From a virus, in the UHGV virus genome UHGV-0356033: a stretch of DNA of 45,424 nt; one strand, given 5' to 3'. Both the position numbers and the translations under genes were made by a program. The notes below the pieces were generated by a model. The model was not told the origin of the DNA. It worked only from the letters and a program-made list of their open reading frames with translations, and ran no database searches. Positions within the stretch are counted from its first letter, which is position 1. Every line of letters begins with the position of its first letter. Shown here one piece after another: positions 1 through 45,424 of the stretch.

Positions 1-119
1 GTGCGCAGTCCTAATTGCACATAACGGGGGAAGGGTACTTCAATAACTTGTTTTGGTAAAACAAATTCAGGGAATTTAAAACCGAAACCTTTGGGTGTAC
101 TAAAAAACTGAGCTTGCAT
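1..119 (-). CDS. hypothetical protein, N-terminal 39 codons only (gene continues beyond the left edge)
   Basis: ATG at 119-117 preceded by AAAGGAGA SD (reverse complement of about 125-132); frame open to position 1 (MQAQFFSTPKGFGFKF...); absent from ORF track because truncated. Confidence 0.4.
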   Translation of the reverse strand, partial: MQAQFFSTPKGFGFKFPEFVLPKQVIEVPFPRYVQLGLR

Positions 120-136
120 GATAATTCTCCTTTAGG

Positions 137-178
137 GTAAAAAATGAAAATACCCTACTCCTAGTCAGGAGTAGGGTA
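137..178 (-). terminator. intrinsic terminator downstream of gene 183..842
   Basis: 12-bp stem 151-162/167-178 (CCCTACTCCT/AGGAGTAGGG core) with 4-nt loop; followed on minus strand by T-rich run (complement of 137-150). Confidence 0.6.
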
Positions 179-182
179 GGTG

Positions 183-842
183 TTACATGCGGGTAACTGA
201 ATCCCAGTAATCACGAAGATATTCTTGGTCTTCAGGATCTTTTGGCGTAGCCGGAATGTGGCCGTCAAACTCAAACGGAATCACAGACAGAACATCCGCA
301 ATCTCGTAACGCTCGACTTCCAGTTCAACTTTCACCCAGTCACCGACGCTGGTACTACTACGCATCTCGGTGAGGAGATCGTTAAAGTCAGCCGAAACTT
401 CAATTGCAGGGTGTCCGGTGGTGATACTGAAAATATCAATATCCCAATGCTTAGCACCTTTATCGGCTAATTCACCCGGTTCTAAGTGAATACGTTTCAC
501 CAGGTGTGCCAAATAACCGTCCTTGTAGAAAGAGAGTGCAGAACTAATACCGATATCCGAATTCTCTTCAACCTTTCCGTCCAGGAATTTACGCTTAAGC
601 GTTAGCTGTGCTGTACCGTCTTCTTTAATACGGATACGACGACGCCCACCTTCTATCGGCATGAGAATGTCCATGAACATCTTAGTGGACTGTGCGTGTA
701 GCCAATCCCATCCCGCTTGCGTAGGTTTAACCCAGACGCAATATTCCTTTTCCACTTCACGTTTAATGGATTCGCCTGCAACGCGAATAACCTCTTCTTC
801 CTGCGCTTTTTCCAATTGCGCAAGGGTATCGAATAATCCCAT
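183..842 (-). CDS. hypothetical protein (219 aa)
   Basis: Long ORF; ATG 842-840 overlaps TAA of upstream gene (TAATG coupling); terminator follows. Confidence 0.6.
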   Translation of the reverse strand: MGLFDTLAQLEKAQEEEVIRVAGESIKREVEKEYCVWVKPTQAGWDWLHAQSTKMFMDILMPIEGGRRRIRIKEDGTAQLTLKRKFLDGKVEENSDIGISSALSFYKDGYLAHLVKRIHLEPGELADKGAKHWDIDIFSITTGHPAIEVSADFNDLLTEMRSSTSVGDWVKVELEVERYEIADVLSVIPFEFDGHIPATPKDPEDQEYLRDYWDSVTRM

Positions 843-1663
843 TAGATTAATCCCATACTTTCACTGACGCTCGTAATGTCGAACGTTGTGTCGTTAAAGT
901 CGATGTTTTCTACAATAGAAACCACCAGATTAGGAAGCCATTCTGAATGGGGCGGTGTAATAACCCGGCCGTTCATAACGTAGTAATGCAAGAACGGTAG
1001 TCCCATCGAATGGCAGTACGATAACACATTACCTAAGCAGCTTCCGTCAAACTTCAAGAGTTGGAGCTTACGCAGTAATGCGTTTTGAAATGCACCGTTC
1101 GCGTAATCGCTAAACTCGCCAGGCCGATAATCCGTGCCCCCGTAAATACTCGCCTTTAACCGCCGACCGCGTTGTATACATTCAGCCCCAGTCAGGGTGC
1201 GTAATAAACGGATGTCAGGATATTCAGTTTCCAAACGACCCAAAGCGTTTATTCCGTAACCCTTGTAGAACAGATAGTCTACGATCCTTAAATAATGATA
1301 GTAGCCTTCTAACGTTAAAAACTGACCGTGAATTGTGTCGAATTTCGCACCGTTAGGTTGCGCGTAGAAGTTACTGATCATTTTCCCTACGGTAGTACGA
1401 CCGTTAGAGTAAAAGTTAACATGGTTGATACCATCGGTAAAAGGGAGTTTTTCGGGTAACGCACAAACGTAGCCTAAACGACGAAGGTATAGGACATAAA
1501 CAAAGCGCTCATCAGGAGTAAGCACGATGTTTGACGCGTTAACGTATCCATTAGGATTATTTCGCCCAGGTTGATAACCCAGCGTTAATGCCAAAGCTTG
1601 ATTGTCTTCGCCCTGGCTTTTGATCTTCTTTAATACGGAACGCAGTAATTGTGGTTCGGACAT
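842..1663 (-). CDS. hypothetical protein (273 aa)
   Basis: ORF track 842..1684 begins at a TTG; first ATG at 1663-1661 has AAGAGG SD 6 nt upstream, start moved there. Confidence 0.55.
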   Translation of the reverse strand: MSEPQLLRSVLKKIKSQGEDNQALALTLGYQPGRNNPNGYVNASNIVLTPDERFVYVLYLRRLGYVCALPEKLPFTDGINHVNFYSNGRTTVGKMISNFYAQPNGAKFDTIHGQFLTLEGYYHYLRIVDYLFYKGYGINALGRLETEYPDIRLLRTLTGAECIQRGRRLKASIYGGTDYRPGEFSDYANGAFQNALLRKLQLLKFDGSCLGNVLSYCHSMGLPFLHYYVMNGRVITPPHSEWLPNLVVSIVENIDFNDTTFDITSVSESMGLI

Positions 1664-1673
1664 AACCGGCCTC

Positions 1674-2948
1674 TTAAATAGCAAAATAGTCTTCCACGAT
1701 TTTATCGGTAGACTGGTAACTTACACTGCCTGCAGCAATCACGTAATTACGTTTCTCGGTGGTTAGTAGCGCCTGAATCGCATTTACGCCTGCATAGGTG
1801 TAAAGTTTAAGTTCAGTCATTTCTGGCGTGATGTTTTTCGCTTTGTCCCATTTTGCATCTAATCCTTTAAATAGCGTTAATAGACGAGTGCCATACGTTT
1901 TGAAACTGACACCGGGTTCAACCCGAAGGTTAGCCATAAGGTTCTGGATAACGGTGGTTGCGATCTGAGTCCCTTGCCCCGGTTGGAGTTTATCCAGATA
2001 GTATTCCGTTGAATCCAGATTACCTGTCGCTGCTGCCTGAATCATCAGCTCGCCGTACAGTACCTCTTTCGCTTGTGCATCAGTAATCGCTTGAAGCATC
2101 GGTTCGATTTTAGCCGGTAAACCATAACTGTTCAGTTTAGTAGACAGGCCATAAATCAGCGCTGAAGAGGTATTAATGTCTAACGTGGAGAAACTGTTGC
2201 TGCCTTTAAAGCTGTTAATCAGGTTATCGATGGCTAGGAAGTCGTCCAAGTCTTTGTAGCTGTCGAAAGTATGCTGTACGTCATCAACAATCGAGGTGAT
2301 TTGATAACGCATACTGTTGACTTCGGACATAAACCCGTTGACTTCTTGACTAACTTCCGAGGGGAGTTTAGCCAGTTGCCCAGCAATGTTCATCGTCCCT
2401 TCGAGACGTTTTTTCACCGAGTTAAAGTCAGTACCGATACCTGATAAAACAGAGTCGGTTAAGCTGCCGATGCTGTCCCACCCTTTATTTAACAGTTTCC
2501 CCATCCCACCTGGACTTAGGTAGTCTAGCGCTTTTAGACCATCTTCATCCTTTTTCTTAAAAGGTTCAGAAACGTCACGCTTTTGCGGGTCGAGGACAGG
2601 AAGCGTTTCTTTGGTATTAGATGCAAAACCGGGAACCTTTTGTCCTGGAGATACACCGGAAGCCGAACTCCCCGCAGTCTTACTTCCTCCAACACTGGCG
2701 GTATCACTACCGCCAAAAAGGTTACCAATTTTGCTGGTCAGCTCGTTACCACCGCTAAGCAGTTTGTTGAATGTTTCACCAGCACGTTCTGATAATCGGT
2801 TGACGCTATCGACCGTGTTTTTAATACCACGCTCCGCATTTTCCACCGTTGATTGTACGCGGTTTGCGGCGTTCTTTGCCGTATTAACGGAATTATCGAT
2901 TGCCGACTGACCTTTATTTATCTGACTGGTTATTTGGTCGATTTTCAT
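1674..2948 (-). CDS. hypothetical protein (424 aa), coiled-coil N-terminus and Gly/Ser-rich linker
   Basis: ORF track 1674..2975 begins at TTG; ATG at 2948-2946 has GGAGA SD; N-terminal region rich in Q/N/K/E heptad-like sequence followed by GGS-rich segment. Confidence 0.55.
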   Translation of the reverse strand: MKIDQITSQINKGQSAIDNSVNTAKNAANRVQSTVENAERGIKNTVDSVNRLSERAGETFNKLLSGGNELTSKIGNLFGGSDTASVGGSKTAGSSASGVSPGQKVPGFASNTKETLPVLDPQKRDVSEPFKKKDEDGLKALDYLSPGGMGKLLNKGWDSIGSLTDSVLSGIGTDFNSVKKRLEGTMNIAGQLAKLPSEVSQEVNGFMSEVNSMRYQITSIVDDVQHTFDSYKDLDDFLAIDNLINSFKGSNSFSTLDINTSSALIYGLSTKLNSYGLPAKIEPMLQAITDAQAKEVLYGELMIQAAATGNLDSTEYYLDKLQPGQGTQIATTVIQNLMANLRVEPGVSFKTYGTRLLTLFKGLDAKWDKAKNITPEMTELKLYTYAGVNAIQALLTTEKRNYVIAAGSVSYQSTDKIVEDYFAI

Positions 2949-3756
2949 TCTGGTCTCCAATTTGGTATTCGTCAAGGTTTACCGTGACCTGAACTTCGTA
3001 GATTTTATTGTCTTTCTGACGCCTTAAAGTCAAAAGGATTTCGAAACTACGAACATCAATTGCCTTGAGTACCCTCATAAACCATTTCCAGGAAAACTTC
3101 TTTTTTAACCTTAGATTGTGCTGCATGTTGTGTCGCAAATCATTTCGTTTCGACGGTGTTTGCTCACAGTTAGCAGGATCGTTAACGAAGTTTGTGGAAA
3201 GACGGTACCACCAGTCCGCATTCATTTTCATGTTTGCGAAGATAGTCCAAGTTAACCGAGATAACGGATGTACCATCATCTTTGCGGTCTCACCACAGTT
3301 CTGGAAATAACGGTTCAATTGTGCAGTTGCAGACTCTTTAGGTCGTTCGTCGTTATCTTCGAACAAATCCCGAGCGAGATCTTCGCGCACGCGTGTGGTA
3401 ATTTCAGATACGGTTTTTGTTTTGAAGTGTCCTCGGTAAGTGGTTACACAAATCCGCAGTGTCTCCACTCCGGTAATCACCAACCCTTCTGTAAAACCTC
3501 GCCAGGTAAGATCGACAGGTAGTGCAGGGATGTTACCTGAACTCAGCTTCGTGGAGATACGTTGTATTCGATCGTCCATCGTTGCTTTTGAACGTGTTTT
3601 AAATTCTGGAGACAGAATATGTTTGGCGACGGCGAGTTTATAATCCGAAGGCTTCCATCCGATCAATTCTTTATAATTCCAATATAGTGTTTGAAGTGGT
3701 CCGCCTGCACGTTCGTCTTCAGCGTCCACGACCACACTTACTTTTTTGCTATCCAT
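2914..3756 (-). CDS. hypothetical protein (280 aa)
   Basis: ORF with ATG at 3756-3754 and AAGGTGA SD; 3' end overlaps start of next gene by about 35 nt. Confidence 0.5.
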   Translation of the reverse strand: MDSKKVSVVVDAEDERAGGPLQTLYWNYKELIGWKPSDYKLAVAKHILSPEFKTRSKATMDDRIQRISTKLSSGNIPALPVDLTWRGFTEGLVITGVETLRICVTTYRGHFKTKTVSEITTRVREDLARDLFEDNDERPKESATAQLNRYFQNCGETAKMMVHPLSRLTWTIFANMKMNADWWYRLSTNFVNDPANCEQTPSKRNDLRHNMQHNLRLKKKFSWKWFMRVLKAIDVRSFEILLTLRRQKDNKIYEVQVTVNLDEYQIGDQNENRPNNQSDK

Positions 3757-3789
3757 CACATCACCTTGTTACAAGGGGTTACTGGTTTA

Positions 3790-4338
3790 TTAAATAGGAC
3801 GTTCTAAAAGGTAGTGTTCGATCAGCGTTTCCAGTTCCCGGAATAAATGCGCTGTTTGATTTACCAACGCTTTGTCTTCGTCGGACTCCGGTTTAAGGAA
3901 CACTGATTCATAAGGTTGAATTAGCGCGAGTAATTTACCCAGCTTATAAGCGGCAACCTCAGGACTGGACGTCCCAAAATAAGTGTCTAGCCATCGGTAT
4001 TCCGCCAAGTCGTTTCGTTTATTTAAAGCGTCAGGTAATGGTAGCCATTCGATTGAACTCCTGTTAATTGCTCGTTGGTATTCATTAATGAGAAATGCCA
4101 AACGTTGATAAACGAGATCAATGTTATTAATACGCAATTCGAGGAAACCGCGAAGGCTGGGACGAAAAGGTTCTTCATTTATGTTTAAAGGCAACGTAAG
4201 CAATTGTAAGCCGGTAAAGACTCTGACATAGGGGTTGTGGGTGTTCTTATGGAACTCCTGCTTCAGAGACTCTCTGAGGGCTTTTAAACGATTATTCTCT
4301 AACCGTTGTTTAAAACGAGTTATTATTCCTGTTAACAT
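3790..4338 (-). CDS. hypothetical protein (182 aa)
   Basis: ATG 4338-4336 with AGGAG SD. Confidence 0.6.
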   Translation of the reverse strand: MLTGIITRFKQRLENNRLKALRESLKQEFHKNTHNPYVRVFTGLQLLTLPLNINEEPFRPSLRGFLELRINNIDLVYQRLAFLINEYQRAINRSSIEWLPLPDALNKRNDLAEYRWLDTYFGTSSPEVAAYKLGKLLALIQPYESVFLKPESDEDKALVNQTAHLFRELETLIEHYLLERPI

Positions 4339-4409
4339 AATTCACTCCTAAAGAATGTCTCACGTAGATAATATCTGTCTGACTTCTTTTTGAAATTGAG
4401 GTAGTAAGA

Positions 4410-4874
4410 ATGGCTGACGAAGAAGTGAAATATCAGGCGTTTGATGGAGATGTGGACGACGAAGAATCGCTTCTCCGCCAAACGCAACAAGCCCGTGTAC
4501 GGATTGTGAATCTCATCTTAGACGATCCACAAGCACACAAAGACTTGAAAACGGTAGACCGGTTAGGGTCTTTGCTTAACGACGTTGACAAACAAATCAT
4601 TTCCAAACGTCGCGTCGCTGCTGCACAGAAAAACAGCGAAGCTAACCAAGATTTGGCGAATGCACTTAATAGCATCCTCATGCAACGTGGTAATATCAAA
4701 ATACGTCGCCACGATGAGGAAGTCGAAGAAACCCAGGGCTACCAGCCCCCCGTTCCTGTTATTCCGGATGTTGAAGTAACAGAAGGGGAGCTGGCACCAG
4801 TAGGCGAACAAATCGATGTTAGGTCCATTATGACGGCGGCGTTTGCACGTCCTGAGCAGGGCGAGCAAGACTAA
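4410..4874 (+). CDS. hypothetical acidic protein (154 aa)
   Basis: ATG 4410 with GAGG SD 8 nt upstream; D/E-rich N- and C-termini; lone plus-strand gene at a divergent intergenic region. Confidence 0.5.
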   Translation: MADEEVKYQAFDGDVDDEESLLRQTQQARVRIVNLILDDPQAHKDLKTVDRLGSLLNDVDKQIISKRRVAAAQKNSEANQDLANALNSILMQRGNIKIRRHDEEVEETQGYQPPVPVIPDVEVTEGELAPVGEQIDVRSIMTAAFARPEQGEQD

Positions 4875-5550
4875 ATAAAGCGGCATCTCGTGGGTCGACA
4901 CCGACCCACTCTGCCATAAACCGGATATGTTCCTTAAACGGGTTAACCCCGTCTTGTTTGATTTGTTCAACCAATTCCCCGGTCAGTTCTGGTGTGAGCA
5001 TGGCAGGGTGTGTGATGGTAAAGCTTGGAATCGGTTTTTTCAAGTGTGTAGCGTTAAGCTTAATCCACTCGAACCAATCGTACATTATCCAGCAATCCCA
5101 CGCCAATGACAATCTCCCTGGTGTGAGATCTTCTAACGACCAAGACACTAATTCAACTTGTACGTTATTGTAGTACATCCGAAACAGATTCAAAAAGGCT
5201 TGAAGTTCTTCGCCCGTTAAATCCGTATAAGGCCACGTATTGATGGTTAGAGTGGGTTTTTCAATTGGCGAATGCATTTCGATTTCAAGCAGCATACACT
5301 CGAATTCGTTTTTCATTGTTGCCAATAATTCAGTAGGCTGCGCATTAATCAACGCGCGCTTATCCCGCTTCCGCCACTCTTCATCCCATTTTTCAAATCC
5401 AAGTACGCCAGCCCAAGCTTCTGTATAGCGACGACGATAAACATCGTAGTCTAGCAATGCTAAGCTTTCGGGCTTAACGGCTTTTACCCAACCTAAACGC
5501 GTATCAAATAACGTATCAATATCGATTAAGAAACGCCGAGATAATCTCAT
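4828..5550 (-). CDS. hypothetical protein (240 aa)
   Basis: ORF; ATG 5550-5548 overlaps TGA of upstream gene (ATGA); 3' end overlaps convergent gene 4410..4874 by 47 nt. Confidence 0.5.
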   Translation of the reverse strand: MRLSRRFLIDIDTLFDTRLGWVKAVKPESLALLDYDVYRRRYTEAWAGVLGFEKWDEEWRKRDKRALINAQPTELLATMKNEFECMLLEIEMHSPIEKPTLTINTWPYTDLTGEELQAFLNLFRMYYNNVQVELVSWSLEDLTPGRLSLAWDCWIMYDWFEWIKLNATHLKKPIPSFTITHPAMLTPELTGELVEQIKQDGVNPFKEHIRFMAEWVGVDPRDAALFSLARPAQDVQTPPS

Positions 5551-6215
5551 GACGGATGGCCTATGTTGTTACCGATATGCATCGCTTTTAGGTACGCCGA
5601 CCACGTACGCGTTGCTTTAGAACTCGTTCGCTCCGCTCCAGGCAAATCAATACGCCCTTTACCGGTTTGGCGCAGTGATTGATAGAAAGCACGTTGTAGT
5701 GCGTCGTTACCACCACGCGCCCACAAGAACTCTTTCAGTGTCCAGTCGTGGCCATCGGAATACATGATGTATGCCTCTGGGAAGGACACCCCAGATGCTT
5801 TGGAAGGTCCGACGACTTGACCGGAGAGTTTATCGCGGACTTTGTCGTTTTTCGCAACCGCCATTTTCTTTTCTTGCATCTGTGTCTGACGACGAACAGG
5901 CAAGCGTAAGACTAAGTGAGGGTAACGAGTACGGTGATAGACACCCGTTTTTGGTTCTGTTAACCAGAGTCGTTGCTCCAGGTTTACCCCGAGAATTTTG
6001 CACACCTCGATATTGCGCAGGTGGTCAATTTCGACTTTACTTCCCACCGGGTTGTAAATAGGCAAACCGTTACGAAGTCGGTTAAACTGTTCATCTGTCA
6101 TTCGAGCGAAGGCTTTCTTCGCGGCTTCAGCATTAATGCCAGAAGGGTCTACCAACTTTAAGATTTGTAAGGCGTAGGCTTCCGCCTTTTTACGCCGCGC
6201 TGGTTCGAGTTTCAT
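5547..6215 (-). CDS. hypothetical protein (222 aa)
   Basis: ORF with ATG 6215-6213. Confidence 0.55.
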   Translation of the reverse strand: MKLEPARRKKAEAYALQILKLVDPSGINAEAAKKAFARMTDEQFNRLRNGLPIYNPVGSKVEIDHLRNIEVCKILGVNLEQRLWLTEPKTGVYHRTRYPHLVLRLPVRRQTQMQEKKMAVAKNDKVRDKLSGQVVGPSKASGVSFPEAYIMYSDGHDWTLKEFLWARGGNDALQRAFYQSLRQTGKGRIDLPGAERTSSKATRTWSAYLKAMHIGNNIGHPS

Positions 6216-6489
6216 TGTCTACCGCCTTACGTAAATTGGATAACGTTTCTGCTTCAAGCAGGTCAATCCAGTAGCTGATAGCTTCCGTGTTTTCAGGAAG
6301 TTCGGAATGTACTGGCGCATACCCGTAACGTACTAATAGATTCGAGTAATACTCAGCGACCTTTAAACAAAAGGATTCCAGATCGGGAAACGGGTGAGTG
6401 AAGGCTTCACGAAATTCGGCCGCTGTTTCTAAATTAACACTTGCCAATCCTTCACTTAAGCGTTCCACAATCTCCGTTTGATAACGCAT
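6190..6489 (-). CDS. hypothetical protein (99 aa)
   Basis: ATG 6489-6487 with AAGGAG SD, 5-nt spacer. Confidence 0.55.
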   Translation of the reverse strand: MRYQTEIVERLSEGLASVNLETAAEFREAFTHPFPDLESFCLKVAEYYSNLLVRYGYAPVHSELPENTEAISYWIDLLEAETLSNLRKAVDNETRTSAA

Positions 6490-6533
6490 GATGACTCCTT
6501 AGGTCGGGTAGGGTTTACCCTACCCGAGCCTAT

Positions 6534-8030
6534 TTATTTCTTTTTCGTCAGGAACTTCGGTTCTAGTCCATCGACAGCCATACCCAGAATGGTACGTGCA
6601 GTCAGTGTACGTTTACCGCCTTTGGTTTCCTGGTCTTTAAACATCCAGTATTCTACCGTGTTGTCCAGAATTTCATTCCAGTCCCACATCTCGTCAATCA
6701 GTTTGTAAATCTCACCCATGCTGAGATGATACTTCATTTCAAGACGATGGTAGTTGTTTTGCATATACGCAATTGCCGCAGTGATTTCTAAAGCGCGACG
6801 TAAGCGGGCGTTATCAGAAATCATATCACGGATCGTCGTGCGTTGGAATTTCACACCAGGTAGAATATCCAGTTCTTTGATGGAACCGCCACTACCGCTT
6901 GATGTGAAACCAAAGTCTGACTTCTTCAGCGTGTCACTTAAATAGTGCCACAGGCTCAGGTGATATAGCAGACCCATTTCCTGAGAGAAGATCATCTGAA
7001 ATTTCACACCGGTGTGACCACCCTTCGCACGATACTGGGTAAAGGTGATAATCTTCAAGTCGTTTACCGACGCATTCATCGCTTTAGAACGTGACGTCGG
7101 ATAAAGTTCTTCGTTAACACCCGTCTGCGCGTTATAGCTCTGGTCTTTCTTCAATTCCCCTGATTTCGTCGCGACGATAAAAGAGTTTGTTAAAAAGCTA
7201 AGCTGACGGCGAGGAATACCTGCGAATTTTAAATCGTCGTTGGCGTCGTCGAGAATTTTTGCATTTGCTTTTTGAGCCTGTCGGCCACCCGCCATCGCTT
7301 TCCCAGAGTCATCGGCCATCTGTGCCACGAAGCCCATGTAAAAACCACCGCGTGCAAACGCAGACGGCCAGCGGCTCATCATATTCGATTTTTGCAGCGC
7401 ATCGTGGGCGTTTAGGATGTTCTGATCAGAATCCCCAATATCAGTTTTTGCGTGTTTGTCTTCCAGCGAACTGGAATGCCACTCTGACAGGGAGTCGATA
7501 GAATAAAGCCAGGGGTCCAGGATTTCTTTTAACTTACGACGAACTGGATCGGGGAACGGTGTTACGCGGGTTTTACCAGACATATACTGCTTGAAGCGTT
7601 TTTCAACTTCATCACGAATATAATCACTGTAATACTGTTCCCCGGGCATTACGTCAGAACCGACCAGGTTATAACGACCTTCGTGGATAAGTTCCAGTAC
7701 GGATGTTCCGTCGTCGATACCGTTGGCGTTCATGGCAGAGATGTACCCAGTTTCTAAACGATCGAGGGCAGCGGACACTTCTGTATCGTACTTAGAACCC
7801 CACTCTGCTTTATAACGTTGCAGGATTTGGAAGATACAGAAATCTAACAAGGTGGATTTAAAGGTGTTTCCGCGACCTGCGAAACCCATGATGTGGGCAA
7901 AACCACCGTTAAGGTAGTACAAACCATCTTCACCTTTTTCGTAGTTACCTAAGGCATGATCCATGATGGTGTAAACGTTAAAACGTGGACGAATTACTTC
8001 ACCGATAACTTGCTTAGTTGGGCCTGCCAT
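6534..8030 (-). CDS. hypothetical protein (498 aa)
   Basis: Long ORF; ATG 8030-8028 with GGAG SD; contains GFAGRGNTFKST segment that is only loosely P-loop-like, so no function called. Confidence 0.6.
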   Translation of the reverse strand: MAGPTKQVIGEVIRPRFNVYTIMDHALGNYEKGEDGLYYLNGGFAHIMGFAGRGNTFKSTLLDFCIFQILQRYKAEWGSKYDTEVSAALDRLETGYISAMNANGIDDGTSVLELIHEGRYNLVGSDVMPGEQYYSDYIRDEVEKRFKQYMSGKTRVTPFPDPVRRKLKEILDPWLYSIDSLSEWHSSSLEDKHAKTDIGDSDQNILNAHDALQKSNMMSRWPSAFARGGFYMGFVAQMADDSGKAMAGGRQAQKANAKILDDANDDLKFAGIPRRQLSFLTNSFIVATKSGELKKDQSYNAQTGVNEELYPTSRSKAMNASVNDLKIITFTQYRAKGGHTGVKFQMIFSQEMGLLYHLSLWHYLSDTLKKSDFGFTSSGSGGSIKELDILPGVKFQRTTIRDMISDNARLRRALEITAAIAYMQNNYHRLEMKYHLSMGEIYKLIDEMWDWNEILDNTVEYWMFKDQETKGGKRTLTARTILGMAVDGLEPKFLTKKK

Positions 8031-8045
8031 TTAGCGCTCCGATAA

Positions 8046-8345
8046 TTAACGATTCTTGGTCGGAAGAAGAAGACGGCGGTTGTGCCAGAATTCAAAGTAG
8101 GTCTCTACCCACTCAGTAACTTCTTCCGCATTTTCAGGATAAGGGTTTTCAATAGACTCGAAACGGCGTTTATTACGCTCGTCAATTTCCAGTTCCATAA
8201 CACGTTTACCGCTCGGGCACGACGTTACGCTCAAGACTTTTCCAACTTGAATAGGCTTACCGTTCTGACCTTTTTTAACAGGGGTCAGATAAATTTCCGG
8301 TTCTAAACGCGGTGTGGTGTTTCGAGTCAGTAATTTGATTTTCAT
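8046..8345 (-). CDS. hypothetical protein (99 aa)
   Basis: ORF with ATG 8345-8343; weak SD. Confidence 0.45.
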   Translation of the reverse strand: MKIKLLTRNTTPRLEPEIYLTPVKKGQNGKPIQVGKVLSVTSCPSGKRVMELEIDERNKRRFESIENPYPENAEEVTEWVETYFEFWHNRRLLLPTKNR

Positions 8346-8394
8346 CGAGCTTTACCTTTATGGAATTGTCTCGGTCATAAGGTTTGGGTGAACT

Positions 8395-8430
8395 GTAAAA
8401 AGACTTTACTATGTAACCCTGACTTATAAT
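8395..8430 (+). promoter_or_regulatory. candidate sigma70-type promoter for gene 8444..9199
   Basis: Perfect TATAAT at 8425-8430, 14 nt upstream of ATG; -35 region is poor. Confidence 0.3.
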
Positions 8431-8443
8431 CCGAGGTTTTAGA

Positions 8444-9199
8444 ATGAATGTAAATCCACTTGCAGCGTTATCTAGCTTCGCCGCTAAAGCGTCTGCAATC
8501 TTACCGAAAGGGTTTAGCGGCCCTCAACAAGAGATTGCATTAACCACTTATGACGAGATGTCGGACGTTTCCAAGTGGATGCAACAAGAAAAATTCCTAC
8601 ACTTTGCGGGAATGTTGGTTATCGTTCCACCTGGGTTTAATACCTACGTGATGGATCACTTGAACCGCTTAGAATCCGTATGGAGTTCACTGCAAAACAT
8701 CTATACGGGTATTCTGCTGCCGGTCGATAAACAACTTTCGGCCCTTACACATGATGTGGGTGTACTGTCATTACCGATTGGTTTCCGTTACAAAAATGTT
8801 AATATACCTTTACGTAACGTTAACCCGAAAGATCTGGTTAACTTGTTAGCGAAATCGTACACTAACAACGTTATCGACCAGCGACCAATTGAGAAGACGT
8901 ATCACAGCGCGTCCGAAATTGATGTTGCGTTCAATCGCGCTAAGGCACTGAACGTTGAAATCACAAAACGTCTACGGACGAACATCGACAAGTCAATCGA
9001 GTCTATTCGCACTACGTCAGAAATCTTGTCCGAACAAAACATTCATCCGAATGTAGCAAAAGAACTGACGATGATGTTAGATTTTGCTTCCGATTGGGTG
9101 GAGCTGTTTGGTTTGTTCATGAAGCAGGTTAACGAATTAATCGAATGCCTGAACGTTACTGCCGAACGCTTAAAAGCGCTTAAGGCAAACAAAAAATAA
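8444..9199 (+). CDS. hypothetical protein (251 aa)
   Basis: ATG 8444 with GAGG SD; followed by bidirectional terminator. Confidence 0.6.
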   Translation: MNVNPLAALSSFAAKASAILPKGFSGPQQEIALTTYDEMSDVSKWMQQEKFLHFAGMLVIVPPGFNTYVMDHLNRLESVWSSLQNIYTGILLPVDKQLSALTHDVGVLSLPIGFRYKNVNIPLRNVNPKDLVNLLAKSYTNNVIDQRPIEKTYHSASEIDVAFNRAKALNVEITKRLRTNIDKSIESIRTTSEILSEQNIHPNVAKELTMMLDFASDWVELFGLFMKQVNELIECLNVTAERLKALKANKK

Positions 9200-9252
9200 A
9201 AAAGTAAAGCTACCCCTAGACCGTGTGGTCTAGGGGTAAACTATTTATTTCC
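9200..9252. terminator. bidirectional intrinsic terminator between convergent genes
   Basis: 12-bp stem 9211-9222/9227-9238 with GTGT loop; A-run upstream and T-rich run downstream. Confidence 0.6.
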
Positions 9253-10144
9253 CACGATAAAATCCAGAGATGTAGCTTGGCGCTATCCATCGCCATTCGC
9301 GCCAGCGCATTTCTGACATTTTACCACACCATACACGCTTCCAATGAGCACGACGGATATGTGCTGCGCAATAAATTGCCAAACAAACCTCGTGTCCTTC
9401 CTTGCGTTGCTGCTCTATATCTTCCCATTGTACCGGACTTACGTCTAAAACGACTGCTTCACTACGTGGGCGAATCTCTGTATCAGGAACATAACGAATC
9501 GTTCTTCCACGAAATTCTTTCTTCTCACGTTCAGTACGTTTAATTCGTGACGAAAGGTATAGCCCGATGTAGACGGCGTCGAGTAGTCGTTGATTCTCCT
9601 TAACCGAAGTAAGAAGCGGTTTTAGCACGACGAAATCATCTTCGCTTTTATCGATTTTGTAAATCTCAAACTCCATGTATACCGATTCTTCACGTTCTTC
9701 GCATGACATTACGAAGAGAACTTCTTCGCCTTCGTAAAGACGTCTTCCGATAAATAACGTGATTGGGCTTTCGTCGAGATTTACGGTAACCGAGAAAGTA
9801 AATGAAGGGATGGTTTCTATCCAGAAGTACGGGACATTTTTTAGTCTCTCAGTTTTTGCTAAGAGCGCCATCAGTTCTTCGTCTGAGATGATTTCAACAG
9901 CAGCGTATTGCCATCCTAGGCCCAGGGACTGTTTAATCAGTCTAGGAATCTGTTCTGTAACACCATACTCTTGATAGGTCGGATCTTTAACTGGCATAAA
10001 CGTTACGGGTATTTGTCGTTTATGCTCGTTAATGAACCGAATAAAACGGCACTGGTCTAATCCGTGAATTGTTTGGTGCGCTTTTTCTATCTGTTCGCTC
10101 ATGCGTCTTAGCGCTTTCCCGTAAAGTCTATTATTCGCTATCAT
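9245..10144 (-). CDS. hypothetical protein (299 aa), paralogue of 10170..11096 with shared C-terminal AAHIRRAHW motif
   Basis: ORF track 9245..10240; start moved to ATG 10144-10142 with AGGAG SD 7 nt upstream; aligns with neighbour along most of its length. Confidence 0.55.
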   Translation of the reverse strand: MIANNRLYGKALRRMSEQIEKAHQTIHGLDQCRFIRFINEHKRQIPVTFMPVKDPTYQEYGVTEQIPRLIKQSLGLGWQYAAVEIISDEELMALLAKTERLKNVPYFWIETIPSFTFSVTVNLDESPITLFIGRRLYEGEEVLFVMSCEEREESVYMEFEIYKIDKSEDDFVVLKPLLTSVKENQRLLDAVYIGLYLSSRIKRTEREKKEFRGRTIRYVPDTEIRPRSEAVVLDVSPVQWEDIEQQRKEGHEVCLAIYCAAHIRRAHWKRVWCGKMSEMRWREWRWIAPSYISGFYRGK

Positions 10145-10169
10145 TTTAATGCTCCTAAACACTTTTAGC

Positions 10170-11096
10170 TTAATTGTGGGGTACGTAGCCACGGACAAAT
10201 GTAGGTGGAATCCAGTAAAGTTTTCTCTTCCTTTCCCCATCTCTTGGACCGACCCAATATCTGCGCCAGTGCGCGCGACGAATATGTGCGGCCTTGGCGT
10301 GTTTGATACCTTCCATGGTTTTCAAGTCGGTGTTAAATCCCTTTAGATATTTCACTTGTCCTGGCGTGATGTCTATTTTAACGTCACGTTCACGAGGTTT
10401 GATTTCGTGACTTATGCTACCATTCTTTTTGATTTCTTTGAACTTAATGTCATTGAAAGACCCTCTGAGATTAGGCGGGATTAGCGTACAGAGAAATATC
10501 AACGATATGGCGGTTTTAGCCAGTGATAACCATAACGTCTTCTCTTGTTCGGTCTGTACGCCAGTCGTATAATCGATTTCAACAAGCCCGTTTCCAACAC
10601 TACATATCTCTAACGAGCAGGTGGCGATCGTGGTAACGCCTTCTGTTAACCCGTAATCAGTATTTGTAGCAATTATAATAAACCTTCTATTCCCATTTTT
10701 TCGATAACCGAGAAAGAAAGTCTCATCTTCTTTACCTACATCGATTGCTACAGTCCAAGTAGGTATAAAGTCTAACCACTCTTCAGGGAATTTACTGGGC
10801 ATCTCAGTCTCGAAAACAAGTTCTCTAAGTGCTCGATCGGATATTAAGGAAGCACCACCGTATAGCCATCCAATTGCCAATGTTTGTGCGTGAAGGGAAT
10901 GGGGATCTTTGAGACCTAACTCAGCATCGTAGGGTATAAAGGCATTAGTTAAATGCTTACGATTCTTTTTTATCCATTTCGAGACAGGATTTTCCTTTAT
11001 TCGGTTTTCTTCCATGACATTTTCAAGATGCTGAGACCCCATTTGTCTAAGGCAGTCTTTAATACCTTTTACTTTTTTACTTTTGTACAAATACAT
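10170..11096 (-). CDS. hypothetical protein (308 aa), paralogue of 9245..10144
   Basis: ATG 11096-11094 with AGGAGAA SD; C-terminus KAAHIRRAHWRRYWVGP...WIPPTFVRGY matches CAAHIRRAHWKRVWCG...WIAPSYISGF of neighbour. Confidence 0.6.
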   Translation of the reverse strand: MYLYKSKKVKGIKDCLRQMGSQHLENVMEENRIKENPVSKWIKKNRKHLTNAFIPYDAELGLKDPHSLHAQTLAIGWLYGGASLISDRALRELVFETEMPSKFPEEWLDFIPTWTVAIDVGKEDETFFLGYRKNGNRRFIIIATNTDYGLTEGVTTIATCSLEICSVGNGLVEIDYTTGVQTEQEKTLWLSLAKTAISLIFLCTLIPPNLRGSFNDIKFKEIKKNGSISHEIKPRERDVKIDITPGQVKYLKGFNTDLKTMEGIKHAKAAHIRRAHWRRYWVGPRDGERKRKLYWIPPTFVRGYVPHN

Positions 11097-11117
11097 GGTT
11101 TATTCTCCTAAAATGGT

Positions 11118-11150
11118 TAAAAATAAAGTAACCCTAGCCGAAGCTAGGGT
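11118..11150 (-). terminator. intrinsic terminator downstream of gene 11156..11644
   Basis: Stem 11131-11138/11143-11150 with CGAA loop; T-run on minus strand. Confidence 0.5.
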
Positions 11151-11155
11151 GTCTA

Positions 11156-11644
11156 TTAATCTATTTTGACGTAATCGGGATAGTTAGCTTTTAGCCACTC
11201 CCATAGTTGCAGAGCAAGTTGGTTTTCGTTACGCTTGATGATTTCTACGATTTCGTTCAAGAGAGAGTCTTCAACCCAAATCCGGGTATAAAATTTTTCC
11301 CATTCCGGTTCTGTATAAGGGACTAGCGGGGTAGGGAATCGTCCCATGTGGTACGCATCAGAAACTTTCTTTAAGAACTCGTTGCGACCATGGCGTAGGC
11401 GTTGCCGTACGTCTGTTTCTGTTATGCGCTTGCTTGATGGATCGAAGAAATCAAGTATGATAAATATGTATCCAAATAAGCTCTGAGAAGAAAAGTAGGA
11501 CGCGGCGTAGTCCGCCATCCAGGGAGTGTCTACAACTAACGGAGTCAACTTTTCTTCAATTTCTTTTCTTACACGCGTTCCGTTATTGAGAAATTCATGT
11601 ACGAAATCGGTGTCACGAATATCGAAGTTATGATTTAAGTTCAT
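11156..11644 (-). CDS. hypothetical protein (162 aa)
   Basis: ATG 11644-11642 directly after stop of upstream gene; AGGA SD. Confidence 0.55.
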   Translation of the reverse strand: MNLNHNFDIRDTDFVHEFLNNGTRVRKEIEEKLTPLVVDTPWMADYAASYFSSQSLFGYIFIILDFFDPSSKRITETDVRQRLRHGRNEFLKKVSDAYHMGRFPTPLVPYTEPEWEKFYTRIWVEDSLLNEIVEIIKRNENQLALQLWEWLKANYPDYVKID

Positions 11645-11645
11645 T

Positions 11646-12170
11646 TTACTGTCCTAAAATTGGGGAGAGTTTGTCTGCGGTGTTTAACAACGCTTTTGTA
11701 ATTTCGTGGTTGGTCTCTTTTAGGATGATGCAGCAGAGAGTGGTATAAACCTCGATTGCTAACGCGATTTCTTGTTCAGTCAGGCACGGTTCGGTACCGC
11801 CAATCCCGTAACGTTGCGCTGCATATTCAATTTCAAGTTTCAAACGTTTTCGTAGTGCCTCATCGTTAGTTAAACGCGTACACGCCCGATCGAAACGTCT
11901 ATTGTAAGCCTCGATCTTGTGGACAATTTCGCGTCGCAGTTGGTCGACATTTACGTTATCATCAAGAGTGATGGTGACGTTGTCAACTAAACAGTAATGC
12001 ACTGTGTGTCGTAAGTTGTGTAATGTGGCGACAGTAACGACCCGCTCCTGATGGTCGCTAAAGCCGTGAGCACCACAGAGCTTGCGTGCAACCGCGCCAG
12101 AGATTTTCTCCTCTAGCGCTATCGGTGTGGCAATGGTTGTTTTCTTACGAAGCTGAATTAAAATATCCAC
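11646..12170 (-). CDS. hypothetical protein (174 aa), GTG start
   Basis: No in-frame ATG near 5' end; GTG at 12170-12168 preceded by AAGGAG SD with 7-nt spacer. Confidence 0.5.
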   Translation of the reverse strand: MDILIQLRKKTTIATPIALEEKISGAVARKLCGAHGFSDHQERVVTVATLHNLRHTVHYCLVDNVTITLDDNVNVDQLRREIVHKIEAYNRRFDRACTRLTNDEALRKRLKLEIEYAAQRYGIGGTEPCLTEQEIALAIEVYTTLCCIILKETNHEITKALLNTADKLSPILGQ

Positions 12171-12172
12171 GA

Positions 12173-12715
12173 TTATACTCCTTTAGGTTGACCGTATTTT
12201 GATGACAGGTAGATGAGCTCAGCATGACAGATTTTCTCAACTAACCCGAGTGTCTCAATGAAAATATCCCGGATACGGGACATTGTTTCGTTGGTAAGAA
12301 TATCGCTCCAACACGTTGTGTCTATTATATCCGTCGTTGAAGATTGTCGCTGCAATATGGCGACATACACTTCGTCGAGGGTATCTGGAGCATTATTCTG
12401 TAAGTAATGCGCGGCATGTAGAAAGGCTTTCTCAAGAATCAGGTGAATATCCGTATCGGGATCAGTTACCCGCACCAAATGTGGGTATGTCATGGCCGAA
12501 CGGATTTTTCGTTCTAACTGTTCAATGAGATTATTCACCATCGCTTCTGAATCCAGGATAGTAATTTCGACCCCACTGTGTTCTTCAGAAATCTTGTTCT
12601 CATGTACTGCTATCGCGTCGTGCAGTTCAAACGCAACGCGGCTACGCATCTCACTTAACAGTTTGTTTAATTTACCCCGTGACTCGCTGAGTGAGAAATC
12701 GATAAGTATTTTCAT
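12173..12715 (-). CDS. hypothetical protein (180 aa)
   Basis: ORF track 12173..12745 begins at GTG; ATG 12715-12713 lies right after TAA of upstream gene (TAACATG); start uncertain. Confidence 0.45.
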   Translation of the reverse strand: MKILIDFSLSESRGKLNKLLSEMRSRVAFELHDAIAVHENKISEEHSGVEITILDSEAMVNNLIEQLERKIRSAMTYPHLVRVTDPDTDIHLILEKAFLHAAHYLQNNAPDTLDEVYVAILQRQSSTTDIIDTTCWSDILTNETMSRIRDIFIETLGLVEKICHAELIYLSSKYGQPKGV

Positions 12716-12716
12716 G

Positions 12717-13454
12717 TTAATAGCCCTGATAAATAATGTCGTCACGGTCTTTACGTAACTGGCAGTATGTTACGTCAGCACCGTTAGGGATTTGTACGCC
12801 AGCGTCTTCAAGATAAATAACACCAGTCTGATTACAGAAATAAAAAGACCACAAGTACGGATTGCCTTGACAACTGTTTTCACGATGATCGAAGGGCCAA
12901 TAGCCTCGATACAATTCGTCGTAATCACCGCGCTCGATACCAAAAGCAATCATTTCTTTTTCCCACAATCTGCTTTCGGCGTCGTAAATCGAAAACCAGA
13001 AACCGACGAGGTTCTTTGTCCGTTTAACGTTCATTAAGTCGTTATAAATGGGGTAGAGTGCTTTATTGAAACTTTCTAACATCTCTGGAGAGAGTAGAAA
13101 GTTCACGTAGTATTCTAGCCATTGATAAACGGCTTCCCAGACATCTTCAGAAGAGAAATGCTCGAATACGGCGTCATCACAATCGTAGTTATCGAAGACC
13201 CCTGAGAGATCTATTATGACGTCGCGAAGGTCAAAGTTTCGGTTGCTATTGACACCCTCAATAACTTCAGCGATGAGACGAGTAAAGACGTTTGTGCAGG
13301 CAGTCTGTGCGGTATAAAAGAATTCTCCTTGTACGGTTGACCACTTTGGGTCCTTCAAATGTTCATTGAAGTATTGTGGCCAAATTTTATAAAAGATTCC
13401 CTCGAACAACGAGGGATTGATACGTTGTAATTGAGGGACATAAACTTTTAGCAT
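12717..13454 (-). CDS. hypothetical protein (245 aa)
   Basis: ORF with ATG 13454-13452 and GGAG SD. Confidence 0.55.
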   Translation of the reverse strand: MLKVYVPQLQRINPSLFEGIFYKIWPQYFNEHLKDPKWSTVQGEFFYTAQTACTNVFTRLIAEVIEGVNSNRNFDLRDVIIDLSGVFDNYDCDDAVFEHFSSEDVWEAVYQWLEYYVNFLLSPEMLESFNKALYPIYNDLMNVKRTKNLVGFWFSIYDAESRLWEKEMIAFGIERGDYDELYRGYWPFDHRENSCQGNPYLWSFYFCNQTGVIYLEDAGVQIPNGADVTYCQLRKDRDDIIYQGY

Positions 13455-13490
13455 CTTAATAACTCCAATGGTGTTACACCTGGATAATAT

Positions 13491-14159
13491 CTATCTAAGA
13501 ATATTTTTAGCGAAAAAAGGATCGACTGTAAACTCCTTCACCTGTGAATCATAACCCGAATGTATTTGATCGCTACTGAGCAAATACCGGTCTAAGTCGT
13601 GCGGAAGAATCCAAGAATCACCTTGTTTAAAAATACCATAATCTGTTGTTCCAGAGGAAGAAATGATTTCCTCTGGAGACGAATAGATGTGGCGTAAAGC
13701 GAGATCGGACGGCTTTAACACGATTAATCGAACGGGAAGTTGACTGACTGCCTCTTTAATAAACTGGTCGCGATTAAACCAAATTATTTTTTCGGGGTAG
13801 GTTTCGAATTCAGCCCATGCCCGCGTGATAACTAATTTGGAAATCTTTTTCAACTCTTCAGAACGCTCTGCGTAGCCGATACACTCCTTGCGTACTTCAT
13901 GATTTTCTATCGATGCTGTGATTTTTTGGAATAGGTGTTGTTGGAAAAAGCCGTTCTCCGGGATATCACAACCCGCGTTGTATAGTGCAATGATCTCCCA
14001 CAACAACGAAAGAGAAAACACAAATGCTAACTTTTCCACAACTTCCCAATCTTCGGAGTAAGGGGCTTTAAAGCCCCAATACTGCCGTGCGTTATACATA
14101 AAGTGAGTTTGTAAAAACCGGGGGGCTTTTGACAAGACCTCACTATAAACGATCAGCAT
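13491..14159 (-). CDS. hypothetical protein (222 aa)
   Basis: ATG 14159-14157 overlaps stop of upstream RNase H gene. Confidence 0.55.
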   Translation of the reverse strand: MLIVYSEVLSKAPRFLQTHFMYNARQYWGFKAPYSEDWEVVEKLAFVFSLSLLWEIIALYNAGCDIPENGFFQQHLFQKITASIENHEVRKECIGYAERSEELKKISKLVITRAWAEFETYPEKIIWFNRDQFIKEAVSQLPVRLIVLKPSDLALRHIYSSPEEIISSSGTTDYGIFKQGDSWILPHDLDRYLLSSDQIHSGYDSQVKEFTVDPFFAKNILR

Positions 14160-15673
14160 TCAAGCTCCTTATCCGTCAATATTCGTTTGTTTGAATAATA
14201 GCCACACCACAACCCATGATATTTTTCCCCGATATAGACCAAAGCGTATTCGATATACTGCCGTTCTGGACGCCGTACCGCCACGTAGAATCGTCCTTCT
14301 GGTTCTTTCATACGGTTGATTTCCGTACGCGTCGGTATGTCGATACCACGAGTAAGGATAGTTTTAACCTTGTTTTTACTACCAGGGATATGGATGGTTA
14401 CGTCAAAACCTTTATCTACGTTACGATAAAAATCTTTCTTCGGCTTACCTTTCTCATCGTAAAGCAGGTCAGTAATGTCGTTCATCACGACTGAGTTTTT
14501 CCCTTCCATGGCATCGCGTAACCAACCTGCAAGTTCATCACGAATCGTAATGCAGCGATAAGACAATAACGCGGGACGAAGAATTCGTGTAATCGAAAGA
14601 TCTTCAAACATCCATAGGTTTTTGTCTTCGCTAAAATGCATCCGATCGATAGGAATACCGTTAGCTGCGGCTTCTGCGAACTTCTTACGTTTTACGAATA
14701 AGTTAAATACAACGGCGATGGGATCAAATTGACGTAAACGGGGCACCCCTTCCCACGCTTTCGCAGAGTGGGTATTTACCAACTCGTATACGTTATCCCA
14801 TGGTTCTTTGGTAAACATTACGCAGAATTGTGCGTCTGGAATGTACTTACCAACGAAGACGATATCGTCCTTCTGTTTTGCATGGTTCCCACCGAACATG
14901 TAATAAAGTTTATTACCCTTAACTGTAACAGTGGGATGCGGTTCGTTCACCATCGGGTAACAGAACTTCGTAACACAGATATCGGGAAAAGCAGACAAAT
15001 TGACACCTTCACCAACAACTTCTGGTTGCTGTTCTTCCTCAGGCATCTCGTCTTTTGACCAATACGGTGTATAGTCTAAGCCCTCCCCTCGAGCCGAAAT
15101 ACTTGAACCCTTCCGTGCTAACTCGTCGGCACGTTCGTTTCCATAACGTCCAGAGTGGCCTTTAATCTTAAGGACACGAACACCTTTCCCTTCTTTCTTT
15201 AACCGCTGTTTAACCTCCCACATCCGTTGGATTAATTCCAAGTTCGCAATGGGTGTACCGTCCGCACGCCGCCATCCTCGTGCTGCCCAACCGTCAATCC
15301 AATCGTTATACGTGTTGACAACGTAAGATGCGTCGATATAGATAACATAGTTTTTAGCAACAAAAGGTGCGTGTTCGAAGACGGTCAAGAAAGCCACGAG
15401 TTCTGCAACGTCGGAGTGTGACATTTTTGGTACAGGCACAACACCGTCAATAAACTCCACGGTTTCTGGTAAAGGTGGAAGTTTTTCATCCTTGTTTATC
15501 TGGCGGTATCCTGACGTCGTAATCCCCTCGGGAATAGAGGGATGGCGATAAACCCGACCATCCTCAATCGTTTCACGATTAAATAAGTATCCATGAATCC
15601 CCGCTCCTGTACCGAGCGGGGAGGTCAAATGGCTACCATCCGTGTAAATTACTGCAACATCAACGTTCTTCAT
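14153..15673 (-). CDS. RNase HI-domain protein fused to an uncharacterised C-terminal domain of about 315 aa (506 aa)
   Basis: N-terminal 190 aa carry RNase HI hallmarks: IYTDGS...G.G, VAEL, IYIDAS, NDWIDGWAARGW..ADG.P..N.EL, KGHSGRYGNERADELARKGS (compare E. coli RnhA FTDGS, [43 protein letters not shown]). Confidence 0.7.
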   Translation of the reverse strand: MKNVDVAVIYTDGSHLTSPLGTGAGIHGYLFNRETIEDGRVYRHPSIPEGITTSGYRQINKDEKLPPLPETVEFIDGVVPVPKMSHSDVAELVAFLTVFEHAPFVAKNYVIYIDASYVVNTYNDWIDGWAARGWRRADGTPIANLELIQRMWEVKQRLKKEGKGVRVLKIKGHSGRYGNERADELARKGSSISARGEGLDYTPYWSKDEMPEEEQQPEVVGEGVNLSAFPDICVTKFCYPMVNEPHPTVTVKGNKLYYMFGGNHAKQKDDIVFVGKYIPDAQFCVMFTKEPWDNVYELVNTHSAKAWEGVPRLRQFDPIAVVFNLFVKRKKFAEAAANGIPIDRMHFSEDKNLWMFEDLSITRILRPALLSYRCITIRDELAGWLRDAMEGKNSVVMNDITDLLYDEKGKPKKDFYRNVDKGFDVTIHIPGSKNKVKTILTRGIDIPTRTEINRMKEPEGRFYVAVRRPERQYIEYALVYIGEKYHGLWCGYYSNKRILTDKELEC

Positions 15674-15675
15674 TC

Positions 15676-16410
15676 TTAATCCCTGGTTAATTGATCACGA
15701 ATCTGCGGCGCAACATACTCGCCCGTTTTCAGTTCTTCGTGACAGGCTTTGGCGCGTTCAAACCCGTATTGGCGTGTGACCAAAGCGAGGTGGTAAATAC
15801 GTGCCGTGGTGTAGGCTTCTTTTGCTGCATCCCACATAGCGTGGTGCTCAAAAGCGGGCTTACCGCGTGTCCAGTAAATTTGCTCTACAGTTAGGTCAGG
15901 CTCGAAACCAAATGCAAAGGCTAAACGTTCTGCGGTACGATCGCTATCCAGTGCACTGAATTTACGGAACTTCCCTGGCGGAATATCACACTGTGCGAAC
16001 GCGTTCATGAAAATCGGTGCATCGAAGTCAGGACCACGCATGGTAATAACAAATTCATGTTTTGCGGTAATCTCCCCGAGCCATTTTTGCATCGCCCACA
16101 GTGCGTCCGGCAATGCTGTCGTCCCACCCCATGCTTCCGCATAGGCTTCACGAGACGGTGCGTATTCGGGTTCGCCTTTACCTTCCCACCAACCAACGGT
16201 TTGTGGGTCTTCGTGGAAAATGGCTTTTGCTTTAGGATCGTTAGGATCAATACGGATGTATGAGGAACCGACCATTTTCAATGTAGGGACGTCAAAAGCC
16301 ACTAAACCTGCACTTAACAGATAAGCATCGGGATGTAATGATTTGGTTTCAGCATCAGCGCCAATAACCAGCGTCGGTGTGTACGGGGTGACAATTTTTG
16401 GGTAGGTCAT
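15676..16410 (-). CDS. DEDDh-type (DnaQ-like) 3'-5' exonuclease (244 aa)
   Basis: Exo I-like DAET near N-terminus, Exo II-like AFD, Exo III-like HHAMWDAAKEAY; ATG 16410 with AGGAGA SD. Confidence 0.5.
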   Translation of the reverse strand: MTYPKIVTPYTPTLVIGADAETKSLHPDAYLLSAGLVAFDVPTLKMVGSSYIRIDPNDPKAKAIFHEDPQTVGWWEGKGEPEYAPSREAYAEAWGGTTALPDALWAMQKWLGEITAKHEFVITMRGPDFDAPIFMNAFAQCDIPPGKFRKFSALDSDRTAERLAFAFGFEPDLTVEQIYWTRGKPAFEHHAMWDAAKEAYTTARIYHLALVTRQYGFERAKACHEELKTGEYVAPQIRDQLTRD

Positions 16411-16452
16411 GTTGAATTCTCCTGTTAGTCTACATTAAAATAGTTGCAAACG

Positions 16453-16496
16453 TTAAAAAGAAAGACCCTCCTGTACCACGAAAGGGTACAGGAGGG
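16453..16496 (-). terminator. intrinsic terminator downstream of gene 16501..16956
   Basis: 12-bp stem 16466-16477/16485-16496 with 7-nt loop; T-run on minus strand. Confidence 0.6.
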
Positions 16497-16500
16497 GGTG

Positions 16501-16956
16501 TCAGTACAAACACGATGTCAAGTATTGGTTGTACGAATCGAGTAGTGTCTGACGGTCGGAGCGGTAATTCCACAACAAATTATTGAGTTTACGCGATAGG
16601 TCACGGCTAATCTCCTGGGGCGTTAAAGAGCTTTCATCGAGAGATAAGCGTTCAGGTACAACATGTAACTTCGGTAACTCATAACGCTCACAAAGTGGAG
16701 CCAGCATTGGTGGGCTCCAGCCACGTTTAACGGCTTGTTGGTTTAAATTTCGGGTGTAGACATAAACGTAGTAAGCATAGGTGTTGACATCCGCAACATA
16801 CTCACGCATTGCATTATTGTCAATTTTCCAATTCACCATTATTGGTGGTGTAGGAGGAAGTTCCAGTGGCCTATAAGCTGGACGTTTAACTTCGTCGCCG
16901 TAGCTATTACTCACCAACCCCACGAACACCATCATGATGAATAACAGCATTTTCAT
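16501..16956 (-). CDS. secreted protein (151 aa) with Sec-type signal peptide
   Basis: ATG 16956 with AAGGAG SD; N-terminus MKMLLFIMMVFVGLVSNSYG; no lipobox Cys. Confidence 0.55.
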   Translation of the reverse strand: MKMLLFIMMVFVGLVSNSYGDEVKRPAYRPLELPPTPPIMVNWKIDNNAMREYVADVNTYAYYVYVYTRNLNQQAVKRGWSPPMLAPLCERYELPKLHVVPERLSLDESSLTPQEISRDLSRKLNNLLWNYRSDRQTLLDSYNQYLTSCLY

Positions 16957-16959
16957 CAA

Positions 16960-17463
16960 TCACTCCTTAGAAGACGTTAGCGTCTTTATGATCTCCTGTC
17001 GAAAGCTGTTCGCATTTAAATTGCCAACAGGTCTCGCCGAAGCCTCTTTACGTTGTTCTGGTGTTGAAGCTGGATTAACAGGAGTTTCTGGTTTTGTCGA
17101 AGACAGATCCTTCGCCGTACCGCTCGCTTTCGATGAATTAAACGTGCTTTCATATGGCGGTTTCTGGCCGAGGCAAACGAAGAGCCTGTCGTATAACTTC
17201 CCATTATCTTCTTTTAGTTTATCTCGATCTTGTTTCATCTCTTGGTAAGACTGCGACATATACGTGTCATGAGACTGCACTGCAACGAGCGCGTGAAACT
17301 GTTGTACATAGGCGTAGGAGACGAAGCCAGAATACGACAACAAGATCGTGATGATTAAAGTCATTATCTTGCTTGCTCTTGATACGTTTTCTCCTTCTCC
17401 TGGTTTAAATGCTTCCATTAACATCTGAAGGAAGAACGGAAGCACTTTAAAAAATGAACCCAT
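16960..17463 (-). CDS. membrane protein (167 aa), single TM helix plus coiled-coil and S/T/P-rich tail
   Basis: TM segment IMTLIITILLSYSGFVSYAYV; stop overlaps start region of downstream secreted-protein gene. Confidence 0.5.
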   Translation of the reverse strand: MGSFFKVLPFFLQMLMEAFKPGEGENVSRASKIMTLIITILLSYSGFVSYAYVQQFHALVAVQSHDTYMSQSYQEMKQDRDKLKEDNGKLYDRLFVCLGQKPPYESTFNSSKASGTAKDLSSTKPETPVNPASTPEQRKEASARPVGNLNANSFRQEIIKTLTSSKE

Positions 17464-17488
17464 TGCTCACCTCGGAGTATTTTTAATT

Positions 17489-18862
17489 ATGTTAGACTTA
17501 CAAGGTTTTATTCAGATACCGGCACTGTTTGACAATCAGGACGGCGTCACCGCTCCGGTGGGCGAGCTGTCGGATTTGACACTCTCGTACGCGAAGAGTA
17601 AACAGACGTTTACTAAAACCAATTTGCAAGTTCAATTGGTGACTTTTACGTCTAAACGAGAAAAACAGACGGTTGTTGTACCAGCCGAATTTTCTGATCA
17701 TATTCTAACCGTTTCTCAATGGATTTACCAGCAAGCCATCTTGGGGAATCTGAGAAATGACGAACTCGAATTCCAGCGCCTGTTATTAGGCCAATTCCAA
17801 TCAACCATTTCTGGTGTTCAGTCTGGTGCGATGATACAGACGAACAGTAACTGGTTCCCACGTTGGGTGAGCTGGAAATATGAAGTAACGGCAGATCAAG
17901 TACAAGATGACACTGATGTAGATAATCAGATCATTGTTTGGTTCTCGGATGAAGACTTCGATCAAGATTACACAGGGTTCGAAATCGAAGTACAGATGCC
18001 GATTTCACCAATCGACACATTTTTGTCGACCAAGTCAGTCGTTGAAAAGGCGATGGAAGGGTTTAACCTTACCGAACACCATAAGAAAATCAATGAGTTA
18101 ATGGCAGGGTTTCCTTATACCGCCATCCAAACCAACTACTATACTTGGCACGATCAAGAAAACTACGAGTCTACCCTAGTTGTCCCAATGTCGGTTATTA
18201 TCTACGGACGTGCGGGAAAAAACCCAACGAAAATAAAGCAAGCGTTGCGAGAACATATTCTCGCTAATTCTAGCTTTACTGTCCCTATCGGGGTAAAAGT
18301 ATTTCCCGAAATTTTCACTACCACGAAATTTACAATTGTCCCTGGATGGAAAATTCGTGGGATACCCAATGAGGAAGATGTGGCGGCGCTTTATTCCCCC
18401 ATCCTTCCATATGATTTCTGGGTCAAAGCTATCAGTCGGTTTGGAGAATGGGCAGACCAGACGGTAGCAGAAAGAAATACTAAAACGATCAGTAAACCTA
18501 CAACAGACGTAACTGACTTACCAACAGTTTATAAATCATTAAACTGTGTTGTAATCAGTGGGCCGGAAAACGATACACGGAAAGCGACCTTACACGAAAC
18601 TATCCCGGATTATGCGTTAATTGCGACGACTAACCCTGATATTGCGCGTATGTCGAAAACAACGACCGAATGGTTGGCGTTATTCTTCCAGGCACTTATT
18701 GCTGCGGAAGAATACCACCCGTATCAAACCAGCTTAGATGTTGTAAAACTGGTCGATGAGGCCGACCCTGATAACTACTTCTGGGTGTTTGAATACGACA
18801 ACGTAGAATATCGTATCCTGTCTCGGAAAGCGAAATGGTACACCGAGTTAGACGAGGAGTAA
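17489..18862 (+). CDS. hypothetical protein (457 aa)
   Basis: Long plus-strand ORF; ATG 17489. Confidence 0.6.
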   Translation: MLDLQGFIQIPALFDNQDGVTAPVGELSDLTLSYAKSKQTFTKTNLQVQLVTFTSKREKQTVVVPAEFSDHILTVSQWIYQQAILGNLRNDELEFQRLLLGQFQSTISGVQSGAMIQTNSNWFPRWVSWKYEVTADQVQDDTDVDNQIIVWFSDEDFDQDYTGFEIEVQMPISPIDTFLSTKSVVEKAMEGFNLTEHHKKINELMAGFPYTAIQTNYYTWHDQENYESTLVVPMSVIIYGRAGKNPTKIKQALREHILANSSFTVPIGVKVFPEIFTTTKFTIVPGWKIRGIPNEEDVAALYSPILPYDFWVKAISRFGEWADQTVAERNTKTISKPTTDVTDLPTVYKSLNCVVISGPENDTRKATLHETIPDYALIATTNPDIARMSKTTTEWLALFFQALIAAEEYHPYQTSLDVVKLVDEADPDNYFWVFEYDNVEYRILSRKAKWYTELDEE

Positions 18863-18865
18863 TGA

Positions 18866-19489
18866 ATGGCTACGCGTTTACCACTCCAGGTACCAGTCAA
18901 CACCACGGGACTGTTTAAAGTAAAAACACCATTTACTTTGGCCGAGACCGTCATTTATACTGTAGAAGCGTCACGTACCTTCCCAGATTTAGTACGTCAG
19001 AATATTGACGTTTATAACTCGTATTACCAGCCAGTAGGGCTAGGACGTGAAGAATATTTAGCAGATGCGAATGTTAGTGCGTCGATTCTGACATTTAAAT
19101 CTCGGGACGGTCAAGTTGTATATATACCTGACACTTACCTGGAATCATACCCAGGTTTATCCGGGATCACGTATCAACGAAATGTGTTAGTGGTAGATTT
19201 GGCACTAGTACCGGATTACGTGAAAGTGTCGTCTATAACAAAAGACGTTTCAGATATTCTCACGCATACACTGGGGATTGAGCCGAAAGTTGAAATTACA
19301 ACGCTCGAGTATGAGGGGAAGGTAACGGAGGAACAACACTTGCAGATGGAAGCGGCACGAAAAAATAAAATTCGTGAATCTATTCCATTAGGTGAGAAAG
19401 TTGCTGCGTTGACAGAAGAAAACAAAAAATTAAAAGAGTTAAACAACCAAATGTTAGAGATTCTTAAAGCTAACGGGTTAGTTAACTAA
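18866..19489 (+). CDS. hypothetical protein (207 aa)
   Basis: ATG 18866 with GAGGAG SD 6 nt upstream, 3 nt after stop of previous gene. Confidence 0.6.
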   Translation: MATRLPLQVPVNTTGLFKVKTPFTLAETVIYTVEASRTFPDLVRQNIDVYNSYYQPVGLGREEYLADANVSASILTFKSRDGQVVYIPDTYLESYPGLSGITYQRNVLVVDLALVPDYVKVSSITKDVSDILTHTLGIEPKVEITTLEYEGKVTEEQHLQMEAARKNKIRESIPLGEKVAALTEENKKLKELNNQMLEILKANGLVN

Positions 19490-19495
19490 AAAGAT

Positions 19496-19532
19496 TACCC
19501 TACTCCCGAAGGAGTAGGGTAGCTTTTATTTT
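19496..19532. terminator. bidirectional intrinsic terminator
   Basis: 11-bp stem 19496-19506/19511-19521 (TACCCTACTCC/GGAGTAGGGTA) with CGAA loop, followed by TTTTATTTT. Confidence 0.65.
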
Positions 19533-20082
19533 AAATGTCGACTTCTAGTTTACGGTAATCGATGACGCCTTGAGCAATCATAGCAGCAACATCGTTCCAG
19601 GTACGAAAAATGAAGTAAACTGTGTCTCCGTTTAAAAAGATGTTAGATTCTTTATCCGGGAAATCGTCTTCGCTGAGGTAGTAGTAGGGTTTGTCGAAAG
19701 GGAAGTCGCGCTCATCAGAGGAACCAAGTACCGCATAACGATTGCCACAATCAAACAGAATCTTCCAACCAGACATTTCACTATTAGCGTCAATACGATC
19801 GTCGATTTCAACGGTAATAGGAGAACGATCAAGAAAGTTGATTGTAACCTCCCCGTTATGCTGTCGTTTAAATCGACGAATATCCGTAGGCACAATTTCA
19901 GATGCTGCTATAAGGGAATAAAGTTGTGTTACGGTGATCTTTTTGTAAACACTATCGCCATCCCACAAACGATCAAATAAGAAATTAGCCAGGAAATTTA
20001 TATCCTTTAAACGTGAACGGAAAACAGAACCACGACGAATACCGTAAGCCAGATGAGTTAAATATTCAGACGATGGAAACAT
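19531..20082 (-). CDS. hypothetical protein (183 aa)
   Basis: ATG 20082-20080 with AGGAG SD. Confidence 0.55.
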   Translation of the reverse strand: MFPSSEYLTHLAYGIRRGSVFRSRLKDINFLANFLFDRLWDGDSVYKKITVTQLYSLIAASEIVPTDIRRFKRQHNGEVTINFLDRSPITVEIDDRIDANSEMSGWKILFDCGNRYAVLGSSDERDFPFDKPYYYLSEDDFPDKESNIFLNGDTVYFIFRTWNDVAAMIAQGVIDYRKLEVDI

Positions 20083-20099
20083 TTTAATACTCCTAAGGT

Positions 20100-20135
20100 G
20101 GAAAAAGAATTAACCCTACTCCCGGAGGAGTAGGG
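20100..20135 (-). terminator. intrinsic terminator downstream of gene 20144..21076
   Basis: Stem 20114-20122/20127-20135 (CCCTACTCC/GGAGTAGGG) with CGGA loop; T-run on minus strand. Confidence 0.6.
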
Positions 20136-20143
20136 GATTTAAA

Positions 20144-21076
20144 TTACTTTTTGGTTTGACCCAGGTTTTCAAGAACCAGTTCACGAATGTACTTCTGAGT
20201 ACGTTTCTTCGGCGGTAAAGCCATAAGGGTGTCAACGATTCCCTGCCCACCGATAACCTTGCTGACGAGTTGTTGAACTTGGAAGAGTTCTGCTTCTTCG
20301 TCACTGATTTCATTAGCTTGGTCTTTCTGACACAATGCTTCTACCAGGTCAGCTACGGATATTTCATTTTCGTCACCAGGGAAATCCAGGTTTAACGATT
20401 CGAAAACATCACGCTTAACGAGCACAGATTTCAGATCATCGTAGTTTTCACAAACGGCGACTTCTGTGCCAGGTACCGTTTCTTCTTCGTCTTGATCTTC
20501 ATTCTCAGCGGAGAGGTAACTTACTTCTGTTGCGTGGAATGTTGCGTCAGCTTTTCTCAGGACGTAGCTCACATGCGACCAATTGCTCAGGATGAAGTAG
20601 ACAACACCCCCATTTAATCCGATATTGCCCTGGCGAAGTTCGAGAGCAATTTCCAGGCGGCGTGAAATCTGCCCCAAGTCAAAGAAAGACTCGTCGCGTG
20701 CCGCAACAACTTCGTACTGATTCACCCCTTGTTCTACAACAACGAACCAGTTATCCGGGAGAGGATACGGGTTGCGCATGAAAGAAAGTTCGTTCCCTAC
20801 GCCTGGGTCAACAGTAACGGATGTATGGCGCATTCCCATGGAGAAGTTGAACGTATCCCCATTTAGAACCGCAATTGCACCGTCAATCGGAAGAATTTTG
20901 GTGGTACGATCAATAGAGAAAATCTCTTTCTGCGTAATTGAAGGCTGATTACTGCCTAGGAAGTGATTACGCAGAAAAGCAGCGGTTGCACCTACGCTGG
21001 TTTGTAGCATATGGTAATTATAACGACGACGTAGAGTGTTAGCCAGTTCGTAAATTACTTCAGATGGAAAAGTCAT
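20144..21076 (-). CDS. hypothetical protein (310 aa)
   Basis: ATG 21076-21074 with AGAGGA SD. Confidence 0.6.
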   Translation of the reverse strand: MTFPSEVIYELANTLRRRYNYHMLQTSVGATAAFLRNHFLGSNQPSITQKEIFSIDRTTKILPIDGAIAVLNGDTFNFSMGMRHTSVTVDPGVGNELSFMRNPYPLPDNWFVVVEQGVNQYEVVAARDESFFDLGQISRRLEIALELRQGNIGLNGGVVYFILSNWSHVSYVLRKADATFHATEVSYLSAENEDQDEEETVPGTEVAVCENYDDLKSVLVKRDVFESLNLDFPGDENEISVADLVEALCQKDQANEISDEEAELFQVQQLVSKVIGGQGIVDTLMALPPKKRTQKYIRELVLENLGQTKK

Positions 21077-21129
21077 TTTAATAGTCCTCTTTTAGGTTTG
21101 TTCAAATCAACTAAGGGTTATGTAAAAAG

Positions 21130-21609
21130 TTAAAATAATGGCAAGTTACGCCATTGACCTACGGAATAAAAAGCTTTTGGATGTTTACGGATATACGCTT
21201 TCGCTTCTTCTGGCAACCAACGGTCACCTACCAGTTTTTGTTGTGCAACAATTACCGCCATCAACAAATACGGGTTTTTCGCACCGGGGAACTTTGCATT
21301 GGTTTCTAGTGCAATATCCAATATTGACGACCAGCCCAGTAATTTATGCTGCGCCGGTAAACGTTCTTCAATATACATCAGCCATTTCATGATTTGTTTA
21401 GGCTTGTACGGACAGGTATAATTCGCCCAACACACCATGACGAACTTAATAGCCTTCGCAATCACCCATACAGGGACAGTCACGAAAAGGCAGAAAATGG
21501 CCAACTGCGAGGCGGGCGCTTCGACAAAAGTAAGCGCTACAAGAACCATACACAGTTCAAGTACCACAAACCAAAAACGCGTTGGATAACGCCAAATGAA
21601 TTTTATCAT
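21130..21609 (-). CDS. membrane protein (159 aa), two N-terminal hydrophobic helices
   Basis: Hydrophobic stretches FWFVVLELCMVLVALTFV and LAIFCLFVTVPVWVIAKAIKFVMV. Confidence 0.5.
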   Translation of the reverse strand: MIKFIWRYPTRFWFVVLELCMVLVALTFVEAPASQLAIFCLFVTVPVWVIAKAIKFVMVCWANYTCPYKPKQIMKWLMYIEERLPAQHKLLGWSSILDIALETNAKFPGAKNPYLLMAVIVAQQKLVGDRWLPEEAKAYIRKHPKAFYSVGQWRNLPLF

Positions 21610-21629
21610 AACTCTGTTCCTTTAGGGAA

Positions 21630-21670
21630 TGAAAATAAAAGTACCCCTTACTCCGTATAGGGTAAGGGGT
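21630..21670 (-). terminator. intrinsic terminator downstream of gene 21676..22185
   Basis: Stem 21643-21651/21662-21670; T-run on minus strand. Confidence 0.5.
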
Positions 21671-21675
21671 AGAGG

Positions 21676-22185
21676 TTAGAAGAACGGCTGGTTTGGAATG
21701 ACAGCGTACTCTAAAATGAACATGTGTTCTGGGGCGTCTTCTTTACGCCAGACTTTGTGTGTCGACACAAGTTTTTCCAGAATCGTTAAGAAACTACGTT
21801 GGCAGTATGTGTTTTCACCAAGCAGTAGATTTTGAAGTTCTACAGTAGCGTCCATATACGCCTGTTTAAAGACTAAATTACGGTTATACTGCCCGGTAAA
21901 ATTCCAAAGCAAGACTTTCCCTTCTTCGGTTTCTTTTACCGTTGGTCGTAAACCACAAATCCACAACAAGGCAAGGTTGACGTTCCAGTCAAACTCTAAA
22001 CCTTCTTCTTCGTCATCACCGAATGCTGTGGGTAAAGCATCGTAAAATTCGTGTTTCTCTGCGAATTCTTCATCCGACTTAATCTCGTCTTCGATACTGC
22101 TTCGGACGATACTGTAAACGTCTTTCGCGGTCAATTGTGCGGCTTTTGTAATGCCTTTATACCAATCGGTTACTACGATGCTCAA
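21676..22185 (-). CDS. hypothetical protein (169 aa), TTG start
   Basis: No ATG at 5' end; TTG 22185-22183 preceded by AGAGGAG SD with 7-nt spacer; overlaps TGA of upstream gene. Confidence 0.5.
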   Translation of the reverse strand: MSIVVTDWYKGITKAAQLTAKDVYSIVRSSIEDEIKSDEEFAEKHEFYDALPTAFGDDEEEGLEFDWNVNLALLWICGLRPTVKETEEGKVLLWNFTGQYNRNLVFKQAYMDATVELQNLLLGENTYCQRSFLTILEKLVSTHKVWRKEDAPEHMFILEYAVIPNQPFF

Positions 22186-22880
22186 AGGGTAACTCCTCTA
22201 TTGATTGGAAAACTCGTGTTTATCGTATCCCAAATTCTACTAACTTCCGCCAGTTGAATCTGACGTGGTGTTTTCTTCGCAAACGCAAGCTGACGTGGGG
22301 CCGAGCCCACAACAACAGGCACATCGATTTTCGCGCTATAGAACGCGGCGTCTTTCATAAAGCCTGCCATTTCTCGTTGTGCTGCTCGAGATTTGCTTTT
22401 GATTCGCGTGTGAGCGCCACTTTCACCCCAGTGGTAAGCTAACGCAATTTCAGCCATGGTGGGCTTGCGTTTGAGTCGTTTGGTTAACCCCTTCTCAAGA
22501 TGTTTAACATACGCAGTAGCCAGCAAAACAGCGTTACGCGGATTATACAAATCGGCGTTCTGACTAAGACCTAATTCTTTTCCATAAAGCTTTAGCAGAT
22601 TACGCTTGGTACTTGGAAGCATTTGTACCAGGCTATGTGCTCGTGAGCTTTTGTTGTAAGCCTTGGGATCAAAACGCGATTCACGATAAATCAGCGTAAT
22701 CATCAGCTTGGGATCAACGCCCTGCTTTCGTGAGATTTCCACAATTAACGGGCTGACTTTTTCGAACCGATGTTGGATTTGTGCAAACTCACGCTGATGC
22801 TTAGAATGTGGCGTTGACGTTGACGCCTGTGCGTTAAACGCGAAAAGTGTTACCAGTAAAAGGAAGAAGATACGAAACAT
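22182..22880 (-). CDS. secreted lytic transglycosylase, SLT domain (232 aa)
   Basis: Signal peptide MFRIFFLLLVTLFAFNAQA; SLT catalytic-region motif LIYRESRFDPKA...AHSLVQMLP; ATG 22880 has GGAGA SD (alternative ATG at 22907). Confidence 0.55.
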   Translation of the reverse strand: MFRIFFLLLVTLFAFNAQASTSTPHSKHQREFAQIQHRFEKVSPLIVEISRKQGVDPKLMITLIYRESRFDPKAYNKSSRAHSLVQMLPSTKRNLLKLYGKELGLSQNADLYNPRNAVLLATAYVKHLEKGLTKRLKRKPTMAEIALAYHWGESGAHTRIKSKSRAAQREMAGFMKDAAFYSAKIDVPVVVGSAPRQLAFAKKTPRQIQLAEVSRIWDTINTSFPINRGVTL

Positions 22881-22980
22881 TTTGTTTCTCCAGTTGGATT
22901 TATACATTTCCGTATTCCGTAAGACGAAATGACGGCGCGGACAGCTAATACTCCTTTGTTGTGTGCCCTAATGATAATAT

Positions 22981-23478
22981 CTATTTAAAAGAGTTTGGAA
23001 TTAATGACTCTGCTTCTTGGTACAACTTATCAGGTAAGTATAACGTGTAGCACTGCCTCCTCGGTTCAAGTTTTTTGTAAAGCCACAAAAAGATTTCTTG
23101 TCTTTCCCAGGAATCTAACCACCCATTTGCCATTCCCAGTGGAGGGATAGCAACGCTGGTATCCAGTTCCTCAACACAATCTGCTAATGCGGTAATGCCC
23201 GCAGTAACATAAGAAACCTGGGACTTTAAACGCCAATGTGTTTTCGTTGGGAGCAAGATGCACTTTTCATCAGGGTAAACGTAAACGCTTCCAATCTTAA
23301 TTTCGTCTTCGCGACACCGCTTACGGTAATCTTGATAAAGGTTGGGGTAGCGTTCACGGCACGCCAGTGCAATACCGCGACCCATCGCTCCTACGCAGTT
23401 AATGGTAACGACTTTATAGTCTTCGGGCGCATTAAAAAGATCGTTACCAATTTCAGATTCTTTACGTACCGTTAACAT
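22981..23478 (-). CDS. macro-domain-like protein (putative ADP-ribose binding or hydrolase), 165 aa
   Basis: VVTINCVGAMGRGIA resembles macro N-A-A-N...G-G-G-V-A motif and VAIPPLGMANGW resembles the macro F-P-x-I-S-x-G-x-x-G motif; start at 23478 chosen from domain architecture, weak SD. Confidence 0.4.
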   Translation of the reverse strand: MLTVRKESEIGNDLFNAPEDYKVVTINCVGAMGRGIALACRERYPNLYQDYRKRCREDEIKIGSVYVYPDEKCILLPTKTHWRLKSQVSYVTAGITALADCVEELDTSVAIPPLGMANGWLDSWERQEIFLWLYKKLEPRRQCYTLYLPDKLYQEAESLIPNSFK

Positions 23479-23565
23479 AACGAAACGCCCGGAGTTGATG
23501 TGTAGTATTAAAACGTGTACCGCCGATTGATAGCTCGACAAGTATAGCGATATATGTTTTACCCA

Positions 23566-23934
23566 TTATCGATTTTTCGTAATCCATTGCTTGACCGCCG
23601 CTTCTAAACCTTCGTGTTGTAAGCCCAGGCGTTGCATAGTCAGCGCCAAGTTGAGCGTGTGCACAACCTGTTCACGGAACTGATGATCGTTCATGCGGTC
23701 CCAGACCTTCTCTACCGAAATATTGTATTTCCAGAGCAAATAAGCTTCACGACACGATGCGCGACGAACCAAACTAGGTTTAACAAAAGGCAACTCGATT
23801 TCAGGCAAGTAACCTAAAAGCTTAACTAGCGGCGTTACCTGCGTCTTACCAAAGTCACCGCACTGATAACAAATTTGTAGAATATCAATTTCATTCAACG
23901 GTATACCGTAAATTGATGGGTTCTCTGTGAACAT
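23566..23934 (-). CDS. hypothetical protein (122 aa)
   Basis: ATG 23934 with GAGGAGAA SD; contains CYQCGDFGKT. Confidence 0.5.
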   Translation of the reverse strand: MFTENPSIYGIPLNEIDILQICYQCGDFGKTQVTPLVKLLGYLPEIELPFVKPSLVRRASCREAYLLWKYNISVEKVWDRMNDHQFREQVVHTLNLALTMQRLGLQHEGLEAAVKQWITKNR

Positions 23935-24136
23935 TCATATTCTCCTCAGGCTCGAAATGTGATTCGGGTGGCAACGTCCCTAAAGCCCCTTGGATACAAG
24001 CCGTCAGTGAAGGTTTGCCGAAACAGACCTTACCTATTGTCCCAACATTGGGATGCTGTAAGAACGCTTTTGCACGTTCGTATTCCTTCCAACAAATACT
24101 CGTATCCAAACCACCCACTCCGTACGATTTTAACAT
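23891..24136 (-). CDS. hypothetical protein (81 aa)
   Basis: ATG 24136 with AGGAGG SD; 3' end overlaps next gene by 44 nt in another frame. Confidence 0.45.
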   Translation of the reverse strand: MLKSYGVGGLDTSICWKEYERAKAFLQHPNVGTIGKVCFGKPSLTACIQGALGTLPPESHFEPEENMNVHREPINLRYTVE

Positions 24137-24202
24137 AATTAGCCCTCCTGACGTAAATTTCTCACACTCATAGTGAGGTACGCCAAGAGAGCTTTATTGT
24201 TT

Positions 24203-24646
24203 TTAGAATGTTTTGCTAAAATCGACCCACTCACGATCGCGTGAGTAAACCGCCTGATAGCCGCGTCGGATGAAATACTCTTTTGCTTCTTTACATTTCG
24301 CATACATGCCAGTAACAATTTCGCCGAAAACTTCATCAGCTGCAATTGCTTTGAAAATCTCTTTCATTACACCCCGTTGACGATAGTCTGGGAGCACGTA
24401 TACCGAACGTATCTTAAGTGAACCGTTACGATTCCGATAACTACAGTATCCTACCGCGACATCATCCTGATACACCAGAACTATGCAGTTACCTTCGATC
24501 AGCTGTCGCGCATTTAACTTCGGCACCGACATTTTGATTTTCAGTAACGTGGCCTGGTGGTCTAAGTAACGGTAGTGCAGTTTGAGTAAATCGGCAGCTT
24601 GTCGCTCACCGACTTTAGAAGATGCGTTCAACAAATAAATTTCCAT
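24203..24646 (-). CDS. GNAT-family N-acetyltransferase (147 aa)
   Basis: GNAT-like core VYVLPDYRQRGVMKEIFKAIAA and C-terminal YFIRRGYQAV; ATG 24646 with AAGG SD. Confidence 0.5.
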   Translation of the reverse strand: MEIYLLNASSKVGERQAADLLKLHYRYLDHQATLLKIKMSVPKLNARQLIEGNCIVLVYQDDVAVGYCSYRNRNGSLKIRSVYVLPDYRQRGVMKEIFKAIAADEVFGEIVTGMYAKCKEAKEYFIRRGYQAVYSRDREWVDFSKTF

Positions 24647-24677
24647 TTGCAAACCTTAGAGACGCAAAAAAGTAAAA

Positions 24678-24806
24678 TTAAAACCAACGCGCGATGACGA
24701 AAGCCGCAGCGGCTAATATGGCTGTGGTGATTATCAATCCACCCCATGAAAGTTCCGCGTCGTATAGTGCGGATATCGCTACATTCGTAGCGTTTATCGT
24801 GGTCAT
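24678..24806 (-). CDS. small membrane peptide (42 aa)
   Basis: Hand-translated: MTTINATNVAISALYDAELSWGGLIITTAILAAAAFVIARWF; AGGAG SD 6 nt upstream of ATG 24806; too short for ORF track. Confidence 0.35.
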   Translation of the reverse strand: MTTINATNVAISALYDAELSWGGLIITTAILAAAAFVIARWF

Positions 24807-24863
24807 TTTCTGCTCCTGTCAATACCCTCATACCGGAGGGTATCTTCTGGATTATCTGGGTGG

Positions 24864-24962
24864 TTAATCTTCGAACGCCCAACGGTGACGTTTAATCAGC
24901 CAGTTTAAACCTTTACCAATTAACCACAACGAGCCAAGTGTTAACAGAACCCCTACAACCAT
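24864..24962 (-). CDS. small membrane peptide (32 aa)
   Basis: Hand-translated: MVVGVLLTLGSLWLIGKGLNWLIKRHRWAFED; AGGAGAGGG SD upstream of ATG 24962; too short for ORF track. Confidence 0.3.
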   Translation of the reverse strand: MVVGVLLTLGSLWLIGKGLNWLIKRHRWAFED

Positions 24963-24972
24963 ATTCCCTCTC

Positions 24973-25158
24973 CTAATTCCGCCATTCGCATTCGCGTTGA
25001 CGCCAAATTGAACCCCATGATAGTTTAATCAGATAAGATGAAACTACCCATAAAATCATCACCACACAAAACATGACATAAAGAACCGCTAGTATGGACA
25101 TGAAGCCAAACCCTGCCGCATCCACAATACGACGGAACCAATCAGTTTGCATAAACAA
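24973..25158 (-). CDS. small membrane protein (about 59-61 aa)
   Basis: Hydrophobic core FGFMSILAVLYVMFCVVMILWVVSSYLI; TTG 25158 with GAAGGAG SD 6 nt upstream (or ATG 25152); overlaps 3' end of ATPase gene. Confidence 0.4.
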   Translation of the reverse strand: MFMQTDWFRRIVDAAGFGFMSILAVLYVMFCVVMILWVVSSYLIKLSWGSIWRQRECEWRN

Positions 25159-27646
25159 TTTTTACTCCTTCGTTATACACCGCAGGCAATGTCACCCCTT
25201 CCGGTTCGATGACACAGTACGATGCTTCATTAAGTTTAGAATGAACCTCGGCTTCGTGGGAGACTACCAACAGTTGAGAAAATTCTCCCGAGTTTGCTAA
25301 CGTTTTAATAAAACCGACCAGGTTGTTACGGTGCTCCTCATCCATGCCTTCCGAAGGCTCATCCAAAAGCAACGGAAACTGATGCAACTTCAGCGCTTTG
25401 TACGCAGTCAGCCTGAACATCAGATTAAATATCGCACGCTGCGCCTTAGACCCTTTACGCACGTCAGGAACAGGCTCAGGATGCGTTTTTAGCTGGACAG
25501 GAAAAGTATAATCCAAATCGCCGTCAGTGAGGTCACAAGGCATAACGCGCATGGGGTACGTCCAGACCTGTTCGATATAACGCGTCATTAACTCTGTGAT
25601 TCTAACGATAGCGTTGTAAAAATACTTTCTAAGTACACCCTTTTCTGGCGAGAAGGCTTGAATCATCAGTTTGTTATTGAACTGCTGGGCTTGTAAGTCA
25701 GCAAGTTCGCGTTCCAAACTGTTGAGCTGATTCAATTCATTTTCCATCTGACGATAACGTTCGCGTGCGGTTGTAAAAGCATCCAGCTTCCCTTCTCGAG
25801 CACGTAAGAGTTCCTCGACGACCGTATTTGTCAACGTAACCTTAACATCACTCTCTAACCGTTCGAATAACGCACTGAAATCATCTACAGCACGTTTAAC
25901 ATTCACCAGATAGGTAAGTGTCGTGTTAGCCAGTTCGTGCTCTCTACGACGCATTGAGAGCATCTCTGTGGCTTTACCTAATCGTGACTGTTGAAAAGCA
26001 ATTTTCTGTTGTAAAGCACCATCGACGTTACCAACGGCCGCTACGGCATCCTGCCATTCTTTTTCCGCCTTCACTAACCGTTGTCGGGTTTCATGGTACT
26101 CAATAGCAGAGTACAACTCACCGTCAAACGCTGCGCATAGACTCCCGAACTGCTCGCGTGATTCTGTGAAAACGTTACGTTCTTGCAAACGCTTAAAGAA
26201 CATGCTCAATACCGGGTCCTTTGAATACGTCAGCACAATCTCACGAACCTGCCGCATATAAGTTACATCAGATTCTAACTCAACACGATCGCGTAATAGG
26301 GCCTCTAACTGCGTTTGCAGTTCCGTGCGCTGCTGCTGTTGTCCGCGAATCGAAGACTCAAGTTCAGGTAAAGAACGTGTAACACCAGGCCGAAACTTAA
26401 ACCGGCACTGCGGACAATCCACTTCCGCTGTTTCTAAGTAGTGATTACGTTCGTGATTTAAATTCTGTAAAACGTTCTCCACTCGCTGGAGTCTATCCCG
26501 CAACCCTGCGGTTTTTTGATCCATCACCAGAAGCCGTTCTTCCAAAACATTGAGTTTTTCAGTTGAATGAATTGCGTCCAGTGTTGTTCCTAACCGTTGC
26601 CCCCAGACACGCGCATCGGTAGCCGCACGAAGTTGGTCTAAATTGACGTTGTCGTTAAATAGACCCGGAAAGAGATGCTCGGTGTCCCATTTGGTAAGTA
26701 ACTCACGTAAACGCGCCAATGTATTCTTGAGACCTTCGTGATTCCGCATCAGGTAGTCTTGTCGTGTCGACTCATCCATCAATAACGACAAGTCTTTATT
26801 CAACATCGATACCTCTGTTTCAGTAGACACGACAGCTTCGCGGGCCGTCGCTTCGTTTTGTCGCGCGGCCAGTATCTGTTCATCAGTAGGCAGTCCACCA
26901 CGATGTTGTAATATTGCGTCGATGGTTGGGCCCAAGCTGTTTAATAACGCTTGGATTGTTTCGATGGTGACGGCACGATTTAATCCTGGCAACTGTTCGA
27001 TTTCTCGGTTCAGTTCACGTAAATCCGATTCCAAACCTTTTAATCTCGTCGCCAACTGCTGCCGTTCTTCCTCGTTCTCAATAACACGCGTCCGCAATTC
27101 GGCGATTTTACGGCTGGTGATTTCAATACCCCCATTTAAGGCAGTAAGGTTTTTACGTAAACGTTGATAAAACCCTAACGCGTAGGTGAGGTCAGAGGTA
27201 CTTAAACGGTAAAACCACTTACGACGCAGTTCCGTTCCTGCATCCGTTAAAAGCACTTCTCCGTTCAGTAGTTCTTTAATCTCTTTTGTAATGCCTGTGA
27301 TTTCTTCAACACGGGAGTTGTAGACTTTCGCATTACCTTGCTCGACGATCTTTGCCCCCGTGGTCAAGTTCTCAATATCACAAACCAGTGAGTTCCCTTT
27401 ACGGGCAACTTTGAAACGATAGCGTTGATCGCCAACTAAACAGTAGTTCGTGTAAGAACCGCCGTCTCTGAATTCAGTTTTAGCCGGTGCTAAGGGTAAG
27501 AACACAGACAGTAGACTGGTTTTCCCGCAGCCGTTCCCACCCAGGATAATTGTTGTTGGAGACTGGATAGTGAAATCGAAAGTTTCAATTTCATGTAACC
27601 CCATCCCCGTAAAACCTTTGAGTATAATGCGTTCAACTTTTAGCAT
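25142..27646 (-). CDS. Rad50/SbcC-family (SMC-like) ATPase with coiled coil and CxxC zinc hook (834 aa)
   Basis: Walker A GGNGCGKTS near N-terminus; long coiled-coil middle with CPQC; C-terminal signature-like GSKAQRA, Walker B LLLDEPSEGMD, H-loop VVSHEA; start set at ATG 27646 (GGAGG SD) rather than track 27721. Confidence 0.6.
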   Translation of the reverse strand: MLKVERIILKGFTGMGLHEIETFDFTIQSPTTIILGGNGCGKTSLLSVFLPLAPAKTEFRDGGSYTNYCLVGDQRYRFKVARKGNSLVCDIENLTTGAKIVEQGNAKVYNSRVEEITGITKEIKELLNGEVLLTDAGTELRRKWFYRLSTSDLTYALGFYQRLRKNLTALNGGIEITSRKIAELRTRVIENEEERQQLATRLKGLESDLRELNREIEQLPGLNRAVTIETIQALLNSLGPTIDAILQHRGGLPTDEQILAARQNEATAREAVVSTETEVSMLNKDLSLLMDESTRQDYLMRNHEGLKNTLARLRELLTKWDTEHLFPGLFNDNVNLDQLRAATDARVWGQRLGTTLDAIHSTEKLNVLEERLLVMDQKTAGLRDRLQRVENVLQNLNHERNHYLETAEVDCPQCRFKFRPGVTRSLPELESSIRGQQQQRTELQTQLEALLRDRVELESDVTYMRQVREIVLTYSKDPVLSMFFKRLQERNVFTESREQFGSLCAAFDGELYSAIEYHETRQRLVKAEKEWQDAVAAVGNVDGALQQKIAFQQSRLGKATEMLSMRRREHELANTTLTYLVNVKRAVDDFSALFERLESDVKVTLTNTVVEELLRAREGKLDAFTTARERYRQMENELNQLNSLERELADLQAQQFNNKLMIQAFSPEKGVLRKYFYNAIVRITELMTRYIEQVWTYPMRVMPCDLTDGDLDYTFPVQLKTHPEPVPDVRKGSKAQRAIFNLMFRLTAYKALKLHQFPLLLDEPSEGMDEEHRNNLVGFIKTLANSGEFSQLLVVSHEAEVHSKLNEASYCVIEPEGVTLPAVYNEGVKIVYAN

Positions 27647-27676
27647 ACCCACCTCCATAAAGACGGAGTGTGGTGT

Positions 27677-27719
27677 AAAAAGAAAAAAATAAAGAAAGGG
27701 AGAACCCGAAGGTTCTCCC
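27677..27719 (-). terminator. intrinsic terminator downstream of gene 27725..28333
   Basis: Stem 27698-27706/27711-27719 (GGGAGAACC/GGTTCTCCC) with CGAA loop; long T-run on minus strand. Confidence 0.6.
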
Positions 27720-27724
27720 AAACG

Positions 27725-28333
27725 TTATTTGGTGTACAGGTGATAACCCATTGAAGTCCAATAATCGACGTTCTTCGTGTTTTCTACCCAAACCTGTCCC
27801 GCCTTTGTGGCTAAGACTTCCATTGTCAATGTACAGATCAGATTTGTTACCGGGATACAATTTCCAGGTGTAACATCATCCAGATAAACCGGATATAAAA
27901 ACGGCGATTTAATGGATTGGTACGGGTAAGAATAGTGGTTACCGACTTTCCACCCTTCTTCTACAGGACAGAGATTAAAAGTACGTGTTTCAGGAACTGC
28001 ATTTTCAGAGATCCAGTTAACAACATCGGCTTTGATTCGATCGTGGTCGATATAGTAGAACACAACACGTTGTGGGATGCTTGTGGTACCAGCCGGATCT
28101 AAAGCCTCCAGCGCCTTGAAAGGCGACGTCAACAATGTTGTACTGTTTTCAAGCGCGTAAACCAACTTTTCGTAAGCGGTCGGCGTTTTGCGTTTAAAAT
28201 ATTCCCGTAAGCGTGGGTACGCCAGGAAGCCCTCTACTTCTTCTTCCATTAAGTCGATGAATAAAGGCGTGTGCGAAAAACGCTCTGCATTTTGCATCGC
28301 TTCAAGAAAACGAACTAATGTAATTTCGTTCAT
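27725..28333 (-). CDS. hypothetical protein (202 aa)
   Basis: ATG 28333 with AAGGAA SD; no Mre11/SbcD phosphoesterase motifs seen. Confidence 0.55.
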   Translation of the reverse strand: MNEITLVRFLEAMQNAERFSHTPLFIDLMEEEVEGFLAYPRLREYFKRKTPTAYEKLVYALENSTTLLTSPFKALEALDPAGTTSIPQRVVFYYIDHDRIKADVVNWISENAVPETRTFNLCPVEEGWKVGNHYSYPYQSIKSPFLYPVYLDDVTPGNCIPVTNLICTLTMEVLATKAGQVWVENTKNVDYWTSMGYHLYTK

Positions 28334-28350
28334 CTGGTCTTTCCTTTTAG

Positions 28351-28381
28351 ATCAAAAAAAGAAGCCCCGAGTAAACGGGGC
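28351..28381 (-). terminator. intrinsic terminator downstream of gene 28390..28866
   Basis: Stem GCCCCG/CGGGGC (28364-28369/28376-28381); T7 run on minus strand. Confidence 0.55.
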
Positions 28382-28389
28382 CGGGCTAA

Positions 28390-28866
28390 TTATAGCCCTA
28401 AGTGCGTGAGTGATAAAATAGGCTGCGTTTCACCTTTAATCGTCGCGAAGGAACGATACATTTCTGCGTTACTTGAAAAAACTTCGTTAGCAACAATACA
28501 TTCACCCGTCTCTAAAGAAAGGAGATAAATGTAGTCACTCCATACGCTTTGTACCAACACCCATTCAAGTGTGGTGTCATTTTCGCGTGTTGTCCGCAGG
28601 TGGTGAAAGTAAGGCCGGATTGCATCAACCGCCGCATTAAAACGACGGTGATAAATTCGGGTTAAGTCAAATGTCCAGATTGTTTCCAGGTCGACTGGAT
28701 GTAATGTGCGCACCGTTTCGATAATCGTCGACTGATCGTTAATACGTGAGGCTTCGGCGATACGCAGTAGTTTCCAGGCCACCGTTAAGTTGTGGCGAAT
28801 TTGTTCAGGTTTAGCCGACAGGTCATGATGAAATTGCGCAGCTTGGTAAACGTTAGATAATTGCAT
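28390..28866 (-). CDS. hypothetical protein (158 aa)
   Basis: ATG 28866 with AAAGGAG SD. Confidence 0.55.
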   Translation of the reverse strand: MQLSNVYQAAQFHHDLSAKPEQIRHNLTVAWKLLRIAEASRINDQSTIIETVRTLHPVDLETIWTFDLTRIYHRRFNAAVDAIRPYFHHLRTTRENDTTLEWVLVQSVWSDYIYLLSLETGECIVANEVFSSNAEMYRSFATIKGETQPILSLTHLGL

Positions 28867-28894
28867 TTTAATACTCCTTTAGGTAAAACATGTC

Positions 28895-28923
28895 GTAAAA
28901 AGGACCCCGGACGTACCGGGGTC
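28895..28923 (-). terminator. intrinsic terminator downstream of gene 28934..29323
   Basis: Stem GACCCCGG/CCGGGGTC (28903-28910/28916-28923); T-run on minus strand. Confidence 0.55.
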
Positions 28924-28933
28924 AAGACTACAC

Positions 28934-29323
28934 TCAATGATCTAATTCGATAGCACCAGCCATCTTGCCCCGTTCTTCGATAACGATCAGATAACGGTCG
29001 CGTGATTTGCTTTTAGCGAGAGTTAAGACAACAGTAGGGTCGCACGTTTTTGTGGTGATTGGAAGAACCTCTTGTGCGACGGAATCGAGCAGAAAGTAAT
29101 AACCTGCGGGACACATTGTTCCACCATCAGCTTTTACCAGAATATAGCGCCCGTCTGCGCCGACTTCTTGGCAGATTGTTTCACCGACTTCACAAACTTC
29201 AAACCCCGGAGGATTGTACTGGTAATCGGTATTGTTGTTTGGGGTTAGCAGTAAATCGTTAACGTGAGTAGATGCTGCTACACTCAGGGAGAAGAAGAAT
29301 GCTAAAACGCAGACGAGACGCAT
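28934..29323 (-). CDS. small secreted Cys-containing protein (129 aa)
   Basis: Signal peptide MRLVCVLAFFFSLSVAAS; AAGGAG SD; several Cys in mature part. Confidence 0.55.
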   Translation of the reverse strand: MRLVCVLAFFFSLSVAASTHVNDLLLTPNNNTDYQYNPPGFEVCEVGETICQEVGADGRYILVKADGGTMCPAGYYFLLDSVAQEVLPITTKTCDPTVVLTLAKSKSRDRYLIVIEERGKMAGAIELDH

Positions 29324-29333
29324 GAGTTACTCC

Positions 29334-29744
29334 TTAAATTTTAAGTTTATCCATAGCCACAACGATAGGTTTTTCCGAAGTGTCTAATATCCCTACCATT
29401 GGCACACCATCTACGACTTTGAAGAATGGTTTGTTATTGCCTGAGCACAACTGTTTGTCGTTGTATTCGAGACGTTGAGCCTTCCACGTTTCGAGGTTGA
29501 GTACGGACATCGGGCTGTCGTAGCACCAGGCACCGCCTTGCTCAACGATGAATACGTATCTGCTACCTTTGTATTTAAACAGACTCTTCGCCTGGCAGTA
29601 CAACCCGTCAATTTCCGTACAATAGAAATCATCGGTGCTATTGACGTATTTAATACCGTCTGGTAACTGTGTTGTTTTTGCTGTAGCGTTAACAGAGAAC
29701 AGAACAGCAATTGCAATGAGAAGAGTATTGATGATAGTTTTCAT
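29334..29744 (-). CDS. small secreted Cys-containing protein (136 aa)
   Basis: Signal peptide MKTIINTLLIAIAVLFSVNATA; AAGGA SD. Confidence 0.55.
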   Translation of the reverse strand: MKTIINTLLIAIAVLFSVNATAKTTQLPDGIKYVNSTDDFYCTEIDGLYCQAKSLFKYKGSRYVFIVEQGGAWCYDSPMSVLNLETWKAQRLEYNDKQLCSGNNKPFFKVVDGVPMVGILDTSEKPIVVAMDKLKI

Positions 29745-29755
29745 GATAGAAGTCC

Positions 29756-30241
29756 TTAGTATTTAGATTGTTCTGCGTATTTCTTAACCAGGTAAGCGAA
29801 TTCAGCAACACCGATATCACCGAACCAAATCAGATAACCGGGGTCGATGTTGTAGTAATAACCGACAAGTTTCTTGGTGTGTGGGTTGTATAGCGTTACG
29901 ATATATTCCCAGCCACAAGCGTTAGCTTTACAACCGCCGCTTTCAATCCAGATTTTGTTGTTGATGTTTACCGGATACATGTTACCTCCAGGGCCATCCA
30001 TGTAACCTTTAGAGCCGAACATACCATCCAGTCCCACGCGGTCTAGTGTTTTATCAACAACGGCTTTAAACGACTTATCGGTATCGTACAAGTCGTTGAT
30101 GTTTGGGCACGCATTTGGCTGACCTTCCCAAGCGTTTCCATCACAGGTAAGCAATTCGTCTACGGAGGCCGCATCTACAGTTGGTGTGACACCGATAAAC
30201 AAGAAAACCAGAAAGAACATCAGTGTATGTAAACGTTTCAT
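29756..30241 (-). CDS. small secreted Cys-containing protein (161 aa)
   Basis: Signal peptide MKRLHTLMFFLVFLFIGVTPTVDA; AAGGAG SD. Confidence 0.55.
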   Translation of the reverse strand: MKRLHTLMFFLVFLFIGVTPTVDAASVDELLTCDGNAWEGQPNACPNINDLYDTDKSFKAVVDKTLDRVGLDGMFGSKGYMDGPGGNMYPVNINNKIWIESGGCKANACGWEYIVTLYNPHTKKLVGYYYNIDPGYLIWFGDIGVAEFAYLVKKYAEQSKY

Positions 30242-30259
30242 TGTAACTACTCCTTTAGA

Positions 30260-30652
30260 TTATTCGGCAGGACGATTTAAGGTAACGCGCCCGATTAATT
30301 CGGCGTTGTGAAAGAAGTCCACAGCGGTATAGTTACCAACTGATAGCGGATGGATACTAACTGACATTACTTTTGGTTGCTCGCAGGCAATATCCGTCAG
30401 ACGTTGGTAGACTTGTGCACGGGTGTCAGCAATGAGTAATCCCGTACACGTTTCACCACGCACTAAACGATAAACTTGCAGTTTACCGAAACTGCGCATT
30501 AACGTAGGCGTCTCATCCGGGTTGATAATCGGTGAGTCAGGAGCCGGTTCGTAATAGCGGACATCCGAATCACCGAAAGCATAAGTACCGGTAATACCGA
30601 CTGCACAGAAAATAATGATAGTATAAAGTATAGTTCTGATATTCATTTTCAC
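30260..30652 (-). CDS. small secreted protein (130 aa)
   Basis: N-terminal hydrophobic signal MKMNIRTILYTIIIFCAVGITGTYA; start (GTG 30652 or ATG 30646) uncertain. Confidence 0.45.
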   Translation of the reverse strand: MKMNIRTILYTIIIFCAVGITGTYAFGDSDVRYYEPAPDSPIINPDETPTLMRSFGKLQVYRLVRGETCTGLLIADTRAQVYQRLTDIACEQPKVMSVSIHPLSVGNYTAVDFFHNAELIGRVTLNRPAE

Positions 30653-30674
30653 GCACTCTAAAAAAGATTAATAT

Positions 30675-31136
30675 TTATTTGTTAGGACGGGTGTGTCCAC
30701 AGTTCTGGAAGAAAGTTTCAGACAGACGTTCGCCTTCTACGGTAAAGTTAGCGGCGTCGTTACCATTGATACTCACACTGAAAGTTTTGGCATTACCGAT
30801 GGCATTAACGAAAGCAACCCAAGCGCGTTCTGCTTTGTCACTACCGTCCACGGTAGGGATGTTATAGGTTTTGCCGTTTACGACAATATCGATCGTGTTA
30901 TCTTCAGCGTTAGTTGCACCTACGGGTTCACCGTAATACCAAACCATGCGACCGTAAAATTTGCGATTCGCAGTTTCAGTGTCACAGTTGATAGACAGTC
31001 CGTTTCCGGCGGTGTCTTCGATTTCGTAAACTGCCTGGCCAGGGTTTTGTATTTGTTCCCAGCTGTTGATAGCGGCGTGTGCGCTATTGAGGCCGAAAGT
31101 TAAAATGGTTATTAAGAAACTGATAAAGGTTTTCAT
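30675..31136 (-). CDS. small secreted protein (153 aa)
   Basis: Signal peptide MKTFISFLITILTFGLNSAHA; AAGGAG SD. Confidence 0.55.
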   Translation of the reverse strand: MKTFISFLITILTFGLNSAHAAINSWEQIQNPGQAVYEIEDTAGNGLSINCDTETANRKFYGRMVWYYGEPVGATNAEDNTIDIVVNGKTYNIPTVDGSDKAERAWVAFVNAIGNAKTFSVSINGNDAANFTVEGERLSETFFQNCGHTRPNK

Positions 31137-31182
31137 TGAAATGCTCCTTCTGGTTATGGGGAAGTTCCCACAAATTATGAAA

Positions 31183-31554
31183 TTAAATAACTGTGTTGGG
31201 GAATGCTTTAATCTGTGTATAACTATCTCCGATACCTCTTATCATTTCCAGACGTTCTTCTGTAGAAAGGCTTTGGTTAATGTCTTTGTCGAGATTGAAC
31301 AGTGTCAAGAGTTTTGCAATTGCAACCGTCAGGTTGTCGGACAGCTCGTTGTTTTTACGCCATTCTTCGTTACGGAAAATAGAGATAAGGTCTTTCGCCT
31401 GGCCTTCAGCGTGTGGTTTGGCTAACTGCGCGTCACGCTGTTCGATAAGGTATGCTTCGTTGGTAAGTAAACGTTTCAGGTCTTCTGGGTTAGTGGCAGC
31501 GCGAGTAACGATCAGTAATACAACAAACGGGTCTTTAAATAATTCGTTTTTCAT
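31183..31554 (-). CDS. hypothetical protein (123 aa)
   Basis: ATG 31554 with AGGAGAA SD. Confidence 0.55.
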   Translation of the reverse strand: MKNELFKDPFVVLLIVTRAATNPEDLKRLLTNEAYLIEQRDAQLAKPHAEGQAKDLISIFRNEEWRKNNELSDNLTVAIAKLLTLFNLDKDINQSLSTEERLEMIRGIGDSYTQIKAFPNTVI

Positions 31555-31584
31555 CTTTAGTTCTCCTAAAATGGTTTTAGTTAA

Positions 31585-31626
31585 GTGAGAGCTTTTGTAC
31601 TCTCACCTAAGTAATATATATCTGAA
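31585..31626. promoter_or_regulatory. conserved regulatory element copy 1: stem-loop plus 19-bp motif TAAGTAATATATATCTGAA
   Basis: Stem GTGAGAG/CTCTCAC (31585-31591/31600-31606) immediately followed by motif at 31608-31626; identical 19-mer recurs at 35894-35912. Confidence 0.4.
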
Positions 31627-31644
31627 ATTATTTTTAATATTAAC

Positions 31645-31679
31645 GAACAAAAAATAAAAGGTGGGGGTTTACCCCCACC
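31645..31679 (-). terminator. intrinsic terminator downstream of gene 31684..32262
   Basis: G/C stem GTGGGGG/CCCCCAC around 31660-31679; T-run on minus strand. Confidence 0.5.
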
Positions 31680-31683
31680 GATG

Positions 31684-32262
31684 TTATACATCGAACCGGT
31701 ACTGCCGGGAGTTAATGAGGAACTCGGTATTCAGCTCAATCCATTCGAGTAAATCACCCAACGGTAATCGGTTTGGGTTTTCTAACTCAATAGACGCTAC
31801 CGGATAAGAGTTTACTAATTCCGTAATTGCCTCAATACCCTCTTGCGTTCCATCGTCTTCTAAGGTGATTGTAAACGGCATATCGGCACGATCCGCATTA
31901 GGATTGTACAAACTGACTTTCGTTGCTTGGACAAACGCAGTCAGGTCGTCACGTATAATGCGTGTATCAGGCGCTAGAACTACCCAGAGATGTTGTCCTG
32001 GCTGGAGTTTACGTTTTGCGTAGTTTAAGAACGGATTAGCCGGTAAGCTTTCTAAACCACTGCAAATGTTCCGTAAATGAATCCCTCGTGGGTCTTTATA
32101 GTCCACGCTGAAGATTCCTACCGGTTCCTTCGCTGCCTGTTTTATCAGAAAGACCAATACCGTGTCCGCTCTTTCTGGTAAGGAAAGCTCTATTCCCTCA
32201 AGCTCCCCATCGACGAGGTTTTCCAACCAAACGTCTTTTCGCATTTCTATTAATCGGTACAC
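31684..32262 (-). CDS. hypothetical protein (about 186-192 aa)
   Basis: ORF; GTG 32262 with GAGGTGG SD, or ATG 32244. Confidence 0.5.
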   Translation of the reverse strand: MYRLIEMRKDVWLENLVDGELEGIELSLPERADTVLVFLIKQAAKEPVGIFSVDYKDPRGIHLRNICSGLESLPANPFLNYAKRKLQPGQHLWVVLAPDTRIIRDDLTAFVQATKVSLYNPNADRADMPFTITLEDDGTQEGIEAITELVNSYPVASIELENPNRLPLGDLLEWIELNTEFLINSRQYRFDV

Positions 32263-32274
32263 GGTACCACCTCA

Positions 32275-33048
32275 CTATTGATTAAGTTTTACATCGGCAA
32301 TAAACAGCAATTGTTTACCATGTTGCTGCACTTCTTTCCAACCCAGTTTCATAGCAGCGTCAACAACATCTAACATGCTGTAACGGGACATCAACGCGGT
32401 TGATTTTGTTCCTGACATTAAATAAAGTGGCTCATTAGGGCAACGGTCTCGAGCATCAGGAAGTTCTCGAATAACCGCTGAGCCTTCGGGTACGGTAACA
32501 ACATGAATCACGGTAAATGGTCTCTTGTGTGTTAAGTAGATACGGAACCCAACGTGTTCAGATTCATGAAAGATTTTCTTCACGACCACATCTTTCAGTG
32601 TCGTCTGAACATCATCCCCAGGTAATATCGTGGATTCACGAGAAACGAAACAACGACTATTTTCAATCGTGGAGAAATAATTACGTATCGGCAAACTGGC
32701 GTTATGATCGCGCAGTTTTTTGCTCAATAGATCGAAGTTCAGTTCTTTAACTTTTTCTAACCACTCTTTGGCTTGTTGAATGTAATAACTACCAACAGCG
32801 CGATAAGTTAATACCTTACCTGTGCTCACTTTCCAAAGCTTGATGCTTAGTGAATTTGGCTTATAGCGACGATACTCACCCTGCGTATGGTTGATGCGCT
32901 CGTAACGCTCTACATCATCAACTGGTGCAGATTCGACCGATTGTAATTGCAGCGTACGATCTAATCTATCGGCAAATAGTAGTGATGATAGCGGGCCTTC
33001 GATCATATACGGTTCGGTTTTAAAGATATCGTCTAAATGGACTTTCAT
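32275..33048 (-). CDS. paralogue-array member A (257 aa), C-terminal GW...QLLF motif
   Basis: ATG 33048 with AAGGAA SD; C-terminus KLGWKEVQQHGKQLLFIADV; N-terminus MKVHLDDIF. Confidence 0.6.
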   Translation of the reverse strand: MKVHLDDIFKTEPYMIEGPLSSLLFADRLDRTLQLQSVESAPVDDVERYERINHTQGEYRRYKPNSLSIKLWKVSTGKVLTYRAVGSYYIQQAKEWLEKVKELNFDLLSKKLRDHNASLPIRNYFSTIENSRCFVSRESTILPGDDVQTTLKDVVVKKIFHESEHVGFRIYLTHKRPFTVIHVVTVPEGSAVIRELPDARDRCPNEPLYLMSGTKSTALMSRYSMLDVVDAAMKLGWKEVQQHGKQLLFIADVKLNQ

Positions 33049-33061
33049 TTCTATTTCCTTC

Positions 33062-33089
33062 TTAACAAAAGCCGCGACTAAAGCGCGGC
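33062..33089 (-). terminator. intrinsic terminator downstream of gene 33116..34267
   Basis: Stem GCCGCG/CGCGGC (33071-33076/33084-33089); TTTTGTT on minus strand. Confidence 0.45.
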
Positions 33090-33115
33090 AGTTAGAGAAA
33101 GTGTATTTTCACTTA

Positions 33116-34267
33116 TTAGAGGTCAGCAACAAACAACAGCTGACTGCCGTATTTTTGCACGTCAGCCCAACCGTAGTCTTTCCCGATTATAGGTAGATGT
33201 AAAGCATCCAGTTTCTCGTCTTTTGCCTTTAGTTGCGCCATTAGCGCATTGGACGCCTCGGCACTGAGCAGTAATGCGGGTTCTTTTTCAGTACGTCCTT
33301 CTGCGGTCGGGAAGAAATCGTAATAGCTGCGAGTAGGTAAATCGACAGAAAAACTACGATTGCCTATTATGATGAAGAACGCAACTCCTTCACAGTTAGC
33401 ATCTACACTACACGACCACCCCGCCTCTGTTAAAAGGTCTTTTAACAGACACCACACTTTAAGTTGGTCCTTAGAAAGTGTACGGTAGATAGCAAGATGG
33501 TCAGGAAGTAAATGTACAGCCATAACCACGTTTTCAGATTTCTCGTCAAGCAACTCTGGATGTTGAATCGGGAACAATAATTCACTGATACCCACGTTAT
33601 CAATTTTGTTAACAAAATCAGTTAATTCATCTTTTAAGGTACGCACGGATTTTTCTCCTTCGACTTCAATAATCTGGTGGGGTTCGCCGCTAATTAAAAT
33701 GTGGTAAACGATGTCGTCGGTAGAACGGTAAGTGAGTTTGATAGCTTTATCACTTAACATTTCGTAGCGGAAGAAACTTTCGTACCAACTTGAGCCGAAA
33801 TCGTTTCGTGTAAGTTCCTGCTCAACTTTGATGGTTTTTGCTTCAAAGCCAATTAACCCGCTTAATAACGCGAGTTCTGGCTTAGTTAAAATAGCCGCAC
33901 CGTGAAAGGGCACTTTCTCAAGCTGAAAACATAAATTACTGACTTTACCACTTGGGAAGACCTTAAACATAATCTTCCGGTTGCTACTCTTTTCTCTAAC
34001 AACGAGTTTACGGTAATTTAGTCCACAATTTGAGTAAACCGCGAACTGGTAACCTTCAATTTCTTCATCGTAAGTACAGACATCGACAGGCGCGATAATC
34101 TCATCGTATTCACTAAGTACACAGCAGCCCAAGTTATAACCAAACAACTCGCGTTGTAATGAAGACTCGATGGTTAAGCTTGGTAGTGACCAAACCCGAT
34201 TATAGCATCTGTCCATCAATTCTTTTAGGATTTTGACATGTCCTGGTTTAGAAATAATATTTCGCAT
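33116..34267 (-). CDS. paralogue-array member B (383 aa), C-terminal GW...QLLF motif
   Basis: ATG 34267 with AAGGAGAG SD; C-terminus KDYGWADVQKYGSQLLFVADL. Confidence 0.6.
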   Translation of the reverse strand: MRNIISKPGHVKILKELMDRCYNRVWSLPSLTIESSLQRELFGYNLGCCVLSEYDEIIAPVDVCTYDEEIEGYQFAVYSNCGLNYRKLVVREKSSNRKIMFKVFPSGKVSNLCFQLEKVPFHGAAILTKPELALLSGLIGFEAKTIKVEQELTRNDFGSSWYESFFRYEMLSDKAIKLTYRSTDDIVYHILISGEPHQIIEVEGEKSVRTLKDELTDFVNKIDNVGISELLFPIQHPELLDEKSENVVMAVHLLPDHLAIYRTLSKDQLKVWCLLKDLLTEAGWSCSVDANCEGVAFFIIIGNRSFSVDLPTRSYYDFFPTAEGRTEKEPALLLSAEASNALMAQLKAKDEKLDALHLPIIGKDYGWADVQKYGSQLLFVADL

Positions 34268-34296
34268 TTTTACTCTCCTTTAGGGTTTTTCGTTAC

Positions 34297-34851
34297 TTAA
34301 GCAGGGTAAGCTAAGAACAACAACTGCTGGCCGAGTTTACGTACGGTATACCAACCGTGGGCTTTAGCGACCGCGATCAACGTTTCCCAGTCGTCAACAT
34401 CGCACTGCTCATTCCGAAGTCTTGTAAAGAGCGCCTCGGCTTCGCTTTGGTTTAATAACTTACCTGGATCGTCTGGGGTGCAATCAGTAGGGGTTGGAAA
34501 GAAAGCATACTGCCGCGCTAGGAGAAAATCGACCAGATACTTGGTGCTCTCTTTATAAACCAGCGTGGAAGTCTTCCCTTCGTGGAAGAAGCTACCTGTT
34601 TTCCAAACGCTATCTTTCAGTAAGCTCTGAAAGTAATCTGTAAAACCCGTTCTAAACGGGATATGGGTTTTACGTGTGATGTTGCGACGCAGCGGAGTTT
34701 CCTCTACAGCTTGTACACTTACCCCTACTATCATCGCACCTGGCTGAATAATGGTATTGGTCAGTACAGTATAAGGACGGACAAAGAAATGTTCGCCTAC
34801 GCCTTTTTCAAGGGTTTGGATAATTTCATTTTTCAGTTCAGTTTGAAACAT
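34297..34851 (-). CDS. paralogue-array member C (184 aa), C-terminal GW...QLLF motif
   Basis: ATG 34851 with AAGGAGAA SD; C-terminus KAHGWYTVRKLGQQLLFLAYPA. Confidence 0.6.
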   Translation of the reverse strand: MFQTELKNEIIQTLEKGVGEHFFVRPYTVLTNTIIQPGAMIVGVSVQAVEETPLRRNITRKTHIPFRTGFTDYFQSLLKDSVWKTGSFFHEGKTSTLVYKESTKYLVDFLLARQYAFFPTPTDCTPDDPGKLLNQSEAEALFTRLRNEQCDVDDWETLIAVAKAHGWYTVRKLGQQLLFLAYPA

Positions 34852-34880
34852 GGTATATTCTCCTTTTTCGGTTTTCTTAA

Positions 34881-35618
34881 TTACGCGGTTTTAATTAGCA
34901 GCAGATAGTCTTTCGTAATCTCAGCACAACTCCACCCTCTCATCGTGGCGATTTTACGAAGATCGATTTTCTCGTGATATCTCAATAAGGGATCGTCCGG
35001 GTTAATTTCAACCAGGTGGGTGGCTTTAGAAATCGTTTCTACATCAGGGATCTGTTTTGCTAAGTCTGATGCAATCAGTTCAATAACGCGGTATCCATTT
35101 AATACAGAAACATAAATGCGTAAACCATATAGCGTGCCCTCGTCTTCTAATGGACAAAGATCGATGCCAGGTCCAAGCAGTGATAACTCGACGTTATCGG
35201 GAAGGTTTTCTGCATTTCGGAGTAACCCTATCCCATTTCTAAACAGAGGGAAGTAAGAGAATAGTGGTGGTAAAGCCCAACCGTTCCCAATAAGCACATC
35301 AGCGATACTAGTAGGTGTGTTCGCAAGAAGACGAATGTGGTCAGCCACAACTTCAAGTTCGGCGTCACTGATCAACTTATAGATTAACATGACACTGGTT
35401 TCGGTATTAATAACAAAGAAGACGCGGTTGGCGTAACTACCTATCGTGTATTCGTCAATCATACGGTCGATAACGTCACTGTCTGGATAATCTTCAGGTT
35501 TAATTGTTCCGGCGTCGATTAACTTAGCAGGTTGCGATTGTTTTATTAGTTCGTTAACCACCGTAGAAGAAAGTTCTAAACTGGTGTTAGTAAAGATATC
35601 GTCTAATAATTCTCTCAT
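34881..35618 (-). CDS. paralogue-array member D (245 aa), divergent C-terminal motif
   Basis: ATG 35618; N-terminus MRELLDDIF matches member A; C-terminus RGWSCAEITKDYLLLIKTA is a degenerate version of the motif. Confidence 0.5.
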   Translation of the reverse strand: MRELLDDIFTNTSLELSSTVVNELIKQSQPAKLIDAGTIKPEDYPDSDVIDRMIDEYTIGSYANRVFFVINTETSVMLIYKLISDAELEVVADHIRLLANTPTSIADVLIGNGWALPPLFSYFPLFRNGIGLLRNAENLPDNVELSLLGPGIDLCPLEDEGTLYGLRIYVSVLNGYRVIELIASDLAKQIPDVETISKATHLVEINPDDPLLRYHEKIDLRKIATMRGWSCAEITKDYLLLIKTA

Positions 35619-35714
35619 GATTTACTCGCTAATCCCAATGAAGGGAAGGCTATTATTATGGATTGTAAAAGAGGTATAAGGAAGTCACTACGTTCCTCTG
35701 GGAAGAGTATGTCG

Positions 35715-35773
35715 GTATACTCCGTATACCTCCGCTATTTATATCCGTATACATAATGCCCCCTACCCCCTAC
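35715..35773. repeat. three TC(C/G)GTATAC palindrome-containing repeats plus tandem CCCCTAC x2
   Basis: GTATAC at 35715-35720, 35724-35729 and 35747-35752; CCCCTAC at 35760-35766 and 35767-35773; inside a 320-bp divergent intergenic region. Confidence 0.5.
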
Positions 35774-35860
35774 CGGTATCCCGAGTAGCAGAATAAAGGG
35801 GCAGACTGTAAAATTTTAGTAACCTTTAACGAAAGGTACTAAAAGGATAACGTGCCCGTA

Positions 35861-35912
35861 GGGACTGAACTGGTACTTCAGTCCCTATTCACTTAAGTAA
35901 TATATATCTGAA
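35861..35912. promoter_or_regulatory. conserved regulatory element copy 2: stem-loop plus 19-bp motif, 28 bp upstream of gene 35940
   Basis: Stem GGGACTGAA/TTCAGTCCC (35861-35869/35877-35885) followed by TTCACT then TAAGTAATATATATCTGAA at 35894-35912. Confidence 0.45.
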
Positions 35913-35939
35913 TTCAATTCCGATCTAAGGAACGTCCCG

Positions 35940-36905
35940 ATGGAGAAATCCAGTGTTGATTTTTTCTCAATTGGTATCGTCGCGGAAGACAAACCCCGTG
36001 GTACAGATCGGGTAAAAGTGATACCAATTGAAACCAACTTTGCTAACCCTACCGTGGTGCAATCTGTTTCTTCAGCAACTGAAAAGACACACGAAACATC
36101 TGGTGCAACAGATAACCTAACCATTAAGACGGGAAACACGATAACGGCAAAGTGGTGGAAGTTTAACTCCAACCGAATTAATTCCCCTGACGTTAAACGA
36201 GAAGACTACGTTATCTTGTTACGTTTGGGGAAAACCGATATTTATTTTTGGATTGATCTGAACTTCGCTAACGTTAAGCGATTAGAAGATGCGGTTTATG
36301 CGTGGTCGGCTGACCCTGAAAACCAAATGGCGGATGACCTGTCGAACGCGTATGTGTTGAATGTCTCGACAATTGACAAACATATCACGCTAAGAACAAG
36401 TATGGTAAACGGCGAGAAAGCGGCGTGGTTGTTTCAGTTTGATAATGCAAACGGTACGTGGCAGTGTGTTGACCATAAAGGAAACAAGTATTACATTAAC
36501 TCGGTGGAAGACGATTTAGGTTTTGAGAATGCGATGCTTTCAAAAGTGAACATCAACAAAGAAGATGCGTTCATTTATTCAAAGCGTTCTATTAACCTGG
36601 AAACGAAAACGATTAATGAAAAATGTGAAGTCCGCAATACAGAAGCAGCGAAATCCGTTACGTTTAAAACACAAACCTGGTTAACGGAAGCGGGAAGTTC
36701 GACAACGTTTAAAACGCCGAACTTTAAACAAGAAGGGAAGGAAGCGATGTTCACCGGTAATTTGGAAGTCGCTAAGAACTTCAAATACGGTGGTACGGGT
36801 GAAGGTGTGGGTGTCTTTACGGTTAAAGATGCCATTATTTCCGGTATTACCTTTAGCGTTCACATTCACCAAGGTAAACATGGCCCGACATCACCTCCGC
36901 AGTAA
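35940..36905 (+). CDS. hypothetical protein (321 aa), possibly virion or tail associated
   Basis: ATG 35940 with AAGGAA SD; sits at head of rightward tail-fibre region; beta-rich T/N/K composition; function not recognised. Confidence 0.55.
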   Translation: MEKSSVDFFSIGIVAEDKPRGTDRVKVIPIETNFANPTVVQSVSSATEKTHETSGATDNLTIKTGNTITAKWWKFNSNRINSPDVKREDYVILLRLGKTDIYFWIDLNFANVKRLEDAVYAWSADPENQMADDLSNAYVLNVSTIDKHITLRTSMVNGEKAAWLFQFDNANGTWQCVDHKGNKYYINSVEDDLGFENAMLSKVNINKEDAFIYSKRSINLETKTINEKCEVRNTEAAKSVTFKTQTWLTEAGSSTTFKTPNFKQEGKEAMFTGNLEVAKNFKYGGTGEGVGVFTVKDAIISGITFSVHIHQGKHGPTSPPQ

Positions 36906-37022
36906 TTCCCCTTTTTCTTACGTTGTTTTTATATATTGTGACCTGACGTTGGTAAAACTTTTTATCAACACTTTTCTTAAACCCATCGTTTAGTTAAGCA
37001 GGCCACTTTTTCGCGCACTCTA

Positions 37023-37042
37023 CTCCTCCCTACGGGGAGGAG
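37023..37042 (+). other. G/C-rich stem-loop upstream of DUF1471 gene
   Basis: CTCCTCCC/GGGAGGAG stem with TACG tetraloop; weak U-tract, so insulator or weak terminator. Confidence 0.3.
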
Positions 37043-37111
37043 CTATCTTATGCTTCGGTTGTAACACACGTCGGTCTTAGACCAACATTCCTTTTGAAAT
37101 GGAGAGCTGTT

Positions 37112-37321
37112 ATGTCTATTAAAGAGTTCTCTTCTGCTGAGCATATTCCAGAAGAGTTTAAGAAAATCGGTAACGTTAGCGCTTTCGGCGACACCGTTGA
37201 TCATGTAACTGGTAAGCTGGCTGCTGAAGCCGAAAAAATTGGCGGCGACGCATTCAAGGTTATCGGTATTTCCGGCAACAACAAACTGCACGGTAACGCG
37301 ATTGTCTACAAAAAAGACTAA
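37112..37321 (+). CDS. DUF1471-domain protein (BhsA/McbA/YdgH-like), 69 aa, no signal peptide
   Basis: KIGNVSAFGDTVDHVTGKLAAEAEKIGGDAFKVIGISGNNKLHGNAIVYK matches, from memory, the C-terminal domain of E. coli BhsA (...LEEQLAQKADEMGAKSFRITSVTGPNTLHGTAVIYK); GGAGAG SD 5 nt before ATG 37112. Confidence 0.55.
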   Translation: MSIKEFSSAEHIPEEFKKIGNVSAFGDTVDHVTGKLAAEAEKIGGDAFKVIGISGNNKLHGNAIVYKKD

Positions 37322-37323
37322 GC

Positions 37324-37383
37324 GAAAAAAAAAAACGTGCTACTCCTACCCTCTTAGAGGGTAGGAGGTTACTTTATTTTTTT
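37324..37383. terminator. bidirectional intrinsic terminator
   Basis: A10 run, then palindrome CCTACCCTCT/AGAGGGTAGG (37345-37365), then TTACTTTATTTTTTT; serves DUF1471 gene and convergent gene 37374..38636. Confidence 0.65.
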
Positions 37384-38636
37384 CGTGCTCTAAAGCGATG
37401 CATTTCTAAATACACTTTTTCCCAGGGACCGAATGGACCGACGATTGCTTGCGCGTCGTTAATCTTCTTCTGATTATACCACCGGGCTTCACGAAAGACG
37501 TAGTTTTGACTGTCGAACTCCGTGGTGTTAAATACCCACTCACCCTCCTCCCATGTAGGCCAATAGCCCACCGTCTTTCCGAAGCGATTATTTAAGTACC
37601 CTAATGGTTTTTCAGAATCAGGATCGCTAGGGTCCTTGAGATAACAACGTCCCCAAACTGCGTTATGTGATACACCCACAACCTCTTCTTCTAAATACGG
37701 ATTATCTACCGTAAAGATAAACGAAGACTCGTGGAGTAAAAGTGCCTTTAATGTTTCGGGGTTGCGAATACGTTGGACATTAGTAGGTGTTGATAAATCC
37801 CCCACACCGATGGCGTCCCAGTCGTAATAGCGACGGGTTTCCAGAACGGTCCGTGCAAGATCAAAATTCGGTAAAGAAATCATGATCGCACGGTCGGAGA
37901 AATAACCGCCAGGAGGCAACCAACGTAACAGTCCACCGATGACGAAACCCACCGTTTTTCCCGTGATAGATTCGGGCAGCGAAATCATTAACGTGGAGTA
38001 ATAGTCACGTGTAGTATCGAGCTTGTTTAGGGTAAGGTTGGCAATGGGGTAAGTTTTAACATTCCCTAACTGACCAAAAACCATACAGCCGATATCTGGC
38101 GTACAGGCTCTTCGTACGATTTTACCGGCCCCGGGTAATCGGACACCTACGGTATCTGTCTGGTGCGGTACCCATTGACCGTTAATGTTGTACAGTACAC
38201 TATTACGGTATTTGTCCTTCCACTTGTCCTCACAAACGATGACAACGTCATCAGCATCGTCTAAGCTGAAATCTTGACTGTGGTGGTACCCAGGCGGACA
38301 CAGATATGTTTCAACGGGTACGTCAGCATTAATCGATTGGTAATGTGCCCAACTGAATTCGAGTTTCGGCAATCCGGCTTTTAGAGTAGGGATGACGTTT
38401 CCGGCTTTTTCATTTAACCAATCTTGTAAAGTGTCTGTTCGGTTTTGTAGTTCGGCAAGATGGTATTGGCTGACTAGCGTATAGTCTTTACCAAGTGCAC
38501 TTAAACCGATCTCAAAGGTGTGGTAGTCTGAACACAACGTATTTAAGGGTTGCGTGACATCGATGGCTCCCCAGGTACGGGACTCTCGAGAGAAGCCAAA
38601 AGCGCTGTCGGGCCGCACTTGATAAGCAGTAGTCAC
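37374..38636 (-). CDS. hypothetical protein (420 aa), GTG start
   Basis: Long minus-strand ORF between plus-strand tail genes; no ATG near 5' end; GTG 38636 with AGAGGA SD. Confidence 0.5.
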   Translation of the reverse strand: MTTAYQVRPDSAFGFSRESRTWGAIDVTQPLNTLCSDYHTFEIGLSALGKDYTLVSQYHLAELQNRTDTLQDWLNEKAGNVIPTLKAGLPKLEFSWAHYQSINADVPVETYLCPPGYHHSQDFSLDDADDVVIVCEDKWKDKYRNSVLYNINGQWVPHQTDTVGVRLPGAGKIVRRACTPDIGCMVFGQLGNVKTYPIANLTLNKLDTTRDYYSTLMISLPESITGKTVGFVIGGLLRWLPPGGYFSDRAIMISLPNFDLARTVLETRRYYDWDAIGVGDLSTPTNVQRIRNPETLKALLLHESSFIFTVDNPYLEEEVVGVSHNAVWGRCYLKDPSDPDSEKPLGYLNNRFGKTVGYWPTWEEGEWVFNTTEFDSQNYVFREARWYNQKKINDAQAIVGPFGPWEKVYLEMHRFRARKK

Positions 38637-38704
38637 AGCTCTTTTCCTCTATAGATTCAAGTCATAGTATGAACTTCGACGCCCACGGACTATAGGAGTA
38701 GAGA

Positions 38705-41700
38705 ATGGCTGTCGTCCTAGACCCACACTTCAAAAAACCGGGGAATAAAATAACCGGTGAAGCGGTCGCCGTCATTGGTACGAAATACCGAATGTTGGTA
38801 CCTGCCCACGCCCCTTTTTTCACCACATCCCTGGTGGTCAAGAGCGGCGGCAAAACACTGACTTTAGGCGACGATTACGTTATTACGCACCCGTACGAGA
38901 CCGGTATGTTGCGCACAGCCTATCTCATTCACGGGATGATTTGGATTGTTAATGACAAATACAAATCGAATTTTACGGTAGATTACCACGCCGTTGGTTG
39001 TGGTCAGGCTACCCAACAACAGATTACCGCAGAACGCGAACTCAATAAAGATAAATACCCGTCTGCGTGTCAGTGGGACACCGTCATCGGAGACGTTTAC
39101 TTTCCACCGGTCGATATCCAGTTCGATTGGGAGAATTGGAAAGGTGAACTGGAATTAATGCAGGCTATTGCTGGATTAGGCGATTCGTTAGGGGAAGTCG
39201 TGAGTCGGCTTAACCCCATCGCACGCAATACCCTGGATTTAGAATACCGTGCTAATAGCAAGGTTATCACTTCCGAGCAGTATGCCGTATACGACAATAA
39301 AGGTGGCTTCACCTACAACACTGCCCGTCATCGTTATAGCTTGAGTTATAAAACTGCAACCTTTAACGACTACGCCCTGTCAGTGAAACACAGAATTCCT
39401 GCTATTCTGCCAGACATGACGAAATTGAATCCAAACGAACAGATCGATTGGATGCTCTGTTATGCTAACGGCGGTGCAAGTATTCTACGGCTGCAGCTAA
39501 AACAGCGCAAAATCTCACTGGTCTTAACGGTCGCTATTGGTAGCGGTTCAACAAACTACGATTATACGTTAATCAACGGTTTAACTGACGATGAGTTAAA
39601 AAACGATATCGATTTTAGTGTAACCCGTCAACCCGGAAACGGTGTTTACGTCATCGTAGTAAAAACAAATAAACAGACCATGGATTACACATTCAATGTC
39701 GATACGCCGCCTGATGAGTTCTCGGCAGGGTATTCGAAAACGGATGTTGCTAAATGGTTGAAGTTTAAAACGAACATTAATTTAAACTGGTATGCGGCCG
39801 AAAACGATTATATTCAAATTCGTTCTTTACCCGGCGCACCAGAACCTGACATCGATAACGATGTTTACCAGTTAATAGTCAAATACCATCAGTTAGTTGA
39901 GCAGCTGTATCGTAACGCGCCTGCACACGAACACGTTACACGTAAGGACAACCCGCACACCGATACGTGGGGTCCGATCCGTGCGTTAGAGCTGAATGGT
40001 ATTGCGACAGATGCCGCGTTAGCTTACGGGAAGACGAAACAGCAGTTAACGGATTATGTTAATGCTAAGTACCCAACACAAGCAACGTTAACCGCACAGA
40101 AAAAACTGCTTCGTGAATCGCCGAGCAAGAACGTTAACGGCACGATTACCACACTTCCGGGTTTTACTTCGTTCACGACGGAAGTTGATCCGGTCTCGAT
40201 GTCGAAATACGTGAGTCCTTATTTTAGCGAAAGCTATGTTAGTAGTGGTCGCAGATATCACGGCGCGCTTCGTTATACAGGAGCGAAAAGCGGTTTCAGT
40301 GCTAACTTTAATGCAGTGCCTGCCAACCTGCAAGATATTGACTTTATTGTTACTGGACGTAAAACAGCGTCTGGTAATGAAGCGGTCGGTAGGGTTGGTT
40401 TACGTTTCTACGAAAATCCTGGTAGTAACTCCGGTAAGTACGTAGAGATTACCGGTGAAGTCTGGTCCGGTACTCTTACTATCGAACTGGCGTTGCACGG
40501 TTACGGTAGTCCGGTACCGGCAGTTCGGTATATTTCACAAGCTCCTAACCCGGCAATACCGGATGGGGATTTTACGCTACGTTTTCAACTGAAGCGTACA
40601 GGGAATGTGTTTGACGTCGTTATTACCGTAAACAGTAAAACGTATAGCGGTAGGATTAACTTCAATAACATGGACGTTGCGTTAGAAGCATTAGAGAATC
40701 AGCACCACTTTAAATCGCTGATCAATAATGTTGCCGACGCCGTTACCATTAGTTCGCAAAACAAAGGTAACACGGTTACCATTAAGAAAGCACCGGATGT
40801 TGTTGACGAGACACGTTTAGGTGCCCAGTTTGTTGTTGATCCGAAATCCATCAAGTTTATTGGCCAAGGTTCAACTGATGTTAACGTGGGTAACAACCCC
40901 GTAACGTTCCAAGCAGGTACTAACCAGCTTGTGCTATACCCCGATGACCGAGGATTGTTGTGGCGTGGTAAAAAACTCTTAGACCCCACCACCGTAGCCC
41001 CGTATCTGCCAGGCAATACCGCAGGTGGCACAGGTTTATTCTACGCAAGTTCGACAACAACGGTTACGATCACCGGTAGCGGGATAAAAGCCTCGCCGTT
41101 CGTAGCGACCTTTATTCTTCCTACCGCGACCGATACAACAGCTCTGGCAGCTTGGCAGTTGACCGATGAGTTCGGTACCGCTGAAAACCTTGCAGCAACG
41201 CCAGCACTGATTGAAAAACTCGATGCGGAGTTCACCGGTAAGTTAGTTGCAGTTAAATCGTACATTAACGACATGCAACTTACCAGCTCGGTTACTATCG
41301 ATAAGATTACCTTTGGTTTAGGTAACGTTGCGAATACGCCTGATGTCGATTTACCGATTTCTACAGCACAACGTGCGGAGTTAGATAAATACTCGCCTAA
41401 AGTTCACCAACACCCGTTTACCGCTTTTGGTACAGGGAACGCAACCACAGCGAAACGCGGTCTGATTAAATTTGGTCTGGATGTGGATGATGCGACTTTA
41501 GCACTCGATGGGAGTGTGGTAATGGCGCAGACTTCCCAGATTGAAAAATTGGAGCGCGCTGTCAGCGGTGTTGACTCGGAGGCACGTCTTGATATTATAC
41601 GTTTTGGTGAGTCTGGTAACGACTTAATAGACGTTACGGTCAAAGACAAAATTCTGGTCACGCTTCCAGCTTCAACGTATTTTATCGGTGGTGAAACATA

Positions 41701-43027
41701 CGACGTTCCGTTGATGACGATTAACGTCAGTGAACGTTTTCCGAAATTGAATACAGAAATCTACGCAGGGATTTTTGTTGATATTGTTGACAACAAAGCG
41801 AAGTATATTGTCCACGACAGCTACAGTCAGGCTGAAACGGATACCATGACGCGTGTAGGGTTGATTGGTGTTAACGACATTTCTGAGGTGTTCGTTACGG
41901 AGATGCGTAATGTCACACGGTTGGGCGATTTCCGTGAACTGAAAGATCATAAAGCCGATGACAACGCACACATTCAGCGCTCCGCGTCACGTGCAGCGCT
42001 TGGGTTAGCTAACTTAACGGTAGGCGCGCCTTGCTGGGCTTCTGGACTCCAGGCAGTAGTACGCGGTGAAGCAGATTGGCGTTATGTTGTCGATGGGCAG
42101 TATAAAGCCTTAGACGGGGTGAAATACGACCAGCTCGCATCCAAGTGGATTTTTGACGCGAAAGGGGTAAGCGATAACCTACACGGGTTTATCCACAACA
42201 TGTTCCCAGCTTTTAAGAACGCAGGAATGCGAGTCAGTTGGGAAACAGAAAGCAACGCAAAAACCGGCACGGTGTTAGAAACTGTTTTAGGTTGTTGGAA
42301 AAACACCGACGGCGAGTTTATGCGGTTGTCGTTACTTATCACTCGTGGTTATCGTTTAACTGACAGCAACGGTGAATATTGTTACGCAGGGTTCGGTTTG
42401 AACTTCGGTAGCGGGAAATCGGTAGTGGTAGGTTTCACACCAACGAAGCGTGTTACGGCTGCACCGTGGAATACGTTACAACCTGACGTAACGTTTACCC
42501 ACACCCGTGCTGCAAATAACGCAATAACGTTTAACGCAACATTGGCCTTAGCGGGCACTACGTATACCATCGTGGTGTTTTTATCTGCGACTGATAAATA
42601 CGTAAGTTGCACGGCAGCAGGGGGAGCTACGCAGAAAATCCCTCTAACTGACCGTTTAACTGGGTTCAATATCGCACCTATCGTTAACGATCCGTATACC
42701 CCTATTTACTACGGTTTAGGGGGACTTTATGAGGATGAAGTTCGTGCCAACATCCGTTCTACGGCAGATAGCGCAACCGCGAATAAAGTCTATGGTACGT
42801 TGTTAGACTATATTAGCAACTATTCCTCATTAAATCGTGTGCGCGTTATGGAATTGACCGGTGTCAGTTCAGACCCCGAAACGCTTAATGCGTTAGTGGC
42901 AACTGAATTTAATAACAACCTGGCGGATTACGCTGCGTTACCGATACCTCCTTATCTTAACAAGGAGCGCGTAATGTCGTTTATCGACACCAACAATAAA
43001 GTGCAGGCGGTAATCATTCGCGATTAA
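38705..43027 (+). CDS. tail fibre protein (1440 aa)
   Basis: Very long ORF, ATG 38705 with AGGAG SD; beta-rich G/T/N/V composition typical of fibres; segment TAKRGLIKFGLDVDDATLALDGS resembles fibre repeat; next gene is also fibre-like. Confidence 0.6.
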   Translation: MAVVLDPHFKKPGNKITGEAVAVIGTKYRMLVPAHAPFFTTSLVVKSGGKTLTLGDDYVITHPYETGMLRTAYLIHGMIWIVNDKYKSNFTVDYHAVGCGQATQQQITAERELNKDKYPSACQWDTVIGDVYFPPVDIQFDWENWKGELELMQAIAGLGDSLGEVVSRLNPIARNTLDLEYRANSKVITSEQYAVYDNKGGFTYNTARHRYSLSYKTATFNDYALSVKHRIPAILPDMTKLNPNEQIDWMLCYANGGASILRLQLKQRKISLVLTVAIGSGSTNYDYTLINGLTDDELKNDIDFSVTRQPGNGVYVIVVKTNKQTMDYTFNVDTPPDEFSAGYSKTDVAKWLKFKTNINLNWYAAENDYIQIRSLPGAPEPDIDNDVYQLIVKYHQLVEQLYRNAPAHEHVTRKDNPHTDTWGPIRALELNGIATDAALAYGKTKQQLTDYVNAKYPTQATLTAQKKLLRESPSKNVNGTITTLPGFTSFTTEVDPVSMSKYVSPYFSESYVSSGRRYHGALRYTGAKSGFSANFNAVPANLQDIDFIVTGRKTASGNEAVGRVGLRFYENPGSNSGKYVEITGEVWSGTLTIELALHGYGSPVPAVRYISQAPNPAIPDGDFTLRFQLKRTGNVFDVVITVNSKTYSGRINFNNMDVALEALENQHHFKSLINNVADAVTISSQNKGNTVTIKKAPDVVDETRLGAQFVVDPKSIKFIGQGSTDVNVGNNPVTFQAGTNQLVLYPDDRGLLWRGKKLLDPTTVAPYLPGNTAGGTGLFYASSTTTVTITGSGIKASPFVATFILPTATDTTALAAWQLTDEFGTAENLAATPALIEKLDAEFTGKLVAVKSYINDMQLTSSVTIDKITFGLGNVANTPDVDLPISTAQRAELDKYSPKVHQHPFTAFGTGNATTAKRGLIKFGLDVDDATLALDGSVVMAQTSQIEKLERAVSGVDSEARLDIIRFGESGNDLIDVTVKDKILVTLPASTYFIGGETYDVPLMTINVSERFPKLNTEIYAGIFVDIVDNKAKYIVHDSYSQAETDTMTRVGLIGVNDISEVFVTEMRNVTRLGDFRELKDHKADDNAHIQRSASRAALGLANLTVGAPCWASGLQAVVRGEADWRYVVDGQYKALDGVKYDQLASKWIFDAKGVSDNLHGFIHNMFPAFKNAGMRVSWETESNAKTGTVLETVLGCWKNTDGEFMRLSLLITRGYRLTDSNGEYCYAGFGLNFGSGKSVVVGFTPTKRVTAAPWNTLQPDVTFTHTRAANNAITFNATLALAGTTYTIVVFLSATDKYVSCTAAGGATQKIPLTDRLTGFNIAPIVNDPYTPIYYGLGGLYEDEVRANIRSTADSATANKVYGTLLDYISNYSSLNRVRVMELTGVSSDPETLNALVATEFNNNLADYAALPIPPYLNKERVMSFIDTNNKVQAVIIRD

Positions 43028-43040
43028 GGAGATTTTTTTG

Positions 43041-45424
43041 ATGAAAGCGTATCCTTACGATCCTCGGGGGACGAAAGCCGAGAATCACTTCTTAGAGGAG
43101 CGTATCATCGGGTCAGAGAACAACAACGATCGGGTGGTGATTTTAGACCACCGCCCGTTCTTTGAAGATTTGGTCGTCAGACAACCAGGTTCAACCACCC
43201 CACTGAGTCGTGGGGTGGACTACGAACTGCAATATCAGCTGACGGAACTGGATGACTCGGTAGCAGCCAACGTGTATTGTGGGGTACACCTTATCAACCC
43301 ATCCATCAAAGGTATCGTAACCTTTGAAGGACAAATGCTCGGCGGTACGTTCTACGACCCGTTTGTTGATATTCTCGATGAACTGGTGAAATATTTGAAT
43401 AACCCAGTCAGTGCTGACTGGCTGTTATTAGACGGTAGACCATCGTTATATCCAGCGACGCCAGCAGCAACGTCCTGGGCGGATTTGCTGAACAAAAAAT
43501 ATTTAGCGTCGGCAGTTCACGATATTGAATTGAAAACCGACGACGCTAACCAGCTAATTAAAGACAAATTAGCTGAAGTTAAAGCGTTAGTGACTGCGTT
43601 GGGTAAAGAAATCGAAGCATTTAACTACCCGGCACATATCGCAGCGAAGAACCCGCACGAAACCACATCCGCGCAGATTAACGCGCATCCTGTTAACTTG
43701 AAAACACCCGACACCTTTATGGCGTACGGGTTAAAGTTGAAAGCACTGACGGATGAGCTGAAAGCGTTTCGTTTACCGCAGTCGGTTATCGATACGTATA
43801 TCTCTCACTGGATTTCTTCGGAAGTGCGGGGCGTGTTTAACTGTACGGTGTCAGGAAACCGCGCACAGTTCCGTTCGAAAAACGGTGAGTCCGAAATCAT
43901 TTTTGCCAACGATGGTTTTACGTTAAAATCCAACGGTTCTGTGGTATTAGCGGTAGGGCATCTGGAAGGTACGGGTGCAGGACGTTATATCAACTGGCGT
44001 GCCGGTAAAAACACATTACGCATCGAGTCAACAGGCGATGCTTTAGGGATGAACAAACTCACCCTGAACGGCAATCCGTTACTGACCACCACAGCGTTGA
44101 TGGAATACCAACAAGATCCAGATGCGGGCTCCGGTAGCGGTGGCGACCCTGATGACTCGAAGGTGTACATTGAAGGTCGTAATGGGATTAGCTTTACCGG
44201 TAAAGGTTCTCGCGCCGACCCTATCGTGGGGACTATCGACCCAACAAAAGCGACAACCGCCGAAAAAGGCGTCGCTAAACTTAAAACAGGTAAAGGTACA
44301 GAAACGACTGGGGTTGCTGCAACACCGGCTTCGTTAGCACCATACTCGACTGACCTATCGGGGTATGTGGCTAAAACGACCATGATTAACGGTAAGCCGA
44401 TGAATGACGGCTCCAGGACAATCACGAAAGCTGATCTGGGGTTAGGGCAAGCGGATAACACCGCAGACGTTGACAAGCCGTTGTCTACCGAGTTAAATAC
44501 GGCGCTTAGTGGTTTAGCGGATGCAGGTCACCACCACGATTGGTCGGAACTAGGCATTTATAAAGCCTCGCAAACCGTTTACGGTATCGGTCGTTACGCA
44601 ACTAACCAGAACGGTTTGGTTGAAAACCGTGCAGTGGTGCCGAACGTCTTAAAAGAACTTTCGGCGCGTTTAGATGTGGTTGCTGCGGCGATTGCAAACG
44701 CGAAAGAAGGGTCGGTAACGGATTTCGCTGCGGTAAAAGGCGCAGACTGGCGCTTTAATAGTCAGGGTACGGCAATCTCCGTCCAAGATTTGAAGTATTT
44801 CTATTTGCTGAACGGCGCGAAAGCTGATAGCGCCGTTACAGGTTCGATTGACCTGCAAACTACGCCGATGTTTAACTGGTTCTCACCGAACAACCAAATT
44901 GAGACGACCTGGCCTACGGGGAAAGTGAGCGCTGGTAAGGGCATTAACTGGACAGGTATTGAAGAACCACCACTAATGGGTTTCCAATCTGTTCCGGTAG
45001 GTAAAACCGCCTCACAGATGGGCGACCAGTCAGTTGTTACTGTGTTGGCAAAAACGCGGGTAAGGGCACGCCAGCCGAAGCTTTGGGTTTATGCCGCAGG
45101 AGGTGGTCCGGTTACAGTTTACATTAACGGTATCCAGGCAGCCACAGGCCAGTCTCCGCTCGTTGCAGTGTACGAAACATCAGCGGACGTTGAAAACTAC
45201 ACCGTAGCGGTTAAAGCTGAGTGTAGCGACACGGCTAAATCCGCAGCGGTGCAATTCGAAATTTACGACGGTGACTACCCCGTTTATTTCAGTGGCCCTG
45301 AAACGCACGTAGAGCTTCTCCAAGAGTTTGTTACAACACACGTAGGCATTCGTCATTATCTGTACGTTAACATGCTCACAGGCTCTCTGTATTCGCGTAC
45401 TGAGCCAATTCAGAGTATTGCAGT
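43041..45424 (+). CDS. tail fibre protein, 5' portion (794+ aa, continues beyond right edge)
   Basis: ATG 43041 with AAGGAG SD; SQTVYGIGRYATNQNGLVENRAVVPNVLKEL and TAEKGVAKLKTGKGTETTGVAATPASLAPY resemble the conserved repeat of T-even fibre proteins gp12/gp34 (from memory). Confidence 0.6.
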   Translation, partial: MKAYPYDPRGTKAENHFLEERIIGSENNNDRVVILDHRPFFEDLVVRQPGSTTPLSRGVDYELQYQLTELDDSVAANVYCGVHLINPSIKGIVTFEGQMLGGTFYDPFVDILDELVKYLNNPVSADWLLLDGRPSLYPATPAATSWADLLNKKYLASAVHDIELKTDDANQLIKDKLAEVKALVTALGKEIEAFNYPAHIAAKNPHETTSAQINAHPVNLKTPDTFMAYGLKLKALTDELKAFRLPQSVIDTYISHWISSEVRGVFNCTVSGNRAQFRSKNGESEIIFANDGFTLKSNGSVVLAVGHLEGTGAGRYINWRAGKNTLRIESTGDALGMNKLTLNGNPLLTTTALMEYQQDPDAGSGSGGDPDDSKVYIEGRNGISFTGKGSRADPIVGTIDPTKATTAEKGVAKLKTGKGTETTGVAATPASLAPYSTDLSGYVAKTTMINGKPMNDGSRTITKADLGLGQADNTADVDKPLSTELNTALSGLADAGHHHDWSELGIYKASQTVYGIGRYATNQNGLVENRAVVPNVLKELSARLDVVAAAIANAKEGSVTDFAAVKGADWRFNSQGTAISVQDLKYFYLLNGAKADSAVTGSIDLQTTPMFNWFSPNNQIETTWPTGKVSAGKGINWTGIEEPPLMGFQSVPVGKTASQMGDQSVVTVLAKTRVRARQPKLWVYAAGGGPVTVYINGIQAATGQSPLVAVYETSADVENYTVAVKAECSDTAKSAAVQFEIYDGDYPVYFSGPETHVELLQEFVTTHVGIRHYLYVNMLTGSLYSRTEPIQSIA

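Follow-up and report, generated by a model that had tools for sequence, protein, structure and literature searches.

Terminator-like hairpins with a probable clade-wide stem consensus in a phiKZ-like jumbo phage related to SPN3US

Introduction

Long-read RNA sequencing has mapped a conserved terminator motif of the phiKZ type (Chimalliviridae) in phiKZ and 201phi2-1 (PMC10914365, PMC11512511). In phiKZ, 61 intrinsic terminators have the common motif BCCYCCCCHWWDGGGRRGGBYTTATKYYGT (Putzeys et al. 2024, PMC10914365). A similar motif (motif A) is present in 59 of the 132 terminators of 201phi2-1, where all eight terminators tested terminate in vivo, and the terminators of this phage function in the uninfected host with the host polymerase (PMC11512511). 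A different kind of repeated stem-loop is known from T4-like phages, namely the PeSLs, which are composite promoter-terminator stem-loops (Arbiol et al. 2010, PMC2839356; Comeau et al. 2014, PMC4122927). Our literature search on the terminators of SPN3US-like phages found no paper, and the matches to the stem sequence described below were all unrelated primers and shRNAs.

Here, we analyzed a 45,424-nucleotide stretch of the UHGV virus genome UHGV-0356033, hereafter the window, in which several intergenic hairpins are built on nearly the same stem. We consider it likely, by analogy with phiKZ and 201phi2-1, that these hairpins are factor-independent terminators built on a clade-wide stem consensus, and that they are probably bidirectional between convergent genes.

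Results

Origin of the window

Judged by its sequence, the source of the window is a phiKZ-like jumbo phage of ~223 kb, related to the Salmonella phage SPN3US (also phiKZ-like) and syntenic with it. The UvsX-like protein encoded at 6534-8030(-) shares 81% identity with SPN3US gp050 in a protein search, the 150-196 kb region of SPN3US is collinear with the window, and the exact DUF7194 protein of 18866-19489 is also encoded on metagenome contigs of 221-225 kb. The relatives were found via protein searches and IMG/VR only; a near-identity DNA search of GenBank phages with positions 18000-22000 gave no match. The assignment of a polymerase gene follows only from synteny with SPN3US gp048, "RNA polymerase beta subunit", and a Pfam search with 5547-6215 gave no match. 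Scans of the window for tRNAs and against Rfam, the latter at gathering thresholds, returned nothing. The window also has genes for a 3'-5' exoribonuclease-like protein and for a protein with an RNase H domain, neither of them tied to the hairpins.

Hairpins with a shared stem

Three intergenic hairpins have the stem core CCCTACTCC/GGAGTAGGG in common, four more are looser members of the family, and the membership of an eighth, 6504-6527, is doubtful:

151-178, minus strand: TACCCTACTCCT/agtc/AGGAGTAGGGTA, 4 nt past the stop codon of 183-842(-), a homologue of SPN3US gp041; minus-strand tail TTTTCATTTTTT; -20.6 kcal/mol, z -5.25
19496-19521, both strands: TACCCTACTCC/cgaa/GGAGTAGGGTA, between the convergent genes 18866-19489(+) and 19531-20082(-); T-rich tails GCTTTTATTTTA and ATCTTTTTAG, one per direction; -21.6 and -23.5 kcal/mol
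20114-20135, minus strand: CCCTACTCC/cgga/GGAGTAGGG, just past the stop codon of 20144-21076(-), a weak homologue of SPN3US gp065; minus-strand tail TTAATTCTTTTT; -18.3 kcal/mol
37343-37367, both strands: looser member CTCCTACCCTC/tta/GAGGGTAGGAG, flanked on both sides by T tracts, between the convergent genes 37112-37321(+), DUF1471-like, and 37374-38636(-)
9211-9238, both strands: looser member TACCCCTAGACC/gtgt/GGTCTAGGGGTA, with tails both ways, between the convergent genes 8444-9199(+) and 9245-10240(-)
11131-11150, minus strand: looser member ACCCTAGC/cgaa/GCTAGGGT, with a UUCG loop and the minus-strand tail TACTTTATTT, past 11156-11644(-)
16466-16496, minus strand: looser member CCCTCCTGTACC/acgaaag/GGTACAGGAGGG, with the tail TCTTTCTTTT, past 16501-16959(-)
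6504-6527, plus strand: doubtful member TCGGGTAGGG/ttta/CCCTACCCGA, past the UvsX-like gene 6534-8030(-); the 5' arm is G-rich and the T-rich tail GCCTATTTATTT is confined to the plus strand

The five hairpins named in an earlier sequence-only reading (151-178, 19496-19521, 20114-20135, 37343-37367, and 6504-6527) are all present where it placed them, but its list was incomplete, as 9211-9238, 11131-11150, and 16466-16496 had been missed. It had also described 6504-6527 as an inverted variant of the family; the hairpin exists, but the kinship is weak, since the 6-mer CCCTAC alone is shared, and on the opposite arm. Read in the sense direction, 6504-6527 leads directly into the next gene's ribosome-binding site, and its SPN3US counterpart is a G-first GGGCGGG/gcaa hairpin, but one with a sense-strand T tract. 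Another candidate for an inverted member, 35859-35887 (TAGGGACTGAA), was rejected; it is probably a 5' leader hairpin, as it directly follows a promoter-like element. Next to the family hairpin at 37343-37367, the open reading frame 37043-37291(-) was set aside in favor of 37112-37321(+).

The exact 10-mer ACCCTACTCC occurs five times in the window, every time in an arm of these hairpins, and a sixth arm differs from it by a single base. The sequence-only reading had reasoned that independent terminators need not share a stem, and the sharing indeed goes beyond chance in both the window and SPN3US. When each arm was shuffled with its composition kept, a shared run of at least the observed 11 bases arose in 0 to 2 of 5000 trials, so that the stems are more alike than their composition predicts. 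After the three near-identical copies were collapsed to one, the C-rich arms still shared 5-mers in 11 pairs against 4.1 expected, a number reached in 19 of 5000 shuffles, which makes the looser family real but weaker. Among the SPN3US stems, 10 pairs share at least 8 bases against 1.5 expected, and 0 of 1000 shuffles reached 10.

Terminator-like features

The same reading had called these elements terminator hairpins, and their stem stability, position after stop codons, and T-rich tails agree with that label. The folding energies range from -15.5 to -24.7 kcal/mol, with z from -4.0 to -6.3 against shuffled controls, and the family hairpins are the top matches in terminator scans. Each hairpin lies directly after a stop codon and is followed by a T-rich tail, often with TTAT. 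The GC-rich hairpin, the T/U tract, and the position past the stop codon are found together except in 6504-6527, which lacks a sense-strand T tract, and 20114-20135, whose T tail is weak. At convergent gene pairs, the tails run in both directions; hence, 19496-19521 is probably a bidirectional terminator. Both strands yield the same stem because it is a perfect palindrome set between an A tract and a T tract. The transcript would fold into a 9-12 bp stem with a C-rich 5' arm, a G-rich 3' arm, and a loop that is often UUCG, and the polymerase would be released at the U-rich tail, often with UUAU, that follows the stem.

Four further hairpins complete the picture:

13398-13416, minus strand: terminator-like hairpin TCCCTCG/aacaa/CGAGGGA with the tail ATCTTTTATA, with a C-rich 5' arm and a stem sequence unlike the family
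27698-27719, minus strand: terminator-like hairpin GGGAGAACC/cgaa/GGTTCTCCC with the tail TTTCTTTATT, G-first; read on the minus strand, its loop is UUCG
31660-31679, minus strand: terminator-like hairpin GGTGGGGG/ttta/CCCCCACC with the tail TTTTATTTTT, directly followed by a conserved promoter-like element
37023-37042, plus strand: hairpin CTCCTCCC/tacg/GGGAGGAG with a weak T tail and an uncertain role, in a 206-nt spacer before 37112-37321(+)

The hairpins share with bacterial Rho-independent terminators the GC-rich hairpin followed by a U tract, as well as the A-tract/T-tract symmetry that allows use in both directions, but host terminators are not made from one stem consensus.

Conservation at orthologous junctions

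The hairpins are kept at the same junctions in related phages and are not unique to one genome, a comparison that the sequence-only reading had proposed. At the gp064 junction (the 19496 site), a hairpin is found in nine relatives, with two to six both-sided compensatory pair changes in other genera; the gp052/053 and gp041 junctions show the same pattern of a hairpin kept at a fixed site. Hairpins at the same junctions, with both-sided compensatory changes, reach relatives at only 48% protein identity. Hairpin 151-178 is kept in relatives of 80-96% DNA identity, and at its gp041 junction SPN3US has a different stem (TGCCCTCTCC) with a nearly identical tail. Hairpin 20114-20135 is found in close relatives. 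The SPN3US sites matching 37343-37367 and 16466-16496 carry ACCCTACTCCC/gtt/GGGAGTAGGGT and TCCCTCTTACC/ttcg, respectively. At the junction where the window carries TACCCCTAGACC (9211-9238), the stem is TACCCACTCCC in SPN3US and ACCCTACTCC, as (A)CCCTACTCC, in three phages that are more distant. The same 10-mer stands at other junctions in SPN3US (113924 and 160009), and IMG/VR holds 87 hairpins of the ACCCTACTCC type; most of them lie on contigs of 218-253 kb, and genomes in the lineage of the window have about six each.

Stems resembling (T)ACCC(T)ACTCC stand at many unrelated junctions in the window phage, SPN3US, and more distant ~240 kb relatives. Within a given site, compensatory changes in paired bases let the stem drift, yet it stays near this sequence. 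The shared stem is most likely a clade-wide consensus, roughly (T)ACCC(T)ACTCC. We infer that selection holds the stem near it, for example through the phage RNA polymerases or the stability of RNA 3' ends.

The same comparison bears on the spread of a small palindromic element suggested by the sequence-only reading, that is, a mobile element of the MITE or REP kind dispersed through the genome. Like the REP/BIME and MITE-like repeats, the hairpins are short intergenic palindromes in several near-identical copies, and the same core occurs on many jumbo-phage contigs. However, the likeness of the three closest copies ends at the stem, for their loops (agtc, cgaa, and cgga) differ and their flanks do not align, whereas mobile repeats would show whole-element identity and insertion polymorphism. 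Every examined site is occupied across genera, with compensatory drift, and neither empty sites nor target-site duplications were seen in the regions compared, which cover part of the genome. Each copy, moreover, sits exactly at a gene 3' end with a T tail. The conserved sites with compensatory changes, the lack of any empty site in the regions compared, and the stem-limited similarity together make such an element hardly credible.

A local duplication and DNA copying between stems

Genes 19531-20082 and 20144-21076 are paralogues (26% identity, E 1e-8), the former being truncated. The truncated gene is bracketed by hairpins 19496-19521 and 20114-20135 and is found only in the lineage of the window. 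This pair of hairpins probably goes back to an old local duplication of the gene together with its terminator. Paralogy fails as an explanation for all three close copies, as the only clear relation is that between 19531-20082 and 20144-21076; gene 183-842 gives no more than a marginal match (E 0.008).

The arrangement also raises the possibility that the stems are kept alike by DNA copying, through short-patch recombination or gene conversion, or that they are joints of cassette-moving recombination like the PeSLs. The two bracketing hairpins have remained near-identical while the paralogous proteins diverged to 26% identity, and a UvsX-like recombinase is among the proteins of the phage. The stem of 19496-19521 is invariant across near-identical metagenomic strains while its loop flips; loop inversions between strains (cgaa/ttcg, ttttcg/cgaaaa, cgga/tccg, and acac/gtgt) reveal DNA-level events at these palindromes. 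One edge of a variable segment at ~11.2-12.6 kb lies 60-80 nt from hairpin 11131-11150, but this is the sole variable segment in the 18 kb compared and its other edge falls at plain gene junctions without a hairpin. No conversion tract extends into the flanks, and none of the close relatives examined lacks the cassette 19531-20082, which is fixed among them.

The PeSLs, documented in T4-like phages (PMC2839356, PMC4122927), resemble the window in their repeated, sequence-related intergenic stem-loops in a large virulent phage, and in the window one lineage-specific gene lies between two hairpin copies. They differ in that PeSLs contain an early promoter and lie at the borders of variable cassettes, whereas the observed variable segment is not bounded by hairpins on both sides and the three CCCTACTCC hairpins have no promoter-like element next to them. 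In the window, such an element, with TATATTAC, is confined to 31611 and 35897, away from 151, 19496, and 20114, and follows the unrelated terminator 31660-31679. A match of TATATTAC to the phiKZ early promoter found no confirmation in the paper checked, and no argument here relies on it. On balance, DNA copying or PeSL-like joints as the cause of the likeness appear quite improbable, and we retain terminators on a clade-wide consensus as the preferred reading.

Comparison with the terminators of phiKZ and 201phi2-1

Like the source of the window, phiKZ and 201phi2-1 are phiKZ-like jumbo phages, and their terminators, like the window hairpins, have a C-rich 5' arm and a G-rich 3' arm, short loops that are often UUCG, and a T-rich tail with TTAT; they stand at gene ends and are bidirectional at convergent genes. 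The hairpins of SPN3US have the same arms and T-rich TTAT tails, and their loops are frequently UUCG. In phiKZ, identical stems also recur at different sites (CCCTCTCC twice and GCCCTCCC twice within 50 kb). The literal phiKZ consensus matches five hairpins in phiKZ 100-150 kb, and the phiKZ hairpins are linked to the published motif through this consensus search only. With up to three mismatches allowed, the same consensus is absent from the window, which suggests that the window hairpins are a clade-specific version of a known kind. Compared with phiKZ, the window stems are longer (9-12 bp against about 7-8 bp) and have a TAC-containing core, (T)ACCC(T)ACTCC; as read from the sequence, the link is one of design and not of sequence identity.

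Our census of the window covered 12 directions of 10 strong T-tailed hairpins, with non-family terminators included, and UUCG was the commonest loop in the 12 directions. The 5' arms hold 45-51 C against 20 G in the window, 208 against 64 in SPN3US, and 80 against 27 in phiKZ 100-150 kb. In the oriented census, the 5' arms are 46% C and 17% G in the window, 50% and 11% in SPN3US, and 50% and 18% in phiKZ. The E. coli control, a small sample of one 50 kb stretch with 10 hairpins, shows no such asymmetry between the arms (25 against 26); it was used in place of T4, which was uninformative with only two qualifying hairpins in 50 kb. Seven to eight of the 10-11 tailed window hairpins are C-first. 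The raw counts of oriented hairpins with TTAT within 12 nt after the stem are 7 of 12 (window), 27 of 45 (SPN3US), and 16 of 20 (phiKZ). The terminators of phiKZ and 201phi2-1 were mapped on transcripts, whereas the window hairpins are known from sequence, and by analogy with the former we infer that the latter terminate transcription.

Discussion

Structure and composition alone do not account for the recurrence of one 9-10-mer at unrelated junctions across several genera. A sequence-specific binding partner could contribute to it, as could gene conversion or copying from one terminator to another. If the stem were also a sequence-specific recognition site, with a function beyond termination as the sequence-only reading suggested, the hairpin would do more than fold. 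Its candidate readers are the phage's own multisubunit RNA polymerase, an RNase, a phage-encoded factor for termination or anti-termination, and a protein that binds or protects RNA 3' ends. The same 9-10-mer at non-orthologous sites in several genera, stems more alike than composition predicts, and stems that are invariant among near-identical strains while the loops are free to vary all speak for such a site, as might the RNase H-domain and 3'-5' exoribonuclease-like proteins, neither of which is linked to the hairpins. Nevertheless, many terminators in the same genomes have other stems (CCCTCTTACC, TACCCACTCCC, and G-first ones), so no single stem sequence is required, and orthologous sites switch between variants. 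The 201phi2-1 terminators work with the polymerase of the uninfected host (PMC11512511), and no candidate binding protein was found. A recognition site in addition to the fold is unlikely on this evidence; terminators on a clade-wide consensus remain our preferred reading.

Taken alone, the hairpin family is ordinary gene punctuation. It carries the terminator design of phiKZ and 201phi2-1 over to the enterobacterial jumbo phages related to SPN3US, and the clade consensus (T)ACCC(T)ACTCC with a T-rich TTAT tail offers a means of marking where operons end in these poorly annotated genomes. It further sharpens the question of why phages with their own RNA polymerases keep sequence-constrained terminators with asymmetric arms. 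There is a small but real chance that (T)ACCC(T)ACTCC is a true signal read by the phage multisubunit RNA polymerases or by a 3'-end RNA-binding factor. Such a signal would explain why C-first/G-last stems are kept in phiKZ-like phages from Pseudomonas to enterobacterial hosts, and why the same 10-mer reappears at unrelated junctions.

Shared stems among the hairpins of the window

A census of perfect inverted repeats across the window located all five hairpins named in the sequence-only reading, together with related stems that it had not listed:

151-178: hairpin after gene 183-842(-), TACCCTACTCCT agtc AGGAGTAGGGTA
6504-6527: hairpin with the G-rich arm first, TCGGGTAGGG ttta CCCTACCCGA
9211-9238: related stem between convergent genes, newly listed, TACCCCTAGACC
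11131-11150: related stem, newly listed, ACCCTAGC
16466-16496: related stem, newly listed, CCCTCCTGTACC
19496-19521: hairpin between convergent genes, TACCCTACTCC cgaa GGAGTAGGGTA
20114-20135: hairpin after gene 20144-21076(-), CCCTACTCC cgga GGAGTAGGG
37343-37367: hairpin between convergent genes, CTCCTACCCTC tta GAGGGTAGGAG

The exact 10-mer ACCCTACTCC has five copies in the window, every one in the arms of the shared-stem hairpins (labelled the CCCUACUCC hairpin), and the same census contains terminator-like hairpins with unrelated stems at 13398, 27698, 28903, 31660, and 37023. Stem sharing exceeds what composition predicts, as had been proposed. When each arm was shuffled with its composition kept (5000 trials), a shared run of the observed length, 11 bases, was reached by 0 to 2 of the 5000 shuffles; with the near-identical trio (151, 19496, and 20114) collapsed to one copy, the C-rich arms share 5-mers in 11 pairs against 4.1 expected, and 19 of 5000 shuffles reach 11. 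Because the excess is seen with and without the collapse, a tight trio is nested in a looser but real family (9211, 11131, 16466, and 37343). The hairpin at 6504, previously read as an inverted variant, has CCCTAC in common with the family but nothing more, and its G-rich arm comes first; hence, its membership is doubtful.

Placement, folding, and tails

At each site, the family hairpin lies a few bases after a stop codon, and convergent gene pairs house those at 19496, 9211, and 37343. The last has as its plus-strand partner the DUF1471-like gene 37112-37321(+), which shares 45% identity with gp094 of SPN3US, a Salmonella phiKZ-like jumbo phage; ORF 37043-37291(-), a mechanical call beside the same hairpin, is probably spurious, the real gene being the DUF1471-like one. 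RNA folding gives -15.5 to -24.7 kcal/mol, with z of -4.0 to -6.3 against shuffles, and family hairpins take the top ranks of terminator scans. The tails are T-rich, and the convergent sites have the stem between an A tract and a T tract; therefore, either transcript would end in a hairpin followed by a U tract. An oriented census of strong T-tailed hairpins, covering 12 directions of 10 hairpins with non-family terminators counted in, shows TTAT within 12 nt in 7 of the 12 tails and UUCG as the commonest loop. The weaker members are 20114, with the tail TTAATTCTTT, and 6504, whose T tract is on the plus strand only, antisense to the surrounding genes.

Conserved sites and drifting stems in relatives

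The window encodes a UvsX-like recombinase (6534-8030(-), 498 residues) with 81% identity to SPN3US gp050, and is collinear, in reverse orientation, with ~150-196 kb of SPN3US at ~70% DNA identity. Closer relatives are IMG/VR contigs of 220-225 kb with 80-96% DNA identity. Many metagenomes have 221-225 kb contigs encoding the exact DUF7194 protein of 18866-19489(+), which is also indexed in 301 blocks of a public assembly collection, and a 99%-identical homologue carries an Escherichia coli label in its NCBI record. These comparisons indicate that the source is a phiKZ-like jumbo phage of enterobacteria, ~223 kb in size, that does not belong to the SPN3US genus. It is a common phage whose host is likely an enterobacterium, and a DNA-level search of the GenBank phage collection with window 18000-22000 as the sole region searched did not find it.

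Hairpins occur in SPN3US at the same junctions as in the window.

Stems at shared junctions in the window and SPN3US
151: window TACCCTACTCCT; SPN3US TGCCCTCTCC, G-U pairs included
9211: window TACCCCTAGACC; SPN3US TACCCACTCCC
19496: window TACCCTACTCC; SPN3US CTACCTACTCC
37343: window CTCCTACCCTC; SPN3US ACCCTACTCCC

The tail at the 151 site is nearly the same in both phages. A hairpin follows the gp064 homologue in 9 of 9 relatives, at protein identities down to 48%; the window stem is unchanged there in four close relatives, and 2 to 6 pairs are altered on both sides in relatives of other genera. Such two-sided changes argue that the structure has been under selection and the site inherited at this junction.

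Stems also recur between junctions. Three distant phages (UvsX identity 67-69%) have (A)CCCTACTCC at the gp052/053 junction, which is the window stem at three other junctions, and ACCCTACTCC is present in SPN3US at 113924 and 160009. Other stems are reused within SPN3US (CCCTCTTACC and (T)ACCCACTCC(C), three times each), where C-rich arms have at least 8 bases in common in 10 pairs against 1.5 expected, with 0 of 1000 shuffles reaching 10. In IMG/VR, the hairpin CCCTACTCC-N3-9-GGAGTAGGG has 87 occurrences at 84 loci, mostly on contigs of 218-253 kb and ~6 per genome in the window lineage; an A- or T-rich flank adjoins 62 of the 87. Other IMG/VR contigs hold the core in a longer stem, such as CTAC-CCCTACTCC...GGAGTAGGG-GTAG or CCCTAC-CCCTACTCC (loci L037, L038, L040, L042, L056, L059, L072, L074, L077, and L090); these stems frequently lack T tails and have conserved flanks, and may represent a different repeated element made of the same words.

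Apparent loop inversion and the 19496/20114 pair

The earlier suggestion that a small palindromic element had spread is not borne out: the trio can be aligned over the stem only, the loops are unlike each other, and neither empty sites nor target duplications were found at the hairpins within the regions compared among relatives. Near-identical metagenomic strains show no stem variation, and their loops vary, often through inversion. Among strains 80-99% identical, loops are often exact reverse complements (cgaa/ttcg, ttttcg/cgaaaa, cgga/tccg, and acac/gtgt), flipping at window 9223-9226, 19507-19510, and 20123-20126 and at the relatives' loci L026, L027, L105, L109, and L118-L123. This looks like repeated inversion through template switching or inter-arm recombination, and it moves the stable UUCG loop from one transcript to the other.

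Gene 19531-20082(-), a truncated paralogue with 183 codons' worth of protein (183 aa), resembles its neighbor 20144-21076 (310 aa; 26% identity, E 1e-8), of which SPN3US gp065 is a weak counterpart. Every close relative has the short gene; SPN3US lacks it, as do the loci of two ~245 kb relatives (L029 and L030). It is found only in the window lineage, with near-identical terminator hairpins on both sides. This distribution fits an old duplication of gene plus terminator as the source of the 19496/20114 pair. Since the proteins have diverged far while the flanking stems have not, the pair points to stem constraint or to conversion between the copies.

Promoter-like elements and variable segments

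An AT-rich conserved promoter-like element, TTCAGATATATATTACTTA(G/A)GTGA, is located at 31598-31640(-) and 35885-35925(-), each copy followed by a hairpin; the stretch 31598-31654 is 88-100% identical to three distant jumbo-phage contigs. In SPN3US, TTTCAGATATATATTACYTAGGTGAGAG occurs seven times, in several cases directly downstream of terminators (e.g., 56299, 94244, and 113991). We read the element as a probable phage promoter whose leader is conserved; it may resemble the phiKZ early promoter. Within the 321-nt gap between divergent genes at 35619-35939 are this element, the tandem CCCCTACCCCCTACC (35760-35774), and a hairpin of the leader (35859-35887). On the minus strand, the leader ahead of gene 34881-35618 would measure ~270 nt and may include a small RNA or small ORF; an Rfam search gave no match.

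The composite promoter-terminator stem-loops (PeSLs) of T4-like phages are echoed weakly, in that one lineage-specific gene (19531-20082) lies between two hairpin copies. Unlike PeSLs, the near-identical trio has no adjoining promoter-like element, and hairpins do not bound both sides of the sole segment seen to vary among close relatives. Window 11209-12598 is replaced or strongly diverged in otherwise 80-95% identical relatives (loci L103, L104, and L109), with one edge 60-80 nt from terminator 11131-11150.

Comparison with jumbo-phage terminators

Long-read RNA sequencing of the jumbo phage phiKZ mapped 133 terminators and six bidirectional regions, and 61 intrinsic terminators have 5'-BCCYCCCCHWWDGGGRRGGBYTTATKYYGT-3' in common (PMC10914365). 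In the jumbo phage 201phi2-1, a similar motif is present in 59 of 132 terminators, and the eight tested terminated transcription in vivo in the uninfected host (PMC11512511). Our census of phiKZ 100-150 kb reveals a design like that of the window, with reused stems (GCCCTCCC and CCCTCTCC, twice each) and tails of tttatg; the published consensus matches five of these hairpins and, taken literally, none in the window.

C versus G in the 5' arms of hairpins
Window: 45-51 vs 20
SPN3US: 208 vs 64
phiKZ stretch: 80 vs 27
One 50 kb E. coli stretch (n=10 hairpins): 25 vs 26

The phiKZ terminators share design and stem reuse with the window hairpins, but the window stems are longer and have a TAC core. 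Given these differences and the lack of a literal consensus match, we class the window hairpins as a known kind of signal in its SPN3US-clade form, with a motif distinct from that of phiKZ.

What constrains the stem sequence we can only infer: candidates would be the phage polymerases' own preference, a factor binding the 3' end, or terminator-to-terminator copying. An absolute sequence requirement is argued against by the many terminators with other stems in the same genomes and by the 201phi2-1 terminators, which work with the host polymerase; a putative sequence-specific role of the stem is possible. Hairpins with this anatomy, stability, and placement, conserved with compensatory change and sharing sequence non-randomly, are most likely intrinsic terminators at which transcription would end, bidirectionally between convergent genes, with stems held near a clade consensus.

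Follow-up and report, generated by a model that had tools for sequence, protein, structure and literature searches.

The AcrVA2-like gene pair

The stretch of the virus genome UHGV-0356033 analysed here (45,424 nt, hereafter the window) carries two neighbouring minus-strand genes, A and B, bounded by terminator-like hairpins (Table 1). Both open reading frames were recovered where the original prediction had placed them, on the minus strand. Gene A has an AGGAG motif at 11109-11105 ahead of its ATG, and the hairpin that separates it from the upstream gene lies only ~20 nt from this AGGAG and the ATG. The mechanically defined ORF of gene B (10240..9245, 331 aa) overlaps gene A by 70 nt; its true start is most likely the ATG at 10144, since an AGGAG lies 8 nt upstream and the resulting 299-aa product agrees with a metagenomic protein called independently (P0004, 99% identity).

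Table 1 Features of the AcrVA2-like gene pair and its borders, in window coordinates.
Feature	Coordinates	Strand	Remarks
Bidirectional terminator-like hairpin, 12-13 bp	9200..9239	.	Lies between the gene B stop (9245) and a + strand gene that converges on gene B and ends at 9199
Gene B, second AcrVA2-like/FinQ-family protein, 299 aa	9245..10144	-	CDS 10144..9248, stop codon 9247-9245
AAHIRRAHW core, gene B, residues 260-268	9341..9367	-	H262, R264, H267
Gene A, AcrVA2-like/FinQ-family protein, 308 aa	10170..11096	-	CDS 11096..10173, stop codon 10172-10170
Constant C-terminal third of gene A, residues 206-308, including the HxRxxH mini-domain	10173..10481	-	Putative effector module
AAHIRRAHW core, gene A, residues 269-277	10266..10292	-	H271, R273, H276, equivalent to AcrVA2 H286, R288, H291
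Variable N-terminal two-thirds of gene A, residues 1-205, including W77 and D87	10482..11096	-	Putative target-recognition module, from the variation pattern
Terminator-like hairpin (ACCCTAGC-ttcg-GCTAGGGT) and T-run	11119..11150	-	Separates the upstream 162-aa gene from gene A

The two products had been proposed to be paralogues that align over most of their length, and their similarity is far above chance. BLASTP aligned them over 279 aa with 24% identity (E=2e-19), and their Smith-Waterman score of 187 compares with 33.6 +/- 4.7 for 1000 shuffles (z=32; z=18 after trimming the last 45 residues). The segments quoted in the original prediction were all found, namely the pairs LAIGWLYGGASLISDRAL / LGLGWQYAAVEIISDEEL and EEWLDFIPTWTVAI / YFWIETIPSFTFSV, as well as AAHIRRAHW in both proteins. 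Outside the C-terminal mini-domain, identity between A and B is only 17-34%.

Assignment to the AcrVA2/FinQ family

Although the original prediction could not place these proteins in any family, they belong to a characterised one: A and B are members of the AcrVA2-like family (Pfam PF26125), to which the plasmid-encoded fertility inhibitor FinQ belongs as well. Precomputed annotation assigns PF26125 ('AcrVA2-like') to P0004, to P0001 (89% identical to A) and to every other homologue, and the family comprises 4841 representatives at 50% identity. The copy of Pfam-A that we searched with A, B and the homologues P0001-P0003 gave no match and apparently does not include the PF26125 model; as P0001-P0003 carry precomputed PF26125, we regard this silence as a gap in the library and not as a true negative. 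We built two profiles to stand in for the missing model. The first (A1), made of jumbo-phage sequences only, matched AcrVA2 (PDB 7CI1/7CI2) with E=6e-8 over positions 72-300, and the second (A3), made of 70 sequences, did so with E=2e-41. Comparison of profile A1 with FinQ (L013 1228-2316) by hhalign gave a probability of 98.8% (E=5.5e-17, 216 columns, 23% identity), the N-terminal region of FinQ showing no alignment with the jumbo-phage profile. Searches of the NCBIfam and PADLOC libraries with A and B yielded no match, so that these genes are not named by PGAP models and are not part of a known defence system. A literature search on the name 'PF26125' found nothing.

The structural models of A and B, predicted with medium confidence (pLDDT 67-70, lowest just before the C-terminal region and at its extreme end), share the fold of the AcrVA2 crystal structure (7CI1), with an identity in the structural alignment of only 12-14%; a Foldseek search against the PDB returned no match. 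Family membership extends to cultured jumbo phages, whose homologues (Asesino gp235, ChrisDB gp236, EC001 MGA_211, SaP7, Alexandravirus, e.g. pEa_SNUABM_1 00248, and Special G gp231; PHROG 6160) have the motif in common with A and B and are 20-30% identical to them. Nearly all of them are annotated as 'hypothetical protein', with Special G gp231 annotated as 'putative protein FinQ'. FinQ itself inhibits fertility and is encoded by IncI conjugative plasmids, among them R820a and R621a, and a family representative matches finQ on hundreds of plasmids. Like A and B, FinQ comes from a mobile element of Enterobacterales and has the common C-terminal motif (KRPHIRRGHWHTYWTG...WLPP), but it is plasmid-borne and single-copy, whereas A and B form a tandem pair in a jumbo phage genome. 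Some Acinetobacter plasmids show two matching places per record.

The C-terminal motif

The C-terminal end of the two proteins had been described as a conserved basic, Trp-rich tail, and it is so in both: the last 45 residues have a pI of 11.6 with 12 K+R and 3 W in A, and a pI of 10.6 with 10 K+R and 5 W in B. This 'basic tail' is the HxRxxH motif of the AcrVA2/FinQ family. The HMMER alignment of the gene A core to AcrVA2 shows 'RPHIRRGHWHGYWQG', and the H, R and H columns are invariant in the 70-sequence family alignment. In AcrVA2, mutation of H286, R288 or H291 abolishes the down-regulation of cas12a mRNA but does not affect the binding of Cas12a (Marino et al., bioRxiv 10.1101/2022.11.29.518452). 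Within the protein, this motif is the best conserved region and the one most critical for function, in support of the attention drawn to it in the original prediction. By analogy with these mutants, the tail could have a role directed at RNA, at the ribosome or at an effector, and the part of the protein outside it would read a protein target and not nucleic acid.

The equivalents of the AcrVA2 residues W79 and D89 are also present, 10 residues apart, in A (W77, D87) and in B (W78, D88), and the W79-equivalent column is invariant across the 70-sequence alignment. All five residues tested in AcrVA2 (W79, D89, H286, R288 and H291) are therefore kept in both proteins. In place of the third His of the family motif (HIRRGHWH in AcrVA2; H278 column, ~90% conserved), A has R and B has K. 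At the DNA level, the cores of A and B are identical at 22 of 27 nt, and the five differences are all synonymous third-position changes. On the strength of these five changes, we rejected recent gene conversion as the source of the identical motif and conclude that selection has kept it.

Genomic context and distribution

The window derives from an SPN3US-like jumbo phage of ~225 kb, related to the giant phage SPN3US of Salmonella, as shown by synteny with SPN3US, Asesino and EC001 and by IMG/VR contigs of 221-225 kb; a megablast search of positions 8400-11700 against cultured phages gave no match. Around the pair lie genes for 162-aa and 251-aa proteins without assigned function, a 99-aa protein and a UvsX-like recombinase, within a wider replication and recombination block with RNase H, UvsX-like and SbcC-like genes. 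The cultured jumbo-phage homologues occupy the same slot (RNase H ... X, convergent 251-aa gene, 99-aa gene, UvsX-like gene), each as one copy where the window has a tandem pair. No acr or aca gene was indicated among the neighbours: none had a Pfam match above the curated cut-off, and those compared with PADLOC gave a single weak match (E=0.0028) that does not point to acr or aca.

Synteny had suggested a conserved core gene of the clade, an idea that we dropped: SPN3US does not have the gene, and it occurs in only 4 Seoulvirus-type records, against 26 records with a UvsX-like gene 80-90% identical to that of the window. Within one species, the phages EC001 and SaP7 have flanks that are 94-98% identical in nucleotide sequence and AcrVA2-like alleles that are only 41% identical in amino acids. 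The Erwinia jumbo phages have a single copy. In a census of ~10-kb stretches around each match, the tandem pair was restricted to 10 loci of the window's lineage among 92 loci (90 with a match), and the notion that tandem pairs are common in the family was not borne out. The pair is kept in at least 10 related metagenomic loci and represents an accessory two-gene unit in a variable hotspot. This combination of presence/absence and allelic hypervariability is arms-race-like behaviour.

In phylogenetic analysis, A, B and the single copies of Seoulvirus, Erskinevirus and Machinavirus formed one clade with 100% bootstrap, the Alexandravirus copies falling in a separate clade. This grouping with copies from SPN3US-like phages led us to reject the idea that A and B were acquired separately from distant mobile elements. 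Within the clade, the order in which A, B and the single copies branch received a bootstrap of only 53%.

Recombination and selection

The allelic diversity of gene A is concentrated in its N-terminal two-thirds, which have been exchanged by recombination between near-identical phages. Comparison of two such phages, L008 and L010, showed that residues 1-205 share 60% amino acid identity with dS=1.39, against a background dS of 0.05-0.10, and that residues 206-308 are 97% identical (dN/dS 0.06-0.07). Between the window and L008, dS for residues 1-205 was 0.41, the background being ~1.15. The homologues P0001, P0002 and P0003 likewise have their last 89 residues identical for an overall identity of 67-89%. 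In-situ positive selection on the N-terminal part was rejected, given that dS rises together with dN and that dN/dS is ~0.2; this ratio and the dS of 1.39 over its low background led us to prefer recombinational replacement.

Both copies are under purifying selection, with dN/dS of 0.04-0.23 in every comparison. This bears on the idea that one copy is a decaying duplicate without a function of its own. Gene B is indeed the more divergent one (62-63% amino acid identity between the window and L008, compared with 93-96% for neighbouring genes) and has the lower PHROG score, but both copies are intact with dN/dS <=0.23, so that we rejected pseudogene status and regard this explanation as extremely improbable.

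The same data weigh on a role in host take-over or self-regulation, in which the paralogues would silence host housekeeping or phage genes to time the infection cycle. Their position within the replication and recombination block and their organization as a compact two-gene unit flanked by hairpins would suit such a role. However, a conserved core gene would then be expected, whereas this one is absent from SPN3US and most Seoulvirus records, diverges strongly between alleles of one species and has its presumed recognition part swapped between lineages, which makes this role unlikely.

Possible function of the pair

We favour, with moderate confidence, the explanation that A and B are two diverged AcrVA2/FinQ-family members acting as polypeptide-guided mRNA silencers with different targets, carried as an accessory unit in an SPN3US-like phage. 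The model is AcrVA2, the founder of the family and the only protein for which target-specific, translation-dependent mRNA loss after binding of the target's polypeptide has been shown (Marino et al., bioRxiv 10.1101/2022.11.29.518452). By analogy, the variable N-terminal and central part of each protein would selectively recognise one polypeptide, probably its target's nascent N-terminus during translation in the cytoplasm, and the invariant HxRxxH mini-domain (AAHIRRAHW...W...G...W) would trigger the loss of the corresponding mRNA. That A or B lowers any target mRNA is what AcrVA2 would lead one to expect; that the variable part sets specificity is suggested by the pattern of variation only. 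Because the two proteins have so little identity outside the mini-domain, they would silence two different targets, most likely host-defence or rival-element proteins rather than Cas12a. More tentatively, a constant HxRxxH effector combined with recognition modules shuffled by recombination may allow these phages to keep pace with cytoplasmic, non-CRISPR host-defence or rival-phage proteins.

Alternatively, one or both proteins might be true AcrVA2-type anti-CRISPRs that read the LSKT motif at the N-terminus of Cas12a and disable type V-A CRISPR immunity in the host. The homology to AcrVA2 and the presence of all its tested functional residues speak for this, and an anti-CRISPR role has been proposed for proteins of huge phages that cluster with AcrVA2 (PMC7162821). 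However, most members of the family are reported from hosts that lack Cas12a (Marino et al., bioRxiv 10.1101/2022.11.29.518452). AcrVA2 is encoded by a Moraxella bovoculi prophage next to acrVA1, whereas A and B are two diverged tandem copies in a virulent jumbo phage, with no known acr or aca neighbour and with relatives whose hosts are Enterobacterales. The N-terminal and central parts of A and B have almost no sequence in common with AcrVA2, and a single conserved target motif is hard to square with two very different paralogues. The cultured relatives infect Salmonella, Escherichia and Erwinia, of which type V-A CRISPR is not known to be typical. Moreover, the phage nucleus reportedly shields phage DNA from DNA-cutting CRISPR enzymes. 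The relatives SPN3US and Asesino form such a nucleus (PMC13282480), a further argument against an anti-CRISPR function, which we consider very unlikely.

A second possibility follows from FinQ, which lowers the mRNA of a rival element's genes, those of the F-plasmid tra operon, and does so without involvement of Cas12a. A and B might follow the classical FinQ model and interfere with transcription in a rival element, be it a co-infecting phage, a prophage or a plasmid. The tail would directly contact nucleic acid or RNA polymerase and end transcription prematurely, whether or not the target is translated. The homology to FinQ and the strongly basic tails fit this mode of action, which takes up the nucleic-acid binding that had been suggested for the tail at the outset; FinQ reduces F tra mRNA and has been described as terminating transcription in a Rho-independent way at several positions in the operon (Ham & Skurray 1989, via PMC8744291). 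Nevertheless, the FinQ data are older than the work on AcrVA2 and are equally compatible with co-translational mRNA loss. The down-regulation by AcrVA2 is independent of promoter and codon sequence, needs a start codon and follows the amino acid sequence of the target (Marino et al., bioRxiv 10.1101/2022.11.29.518452). In addition, transcription of phage DNA is enclosed in a nucleus-forming phage, whereas translation is cytoplasmic. An action at the transcriptional level thus appears rather unlikely, and polypeptide-guided silencing remains our preferred explanation.

Implications

A and B are further members of an already known family, and if their targets turn out to be ordinary or the genes dispensable, the finding amounts to a correct family assignment and no more. 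Polypeptide-guided silencing, if true, would make them the first AcrVA2-family members with targets other than Cas12a in a virulent, probably nucleus-forming jumbo phage. To date, AcrVA2 is the sole protein of a bacterial system reported to remove a specific mRNA after recognising the protein that it encodes. This locus is a natural experiment, with two diverged copies side by side and a group of near-isogenic phages in which nearly all of the differences fall within the presumed recognition part of a single copy, the HxRxxH end being constant. The allele series formed by the window, L008, L010, EC001, SaP7 and Asesino would then offer a direct route to mapping how the family reads its targets. 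With these targets identified, the known repertoire of the SPN3US-like phages would gain a type of counter-defence or competition gene that has gone unrecognised and is now annotated as 'hypothetical protein', and it would become clear whether the family serves, in the conflicts between phages, plasmids and their hosts, as a general silencing device that can be re-targeted.

Organization of the tandem gene pair

The region 9245-11096 is occupied by two minus-strand ORFs, genes A and B. The mechanical ORF of B (10240..9245, 331 aa) extends 70 nt into A; we placed its start at the internal ATG because an AGGAG lies upstream and because the resulting 299-aa product matches the separately called metagenomic protein P0004 over its full length (99% identity). 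With this start, B lies downstream of A with a spacing of 25 nt. The strong, GC-rich hairpins with T-runs found on both sides make the pair look like a compact two-gene unit. Since only ~20 nt separate the upstream hairpin from the ribosome-binding site of A, either A is expressed by read-through or this hairpin serves otherwise, for example in RNA processing, in RNA stability, or as a recombination boundary.

Features of the tandem pair and its surroundings
Feature	Coordinates	Strand	Remarks
Gene A	11096..10173	-	308 aa; TAA 10172-10170; AGGAG at 11109-11105
Gene B	10144..9248	-	299 aa; ATG 10144, AGGAG 8 nt upstream
Terminator-like hairpin + T-run	11150..11119		Just upstream of A
Bidirectional hairpin	9200-9239		12-13 bp; between B and convergent gene ending 9199
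Hypervariable gene	11156-11644	-	162 aa; directly upstream of A
Convergent neighbour	8444-9199	+	251 aa
UvsX-like recombinase	6534-8030
Surrounding block	14153-16410, 25142-27721	-	RNase H-domain protein (506 aa); SbcC-like protein (859 aa)
ORF in surrounding block	15676-16410		244 aa

The original prediction had seen in A and B adjacent paralogues sharing a basic C-terminal motif, and all the sequence strings that it quoted were found in them. The paralogy was confirmed by BLASTP (24% identity over 279 residues, E=2e-19) and by a local alignment score of 187 against 33.6 +/- 4.7 for 1000 shuffles (z=32; still 18 without the last 45 residues). Identity is 18% in the N-terminal helices, 34% around the W77...P112 region, 17% in the central sheet, 21% in the linker and helix that come after it, and highest (41%) in the C-terminal mini-domain. 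The tail is indeed basic and Trp-rich (pI 11.6 in A, 10.6 in B), and its nine-residue AAHIRRAHW core is identical in both proteins. The 27 nt encoding this core contain 5 synonymous differences between A and B, which rules out gene conversion and implies that its identity has been kept by selection.

Assignment to the AcrVA2/FinQ family

The pair had initially been left without a family, but Pfam PF26125 and profile matches place A and B almost certainly in that of the Cas12a anti-CRISPR AcrVA2 and the IncI plasmid fertility inhibitor FinQ. PHROG 6160 (function unknown) matches both, and PF26125 is precomputed on all their close homologues in a large protein collection and named 'AcrVA2-like' in the annotation of the contigs encoding these homologues. 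A profile restricted to window proteins and jumbo-phage homologues gave a single match among solved structures, AcrVA2 (7CI1/7CI2; E=6e-8, positions 72-300), and a 70-sequence family profile matched AcrVA2 over nearly the whole protein (E=2e-41). For FinQ, hhalign of the jumbo-phage profile gave 98.8% (E=5.5e-17), and a family representative matched finQ on hundreds of IncI-type plasmids. Foldseek against the PDB did not recover AcrVA2, and local Pfam-A, NCBIfam and PADLOC scans gave zero matches. A 17-sequence profile, searched exhaustively, retrieved 4841 cluster representatives at E<=1e-3 (1112 at <=1e-30). Some representatives greatly exceed the usual 300-350 aa (P0054, 540 aa; P0131, 555 aa; P0155, 502 aa), and P0054 has two stretches matching the profile, a sign that AcrVA2-like proteins with fused or doubled domains may exist elsewhere. 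Several plasmids from Acinetobacter (H43, H44, H46-H48) and Polaromonas (H18) have two matching places and may be further multi-copy carriers of the family.

According to Marino et al. (bioRxiv 10.1101/2022.11.29.518452), AcrVA2 decreases both the mRNA and the protein product of cas12a by a factor of more than ten, whatever the promoter or codon sequence, in a manner requiring translation of the target, and it binds to residues 1-30 of Cas12a (LSKT motif); H286A, R288A and H291A abolish down-regulation but not Cas12a binding, and the effects of W79A and D89A are moderate. In our alignments, W79, D89, H286, R288 and H291 correspond to W77, D87, H271, R273 and H276 in A and to W78, D88, H262, R264 and H267 in B, and the W, H, R and H columns are invariant among 70 diverse family members. 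The 'basic aromatic tail' thus corresponds to the family effector motif, which might plausibly contact RNA or the ribosome. The same study named FinQ as an AcrVA2 homologue and reported ~1800 AcrVA2 orthologues, which are carried by plasmids and 'megaphages' and come mostly from bacteria lacking Cas12a; a Cas12a-specific anti-CRISPR function is a less likely reading of the pair. FinQ lowers F tra mRNA, an effect earlier read as Rho-independent termination (Ham & Skurray 1989, as related in PMC8744291), and FinQ-style action at the transcription level ranks next after an AcrVA2-like mechanism.

An insertion and replacement hotspot in SPN3US-like phages

Salmonella phage SPN3US encodes a counterpart of the UvsX-like neighbour with 81% identity, and IMG/VR contigs (225 and 221 kb) match this part of the window at 96-97% nucleotide identity. 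Nucleus formation has been shown experimentally for the Chimalliviridae members SPN3US and Asesino (PMC13282480). The slot (X) lies in the order RNase H ... X, convergent 251-aa gene, 99-aa gene, UvsX; with the RNase H-domain, SbcC-like and UvsX-like genes around it, the pair is embedded in a module of replication, recombination and nuclease genes. The 244-aa ORF equals in length a gene with a Pfam Rv2179c-like match just upstream of RNase H in two related loci (L007/L008). The 251-aa neighbour is conserved (PHROG 4682, E=2.5e-83; 93% aa identity to L008); its weak match to the PADLOC candidate defence protein PDC-S15 (E=0.0028) is probably due to chance.

Asesino, ChrisDB, EC001, SaP7 and Alexandravirus phages carry one AcrVA2-like gene in this slot. 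The gene is not core, since in SPN3US gp213 is directly followed by gp214 (186719-186782), and it occurs in only 4 Seoulvirus-type records versus 26 with a UvsX-like gene 80-90% identical to that of the window. Within the Seoulvirus SPN3US species, SPN3US lacks it, EC001, Lh1B and JN03 share one allele, and SaP7 has another; the EC001 and SaP7 alleles are only 41% identical in amino acids, with flanks 94-98% identical in nucleotides. The interval separating the homologues of gp213 and gp214 is a clean hotspot of insertion and replacement.

Origin and mosaic evolution of the pair

A family-profile hmmsearch covering all 92 fetched loci detected two copies only in the window's own lineage (10 loci); all 83 matching cultured phage records had one place each. 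Neighbour-joining grouped A and B with the Seoulvirus, Erskinevirus and Machinavirus copies in one clade (100% bootstrap), within which B was basal at 53% only. Given this clade membership and lineage restriction, the pair arose inside the SPN3US-like phage clade, either through a duplication or because two alleles were captured from the clade's own pool. Pairwise dN/dS was 0.04-0.23 in all comparisons, so both genes are under purifying selection; a decaying duplicate is the least likely explanation.

Two related contigs, L008 (201 kb) and L010 (224 kb), are mostly 91-100% identical across 12.9 kb, except for ~1 kb at 56-69%, which takes in the upstream 161/162-aa gene at its 3' end and the initial ~600 nt of A. 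Codons 1-205 of A have dS=1.39 and dN=0.28 (background dS 0.05-0.10), and its C-terminal third is 97% identical. This joint rise of dS and dN indicates recombinational replacement by a divergent allele and rules out local acceleration of the N-terminal part. Between the window and L008, that part of A has dS=0.41, below the genome background of ~1.15, and B is only 62-63% identical in amino acids versus 93-96% for neighbouring genes. The switch point in A lies at a conserved helix (...FLCTLIPP...), the LYxCS motif of the family. The 162-aa gene is itself hypervariable: 43% aa identity between the window and L008 (other neighbours 84-96%), dS 1.29 between L008 and L010 against the same background, and a complete failure to align between the window and contig L020, which is otherwise 95-97% identical. 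It had zero matches in Pfam and PADLOC and is possibly a further accessory or counter-defence gene of the same hotspot.

Possible function of the pair

Earlier publications cover the AcrVA2/FinQ family, its motif and its occurrence in huge phages; Al-Shayeb et al. (PMC7162821) observed huge-phage proteins that cluster with AcrVA2, and the annotation of one Erwinia phage homologue reads 'putative protein FinQ'. In the literature retrieved, we found no report of a tandem AcrVA2-like pair, of the accessory and hypervariable status of this locus in SPN3US-like phages, or of modular exchange of the N-terminal two-thirds with a constant C-terminal third. A and B would be two AcrVA2/FinQ-type silencers with a common effector end and differing recognition parts, forming an often exchanged accessory cassette. 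By analogy, an AcrVA2-like mechanism appears somewhat more probable than not; host take-over or self-regulation, like transcription-level action, comes next in rank. Considering the presence/absence polymorphism, the allelic hypervariability and the FinQ precedent in the same host group, the targets of the pair are most likely host defence or rival-element proteins.

Follow-up and report, generated by a model that had tools for sequence, protein, structure and literature searches.

The window, a 45,424-nucleotide stretch of the viral genome UHGV-0356033, carries a block of minus-strand genes at positions 22182–24646 whose transcription order is GNAT, p81, p122, macro and SLT. These genes encode a GNAT-fold N-acyltransferase of 147 residues (24203–24646; orthologue of SPN3US_0191 and Asesino gp212), the small proteins p81 (81 residues, 23891–24136; SPN3US ACQ60_gp074, Asesino gp213) and p122 (122 residues, 23566–23934; SPN3US ACQ60_gp072, Asesino gp214), a DarG-type macrodomain of 165 residues (22981–23478; SPN3US_0196, Asesino gp217) and a family-1-type SLT lytic transglycosylase of 232 residues with a pI of 10.5 (22182–22880; SPN3US_0198, Asesino gp218). 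An acidic 169-residue protein (pI 4.6) is encoded next on the same strand (21676–22185). An initial annotation named the three larger genes, with two small ones between macro and GNAT, and its limits are right: the SLT stop codon ends at 22182, and the GNAT ATG begins at 24646. Its gene set stands, but its wording, in which SLT is followed by macro and then GNAT, is the reverse of transcription order. The GNAT, macro and SLT domain calls each exceed the curated Pfam cut-off.

Most of the window (38 of 49 ORFs) matches gp189–gp247 of Erwinia phage Asesino in perfect inverted collinearity at 25–85% identity, and the annotations of SPN3US and Asesino both give the sequence of genes SMC … GNAT … macro–SLT. 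Judged by sequence, the phage is an uncultured, nucleus-forming jumbo phage (chimallivirus) of the SPN3US/Asesino type. This placement comes from collinearity with Asesino and from the shared gene order, the chimallin and PicA genes lying outside the window; Asesino itself has been treated as a chimallivirus with a nuclear AdfM (PMC13309987). The phage database held no near-identical match to the 5-kb stretch around the block.

A DarG-type macrodomain orthologous to AdfM

The macro gene starts at the ATG at 23478, giving 165 residues rather than the 186 of the TTG-initiated ORF; full-length homologues are nearly all 161–166 residues long, and public gene calls agree with this ATG. The initial macro call had relied on two short motifs and is now secured by PF01661 (5.3e-6, 26.8 bits against a cut-off of 22), by the NCBIfam antitoxin_DarG model (7.7e-36) and by PADLOC DarG (9e-37). 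In a sequence search of the PDB, the best matches are the macrodomains of Mycobacterium tuberculosis DarG (4.7e-26) and Thermus DarG (5e-21). Structure prediction agrees: the AF2 model (pLDDT 93.4) has as its top Foldseek match in the PDB the Thermus DarG macrodomain with ADP-ribose (5m3e; E 6e-13, rmsd 1.8 Å, TM 0.79/0.86), and the top three matches, 5m3e, 5m3i and 5m31, are all DarG (E 6e-13 to 2e-12, TM 0.78–0.86), ahead of TARG1 and viral macrodomains. The protein has the fold, ADP-ribose loops and catalytic residues of the DarG2 macrodomains of T. aquaticus (5M31/5M3E) and M. tuberculosis (5M3I), to which it is 40–43% identical across the domain. Asn27 (codon at 23398–23400) aligns with Thermus N22 and PhiKZ N23, and Lys79 (codon at 23242–23244) with Thermus K80; both residues are invariant in an alignment of six sequences, which includes PhiKZ gp104 and the Thermus and M. 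tuberculosis macrodomains, and in a second alignment of 24 homologues. The roles of these catalytic residues are those reported for the family, in which the PhiKZ N23A mutant has reduced activity (PMC13309987).

The same protein is not a DarG antitoxin. Its match to NF048014 (type II toxin–antitoxin) scores 124 bits where the cut-off is 250, the alignment is confined to the macro half of the model (positions 7–155 of 338), the two-domain architecture is absent and no DarT neighbour is present. Since no DarT-like (DUF4433) Pfam match was found in the nine neighbouring ORFs scanned, we regard the gene as an orphan. It would nevertheless function like a DarG macrodomain, and by sequence and syntenic position it is an orthologue of AdfM (anti-DarT factor macro), being 61.6% identical to Asesino gp217 (YP_009290835.1), about 65% identical to the SPN3US counterpart and 36% identical to PhiKZ gp104. 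The AdfM members named by Morgan et al. (Cell Rep 2026, PMC13309987) are PhiKZ gp104, PhiPA3 gp108, Goslar gp83 and Asesino gp217. Like these, the window protein is a stand-alone, DarG2-like macrodomain of about 160 residues from a chimallivirus with no adjacent DarT; unlike PhiKZ AdfM, it lies in a different genomic neighbourhood and has a Trp in the NGG loop, where the SPN3US/Asesino clade replaces the second Gly of the PPLGxxNGG phosphate loop that DarG and PhiKZ retain.

PhiKZ AdfM (gp104) removes DarT2-deposited ADP-ribose from DNA and protects the phage (PMC13309987). It was tested against DarT2 both biochemically and genetically, whereas Asesino gp217 was localized only; GFP fusions of the PhiKZ, PhiPA3 and Asesino proteins revealed PicA-dependent import into the phage nucleus, PicA recognizing surface features of the folded cargo (PMC13309987). 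By analogy with PhiKZ gp104 and Asesino gp217, we infer that the window protein is enzymatically active, is directed against DarT2 and enters the phage nucleus. It would act as an orphan copy of the DarG2 macrodomain, phage-encoded and turned against a host system, without the C-terminal DarT-binding domain or a cognate DarT. In this role it would bind the ADP-ribose that host DarT2 places on thymidines in single-stranded phage DNA and hydrolyze the DNA-linked ADP-ribose via the Asn27/Lys79 pair, so that phage DNA could still be replicated and packaged in hosts that carry DarTG2.

Two other activities could be considered for such a fold. The protein might act on soluble ADP-ribose derivatives (O-acetyl-ADP-ribose, ADP-ribose-1''-phosphate or Thoeris-type cyclic ADPR) instead of DNA, serving NAD/RNA-repair metabolism or quenching defense signals, a role that Iyer et al. 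(2021) proposed for jumbo-phage macro domains. Relatives, including phrog_335, are annotated as 'Appr-1-p processing protein' or 'phosphatase', and there are weak PDB matches to ADP-ribose-1''-phosphatase (E 0.02–0.06). MacroD enzymes have a GGGVD motif with an acidic residue; the corresponding loop here, GAMGRGIA, lacks that residue, the catalytic Lys of DarG/TARG1-type enzymes is present, and matches to DarG are stronger than those to Poa1p/MacroD-type enzymes by at least 20 orders of magnitude. With a PhiKZ family member active on DNA-linked ADP-ribose (PMC13309987), we consider action on soluble derivatives very improbable. Similarly improbable is TARG1-like reversal of protein ADP-ribosylation laid down by a host ART defense or a phage ART, even though TARG1 comes directly behind DarG among the structural classes matched (TM 0.71–0.72). 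TARG1 uses a catalytic lysine equivalent to that of DarG, but identity to TARG1 is about 19%, against 33–43% to DarG, and the best alignment of the phage macrodomains is to those of DarG2, which act on DNA (PMC13309987). The proposal that the macro protein counters host ADP-ribosylating toxins of the DarT type is supported by DarG-type sequence, structure and catalytic residues and by orthology to Asesino gp217, with the anti-DarT function itself inferred by homology. The companion proposal, that it counters NAD-derived defense signals, is less favored given how far DarG similarity exceeds that to Poa1p/MacroD-type enzymes.

Other anti-DarT factors, AdfN, AdfB and AdfA, share the strategic logic of AdfM but have unrelated folds (NADAR rather than macro) or act as stoichiometric inhibitors. 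AdfN is a NADAR protein of T4-like phages directed against DarTG1, reported in work that also names AdfA (PMC11825919), and AdfB is ICP1 gp145, which likely binds DarT directly (PMC11481870). AdfN resembles AdfM in being an orphan, antitoxin-like glycohydrolase that strips ADP-ribose from phage DNA, but it targets the guanine-modifying DarT1, whereas AdfM targets the thymine-modifying DarT2.

The lytic transglycosylase and the acetyltransferase

The SLT gene starts at the ATG at 22880, preceded by a GGAG Shine–Dalgarno sequence, and its homologues also begin with MFR. The SLT domain is recognized by PF01464 (8.8e-15, 54.7 bits against a cut-off of 21.3), and PDB sequence matches to MltC, EmtA and the PhiKZ gp144 endolysin range from 3e-7 to 8e-5. 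The conserved motifs R-E-S-R-F, S-L-V-Q-M and A-Y-x-x-G-E align with MltC and gp144, and the window protein shares with gp144, MltC and EmtA a catalytic domain bearing the Glu-Ser motif, the catalytic Glu being encoded at 22680–22682. The description of the enzyme as secreted is also supported, as all three aligned phages have a conserved N-terminal signal sequence (MFRIFFLLLVTLFAFNAQA, followed across the putative cleavage site by ST) with small residues at −3 and −1; from this conservation and from hydropathy, a Sec signal peptide is predicted at 22824–22880. The protein would be exported by Sec through this cleavable peptide and would then cleave peptidoglycan as a lytic transglycosylase. 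This arrangement contrasts with holin-dependent PhiKZ gp144, which carries a peptidoglycan-binding domain at its N-terminus, lacks a signal peptide and depends for its release on gp142, a class III holin, within a five-gene lysis cassette; the window protein, by contrast, combines a Sec signal peptide with the absence of both a binding domain and a recognizable lysis cassette. It also differs from the bacterial family-1 enzymes MltC and EmtA, which are lipoproteins.

The SLT protein is a candidate, and most likely the actual, phage endolysin. It is annotated as 'putative endolysin' in SPN3US and across clade relatives, the PhiKZ gp144 endolysin has a similar catalytic domain, and in a Seoulvirus genome the authors report a single lytic transglycosylase gene, which they class as an endolysin (PMC11180984). 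An entry-associated or wall-remodeling function, such as making space in the peptidoglycan during infection, is unlikely but deserves some weight. Its PHROG matches include tail and internal-virion lytic domains, no holin or spanin gene was identified among the SLT neighbors, and a freely exported transglycosylase would need control against premature lysis. However, a small, basic, single-domain protein with a cleavable signal peptide is a poor fit to a virion component assembled in the cytoplasm.

The 169-residue protein encoded immediately downstream matches phrog_8114 at 8.4e-76 and has no transmembrane segment. Its TTG start codon and the stop codon of SLT share the sequence TTGA, an overlap that probably couples translation of the two genes. 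By tblastn it is found in 53 records, all from the Salmonella/Erwinia jumbo clade and each directly downstream of a transglycosylase.

For the acetyltransferase, the start is the ATG at 24646, preceded by an AAGG Shine–Dalgarno sequence. The call made initially is upheld by PF00583 (Acetyltransf_1; 9.2e-8, 32.8 bits against a cut-off of 20.7) and by a second family, PF13508 (Acetyltransf_7; 8.9e-8, 32.8 bits against 27), and the protein matches phrog_3810 'acetyltransferase' at 9.8e-26. Its AF2 model (pLDDT 92.2) has 571 Foldseek matches in the PDB at E ≤ 1e-3, the best 50 of which belong to the GNAT superfamily at 10–18% identity. Acyl transfer is most likely its activity: the protein would transfer an acyl group from acyl-CoA to a host or phage protein or to a small-molecule amine. 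The acyl-CoA loop R89-Q-R-G92-V-M94 (24365–24382) follows the β4–α3 pyrophosphate-binding pattern Q/R-x-x-G-x-G/A except at the last position, which is Met rather than Gly or Ala; Gly92 is Lys in the SPN3US subclade, and the usual Tyr of α4 is replaced by an invariant Phe125. The missing α4 Tyr and the subclade Lys suggest that some family members may not be active transferases. At 38–40% identity to its SPN3US and Asesino orthologues, the protein has a generic GNAT fold in a clade-restricted, fast-evolving family. The fold is shared with Rac of phiKMV-like phages, a phage GNAT whose role is known, and with RimI, and some relatives are annotated as RimI-like, but the rimI model TIGR01575 gives E 0.004 (17.2 bits against a cut-off of 86.4) and no phiKMV-like phage protein is among the top viral structural matches in BFVD. 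The protein thus shows no specific relationship to RimI or Rac, and no closest subfamily emerges from the PDB search (best 50 of 571 matches) or the BFVD search.

Of the two small proteins between these genes, p122 matches phrog_11720 at 6.6e-31, is about 42% identical to SPN3US gp072 and Asesino gp214 and has no match in the Pfam scan. The other, p81, adjoins the GNAT gene and carries a tuf-derived mimic of the EF-Tu N-terminus. It matches phrog_28329 at 3.1e-16, and its middle part resembles EF-Tu residues ~3–38, comprising the first β strand and a P-loop remnant (3e-4 to 1.5e-3 with NCBIfam EF-Tu models). Asesino gp213 matches 81 PDB sequences, nearly all EF-Tu chains, with an exact 12-residue run, HVNVGTIGHVDH, and at the DNA level the Asesino gene is 88.9% identical to tuf over 36 nt. 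The p81 family and EF-Tu share an invariant H-x-N-V-G-x-I-G-x-V, and the Lys/Thr used by EF-Tu for GTP binding are lost from the copy, which spans roughly the first 38 residues. p81 could serve as a decoy or adaptor for an enzyme or defense that recognizes the N-terminal region of EF-Tu. RimI acetylates the EF-Tu N-terminus in E. coli, and the weakly RimI-like GNAT could for this reason partner p81. We nevertheless think it improbable that GNAT and p81 form a two-gene module aimed at host EF-Tu or, more broadly, that AdfM-type macrodomains of chimalliviruses repeatedly have GNATs as partners.

Linkage of the genes and implications

The genes of the block are best viewed (probability roughly 0.8) as vertically inherited accessory genes of an SPN3US/Asesino chimallivirus, comprising an AdfM orthologue, an SLT protein that is likely an endolysin and a GNAT, most likely acting independently. 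Treating GNAT, macro and SLT as one functional unit is not supported, because the genomes are collinear clade-wide and this collinearity explains the linkage. Phage records number 262 for the macro gene, 140 for the SLT family and only 50 for the window GNAT family. Macro and SLT are no longer adjacent in Ea35-70/Deimos-Minion, FBKp24, Kodama, Eowyn and 2050HW, and the annotated neighbors of the PhiKZ macro gene include neither an SLT nor a GNAT gene.

A functional module of GNAT with p81, macro or both, going beyond synteny, is also doubtful, at long odds in our estimation. Although some insertions are specific to one lineage, the window, SPN3US and Asesino all keep the order GNAT–p81–p122–macro, but these phages are collinear over the full 45 kb and conserved gene order therefore says little. 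An unrelated GNAT family lies immediately upstream of, and overlaps, the AdfM-like gene in Serratia phage Kodama, and in Klebsiella phage FBKp24 a gene of the same family precedes the AdfM-like gene by 478 nt. Since this different GNAT family occurs upstream of AdfM-like genes in both of these distant chimalliviruses, a functional GNAT–macro link keeps some plausibility. Against this, Kodama and FBKp24 have a common local context and may represent one event, by a rough estimate chance alone would produce two cases in about eight lineages with P ≈ 0.1, and no GNAT was detected beside the macro gene in PhiKZ, 201phi2-1, Eowyn, Ea277G, Deimos-Minion or pVa-21. Moreover, PhiKZ AdfM suffices alone when co-expressed with DarT2 in E. 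coli (PMC13309987).

The initial finding is correct but largely explained already by the published work on AdfM, and the anti-toxin idea is no longer new, as the mechanism was published in April 2026. What the locus adds is an AdfM family member from an uncultured lineage of jumbo phages associated with Salmonella. The catalytic machinery of the macrodomain is strictly conserved while neighboring genes diverge quickly, a pattern that fits continuing selection by enterobacterial DarTG2 systems. By analogy with PhiKZ, the presence of AdfM would predict plating on DarTG2-carrying Salmonella and E. coli, which may be relevant to the choice of jumbo phages for therapy or biocontrol.

Gene content and phage relatives

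The block at 22182-24646 consists of five closely spaced ORFs, all on the minus strand. Three of them encode domains that the initial annotation had named from sequence and proposed to check by profile search, and all three calls are confirmed above Pfam curated thresholds: a lytic transglycosylase (SLT; ORF 22182-22907; PF01464, 8.8e-15, 54.7 bits), a macro-domain protein (ORF 22981-23541; PF01661, 5.3e-6, 26.8 bits versus a cut-off of 22) and a GNAT protein (ORF 24203-24652; PF00583 and PF13508, about 9e-8). PHROGs profiles agree (transglycosylase, 5.6e-47; phrog_335, macro, 9.7e-36; acetyltransferase, 9.8e-26), and the two genes between macro and GNAT, encoding proteins of 122 (p122) and 81 (p81) residues, are members of conserved phage families.

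Gene starts were refined by combining a reading of the DNA with homologue alignments and public gene calls on contigs encoding an identical protein. On the minus strand, translation is assigned to ATG 23478 for macro (165 aa), ATG 22880 for SLT (232 aa, with GGAG before the start) and ATG 24646 for GNAT (147 aa, with AAGG before the start); the block ends originally given, 22182 and 24646, are exact. A 186-aa ORF with a TTG start for the macro gene and a 241-aa ORF for SLT were dropped, as homologue alignments and public gene calls favored the internal ATG codons. Several very small ORFs lie in or next to the block. One candidate gene of 34 aa (23462-23566, minus strand) has an ATG overlapping the p122 stop codon (TAATG) and enters the macro gene by 17 nt; public gene calls include it on three of the four contigs inspected (L005-L007). 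Two others, at 24678-24806 (42 aa) and 24973-25158 (61 aa), both on the minus strand, have a single strong transmembrane segment each and sit between an SbcC/SMC-like gene and GNAT, where the jumbo phages SPN3US and Asesino have four very small genes annotated as hypothetical. Scans for sigma-70 promoters and terminators across 21000-25300 gave results at or near shuffle expectation, and such scans are unsuited to phages that encode RNA polymerases of their own. Searches of the window for tRNA genes and Rfam families found none.

A megablast search with the 5 kb surrounding the block (21000-26000) against 50,697 phage records returned no near-identical DNA, and the phage was therefore identified by protein-level searches. 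These place it nearest to the Salmonella/Erwinia jumbo phages of about 240 kb, including SPN3US (Seoulvirus), Asesino (Erskinevirus) and their kin. Matches to Asesino gp189-gp247 were obtained for 38 of the 49 window ORFs, in perfect but inverted collinearity and at 25-85% identity; among ORFs with Asesino counterparts, an RNA polymerase beta-subunit fragment is 86%, UvsX 80% and the SbcC/SMC-like protein 70% identical. The annotated order in SPN3US and Asesino is likewise that of the window: SMC, tiny membrane proteins, acetyltransferase, small genes, macro-domain protein and transglycosylase. Metagenomic contigs and NCBI ‘Salmonella enterica’ assemblies, the latter with contigs reaching 226 kb, encode macro proteins 90-98% identical to that of the window; the homologues from the latter assemblies (P0008 and P0009) are 90% identical, and the exact window protein is present in several metagenomes. 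The window therefore derives from an uncultured or unrecognized Salmonella-associated member of the supergroup, possibly a jumbo phage whose DNA has been assembled together with that of Salmonella isolates.

A DarG-type macrodomain orthologous to AdfM

Three independent lines of evidence place the macro protein with the DarG type rather than the MacroD/Poa1p type. First, it matches the NCBIfam antitoxin_DarG model at 7.7e-36 and the PADLOC DarG model at 9e-37, with only the macro half of either model aligned. Second, a sequence search of the PDB finds the macrodomain of Mtb DarG at 4.7e-26, Thermus DarG at 5e-21 and a Thermosipho DarTG fusion at 1e-11, whereas ADP-ribose-1''-phosphatases reach only 0.02-0.06. 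Third, in the structure-prediction check that had been suggested, the AF2 model (pLDDT 93.4) has DarG macrodomains as its best three PDB matches (E about 1e-12, TM 0.78-0.86, rmsd 1.8-2.2 A), with TARG1 and alphavirus macrodomains ranking behind them. Because the protein is devoid of a DarT-binding domain, falls short of the full-length DarG cut-off (124 versus 250 bits) and has no Pfam match to DarT (DUF4433) in the nine neighboring ORFs scanned, its function is better described as DarG-macrodomain-like than as that of a DarG antitoxin.

A chimallivirus DarG2-like macrodomain has been named AdfM (anti-DarT factor macro) by Morgan et al. (Cell Rep 2026; PMC13309987). In that work, PhiKZ gp104 strips DarT2-made ADP-ribose from a TNTC oligonucleotide, an activity impaired in the N23A mutant, rescues DarT2 toxicity in E. 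coli and is required for growth of PhiKZ on clinical isolates carrying DarTG2; AdfM from PhiKZ, PhiPA3 and Asesino is located in the phage nucleus, and homologues are present in about half of chimalliviruses (PMC13309987). The Asesino example in that study, gp217 (YP_009290835.1), is encoded by the syntenic gene and is 61.6% identical to the window protein. In an alignment of the window, SPN3US and Asesino proteins with PhiKZ gp104 and the Thermus and Mtb DarG macrodomains, Asn27 (Thermus N22, PhiKZ N23) and Lys79 (Thermus K80) are invariant, as are the GxMGxG and PPLG loops, and all of these remain so across 24 homologues. In every property of AdfM that can be assessed in silico, the window protein thus agrees with the family. 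By analogy with its characterized relatives, we infer that it would remove ADP-ribose, act specifically against DarT2 modification and be imported into the phage nucleus, although PhiKZ gp104, the biochemically tested member, is only 36% identical to it. The proposal that a phage macrodomain here counters a host ADP-ribosylating toxin such as DarT therefore appears essentially right.

In the phosphate-binding loop, the SPN3US/Asesino/window clade of AdfM proteins has PPLGMANGW (within residues 112-121 of the window protein), as opposed to PPLGxGNGG in DarG macrodomains and PPLGCANGG in PhiKZ AdfM, with Trp taking the place of the second Gly.

Inherited gene order and a putative exported endolysin

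Do the clustered genes form a single system? Macro and SLT are adjacent throughout the collinear supergroup, including Phobos, EarlPhillipIV, Wellington and Vibrio phage pVa-21, the last of which retains the order SMC-x-macro-SLT. However, the two genes are separated by tens to more than 100 kb in Ea35-70/Deimos-Minion, FBKp24, Kodama, Eowyn and 2050HW, neither SLT nor GNAT was found among the genes flanking the macro gene of PhiKZ, and the GNAT family of the window is absent outside the supergroup. A second GNAT family does occupy the position immediately before the AdfM-like gene in two phages, Serratia phage Kodama (L009 2523-3432), where the genes overlap, and Klebsiella phage FBKp24 (L015 2035-3423), in the common context RNAP beta, helicase, GNAT, macro. 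Among eight additional chimallivirus lineages, these two alone have a Pfam GNAT beside macro and the other six do not; by hhalign or BLAST, their GNAT family has no specific relationship to that of the window. As GNATs are common in jumbo phages, two related adjacencies are not convincingly above chance and are insufficient to support a GNAT-macro module. PhiKZ AdfM alone, moreover, is sufficient against DarT2 (PMC13309987). The block is best read as an inherited gene order rather than a single system. In a different setting, Deimos-Minion gp158 (L016 3468-4349; Agricanvirus), immediately downstream of the AdfM-like macro gene, weakly matches YAcAr/SLOG (1.3e-4, below cut-off) and would be another NAD/ADPr-linked domain beside a macro gene.

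In PDB sequence comparisons, the SLT protein matches MltC, EmtA and the catalytic part of the PhiKZ endolysin gp144 (3e-7 to 8e-5), with conservation of its catalytic Glu-Ser motif (RESRF) and of motifs further downstream. The N-terminus, MFRIFFLLLVTLFAFNAQA followed by ST, combines a strong hydrophobic core with small residues at -3 and -1, an arrangement kept in SPN3US and Asesino, and the mature protein is basic (pI 10.5). Given this signal-peptide-like N-terminus, the deposition of SPN3US_0198 as a ‘putative endolysin’ and a Seoulvirus genome survey that lists one lytic transglycosylase gene, classed as an endolysin, we read SLT as a putative Sec-exported endolysin. PhiKZ gp144, by contrast, includes a domain that binds peptidoglycan, and its release depends on a class III holin within a five-gene cassette. 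No holin or spanin was recognized beside the window SLT gene, and its part in lysis is thus one that we infer. Literature searches yielded no functional data for SPN3US gp191, gp196 or gp198, or for signal-peptide endolysins of Erwinia/Salmonella jumbo phages.

Two downstream genes deserve mention. An acidic 169-aa protein (phrog_8114; 21676-22185, minus strand) has a TTG start that shares bases with the SLT stop codon, and in each of the 53 phage records in which its gene occurs, that gene comes right after the one for the transglycosylase. An analogy with PhiKZ gp143 would make it a possible accessory or regulator of lysis. Two genes downstream of SLT, a basic 159-aa protein (21130-21609, minus strand) with two N-terminal transmembrane-like segments has no Asesino counterpart; it is possibly a holin-like membrane protein.

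A divergent GNAT beside an EF-Tu-like small protein

For the GNAT protein, the predicted fold is certain (AF2 pLDDT 92.2) and acetyltransferase activity is likely. The model matches hundreds of GNAT structures at only 10-18% identity, among them a Listeria putative acetyltransferase, Naa50, PaiA, NatD and HP0935, so that Foldseek against PDB and BFVD returns generic GNATs and no informative nearest subfamily. A PDB sequence search for a substrate clue yielded marginal matches (E 0.03 or worse), and a word-indexed homologue search retrieved the phage clade only. Among viral structures, the top matches come from GNATs in other jumbo phages of Erwinia and Pseudomonas, and the family is limited to about 50 Salmonella/Erwinia jumbo-phage records. 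GNAT is among the fastest-evolving genes of the block, at 34-40% identity versus 62% for macro. Its acyl-CoA loop reads R-Q-R-G-V-M in the window, with the glycine replaced by Lys in the SPN3US subclade, and the position usually held by the alpha4 catalytic Tyr is an invariant Phe. In the family alignment, GNATs of the window subclade are shorter at the C-terminus, lacking a tail of about 15 residues, ending in Ala, that is present in every other member.

Between GNAT and p122, p81 (23891-24136, minus strand) contains a segment resembling EF-Tu residues of about 3-38, and NCBIfam EF-Tu models match it at 3e-4. Its Asesino orthologue, gp213 (L003 5312-5641), retrieved 81 different PDB sequences, of which nearly all are EF-Tu chains. 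It shares 12 consecutive residues, HVNVGTIGHVDH, exactly with EF-Tu, and over the 36 nt that encode them its DNA shows 89% identity to tuf from each of the E. coli genomes searched. All members of the small p81 family have H-x-N-V-G-x-I-G-x-V, and the P-loop Lys/Thr is lost. An exhaustive search of 1.84 billion proteins listed seven representatives, five credible and two spurious repeat proteins, with EF-Tu itself below significance at that database size. We read the segment as a tuf-derived mimic of the EF-Tu N-terminus. In E. coli, the EF-Tu N-terminus is acetylated by RimI (PMC9079301), and some records label the phage GNAT next to p81 as RimI-like, a suggestive pairing.

The initial observation of the block is confirmed and its interpretation essentially right. 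A DarT-countering phage macrodomain, with a direct orthologue named, was already published in 2026 (PMC13309987); the window contributes a divergent new member of the AdfM family and no new mechanism, and the remaining novelty lies in the GNAT, the EF-Tu-like small protein and the signal-peptide-bearing putative endolysin.

Follow-up and report, generated by a model that had tools for sequence, protein, structure and literature searches.

Three conserved micro-genes for predicted single-pass membrane proteins at the tail of an SbcC-like gene in an uncultivated SPN3US-like jumbo phage

The window analyzed here is a stretch of 45,424 nucleotides of the virus genome UHGV-0356033. It represents about one fifth of the genome of its source, an uncultivated SPN3US/Erskinevirus-like jumbo phage of about 225 kb. 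When the locus and 25 kb of the window were compared by megablast with 50,697 phage records, no close cultured relative emerged. Between the genes for an SbcC-like SMC ATPase and a GNAT acetyltransferase lie three leftward tandem ORFs, termed P1, P2, and P3 (Table 1), as a previous sequence-only reading of this DNA had reported. That two of them fall below a 60-aa cutoff, as was also reported, is true but trivial. The start of P1 overlaps the SbcC stop codon by 17 nt, and the micro-gene chain therefore begins inside the 3′ end of SbcC. The gap between P1 and P2 is 10 nt, and the P1 TAG stop (24973–24975) covers the first two bases of the P2 AGGAG; in the related loci L011 and L012 and in SPN3US, the P1 stop and the P2 start overlap as ATGA. 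The GNAT gene is the conserved downstream edge of the variable micro-gene module and is syntenic in all relatives.

Table 1. Positions of the genes and signals at the SbcC–GNAT locus and of the putative endolysin gene in the window
Feature	Coordinates	Strand	Details
P1	24973..25158	minus	61 aa from TTG 25158; alternative ATG 25152 gives 59 aa
P2	24864..24962	minus	32 aa; ATG start
P3	24678..24806	minus	42 aa; ATG start at 24806
SD of P1, AAGGAG	25165-25170	minus	6 nt upstream of TTG; within the SbcC 3′ end
SD of P2, AGGAGAGGG	24966..24974	minus	AGGAG at 24970-24974; 7-nt spacer to ATG
SD of P3, AGGAG	24813-24817	minus	6-nt spacer to ATG 24806
SbcC-like SMC ATPase gene	25142..27721	minus	mechanical ORF; stop 25142-25144; probable true start an internal ATG near 27646-27658; phrog_77 SbcC-like, E=2.8e-91
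GNAT acetyltransferase gene	24203..24646	minus	Pfam Acetyltransf_1/7/10; phrog_3810
SLT putative endolysin gene	22182..22907	same strand as P1–P3	Sec-type signal peptide
P2–P3 intercistronic RNA hairpin	24822..24843	minus	inverted repeat ATACCCTC-cggtat-GAGGGTAT

Comparative sequence data confirm P1, P2, and P3 as real protein-coding genes, the translation of which is predicted. An AGGAG-type Shine–Dalgarno (SD) site precedes each of the three ORFs, and each ORF encodes one hydrophobic helix, with Kyte–Doolittle 19-residue maxima of transmembrane (TM) grade (P1, 2.82; P2, 1.78; P3, 2.12), both in agreement with the sequence-only reading. Among the 308 ORFs of 28–70 aa in the six frames of the window, 18 contain a TM-grade segment and 10 have an SD-like motif; the two features occur together in three, which are exactly P1, P2, and P3. 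Frame conservation in relatives, which had been set beforehand as the refuting test, left the claim standing: in a comparison over 11 related loci, the P1–P3 frames are intact in IMG/VR relatives with about 99% and about 89% SbcC identity and also in more distant genera. Relative to the relatives at about 89%, dN/dS (Nei–Gojobori) is 0.32–0.35 for P1, 0.27–0.38 for P2, and 0.13–0.16 for P3. Shifted-frame controls gave values of about 0.9 or more and contain stops, with the exception of one P2 frame, which has a dN/dS of 0.45 and also contains stops. The synteny is repeated on independent metagenome contigs, and an identical P1 is found on 188 contigs and a relative of P3 on 565.

Two features of the locus, the very short length of the ORFs (32–61 aa) and the TTG start of P1, would fit a reading in which P1–P3 are untranslated chance open frames in an intergenic spacer. 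However, frames conserved across genera with dN/dS well below 1 and with alternative frames broken, correct SD spacing, the restriction of coincident TM and SD features to P1–P3, and profile-search E-values as low as 1e-22 all argue against this reading, which is extremely improbable and effectively refuted by the conservation data. Conservation, purifying selection, ribosome-binding sites, and helices alike back the claim that these are genuine tandem micro-genes encoding tiny membrane peptides, and the case illustrates that comparative data suffice for confident calling of jumbo-phage genes of fewer than 60 codons.

P1 has homologues in SPN3US (gp187), phiEaH2 (AFQ96656), and Asesino (gp208). 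The TTG codon of P1 is conserved, the nearby ATG is replaced by ACG in loci L011–L014, and TTG, not ATG, is most likely the start. The AAGGAG site of P1 has at most one substitution in loci L009–L014, in which P1 overlaps SbcC likewise. P1 matches phrog_16515 (E=1.2e-4), and a profile search recovered 32 clusters, of which those on long contigs are from jumbo-phage contigs of about 220–246 kb. The uncharged core of P1 comprises residues 14–44 and is followed by a basic C-terminal tail with a conserved CEWR motif. A helical hairpin (two TM segments) was considered for the 31-residue hydrophobic stretch and was rejected, because the AlphaFold2 model is a single continuous helix spanning residues 3–60 (pLDDT 82).

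In P2, a hydrophobic helix at the N-terminus precedes a basic amphipathic tail (KRHRWAFED), and no other member of the module is as widely conserved. It matches phrog_13448 (E=6.6e-14), and tblastn gave syntenic matches in about 17 genomes of Erskine-, Machina-, and Seoulvirus. Seventeen clusters were found among 5.8 billion proteins searched, and an exhaustive HMMER search of 1.84 billion proteins gave only nine representative clusters. Residues W13, W21, and A29 are nearly invariant.

P3 has a polar, slightly acidic N-terminal portion of 20 aa and a C-terminal TM helix that ends in RWF. Its homologue is SPN3US gp189, and it is conserved in loci L009–L012 and in SPN3US. A tblastn search of phages with P3 gave no match, and homologues surfaced only via synteny and a large protein database, in which a profile search gave 10 clusters (none named and none with Pfam domains), with Seoulvirus proteins at E-values of 1e-12 to 1e-15. 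P3 of the window has no direct PHROG match, and SPN3US gp189 matches phrog_29196 at 7.7e-33. An 84-aa ORF (24628..24882) overlaps P3 in another frame and is judged to be non-coding, as it contains a stop in L011 and has a dN/dS of 1.74; this spurious ORF hides P3 from length-based gene callers. P3 was also considered as a paralogue of the ‘TQGWF’ peptides of relatives, since both end in WF, and this was rejected at an hhalign probability of 1%.

The interval between SbcC and GNAT holds a variable chain of three to six small genes, with as many as five small membrane genes in head-to-tail overlap in relatives. P1 and P2 form an invariant core in the window clade, Seoulvirus, Erskinevirus, and Machinavirus-like phages, whereas P3, a 2-TM protein, the ‘TQGWF’ peptide, and a basic protein are present or absent depending on the genus. 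In SPN3US, the interval also holds the 2-TM protein (gp188 family), the ‘TQGWF’ peptide, and the basic protein, all three of which have been lost from the window clade. On gene content and synteny, P1–P3 are best described as the remnant of a variable small-gene chain. SPN3US gp187 and gp189 and the P2 homologues phiEaH2 AFQ96657 and SPLA3 WNT47996 occupy the same SbcC–GNAT position and match P1–P3 in length, in the single hydrophobic helix, and in the overlap of P1 with the SbcC stop, although sequence identity is only about 30–60%.

The sequence-only reading had described such peptides as systematically under-annotated, which is only partly true. P1 and P2 match PHROG families directly and P3 does so via gp189, and proteins of all three kinds are already annotated (P1 and P3 as SPN3US gp187 and gp189; P2 in phiEaH2, SPLA3, and Caitlin). 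The SPN3US record lacks P2, and the three families (phrog_16515, phrog_13448, and phrog_29196) are all labeled ‘unknown function’. By similarity, P1–P3 are new members of existing families that are listed in relatives as hypothetical proteins. Searches of Pfam, NCBIfam, and PADLOC at E≤10 and permissive PDB sequence searches with P1–P3 gave noise only. For now, P1–P3 rank among the conserved hypothetical proteins that large phage genomes commonly encode, and the annotation can be improved at three points: the TTG start of P1, the absence of P2 from the SPN3US record, and the spurious 84-aa ORF over P3.

P1–P3 are probably not the holin of this phage, although holin or antiholin modulators were among the functions proposed by the sequence-only reading. 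Its other proposals, membrane-depolarizing toxins and inhibitors of membrane-bound host factors, are likewise generic, and the present data neither favor nor disfavor them. Like holins, they combine a TM helix with a charged hydrophilic terminus (P1 and P2 have basic C-terminal tails; P3 has almost no tail after the helix). No holin, lysis, or toxin family was matched in Pfam, PHROGs, NCBIfam, or PADLOC, and the PHROG matches obtained are to families of ‘unknown function’. P1–P3 lie outside a lysis cassette and are chained to SbcC, not to the endolysin gene; the gene for the putative endolysin, a protein with a Sec signal peptide of its own, is four genes distant and has a separate 2-TM protein gene nearby. 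Within the family, a lysis cassette has been defined experimentally only for phiKZ, in which gp141, gp141.1, gp142, gp143, and gp144 are contiguous and grouped compactly around the endolysin gene (PMC12894885). The catalytic domain of the SLT putative endolysin is homologous to phiKZ gp144, which, unlike the protein encoded here, is not Sec-exported. P1–P3 have no similarity to gp142, the characterized chimallivirus holin, a 131-aa class III protein that adjoins the endolysin (PMC12894885).

A related reading is that at least one of P1–P3 times lysis, as a holin- or pinholin-like depolarizer or as an antiholin acting on the Sec-exported transglycosylase encoded 1.8 kb downstream. In its favor, P1–P3 are small single-TM proteins with charged C-termini (P1 especially), and the SLT gene is on the same strand and, throughout the clade, never more than a few kb downstream of SbcC. 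The signal peptide of SLT means that a membrane trigger, not an export hole, would be needed, and tblastn with phiKZ gp141–143 detected no phiKZ-type spanin or holin homologue in the window, which covers only about one fifth of the genome. P1 also begins with M-F-M, which superficially resembles a dual-start motif (TTG-TTT-ATG); this candidate was rejected, as the second start is not conserved. Timing of lysis by P1–P3 is distinctly unlikely, given the lack of a match to lysis families and the separation of P3 from the SLT gene by GNAT, two genes of unknown function, and a macro-domain gene. In addition, a 2-TM protein of 159 aa encoded two genes beyond SLT is a better-placed holin candidate, module content differs between genera, and Vibrio phage pVp-JHP1101 and Klebsiella phage Miami keep the SbcC…SLT synteny without small TM peptides.

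The overlap of P1 with SbcC fits a further rival reading. P1, possibly with P2, could be a membrane partner or anchor of the SbcC(D) nuclease that is co-translated with it and tethers or regulates it at the inner membrane or at the early infection vesicle. The 17-nt overlap, with the SD site inside SbcC, is conserved in the window clade and Erskinevirus, including Asesino and phiEaH2; the overlap is 11 nt in SPN3US, and Machinavirus-like phages have a gap of a few nt. Every genus of the clade retains P1 and P2 beside SbcC, and the conserved CEWR motif lies in the predicted cytoplasmic basic tail of P1. SPN3US gp187 was noted by Thomas et al. (2016) as a TM protein adjoining the essential SbcC, with a parallel to T4 gp47.1 (PMC5105663); the SbcC homologue of SPN3US, gp186, is essential as judged from amber mutants (PMC5105663), and orf165 of phiKZ is without transposon insertions (PMC12676376). 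Unrelated small TM ORFs are also located directly 3′ of SbcC in Derbicusvirus, PhiPA3, and Moabite.

T4 gp47.1 is the closest parallel to P1 in arrangement. It is a predicted membrane protein of 46 aa, the gene of which overlaps by 4 nt the gene for a subunit of an SbcCD-type nuclease (gene 47, an SbcD homologue). However, 47.1 is upstream of its SbcD-like gene, whereas P1 is downstream of an SbcC-like gene; gp47.1 has two hydrophobic segments, whereas P1 has one long helix; and T4 has no phage nucleus. P1–P3 were also compared with T4 gp47.1, with the Pf3 coat protein, and with the small TM ORFs that follow SbcC in Derbicusvirus, PhiPA3, and Moabite; every score was below 10 bits, and homology was rejected. 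The P1, P2, and P3 profiles gave at most 0.5 bits against T4 47.1.

Further observations make a role of P1 as an SbcC partner unlikely. The association is not general among phages with this SbcC: a small TM ORF after SbcC is absent in eight sampled chimallivirus lineages (phiKZ-like phages, Ea35-70, Vibrio pVp-JHP1101, LucasX, Aphrodite1, RP12, Miami, and EL). Overlapping genes are common in dense phage genomes, and the anchoring role in T4 is itself only a suggestion. For relatives such as SPN3US, replication is reported to take place in a lipid-free nucleus with a protein wall, which makes an integral inner-membrane anchor topologically awkward. A literature search found no paper on the subcellular location of jumbo-phage SbcC. 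A stronger form of the idea is quite improbable: in these nucleus-forming phages, SbcC would be co-produced with inner-membrane micro-proteins dedicated to it (core P1 plus P2), which would tether or gate it at a lipid membrane, either the inner membrane or that of the early-infection vesicle. If true, DNA would undergo a membrane-linked processing step beyond the protein-walled nucleus, and the long-standing T4 gp47.1 conjecture would acquire a function.

The reading preferred here, which is tentative, is that P1–P3 are single-pass inner-membrane micro-proteins encoded at the tail of the SbcC operon, with a putative accessory role and probably not as holin. P1–P3 would be expressed as the tail of that operon, and their translational chaining makes joint production probable and joint action in the inner membrane possible. 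Basic residues of the P1–P3 family members concentrate on the C-terminal side, and from the positive-inside rule alone the proteins are predicted to be inserted N-out/C-in with short basic tails in the cytoplasm, a prediction that is weak for P3. Possible accessory roles at the host inner membrane include a block to superinfection and the modulation of, or protection against, a membrane-bound host factor, and P1 may additionally or alternatively be the membrane partner of SbcC. Variable gene content, a narrow phylogenetic range (the families are confined to one jumbo-phage clade), and the lack of a link to lysis genes together suggest an accessory role at the host membrane. In phiKZ, 185 of the 210 genes shorter than 500 bp tolerate transposon insertions (PMC12676376).

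The case for an accessory role proceeds by elimination and analogy, and two observations weigh against it. No genus of the clade lacks P1 or P2 even though SbcC identity drops to about 55%; such retention exceeds that of many accessory genes and would be just as consistent with a core partnership with SbcC. The putative endolysin, which is always within 2–4 kb downstream in the clade, would, as a Sec-exported enzyme, need a membrane-depolarizing trigger, which leaves some probability for a lysis-timing role.

The analogy is with T4 Imm, a small membrane protein. Like P1–P3, it is encoded among DNA-metabolism genes and outside the lysis cassette, imm being located between genes 42 and 43, and it is similar to them in size class, likely dispensability, and clade-restricted distribution. 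Imm is larger than P1–P3 (83 aa versus 32–61 aa) and has two TM segments. Comparison of P1–P3 with Imm, Sp, and other exclusion families gave no Pfam match at E≤10 (the Imm family included) and no functional PHROG match. Searches for type I toxin-like families (Hok, TisB, Ldr, and Ibs) in Pfam and NCBIfam at E≤10, and for defense families with PADLOC, likewise gave no match. Whichever role applies, SPN3US-like phages have a variable membrane micro-protein module physically chained to the gene for an essential recombination nuclease, and the amber-mutant genetics of SPN3US offers direct access to the SbcC-partner, lysis, and exclusion hypotheses.

The P2–P3 intercistronic region contains an inverted repeat predicted to fold into an RNA hairpin with a 9-bp stem (−16.7 kcal/mol; z=−2.7), which occupies the position of the 2-TM gene in relatives. 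Loci L011 and L012 have a hairpin at the same site, in which the CCCTCC/GGAGGG core is shared and the flanking stem has diverged, with a 4-nt loop and UGUUUUA following the stem.

P1, P2 and P3, the three leftward micro-genes between the SbcC-like ATPase gene and the GNAT gene, each have an AGGAG-type Shine-Dalgarno (SD) motif 6–7 nt 5′ of the start and one predicted hydrophobic stretch of transmembrane (TM) grade (Kyte-Doolittle 19-residue maxima of 2.82, 1.78 and 2.12, respectively), as the sequence-only reading had described for 24678–25158. Among all 308 ORFs of 28–70 aa in the six frames of the window, used as a chance control, a TM-grade stretch is present in 18 and an SD-like motif in 10; the three that combine both features are P1, P2 and P3 only. 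P1 most likely starts at the TTG at 25158, because in the junction alignment the related loci L011–L014 carry ACG in place of the ATG at 25152, whereas the TTG and the AAGGAG six bases 5′ of it are conserved. The mechanical SbcC ORF also opens with a TTG, and its homologues have ~836 aa with a conserved N-terminus from MLKVERI; the true SbcC start is probably an internal ATG near 27646–27658.

Coordinates of the micro-genes and of neighboring features in the window
Feature	Coordinates	Strand	Description
P1	24973..25158	minus	61 aa, TTG start (most likely)
P2	24864..24962	minus	32 aa
P3	24678..24806	minus	42 aa
SbcC-like SMC ATPase gene	stop 25142–25144	minus	flanks P1 side of interval
SbcC mechanical ORF	25142–27721	minus	859 aa, TTG start
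GNAT acetyltransferase gene	24203..24646	minus	flanks P3 side of interval
84-aa ORF	24628..24882	minus	other frame; over end of P2, all of P3 and GNAT start
RNA hairpin between P2 and P3	24822–24843	minus	9-bp stem, z = −2.7 (predicted fold)
CCCTC-N(3-12)-GAGGG, copy 1	13399–13415		within ORF
CCCTC-N(3-12)-GAGGG, copy 2	15525–15541		within ORF
CCCTC-N(3-12)-GAGGG, copy 3	24825–24840		intergenic, P2–P3 hairpin
CCCTC-N(3-12)-GAGGG, copy 4	37349–37361		intergenic, gap of two convergent ORFs
Macro-domain protein	22981–23478	minus	Pfam Macro, 4e-6
SLT lytic transglycosylase	22182..22907	minus	241 aa
Candidate lysis module	21130–22907	minus	SLT; soluble 169-aa protein (4-nt overlap with SLT); 159-aa protein with two N-terminal TM segments
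Four consecutive genes	28934–30652	minus	129, 136, 161 and 130 aa; 5′ of SbcC with two genes between

Megablast against 50,697 deposited phage genomes detects no close relative of the window, and the best deposited genomes show ~74% nucleotide identity over ~8% of a 25-kb query. In more sensitive searches the window falls in a clade of ~220–250 kb jumbo phages of enterobacteria, where its neighbors are Erwinia Erskinevirus (Asesino, phiEaH2), Salmonella Seoulvirus (SPN3US) and Machinavirus-like phages. Uncultivated relatives in IMG/VR include two loci at ~99% SbcC identity (L009, L010), two at ~89% (L011, L012) and a graded series beyond; related contigs include IMGVR_UViG_3300029126_000001 (225,000 bp) and IMGVR_UViG_3300045988_113438 (220,786 bp). 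Identical or near-identical proteins, labeled Escherichia coli, Shigella flexneri or Salmonella at NCBI, are found on hundreds of assembled contigs. The phage looks like a member of a jumbo-phage genus of enterobacteria that is common yet undescribed and is sister to Erskinevirus and Seoulvirus.

Loss of the reading frames in relatives, which the sequence-only reading had named as grounds for discarding the genes, is not observed: all three frames are intact in L009–L012. In Nei-Gojobori comparisons of the window with the ~89% relatives, dN/dS is 0.32–0.35 for P1, 0.27–0.38 for P2 and 0.13–0.16 for P3 (flanking GNAT gene, 0.06), whereas the two shifted frames of the same alignments contain stops and give ~0.9 or higher, except for one P2 shifted frame (0.45). 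This conservation indicates that P1, P2 and P3 are real genes. The overlapping 84-aa ORF is not conserved, being broken in L011/L012 with a stop in L011 and a dN/dS of 1.74; an ORF track that selects by length would show it in place of the shorter P3. Between the window and L009, P2 has 87.5% nucleotide identity versus ~95% in the flanks, with five amino-acid changes in 32 residues (dN/dS 0.44), and in L010, P2 is identical to that of the window but P1 differs (I11F, V12M). These patterns suggest mosaic exchange or faster evolution inside the micro-gene module.

P1 matches phrog_16515 and has homologues in SPN3US (gp187), Asesino (gp208) and phiEaH2 (AFQ96656); P2 matches phrog_13448 (E=6.6e-14) and has homologues in phiEaH2 (AFQ96657), SPLA3 (WNT47996) and Caitlin (gp198); and the P3 homologue, SPN3US gp189, belongs to phrog_29196. 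Profile searches of 5.8 billion proteins yield 32, 17 and 10 clusters for P1, P2 and P3, respectively, none with a name or Pfam domain, and the long contigs among the matches are jumbo-phage-sized. An exhaustive HMMER search with the P2 profile over 1.84 billion representatives finds only nine clusters. Searches of P1–P3 against Pfam, NCBIfam, PADLOC and PDB at permissive thresholds give nothing meaningful. The three proteins add members to families that already exist, are classed as of unknown function and are on record as hypothetical proteins. The SPN3US record (JN641803; loci L015/L020) lacks annotation for the 34-aa P2 homologue at about 171588–171692 (MIEGIVLTGIALWLIRGAWGWIIRTKGWAFHGKT), which is annotated in SPLA3 and SPFM17, and for a 35-aa “TQGWF” peptide after gp189.

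The AlphaFold2 model of P1, built on the family alignment, is a single continuous helix (residues 3–60, mean pLDDT 82) and not a helical hairpin; residues 14–44 form an uncharged core, and the C-tail has a conserved CEWR motif. P2 opens with a hydrophobic helix and continues as a basic amphipathic tail; its residues W13, W21 and A29 hardly vary. In P3 the N-terminal 20 residues are polar and slightly acidic, and the C-terminal helix closes with RWF. Across family members, Lys and Arg are concentrated C-terminally, which by the positive-inside rule favors an N-out/C-in orientation for all three, though weakly for P3.

In all relatives, the SbcC–GNAT interval contains a chain of small genes. In SPN3US it comprises P1 (63 aa), P2 (34), a 2-TM protein (67, gp188), P3 (43, gp189), the TQGWF peptide (35) and a basic protein of ~60–90 aa, and each of the first five overlaps the preceding gene by 4–17 nt. 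Erskinevirus has the same set minus P3, Machinavirus-like phages have divergent versions of those five genes, locus L017 has only P1, P2 and the basic protein, and the window clade has only P1, P2 and P3. As P1 and P2 are present in every clade's interval while the others differ, P1 and P2 are the constant core. The overlap between the P1 start and the SbcC stop measures 17 nt in Erskinevirus and the window clade and 11 nt in SPN3US; the P1 TAG stop in the window reaches into the 5′ end of the P2 SD, and the P1/P2 overlap in L011/L012 and SPN3US is ATGA.

This coupling raises the question of whether P1, perhaps with P2, is a membrane partner of SbcC. SbcC (gp186) is essential in SPN3US and is followed by gp187, a 63-aa TM protein; on this point, earlier work cited T4 gp47.1 as a proposed membrane anchor for gp46/47 (Thomas et al., 2016; PMC5105663). 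The most specific hypothesis, a membrane link to SbcC, is already published for gp187. Like P1, T4 gp47.1 is a tiny predicted membrane protein (46 aa) whose gene overlaps gene 47 of the SbcCD-type nuclease, by 4 nt (confirmed here) rather than 17 nt. Among about 15 chimallivirus lineages surveyed, a small TM ORF lies directly 3′ of SbcC in the SPN3US-like superclade, Derbicusvirus, PhiPA3 and Moabite, but not in phiKZ-like phages, Ea35-70, pVp-JHP1101, LucasX, Aphrodite1, RP12, Miami or EL, so the coupling is recurrent but not general; the ORFs of Derbicusvirus, PhiPA3 and Moabite have no detectable homology to P1–P3. The SPN3US group belongs to the phiKZ-like jumbo phages, which are reported to form a nucleus with a protein wall and, early in infection, a lipid vesicle, and a lipid-embedded anchor is awkward with replication inside a lipid-free protein nucleus. 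A literature search for the subcellular location of jumbo-phage SbcC found nothing. An SbcC partnership is, on balance, unlikely.

A role in lysis timing would concern the SLT protein, labeled “putative endolysin” in several relatives, with a catalytic domain homologous to phiKZ gp144. Its N-terminus is a classical Sec signal peptide (...LFAFNAQA/STSTP; AQA/S cleavage site), so Sec appears to export the endolysin of the window's clade, in contrast to phiKZ gp144; the SLT of Klebsiella phage Miami also has a signal peptide. As a Sec-exported endolysin would still require a membrane trigger, such a role retains a small probability. However, four unrelated genes (GNAT, two unknown and macro-domain) separate P3 from SLT, whereas the lysis cassette of phiKZ, the only one defined by experiment in this phage family, is contiguous (i-spanin, o-spanin, 131-aa class III holin, cytoplasmic regulator and endolysin; PMC12894885). 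In addition, Vibrio pVp-JHP1101 and Klebsiella Miami have SbcC near an SLT gene without small membrane peptides, and an M-F-M dual start in P1 is rejected, as the second start is not conserved. A holin role for P1–P3 is hence unlikely; of the sequence-only reading, the membrane micro-genes stand, whereas the roles it suggested are generic, with the holin version disfavored.

P1–P3 are co-oriented, translationally chained genes for predicted single-helix membrane micro-proteins, found in one clade and unlinked to lysis genes. This combination, with a P1–P2 core and a variable remainder, leads us to favor, tentatively and at somewhat below even confidence, accessory inner-membrane proteins that would be made with SbcC and have the inner membrane of the host as target or site of action, possibly in superinfection exclusion or in modulating, or protecting from, a membrane-bound host factor. 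By analogy, the tolerance of transposon insertions in 185 of the 210 phiKZ genes <500 bp (PMC12676376) and the placement of the T4 membrane immunity gene imm among replication genes would support an accessory role. The main value lies in better annotation; in addition, the connection of an essential nuclease gene to a membrane micro-protein module can be tested, as this phage group has a genetic system.

The predicted hairpin between P2 and P3 occupies the exact place of the 2-TM gene of other genera. L011/L012 have a hairpin at the same place, with an identical CCCTCC/GGAGGG core, a diverged flanking stem and a 4-nt loop, followed by UGUUUUA (a short U-run). The outer stem touches the P3 SD, and the element could serve as attenuator or terminator, or in RNA stability. 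The palindrome CCCTC-N(3-12)-GAGGG occurs four times in the window, versus 0.15 expected from shuffles.

The macro-domain and GNAT genes lie between the micro-genes and SLT. The order SbcC ... macro ... SLT is shared with the distant Vibrio phage pVp-JHP1101, and the neighborhood is thus old; perhaps only the enterobacterial clade has the micro-gene module. Each of the four consecutive genes 5′ of SbcC encodes an N-terminal hydrophobic segment (residues ~3–26; signal anchor or signal peptide). Three of the four match PHROGs of unknown function and the other has no PHROG match; together they may form a paralogous array of exported or membrane proteins.

Follow-up and report, generated by a model that had tools for sequence, protein, structure and literature searches.

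The central gene of the locus lies on the minus strand at positions 25142..27646 of the 45,424-nucleotide stretch of DNA analysed here (the window). It encodes 834 aa plus a stop, and its ATG start (MLKVERI...) is preceded by GGAGG. The preliminary description had read the product as a zinc-hook ATPase resembling Rad50/SbcC, and all of the motifs concerned were located, each on the minus strand. The ABC head is split. The Walker A motif or P-loop GGNGCGKT (residues 36-43, 27518..27541) is N-terminal, while the C-terminal part carries a degenerate ABC signature, GSKAQ (residues 732-736, 25439..25453), Walker B LLLDE (759-763) with the D-loop SEGMD (765-769; together 25340..25372), and the H-loop VVSH (794-797, 25256..25267). 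Between them, a CPQC zinc-hook motif (residues 411-414, 26405..26416) is located at the coiled-coil apex. In an alignment of 11 sequences, which included a phiKZ-species phage and reached down to 19% identity, the invariant residues comprised G36, N38, G39, G41, and K42 of Walker A, C411 and C414 of the hook, S733 of the signature, D762, E763, and D769 of Walker B and the D-loop, and S796 and H797 of the H-loop. The invariant residues of this alignment were again invariant in 26 homologues; P412 was invariant in the set of 11 and nearly so in that of 26. Since the motifs are maintained in both sets, and at identities as low as 19%, we attribute their invariance to conservation rather than chance. 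The GSKAQ signature aligned with CSGGE and GSSGQ, which are of the SGGE/SGGQ type, in distant family members.

The AlphaFold2 model of the protein (pLDDT 81.7) contains two long helical arms, residues 139-405 and 426-694, which form an antiparallel coiled coil. The apex consists of approximately 20 residues, bears CPQC, and forms the turn between helices 365-405 and 426-474. A hinge domain was absent from both the model and the alignment. The protein matched phrog_77 ("SbcC-like") with E=4.6e-91 and 308 bits. Assignment to another ABC or SMC class had been named as a possible outcome of profile searches; instead, Rad50 ranked first. When a profile of the 11 family members was compared with the PDB, Rad50 heads were at the top (7.5e-13), with SMC, RecF, and ABC transporters behind them, and the best Foldseek match of the model was Chaetomium thermophilum Rad50 in the MRN complex (7zr1, E=8e-17). 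The top Pfam match, SMC_N, scored 34.3 bits and was below its gathering cut-off of 40, and the NCBIfam Rad50 score was far under its own cut-off. GenBank records name the orthologues "SMC domain-containing protein". By sequence and fold, the protein is an ABC ATPase of the Rad50/SbcC type, for which zinc binding is predicted from the hook motif, and we refer to it as SbcC.

The gene is separated from the upstream 202-aa ORF (27725..28333, minus strand) by a hairpin resembling an intrinsic terminator, GGGAGAACC TTCG GGTTCTCCC followed by a T-run (27683..27719, minus strand), which ends the 202-aa gene. This hairpin had been noted previously and was confirmed; its stem is maintained by compensatory changes in six relatives. 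A putative promoter-like element follows on the same strand at 27656..27680, comprising TTTTACAC, approximately 17 nt, and then TATG. The TATG is invariant across seven aligned relatives, whereas the leader from TATG to the SbcC start codon is approximately 24 nt shorter here than in the relatives. In phiKZ, middle and late promoters have AAanTTACc near -24 and a TATG with +1 at the G (PMC4666361). The element resembles this layout, and we infer a promoter role from its letters. With a conserved terminator upstream and then a phiKZ-type TTAC...TATG promoter-like element, SbcC is apparently transcribed as a separate unit, which probably continues through three small membrane peptides downstream.

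The 202-aa protein is clade-specific and is not a phosphoesterase; the preliminary description had noted that it lacks phosphoesterase motifs. Its sole match was phrog_9964 (unknown function), and Pfam, NCBIfam, and PADLOC gave none. Only 4 homologue clusters were found for it, and its AlphaFold2 model (pLDDT 67) was closest to RNase-H-like folds at a non-significant E=0.06. In distant family members, the 202-aa gene is not beside SbcC. The next protein, of 158 aa (28390..28866, minus strand), matched phrog_8115 alone (E=4.6e-16, unknown function), again with nothing in Pfam, NCBIfam, or PADLOC.

On the downstream side, three tiny hydrophobic ORFs were found as described, all on the minus strand. 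The first encodes a 59-aa single-pass membrane peptide (24973..25152; maximum KD19 2.82; phrog_16515, E=1.2e-4), the second a 32-aa hydrophobic peptide (24864..24962; phrog_13448, E=6.6e-14), and the third a 42-aa membrane peptide (24678..24806; KD19 2.12); the latter two are conserved in relatives. The 59-aa ORF starts before SbcC ends, with an 11-nt overlap at the stop, and this suggests that the peptide is translationally coupled to SbcC. In this clade, in the Seoulvirus-type members, and in several other relatives, the start of a small TM ORF falls within -10 to +41 nt of the SbcC stop, and Ralstonia phage FLC4-3B has a 42-aa TM ORF after SbcC. None follows SbcC in phiKZ-type, Aphrodite1, Simmy50, or pAEv1810 genomes. 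The counterpart in Salmonella phage SPN3US is gp187, a small membrane protein encoded just downstream of SbcC (PMC5105663).

Megablast of positions 24000-30000 against the phage collection returned no match, and tblastn was needed. It gave 71% identity between the window SbcC and gp207 of Erwinia phage Asesino and 58% with gp186 of SPN3US, values that extend over the full length of both orthologues; phiKZ orf165 completes the orthologue set. On the basis of these identities, the window derives from a phiKZ-like jumbo phage. An identical SbcC protein is encoded on a 224,230-bp contig (ENA ERZ28628744 scaffold_14). The source is a nucleus-forming phage of this type, of approximately 225 kb, nearest to Erskinevirus and Seoulvirus, and is probably a member of "Bapsvirus", a group proposed recently from Salmonella, E. 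coli, and Shigella assemblies. The gene order around SbcC agrees with Asesino and SPLA5c. In distant Chimalliviridae, the baseplate assembly gene lies directly beside SbcC in divergent orientation; here, approximately 8.3 kb of clade-specific small genes (27725-35618) separate SbcC from that gene (35940..36905, plus strand; phrog_3216, E=3.7e-114). A UvsX-like recombinase (6534..8030, minus strand; phrog_97, E=1.2e-55) is syntenic with Asesino gp238.

The preliminary description had found no Mre11/SbcD nuclease adjacent to the ATPase, and this holds for the whole 45-kb window. The best tblastn match of SPN3US SbcD to the window had E 0.6, and a family-specific SbcD HMM, run with all filters off on every six-frame segment of 40 aa or longer, reached a top score of 1.5 bits. 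An SbcD homologue among the neighbours, which would have overturned the earlier account, was not found with tblastn, the family HMM, or Pfam, NCBIfam, PADLOC, and PHROG. Pfam Metallophos likewise gave no match in any of the window ORFs, which were scanned linker-joined. However, SPN3US SbcD, used as a positive control, was also Pfam-negative, and, thus, the Metallophos scan was uninformative and was replaced by tblastn and the family HMM. Since the Metallophos model misses the SbcD of this family, a negative Pfam scan is not equivalent to the absence of SbcD. Matches to Serglycin, PRIMA1, and Mito_fiss_reg in the linker-joined scan were artefacts of the GS and poly-P linkers. A 244-aa "exonuclease" (15676-16410) was rejected as a substitute nuclease, being a DEDD/Rv2179c-like 3'-5' exonuclease (phrog_255) that is not Mre11-like and is 9 kb away.

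The partner was located in relatives. An IMG/VR contig (3300029126_000001) that is 96.7% identical at the nucleotide level to window positions 22145-30647 carries SbcC at 53,684-56,185 and SbcD at 143,104-144,249. The distance between the two genes was 86.0 and 86.5 kb in two more IMG/VR contigs, and 86.8 kb and approximately 88 kb in the closed circular records NZ_CP134650.1 and NZ_CP173450.1, respectively. A separation of 86-88 kb was found in relatives at 95-97% nucleotide identity (over the 8.5 kb compared), in every close relative examined, and in more distant clade members (76-79%). For SPN3US and Asesino, the linear coordinates as deposited place an SbcD-like gene 147-148 kb away from SbcC, and 90-95 kb by the other arc. 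SbcD did not adjoin SbcC in any of seven annotated relatives. A pattern scan with the single Asesino SbcD protein missed this clade, which was reached with an alignment query, followed by SbcD of the clade itself. On ERZ28628744 scaffold_14, SbcD was not found among the 40 of 248 SbcD cluster members that were read. In tblastn searches, SbcC and SbcD each matched 290 phage records, and the two sets were distributed over genera in almost the same way. From the relatives at 95-98% nucleotide identity, we infer that SbcD is present in the source genome outside the window. Therefore, the "orphan" label given earlier to the ATPase is not retained, whereas the accompanying suggestion that the partner is encoded elsewhere in the genome is borne out by the relatives.

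The family SbcD is divergent yet clear. It matched phrog_100 with E=1.2e-59, and a profile of 42 SbcD sequences matched Thermotoga maritima Mre11/SbcD (1.7e-12) over nearly its full length (positions 9-303 with 15-345), followed by Pyrococcus furiosus Mre11 and E. coli SbcD. D22-x-H24, G57, S100-H101 in GTPSHD, H180, and H212-x-H214 were invariant in the 42 sequences, and D58, D61, and D102 nearly so; Mre11/SbcD phosphoesterase motifs I-V (DxH, GDxxD, GNHD/E-type, H, and GHxH) are all conserved, and the profile match agrees with the Mre11 fold of a nuclease and a capping domain. Thomas et al. (2016) described SbcC and SbcD as "drastically separated" in SPN3US, phiKZ, and relatives, and identified gp27 as SbcD (PMC5105663). 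Both genes are practically universal among jumbo phages (PMC7824862). The operon pairing that the preliminary description took as the norm does not apply to phiKZ-like phages, for which separation is the published rule.

We conclude that the product of this gene is very probably SbcC, the Rad50-type ATPase of a phage SbcCD/Mre11-Rad50 complex for DNA-end processing in a phiKZ-like jumbo phage. By analogy with E. coli SbcCD, archaeal and eukaryotic Mre11-Rad50, and T4 gp46/gp47, ATP would be sandwiched by a pair of ATPase heads, with Walker A/B on one side and the signature motif on the other, the four cysteines of two CxxC hooks would hold Zn2+ and join the coiled coils, and an SbcD dimer would dock at the coiled-coil base. 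The complex may then clamp and resect DNA ends, yielding ssDNA for the phage UvsX-like recombinase, a likely downstream user of such ends, and this ssDNA would feed recombination-dependent replication and repair of the phage genome. Genetic data are available for the relatives. SPN3US gp186 is essential, as shown with amber mutants (PMC5105663), and phiKZ orf165 tolerates no transposon insertions (PMC12676376). However, an ASO knock-down of orf165 had only a mild phenotype (PMC12571901), which counts against the end-processing reading, as do the degenerate signature with GSKAQ in place of SGGE/Q, the Pfam SMC_N score below its cut-off, and the lack of an SbcD-like partner detectable by Pfam.

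The small membrane peptides allow a modified reading, in which the ATPase still has SbcD as its partner, but these peptides also tether or regulate it, and the complex acts at a membrane or the nuclear-shell periphery instead of freely on DNA. This idea was raised for SPN3US gp187 by Thomas et al. (PMC5105663), and a comparable arrangement has been proposed for T4 gp47.1 and gp46/47. The overlap of the single-pass TM ORF with the SbcC stop is consistent with it, as is the recurrence of a small TM ORF near that stop in the clade, Seoulvirus-type members, other relatives, and FLC4-3B. However, the absence of the ORF after SbcC in phiKZ-type, Aphrodite1, Simmy50, and pAEv1810 genomes shows that it does not belong to the core, tiny membrane genes often occur in clusters as filler in genomes of this kind, and DNA-processing proteins of these phages localise in a proteinaceous, non-membrane nucleus (PMC10299810/bioRxiv 2023.02.24.529968). 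We consider tethering to be unlikely. A further variant is that SbcCD of this enterobacterial clade is anchored or gated by the coupled peptides at the membrane or nuclear-shell boundary, or that SbcC has an SbcD-independent role in carrier-like persistence in bacterial isolates, rather than forming a plain soluble resection machine; this strikes us as very unlikely. The observation behind it is the coexistence of a coupled single-pass membrane peptide and the degenerate GSKAQ signature.

Two other readings were considered. A conflict protein of the SMC/Lamassu-like or RloC-like kind, standing alone and using a non-Mre11 effector in defence, counter-defence, or inter-phage competition, is suggested by a PADLOC match to LmuB (E=1.4e-18, 65 bits, residues 2-803), by Lamassu LmuB structures among the Foldseek matches, and by the non-adjacent nuclease gene. 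However, 65 bits is far under the 308 bits of the phrog_77 SbcC match, and no LmuA-like or LmuC-like neighbour was found with PADLOC. SbcC is also a conserved, syntenic family-core gene with record counts matching those of SbcD, essential in SPN3US and transposon-free in phiKZ, and these properties fit core replication and recombination rather than an accessory conflict gene. The earlier proposal that the ATPase works in a different context is similarly unsupported, the neighbours showing no resemblance to a nuclease or defence partner. We regard a conflict function as extremely improbable. A true SMC-type organiser, a condensin-like compactor of the genome in the phage nucleus, would account for the SMC_N match, the GenBank label, and the presence of Smc5/6, condensin, and MukB among the Foldseek matches. 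Nevertheless, there is no hinge, the approximately 20-residue apex with an invariant CxxC is the hallmark of Rad50/SbcC, and Rad50 precedes SMC proteins in sequence-profile and fold searches alike. Moreover, a kleisin-like partner or neighbour was not seen, whereas the cognate Mre11-type partner is encoded in the relatives' genomes. We regard such an organiser as extremely improbable too.

As the SbcC subunit of a phage SbcCD complex, the protein corresponds closely to SPN3US gp186 (with gp27), phiKZ orf165, and other Chimalliviridae orthologues, with the same length (834-836 aa), motifs, and separation from SbcD. The shared synteny comprises the 202-aa gene upstream and small TM ORFs downstream, followed by GNAT, macro domain, and transglycosylase genes. 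The window differs from SPN3US, Asesino, and phiKZ in belonging to a distinct clade of approximately 225 kb without a formal name; no functional difference is in evidence. T4 gp46/gp47, which is needed for recombination-dependent replication, is likewise a phage pair of Rad50-type ATPase and Mre11-type nuclease, and has a small membrane protein gene at the locus (gp47.1 in T4, the 59-aa ORF here). However, the T4 genes are clustered, whereas SbcC and SbcD are approximately 87 kb apart in this clade, and the coiled-coil insert is approximately 300 residues longer here than in gp46. No similarity between the T4 and phiKZ-like versions is detectable by BLAST (PMC5105663).

The split ABC head, antiparallel coiled coil, CxxC hook, and calcineurin-like phosphoesterase partner with motifs I-V are shared with E. 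coli SbcCD and Mre11-Rad50, and the best PDB sequence and fold matches were E. coli SbcCD, archaeal, and eukaryotic Mre11-Rad50 proteins. Cellular sbcDC genes form an operon. The phage version differs in having no operon, identity of at most 20%, the degenerate GSKAQ, and a partner missed by Pfam Metallophos. With Lamassu LmuB, it shares a Rad50-like head and coiled coil and the 65-bit profile similarity, but it lacks LmuA and LmuC and its gene belongs to the essential phage core, not to a defence island.

Already in 2016, SbcC and SbcD were described as split, SbcC as essential, and a small membrane gene as adjacent to it (PMC5105663), and we attach little weight to the locus as a discovery: it is an ordinary SbcC in a known arrangement. 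In jumbo phages, functional modules are scattered, and a subunit that looks orphaned within 45 kb is usually an artefact of this scattering. For related phages deposited as circular "plasmid" records, RefSeq still names both SbcC and SbcD "hypothetical protein".

The ATPase gene (25142-27646, minus strand) encodes an 834-aa protein with the N-terminus MLKVERI, and a GGAGG Shine-Dalgarno sequence lies 5' of its start. An 859-aa version with a TTG start was rejected; it extends into the upstream terminator, and gene callers ignore it on identical contigs. All of the motifs named in the preliminary description were found: Walker A (GGNGCGKT, residues 36-43), the CPQC hook (411-414), a signature-like GSKAQ (732-736), Walker B (LLLDE, 759-763), and the H-loop (VVSH, 794-797). 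A D-loop (SEGMD, 765-769) was also present. Across 11 aligned family members (identities down to 19%; one phiKZ-species phage included), G36/N38/G39/G41/K42, C411, P412, C414, S733, D762/E763, D769, and S796/H797 were invariant, and GSKAQ aligned to the canonical CSGGE or GSSGQ of distant members. The same key residues were invariant in 26 database homologues, except for P412, which was nearly invariant. The feature is real, and its sequence-level reading was confirmed to be correct.

An AlphaFold2 model of the ATPase (26-sequence alignment as input; mean pLDDT 81.7) comprised a beta-rich N-terminal lobe (residues 1-104), an ascending helical arm (139-405), an apex of roughly 20 residues containing CPQC, a descending arm (426-694), and a C-terminal lobe; it contained no hinge domain. 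Two low-confidence breaks in the modeled coiled coil, at residues 291-299 and 537-547 (approximately 26750-26776 and 26006-26038, minus strand), were roughly symmetrical around the hook. These breaks may represent an elbow or discontinuity as in SMC and Rad50 arms.

The Rad50/SbcC-like class previously proposed for the ATPase was upheld. PHROGs assigned it to phrog_77, "SbcC-like subunit of palindrome specific endonuclease" (E=4.6e-91, 308 bits). A PDB search with the single sequence matched Rad50 heads, and the 11-sequence profile placed Rad50 of P. furiosus and M. jannaschii at the top (7.5e-13), with SMC, RecF, retron ATPases, and ABC transporters all ranking below. Similarly, the best Foldseek match of the model was Rad50 from the C. 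thermophilum MRN complex (7zr1, E=8e-17), followed by Smc5/6, condensin, Lamassu LmuB, MukB, and JetC. Pfam returned SMC_N only, below its threshold (34.3 vs 40 bits). An SMC protein proper was ruled out by the CxxC apex and the absence of a hinge; therefore, the ATPase is of the Rad50/SbcC type. PADLOC reported LmuB at 65 bits, far under the SbcC score, and found no Lamassu partners near the ATPase.

The window does not contain an SbcD/Mre11 gene. A Pfam scan of all window ORFs did not detect Metallophos; however, Pfam also missed the annotated SbcD of Salmonella phage SPN3US (record L003, 21020-22168), which was used as a positive control and gave no hit at all. Since Pfam is thus blind to the SbcD of Chimalliviridae, tblastn and a family HMM were used for the search. 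The best tblastn match of SPN3US SbcD in the window had an E value of 0.6, and the HMM, built from 42 family sequences, gave at best 1.5 bits (E=2.7) when all six-frame window segments of 40 aa or longer were searched without filters. Since SbcD is 53-100% conserved among the relatives of the window, an orthologue would stand out. The earlier statement that no Mre11/SbcD lies next to the ATPase therefore holds across the window. The upstream 202-aa ORF (27725-28333, minus strand) was also correctly described as lacking phosphoesterase features: neither it nor the 158-aa ORF beyond it (28390-28866, minus strand) had a match in Pfam, NCBIfam, or PADLOC, and both matched only PHROGs of unknown function. 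The model of the 202-aa protein had a modest pLDDT of 67 and no significant structural match.

The window is part of a larger genome. Megablast against a phage collection did not return a match for it. In tblastn searches with SbcC, 290 records were matched, all of jumbo phages; the best were the Erwinia phages Asesino, Stratton, and phiEaH2 (Erskinevirus, 71%), followed by SPN3US and its relatives (Seoulvirus, 58%). The genes surrounding the ATPase in the window occur in the same order in Asesino and SPLA5c. The identical 834-aa protein is encoded on an ENA metagenome scaffold of 224,230 bp, which was 98.0% identical to the window at the nucleotide level over 8.5 kb; the corresponding values for two IMG/VR contigs were 96.7% (225,000 bp) and 95.0% (220,786 bp). 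Based on the SbcC matches, gene order, and these near-identical contigs, we concluded that the window belongs to a phiKZ-like (Chimalliviridae) jumbo phage of approximately 225 kb. Other window genes fit this kinship, namely those for a UvsX-like protein (6534-8030), RNase H (14153-15673), a DEDD exonuclease (15676-16410), SLT (22182-22907), and a baseplate protein (35940-36905); the macro domain and GNAT genes fit it as well.

SbcD was present in every relative examined, and the ATPase is consequently not the orphan that had been proposed; the alternative offered at the time, a nuclease partner elsewhere in the genome, was borne out. In SPN3US (240,413 bp), SbcC (168,900-171,407) and SbcD (21,020-22,168) are 147 kb apart as deposited and 90 kb apart along the other arc; in Asesino (246,290 bp), gp207 (SbcC, 170,896-173,406) and gp44 (SbcD, 21,690-22,910) are separated by 148 and 95 kb, respectively. 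The distance in the clade of the window and in two related circular records was 86-88 kb: 86.9 kb in IMG/VR 3300029126_000001 (225,000 bp; SbcC 53,684-56,185, SbcD 143,104-144,249), 86.5 kb along the shorter arc in 3300045988_113438 (220,786 bp; 150,922-153,423 and 19,128-20,273), 86.0 kb in 3300045988_078609 (224,831 bp; 130,793-133,294 and 43,658-44,803), 86.8 kb in the circular Enterobacter ludwigii "plasmid" NZ_CP134650.1 (222,441 bp; SbcC within 16,254-19,450, SbcD 106,252-107,392), and approximately 88 kb in the circular E. coli 98232 "plasmid" NZ_CP173450.1 (221,873 bp; SbcC across the record origin, SbcD 132,786-133,926). The ATPase is flanked in the window by no more than 25 and 18 kb of sequence, and the partner necessarily lies outside. 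As tblastn queries, SbcC and SbcD matched 290 phage records each, and the counts per genus were almost the same; this indicates that the two genes tightly co-occur.

The SbcD-like protein of this clade (382 aa; record L027, 2992-4137) matched phrog_100, "SbcD-like" (E=1.2e-59). Across 42 homologues with identities down to 25%, most phosphoesterase motif residues, namely D22-x-H24, G57, S100-H101 (in GTPSHD), H180, and H212-x-H214, were invariant, and D58, D61, and D102 were nearly so. The 42-sequence profile matched T. maritima Mre11/SbcD (1.7e-12) across both its nuclease and its capping domain, followed by P. furiosus Mre11, E. coli SbcD, and human MRE11. Although the phosphoesterase motifs are intact, neither this nuclease nor that of SPN3US had a Pfam-A hit at E<=0.01, and NCBIfam sbcd gave only 18.7 bits. 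Verdicts of "no Mre11" drawn from Pfam for Chimalliviridae phages would be false negatives.

The distant arrangement of SbcC and SbcD is already known for phiKZ-like phages. Thomas et al. (2016, PMC5105663) described SPN3US gp186 as an SbcC subunit homologous to phiKZ ORF165, noted that its coiled coil exceeds 600 residues, established its essentiality with amber mutants, and identified gp27 as SbcD, with the two genes far apart in SPN3US, phiKZ, and their relatives. They also noted a small transmembrane protein gene, gp187, directly 3' of gp186, and likened it to T4 gp47.1. Later work, by Iyer et al. and on phiKZ orf165, is consistent with their study. Since the key points are all in Thomas et al., the present finding is a rediscovery. 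phiKZ orf165 received zero insertions in a 2025 transposon screen (PMC12676376), and its knock-down by ASO caused a mild phenotype (PMC12571901).

The hairpin described between the 202-aa ORF and the gene for the ATPase was confirmed: a terminator-like hairpin (27719-27698, minus strand; GGGAGAACC-TTCG-GGTTCTCCC) is followed by a T-run. Seven aligned relatives share this hairpin upstream of SbcC, with compensatory stem changes, as well as the T-run ending in TTTTTACrC, and a TATG approximately 17-20 nt further on is invariant among them (window 27656-27719, minus strand). The element resembles phiKZ middle/late promoters, in which AAanTTACc lies near -24 and TATG has its G at +1 (PMC4666361). 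From this layout, we infer that SbcC may be an independent transcription unit. Two genes with ends near 28363 and 28903 are followed by similar hairpins.

SbcC is head-to-head with the baseplate-assembly gene in distant family members (phiKZ-species phage 14Ps5-6, Vibrio Aphrodite1, Erwinia Simmy50, Aeromonas pAEv1810, and Ralstonia FLC4-3B). In the window, approximately 8.3 kb of clade-specific small genes are inserted between the two; the 202- and 158-aa ORFs are part of this insertion and, thus, are not conserved SbcC partners. The small genes (27725-35618) are all on the minus strand. Several at 28934-31136 have signal-peptide-like N-termini, and at least four paralogues at 31684-35618 have a "...GW...V...G.QLLF.A" motif in common at their C-termini and match phrog_26772 and phrog_33648.

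Downstream of SbcC, the three tiny ORFs (59, 32, and 42 aa; 24678-25152, minus strand) are all hydrophobic, in line with their original description as membrane peptides, and two of the three have PHROG families. Single-pass transmembrane ORFs directly 3' of SbcC are kept in Seoulvirus-type members, several other relatives, and the clade of the window, and are absent from most of the distant family members compared. Three to five such ORFs (32-75 aa) occur throughout the Seoulvirus/Erskinevirus and window clades, and several have a conserved C-terminus, "...Q/HGWF" or "...RWF".

The analysis shows the domain and motif architecture of the ATPase, that a distant partner gene exists and what it encodes, and that the two genes occur together; the mechanism beyond this is inferred by analogy with E. 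coli SbcCD, Mre11-Rad50, and T4 gp46/47. ATP would drive engagement of the phage SbcC heads, zinc hooks would link the coiled coils, and the SbcD dimer would dock at the coiled-coil base. The complex may then clamp and resect DNA ends, and the ssDNA would go to the UvsX-like recombinase and feed recombination-dependent replication and repair. In phage RAY, DNA enzymes including UvsX are found in the phage nucleus, which makes the same location plausible for SbcCD.

The clade of the window (approximately 220-228 kb) was also found within bacterial isolate assemblies. Its SbcD protein cluster, P0001, has 248 members on contigs of 222-228 kb, with labels including Salmonella enterica, E. coli, and Shigella flexneri. 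This occurrence is not new because it agrees with the published "BAPS"/"Bapsvirus" observation of Chimalliviridae with carrier-like persistence (PMC12768965). Two related genomes, NZ_CP173450.1 and NZ_CP134650.1, were deposited as plasmids, and their SbcC and SbcD genes are annotated as hypothetical.
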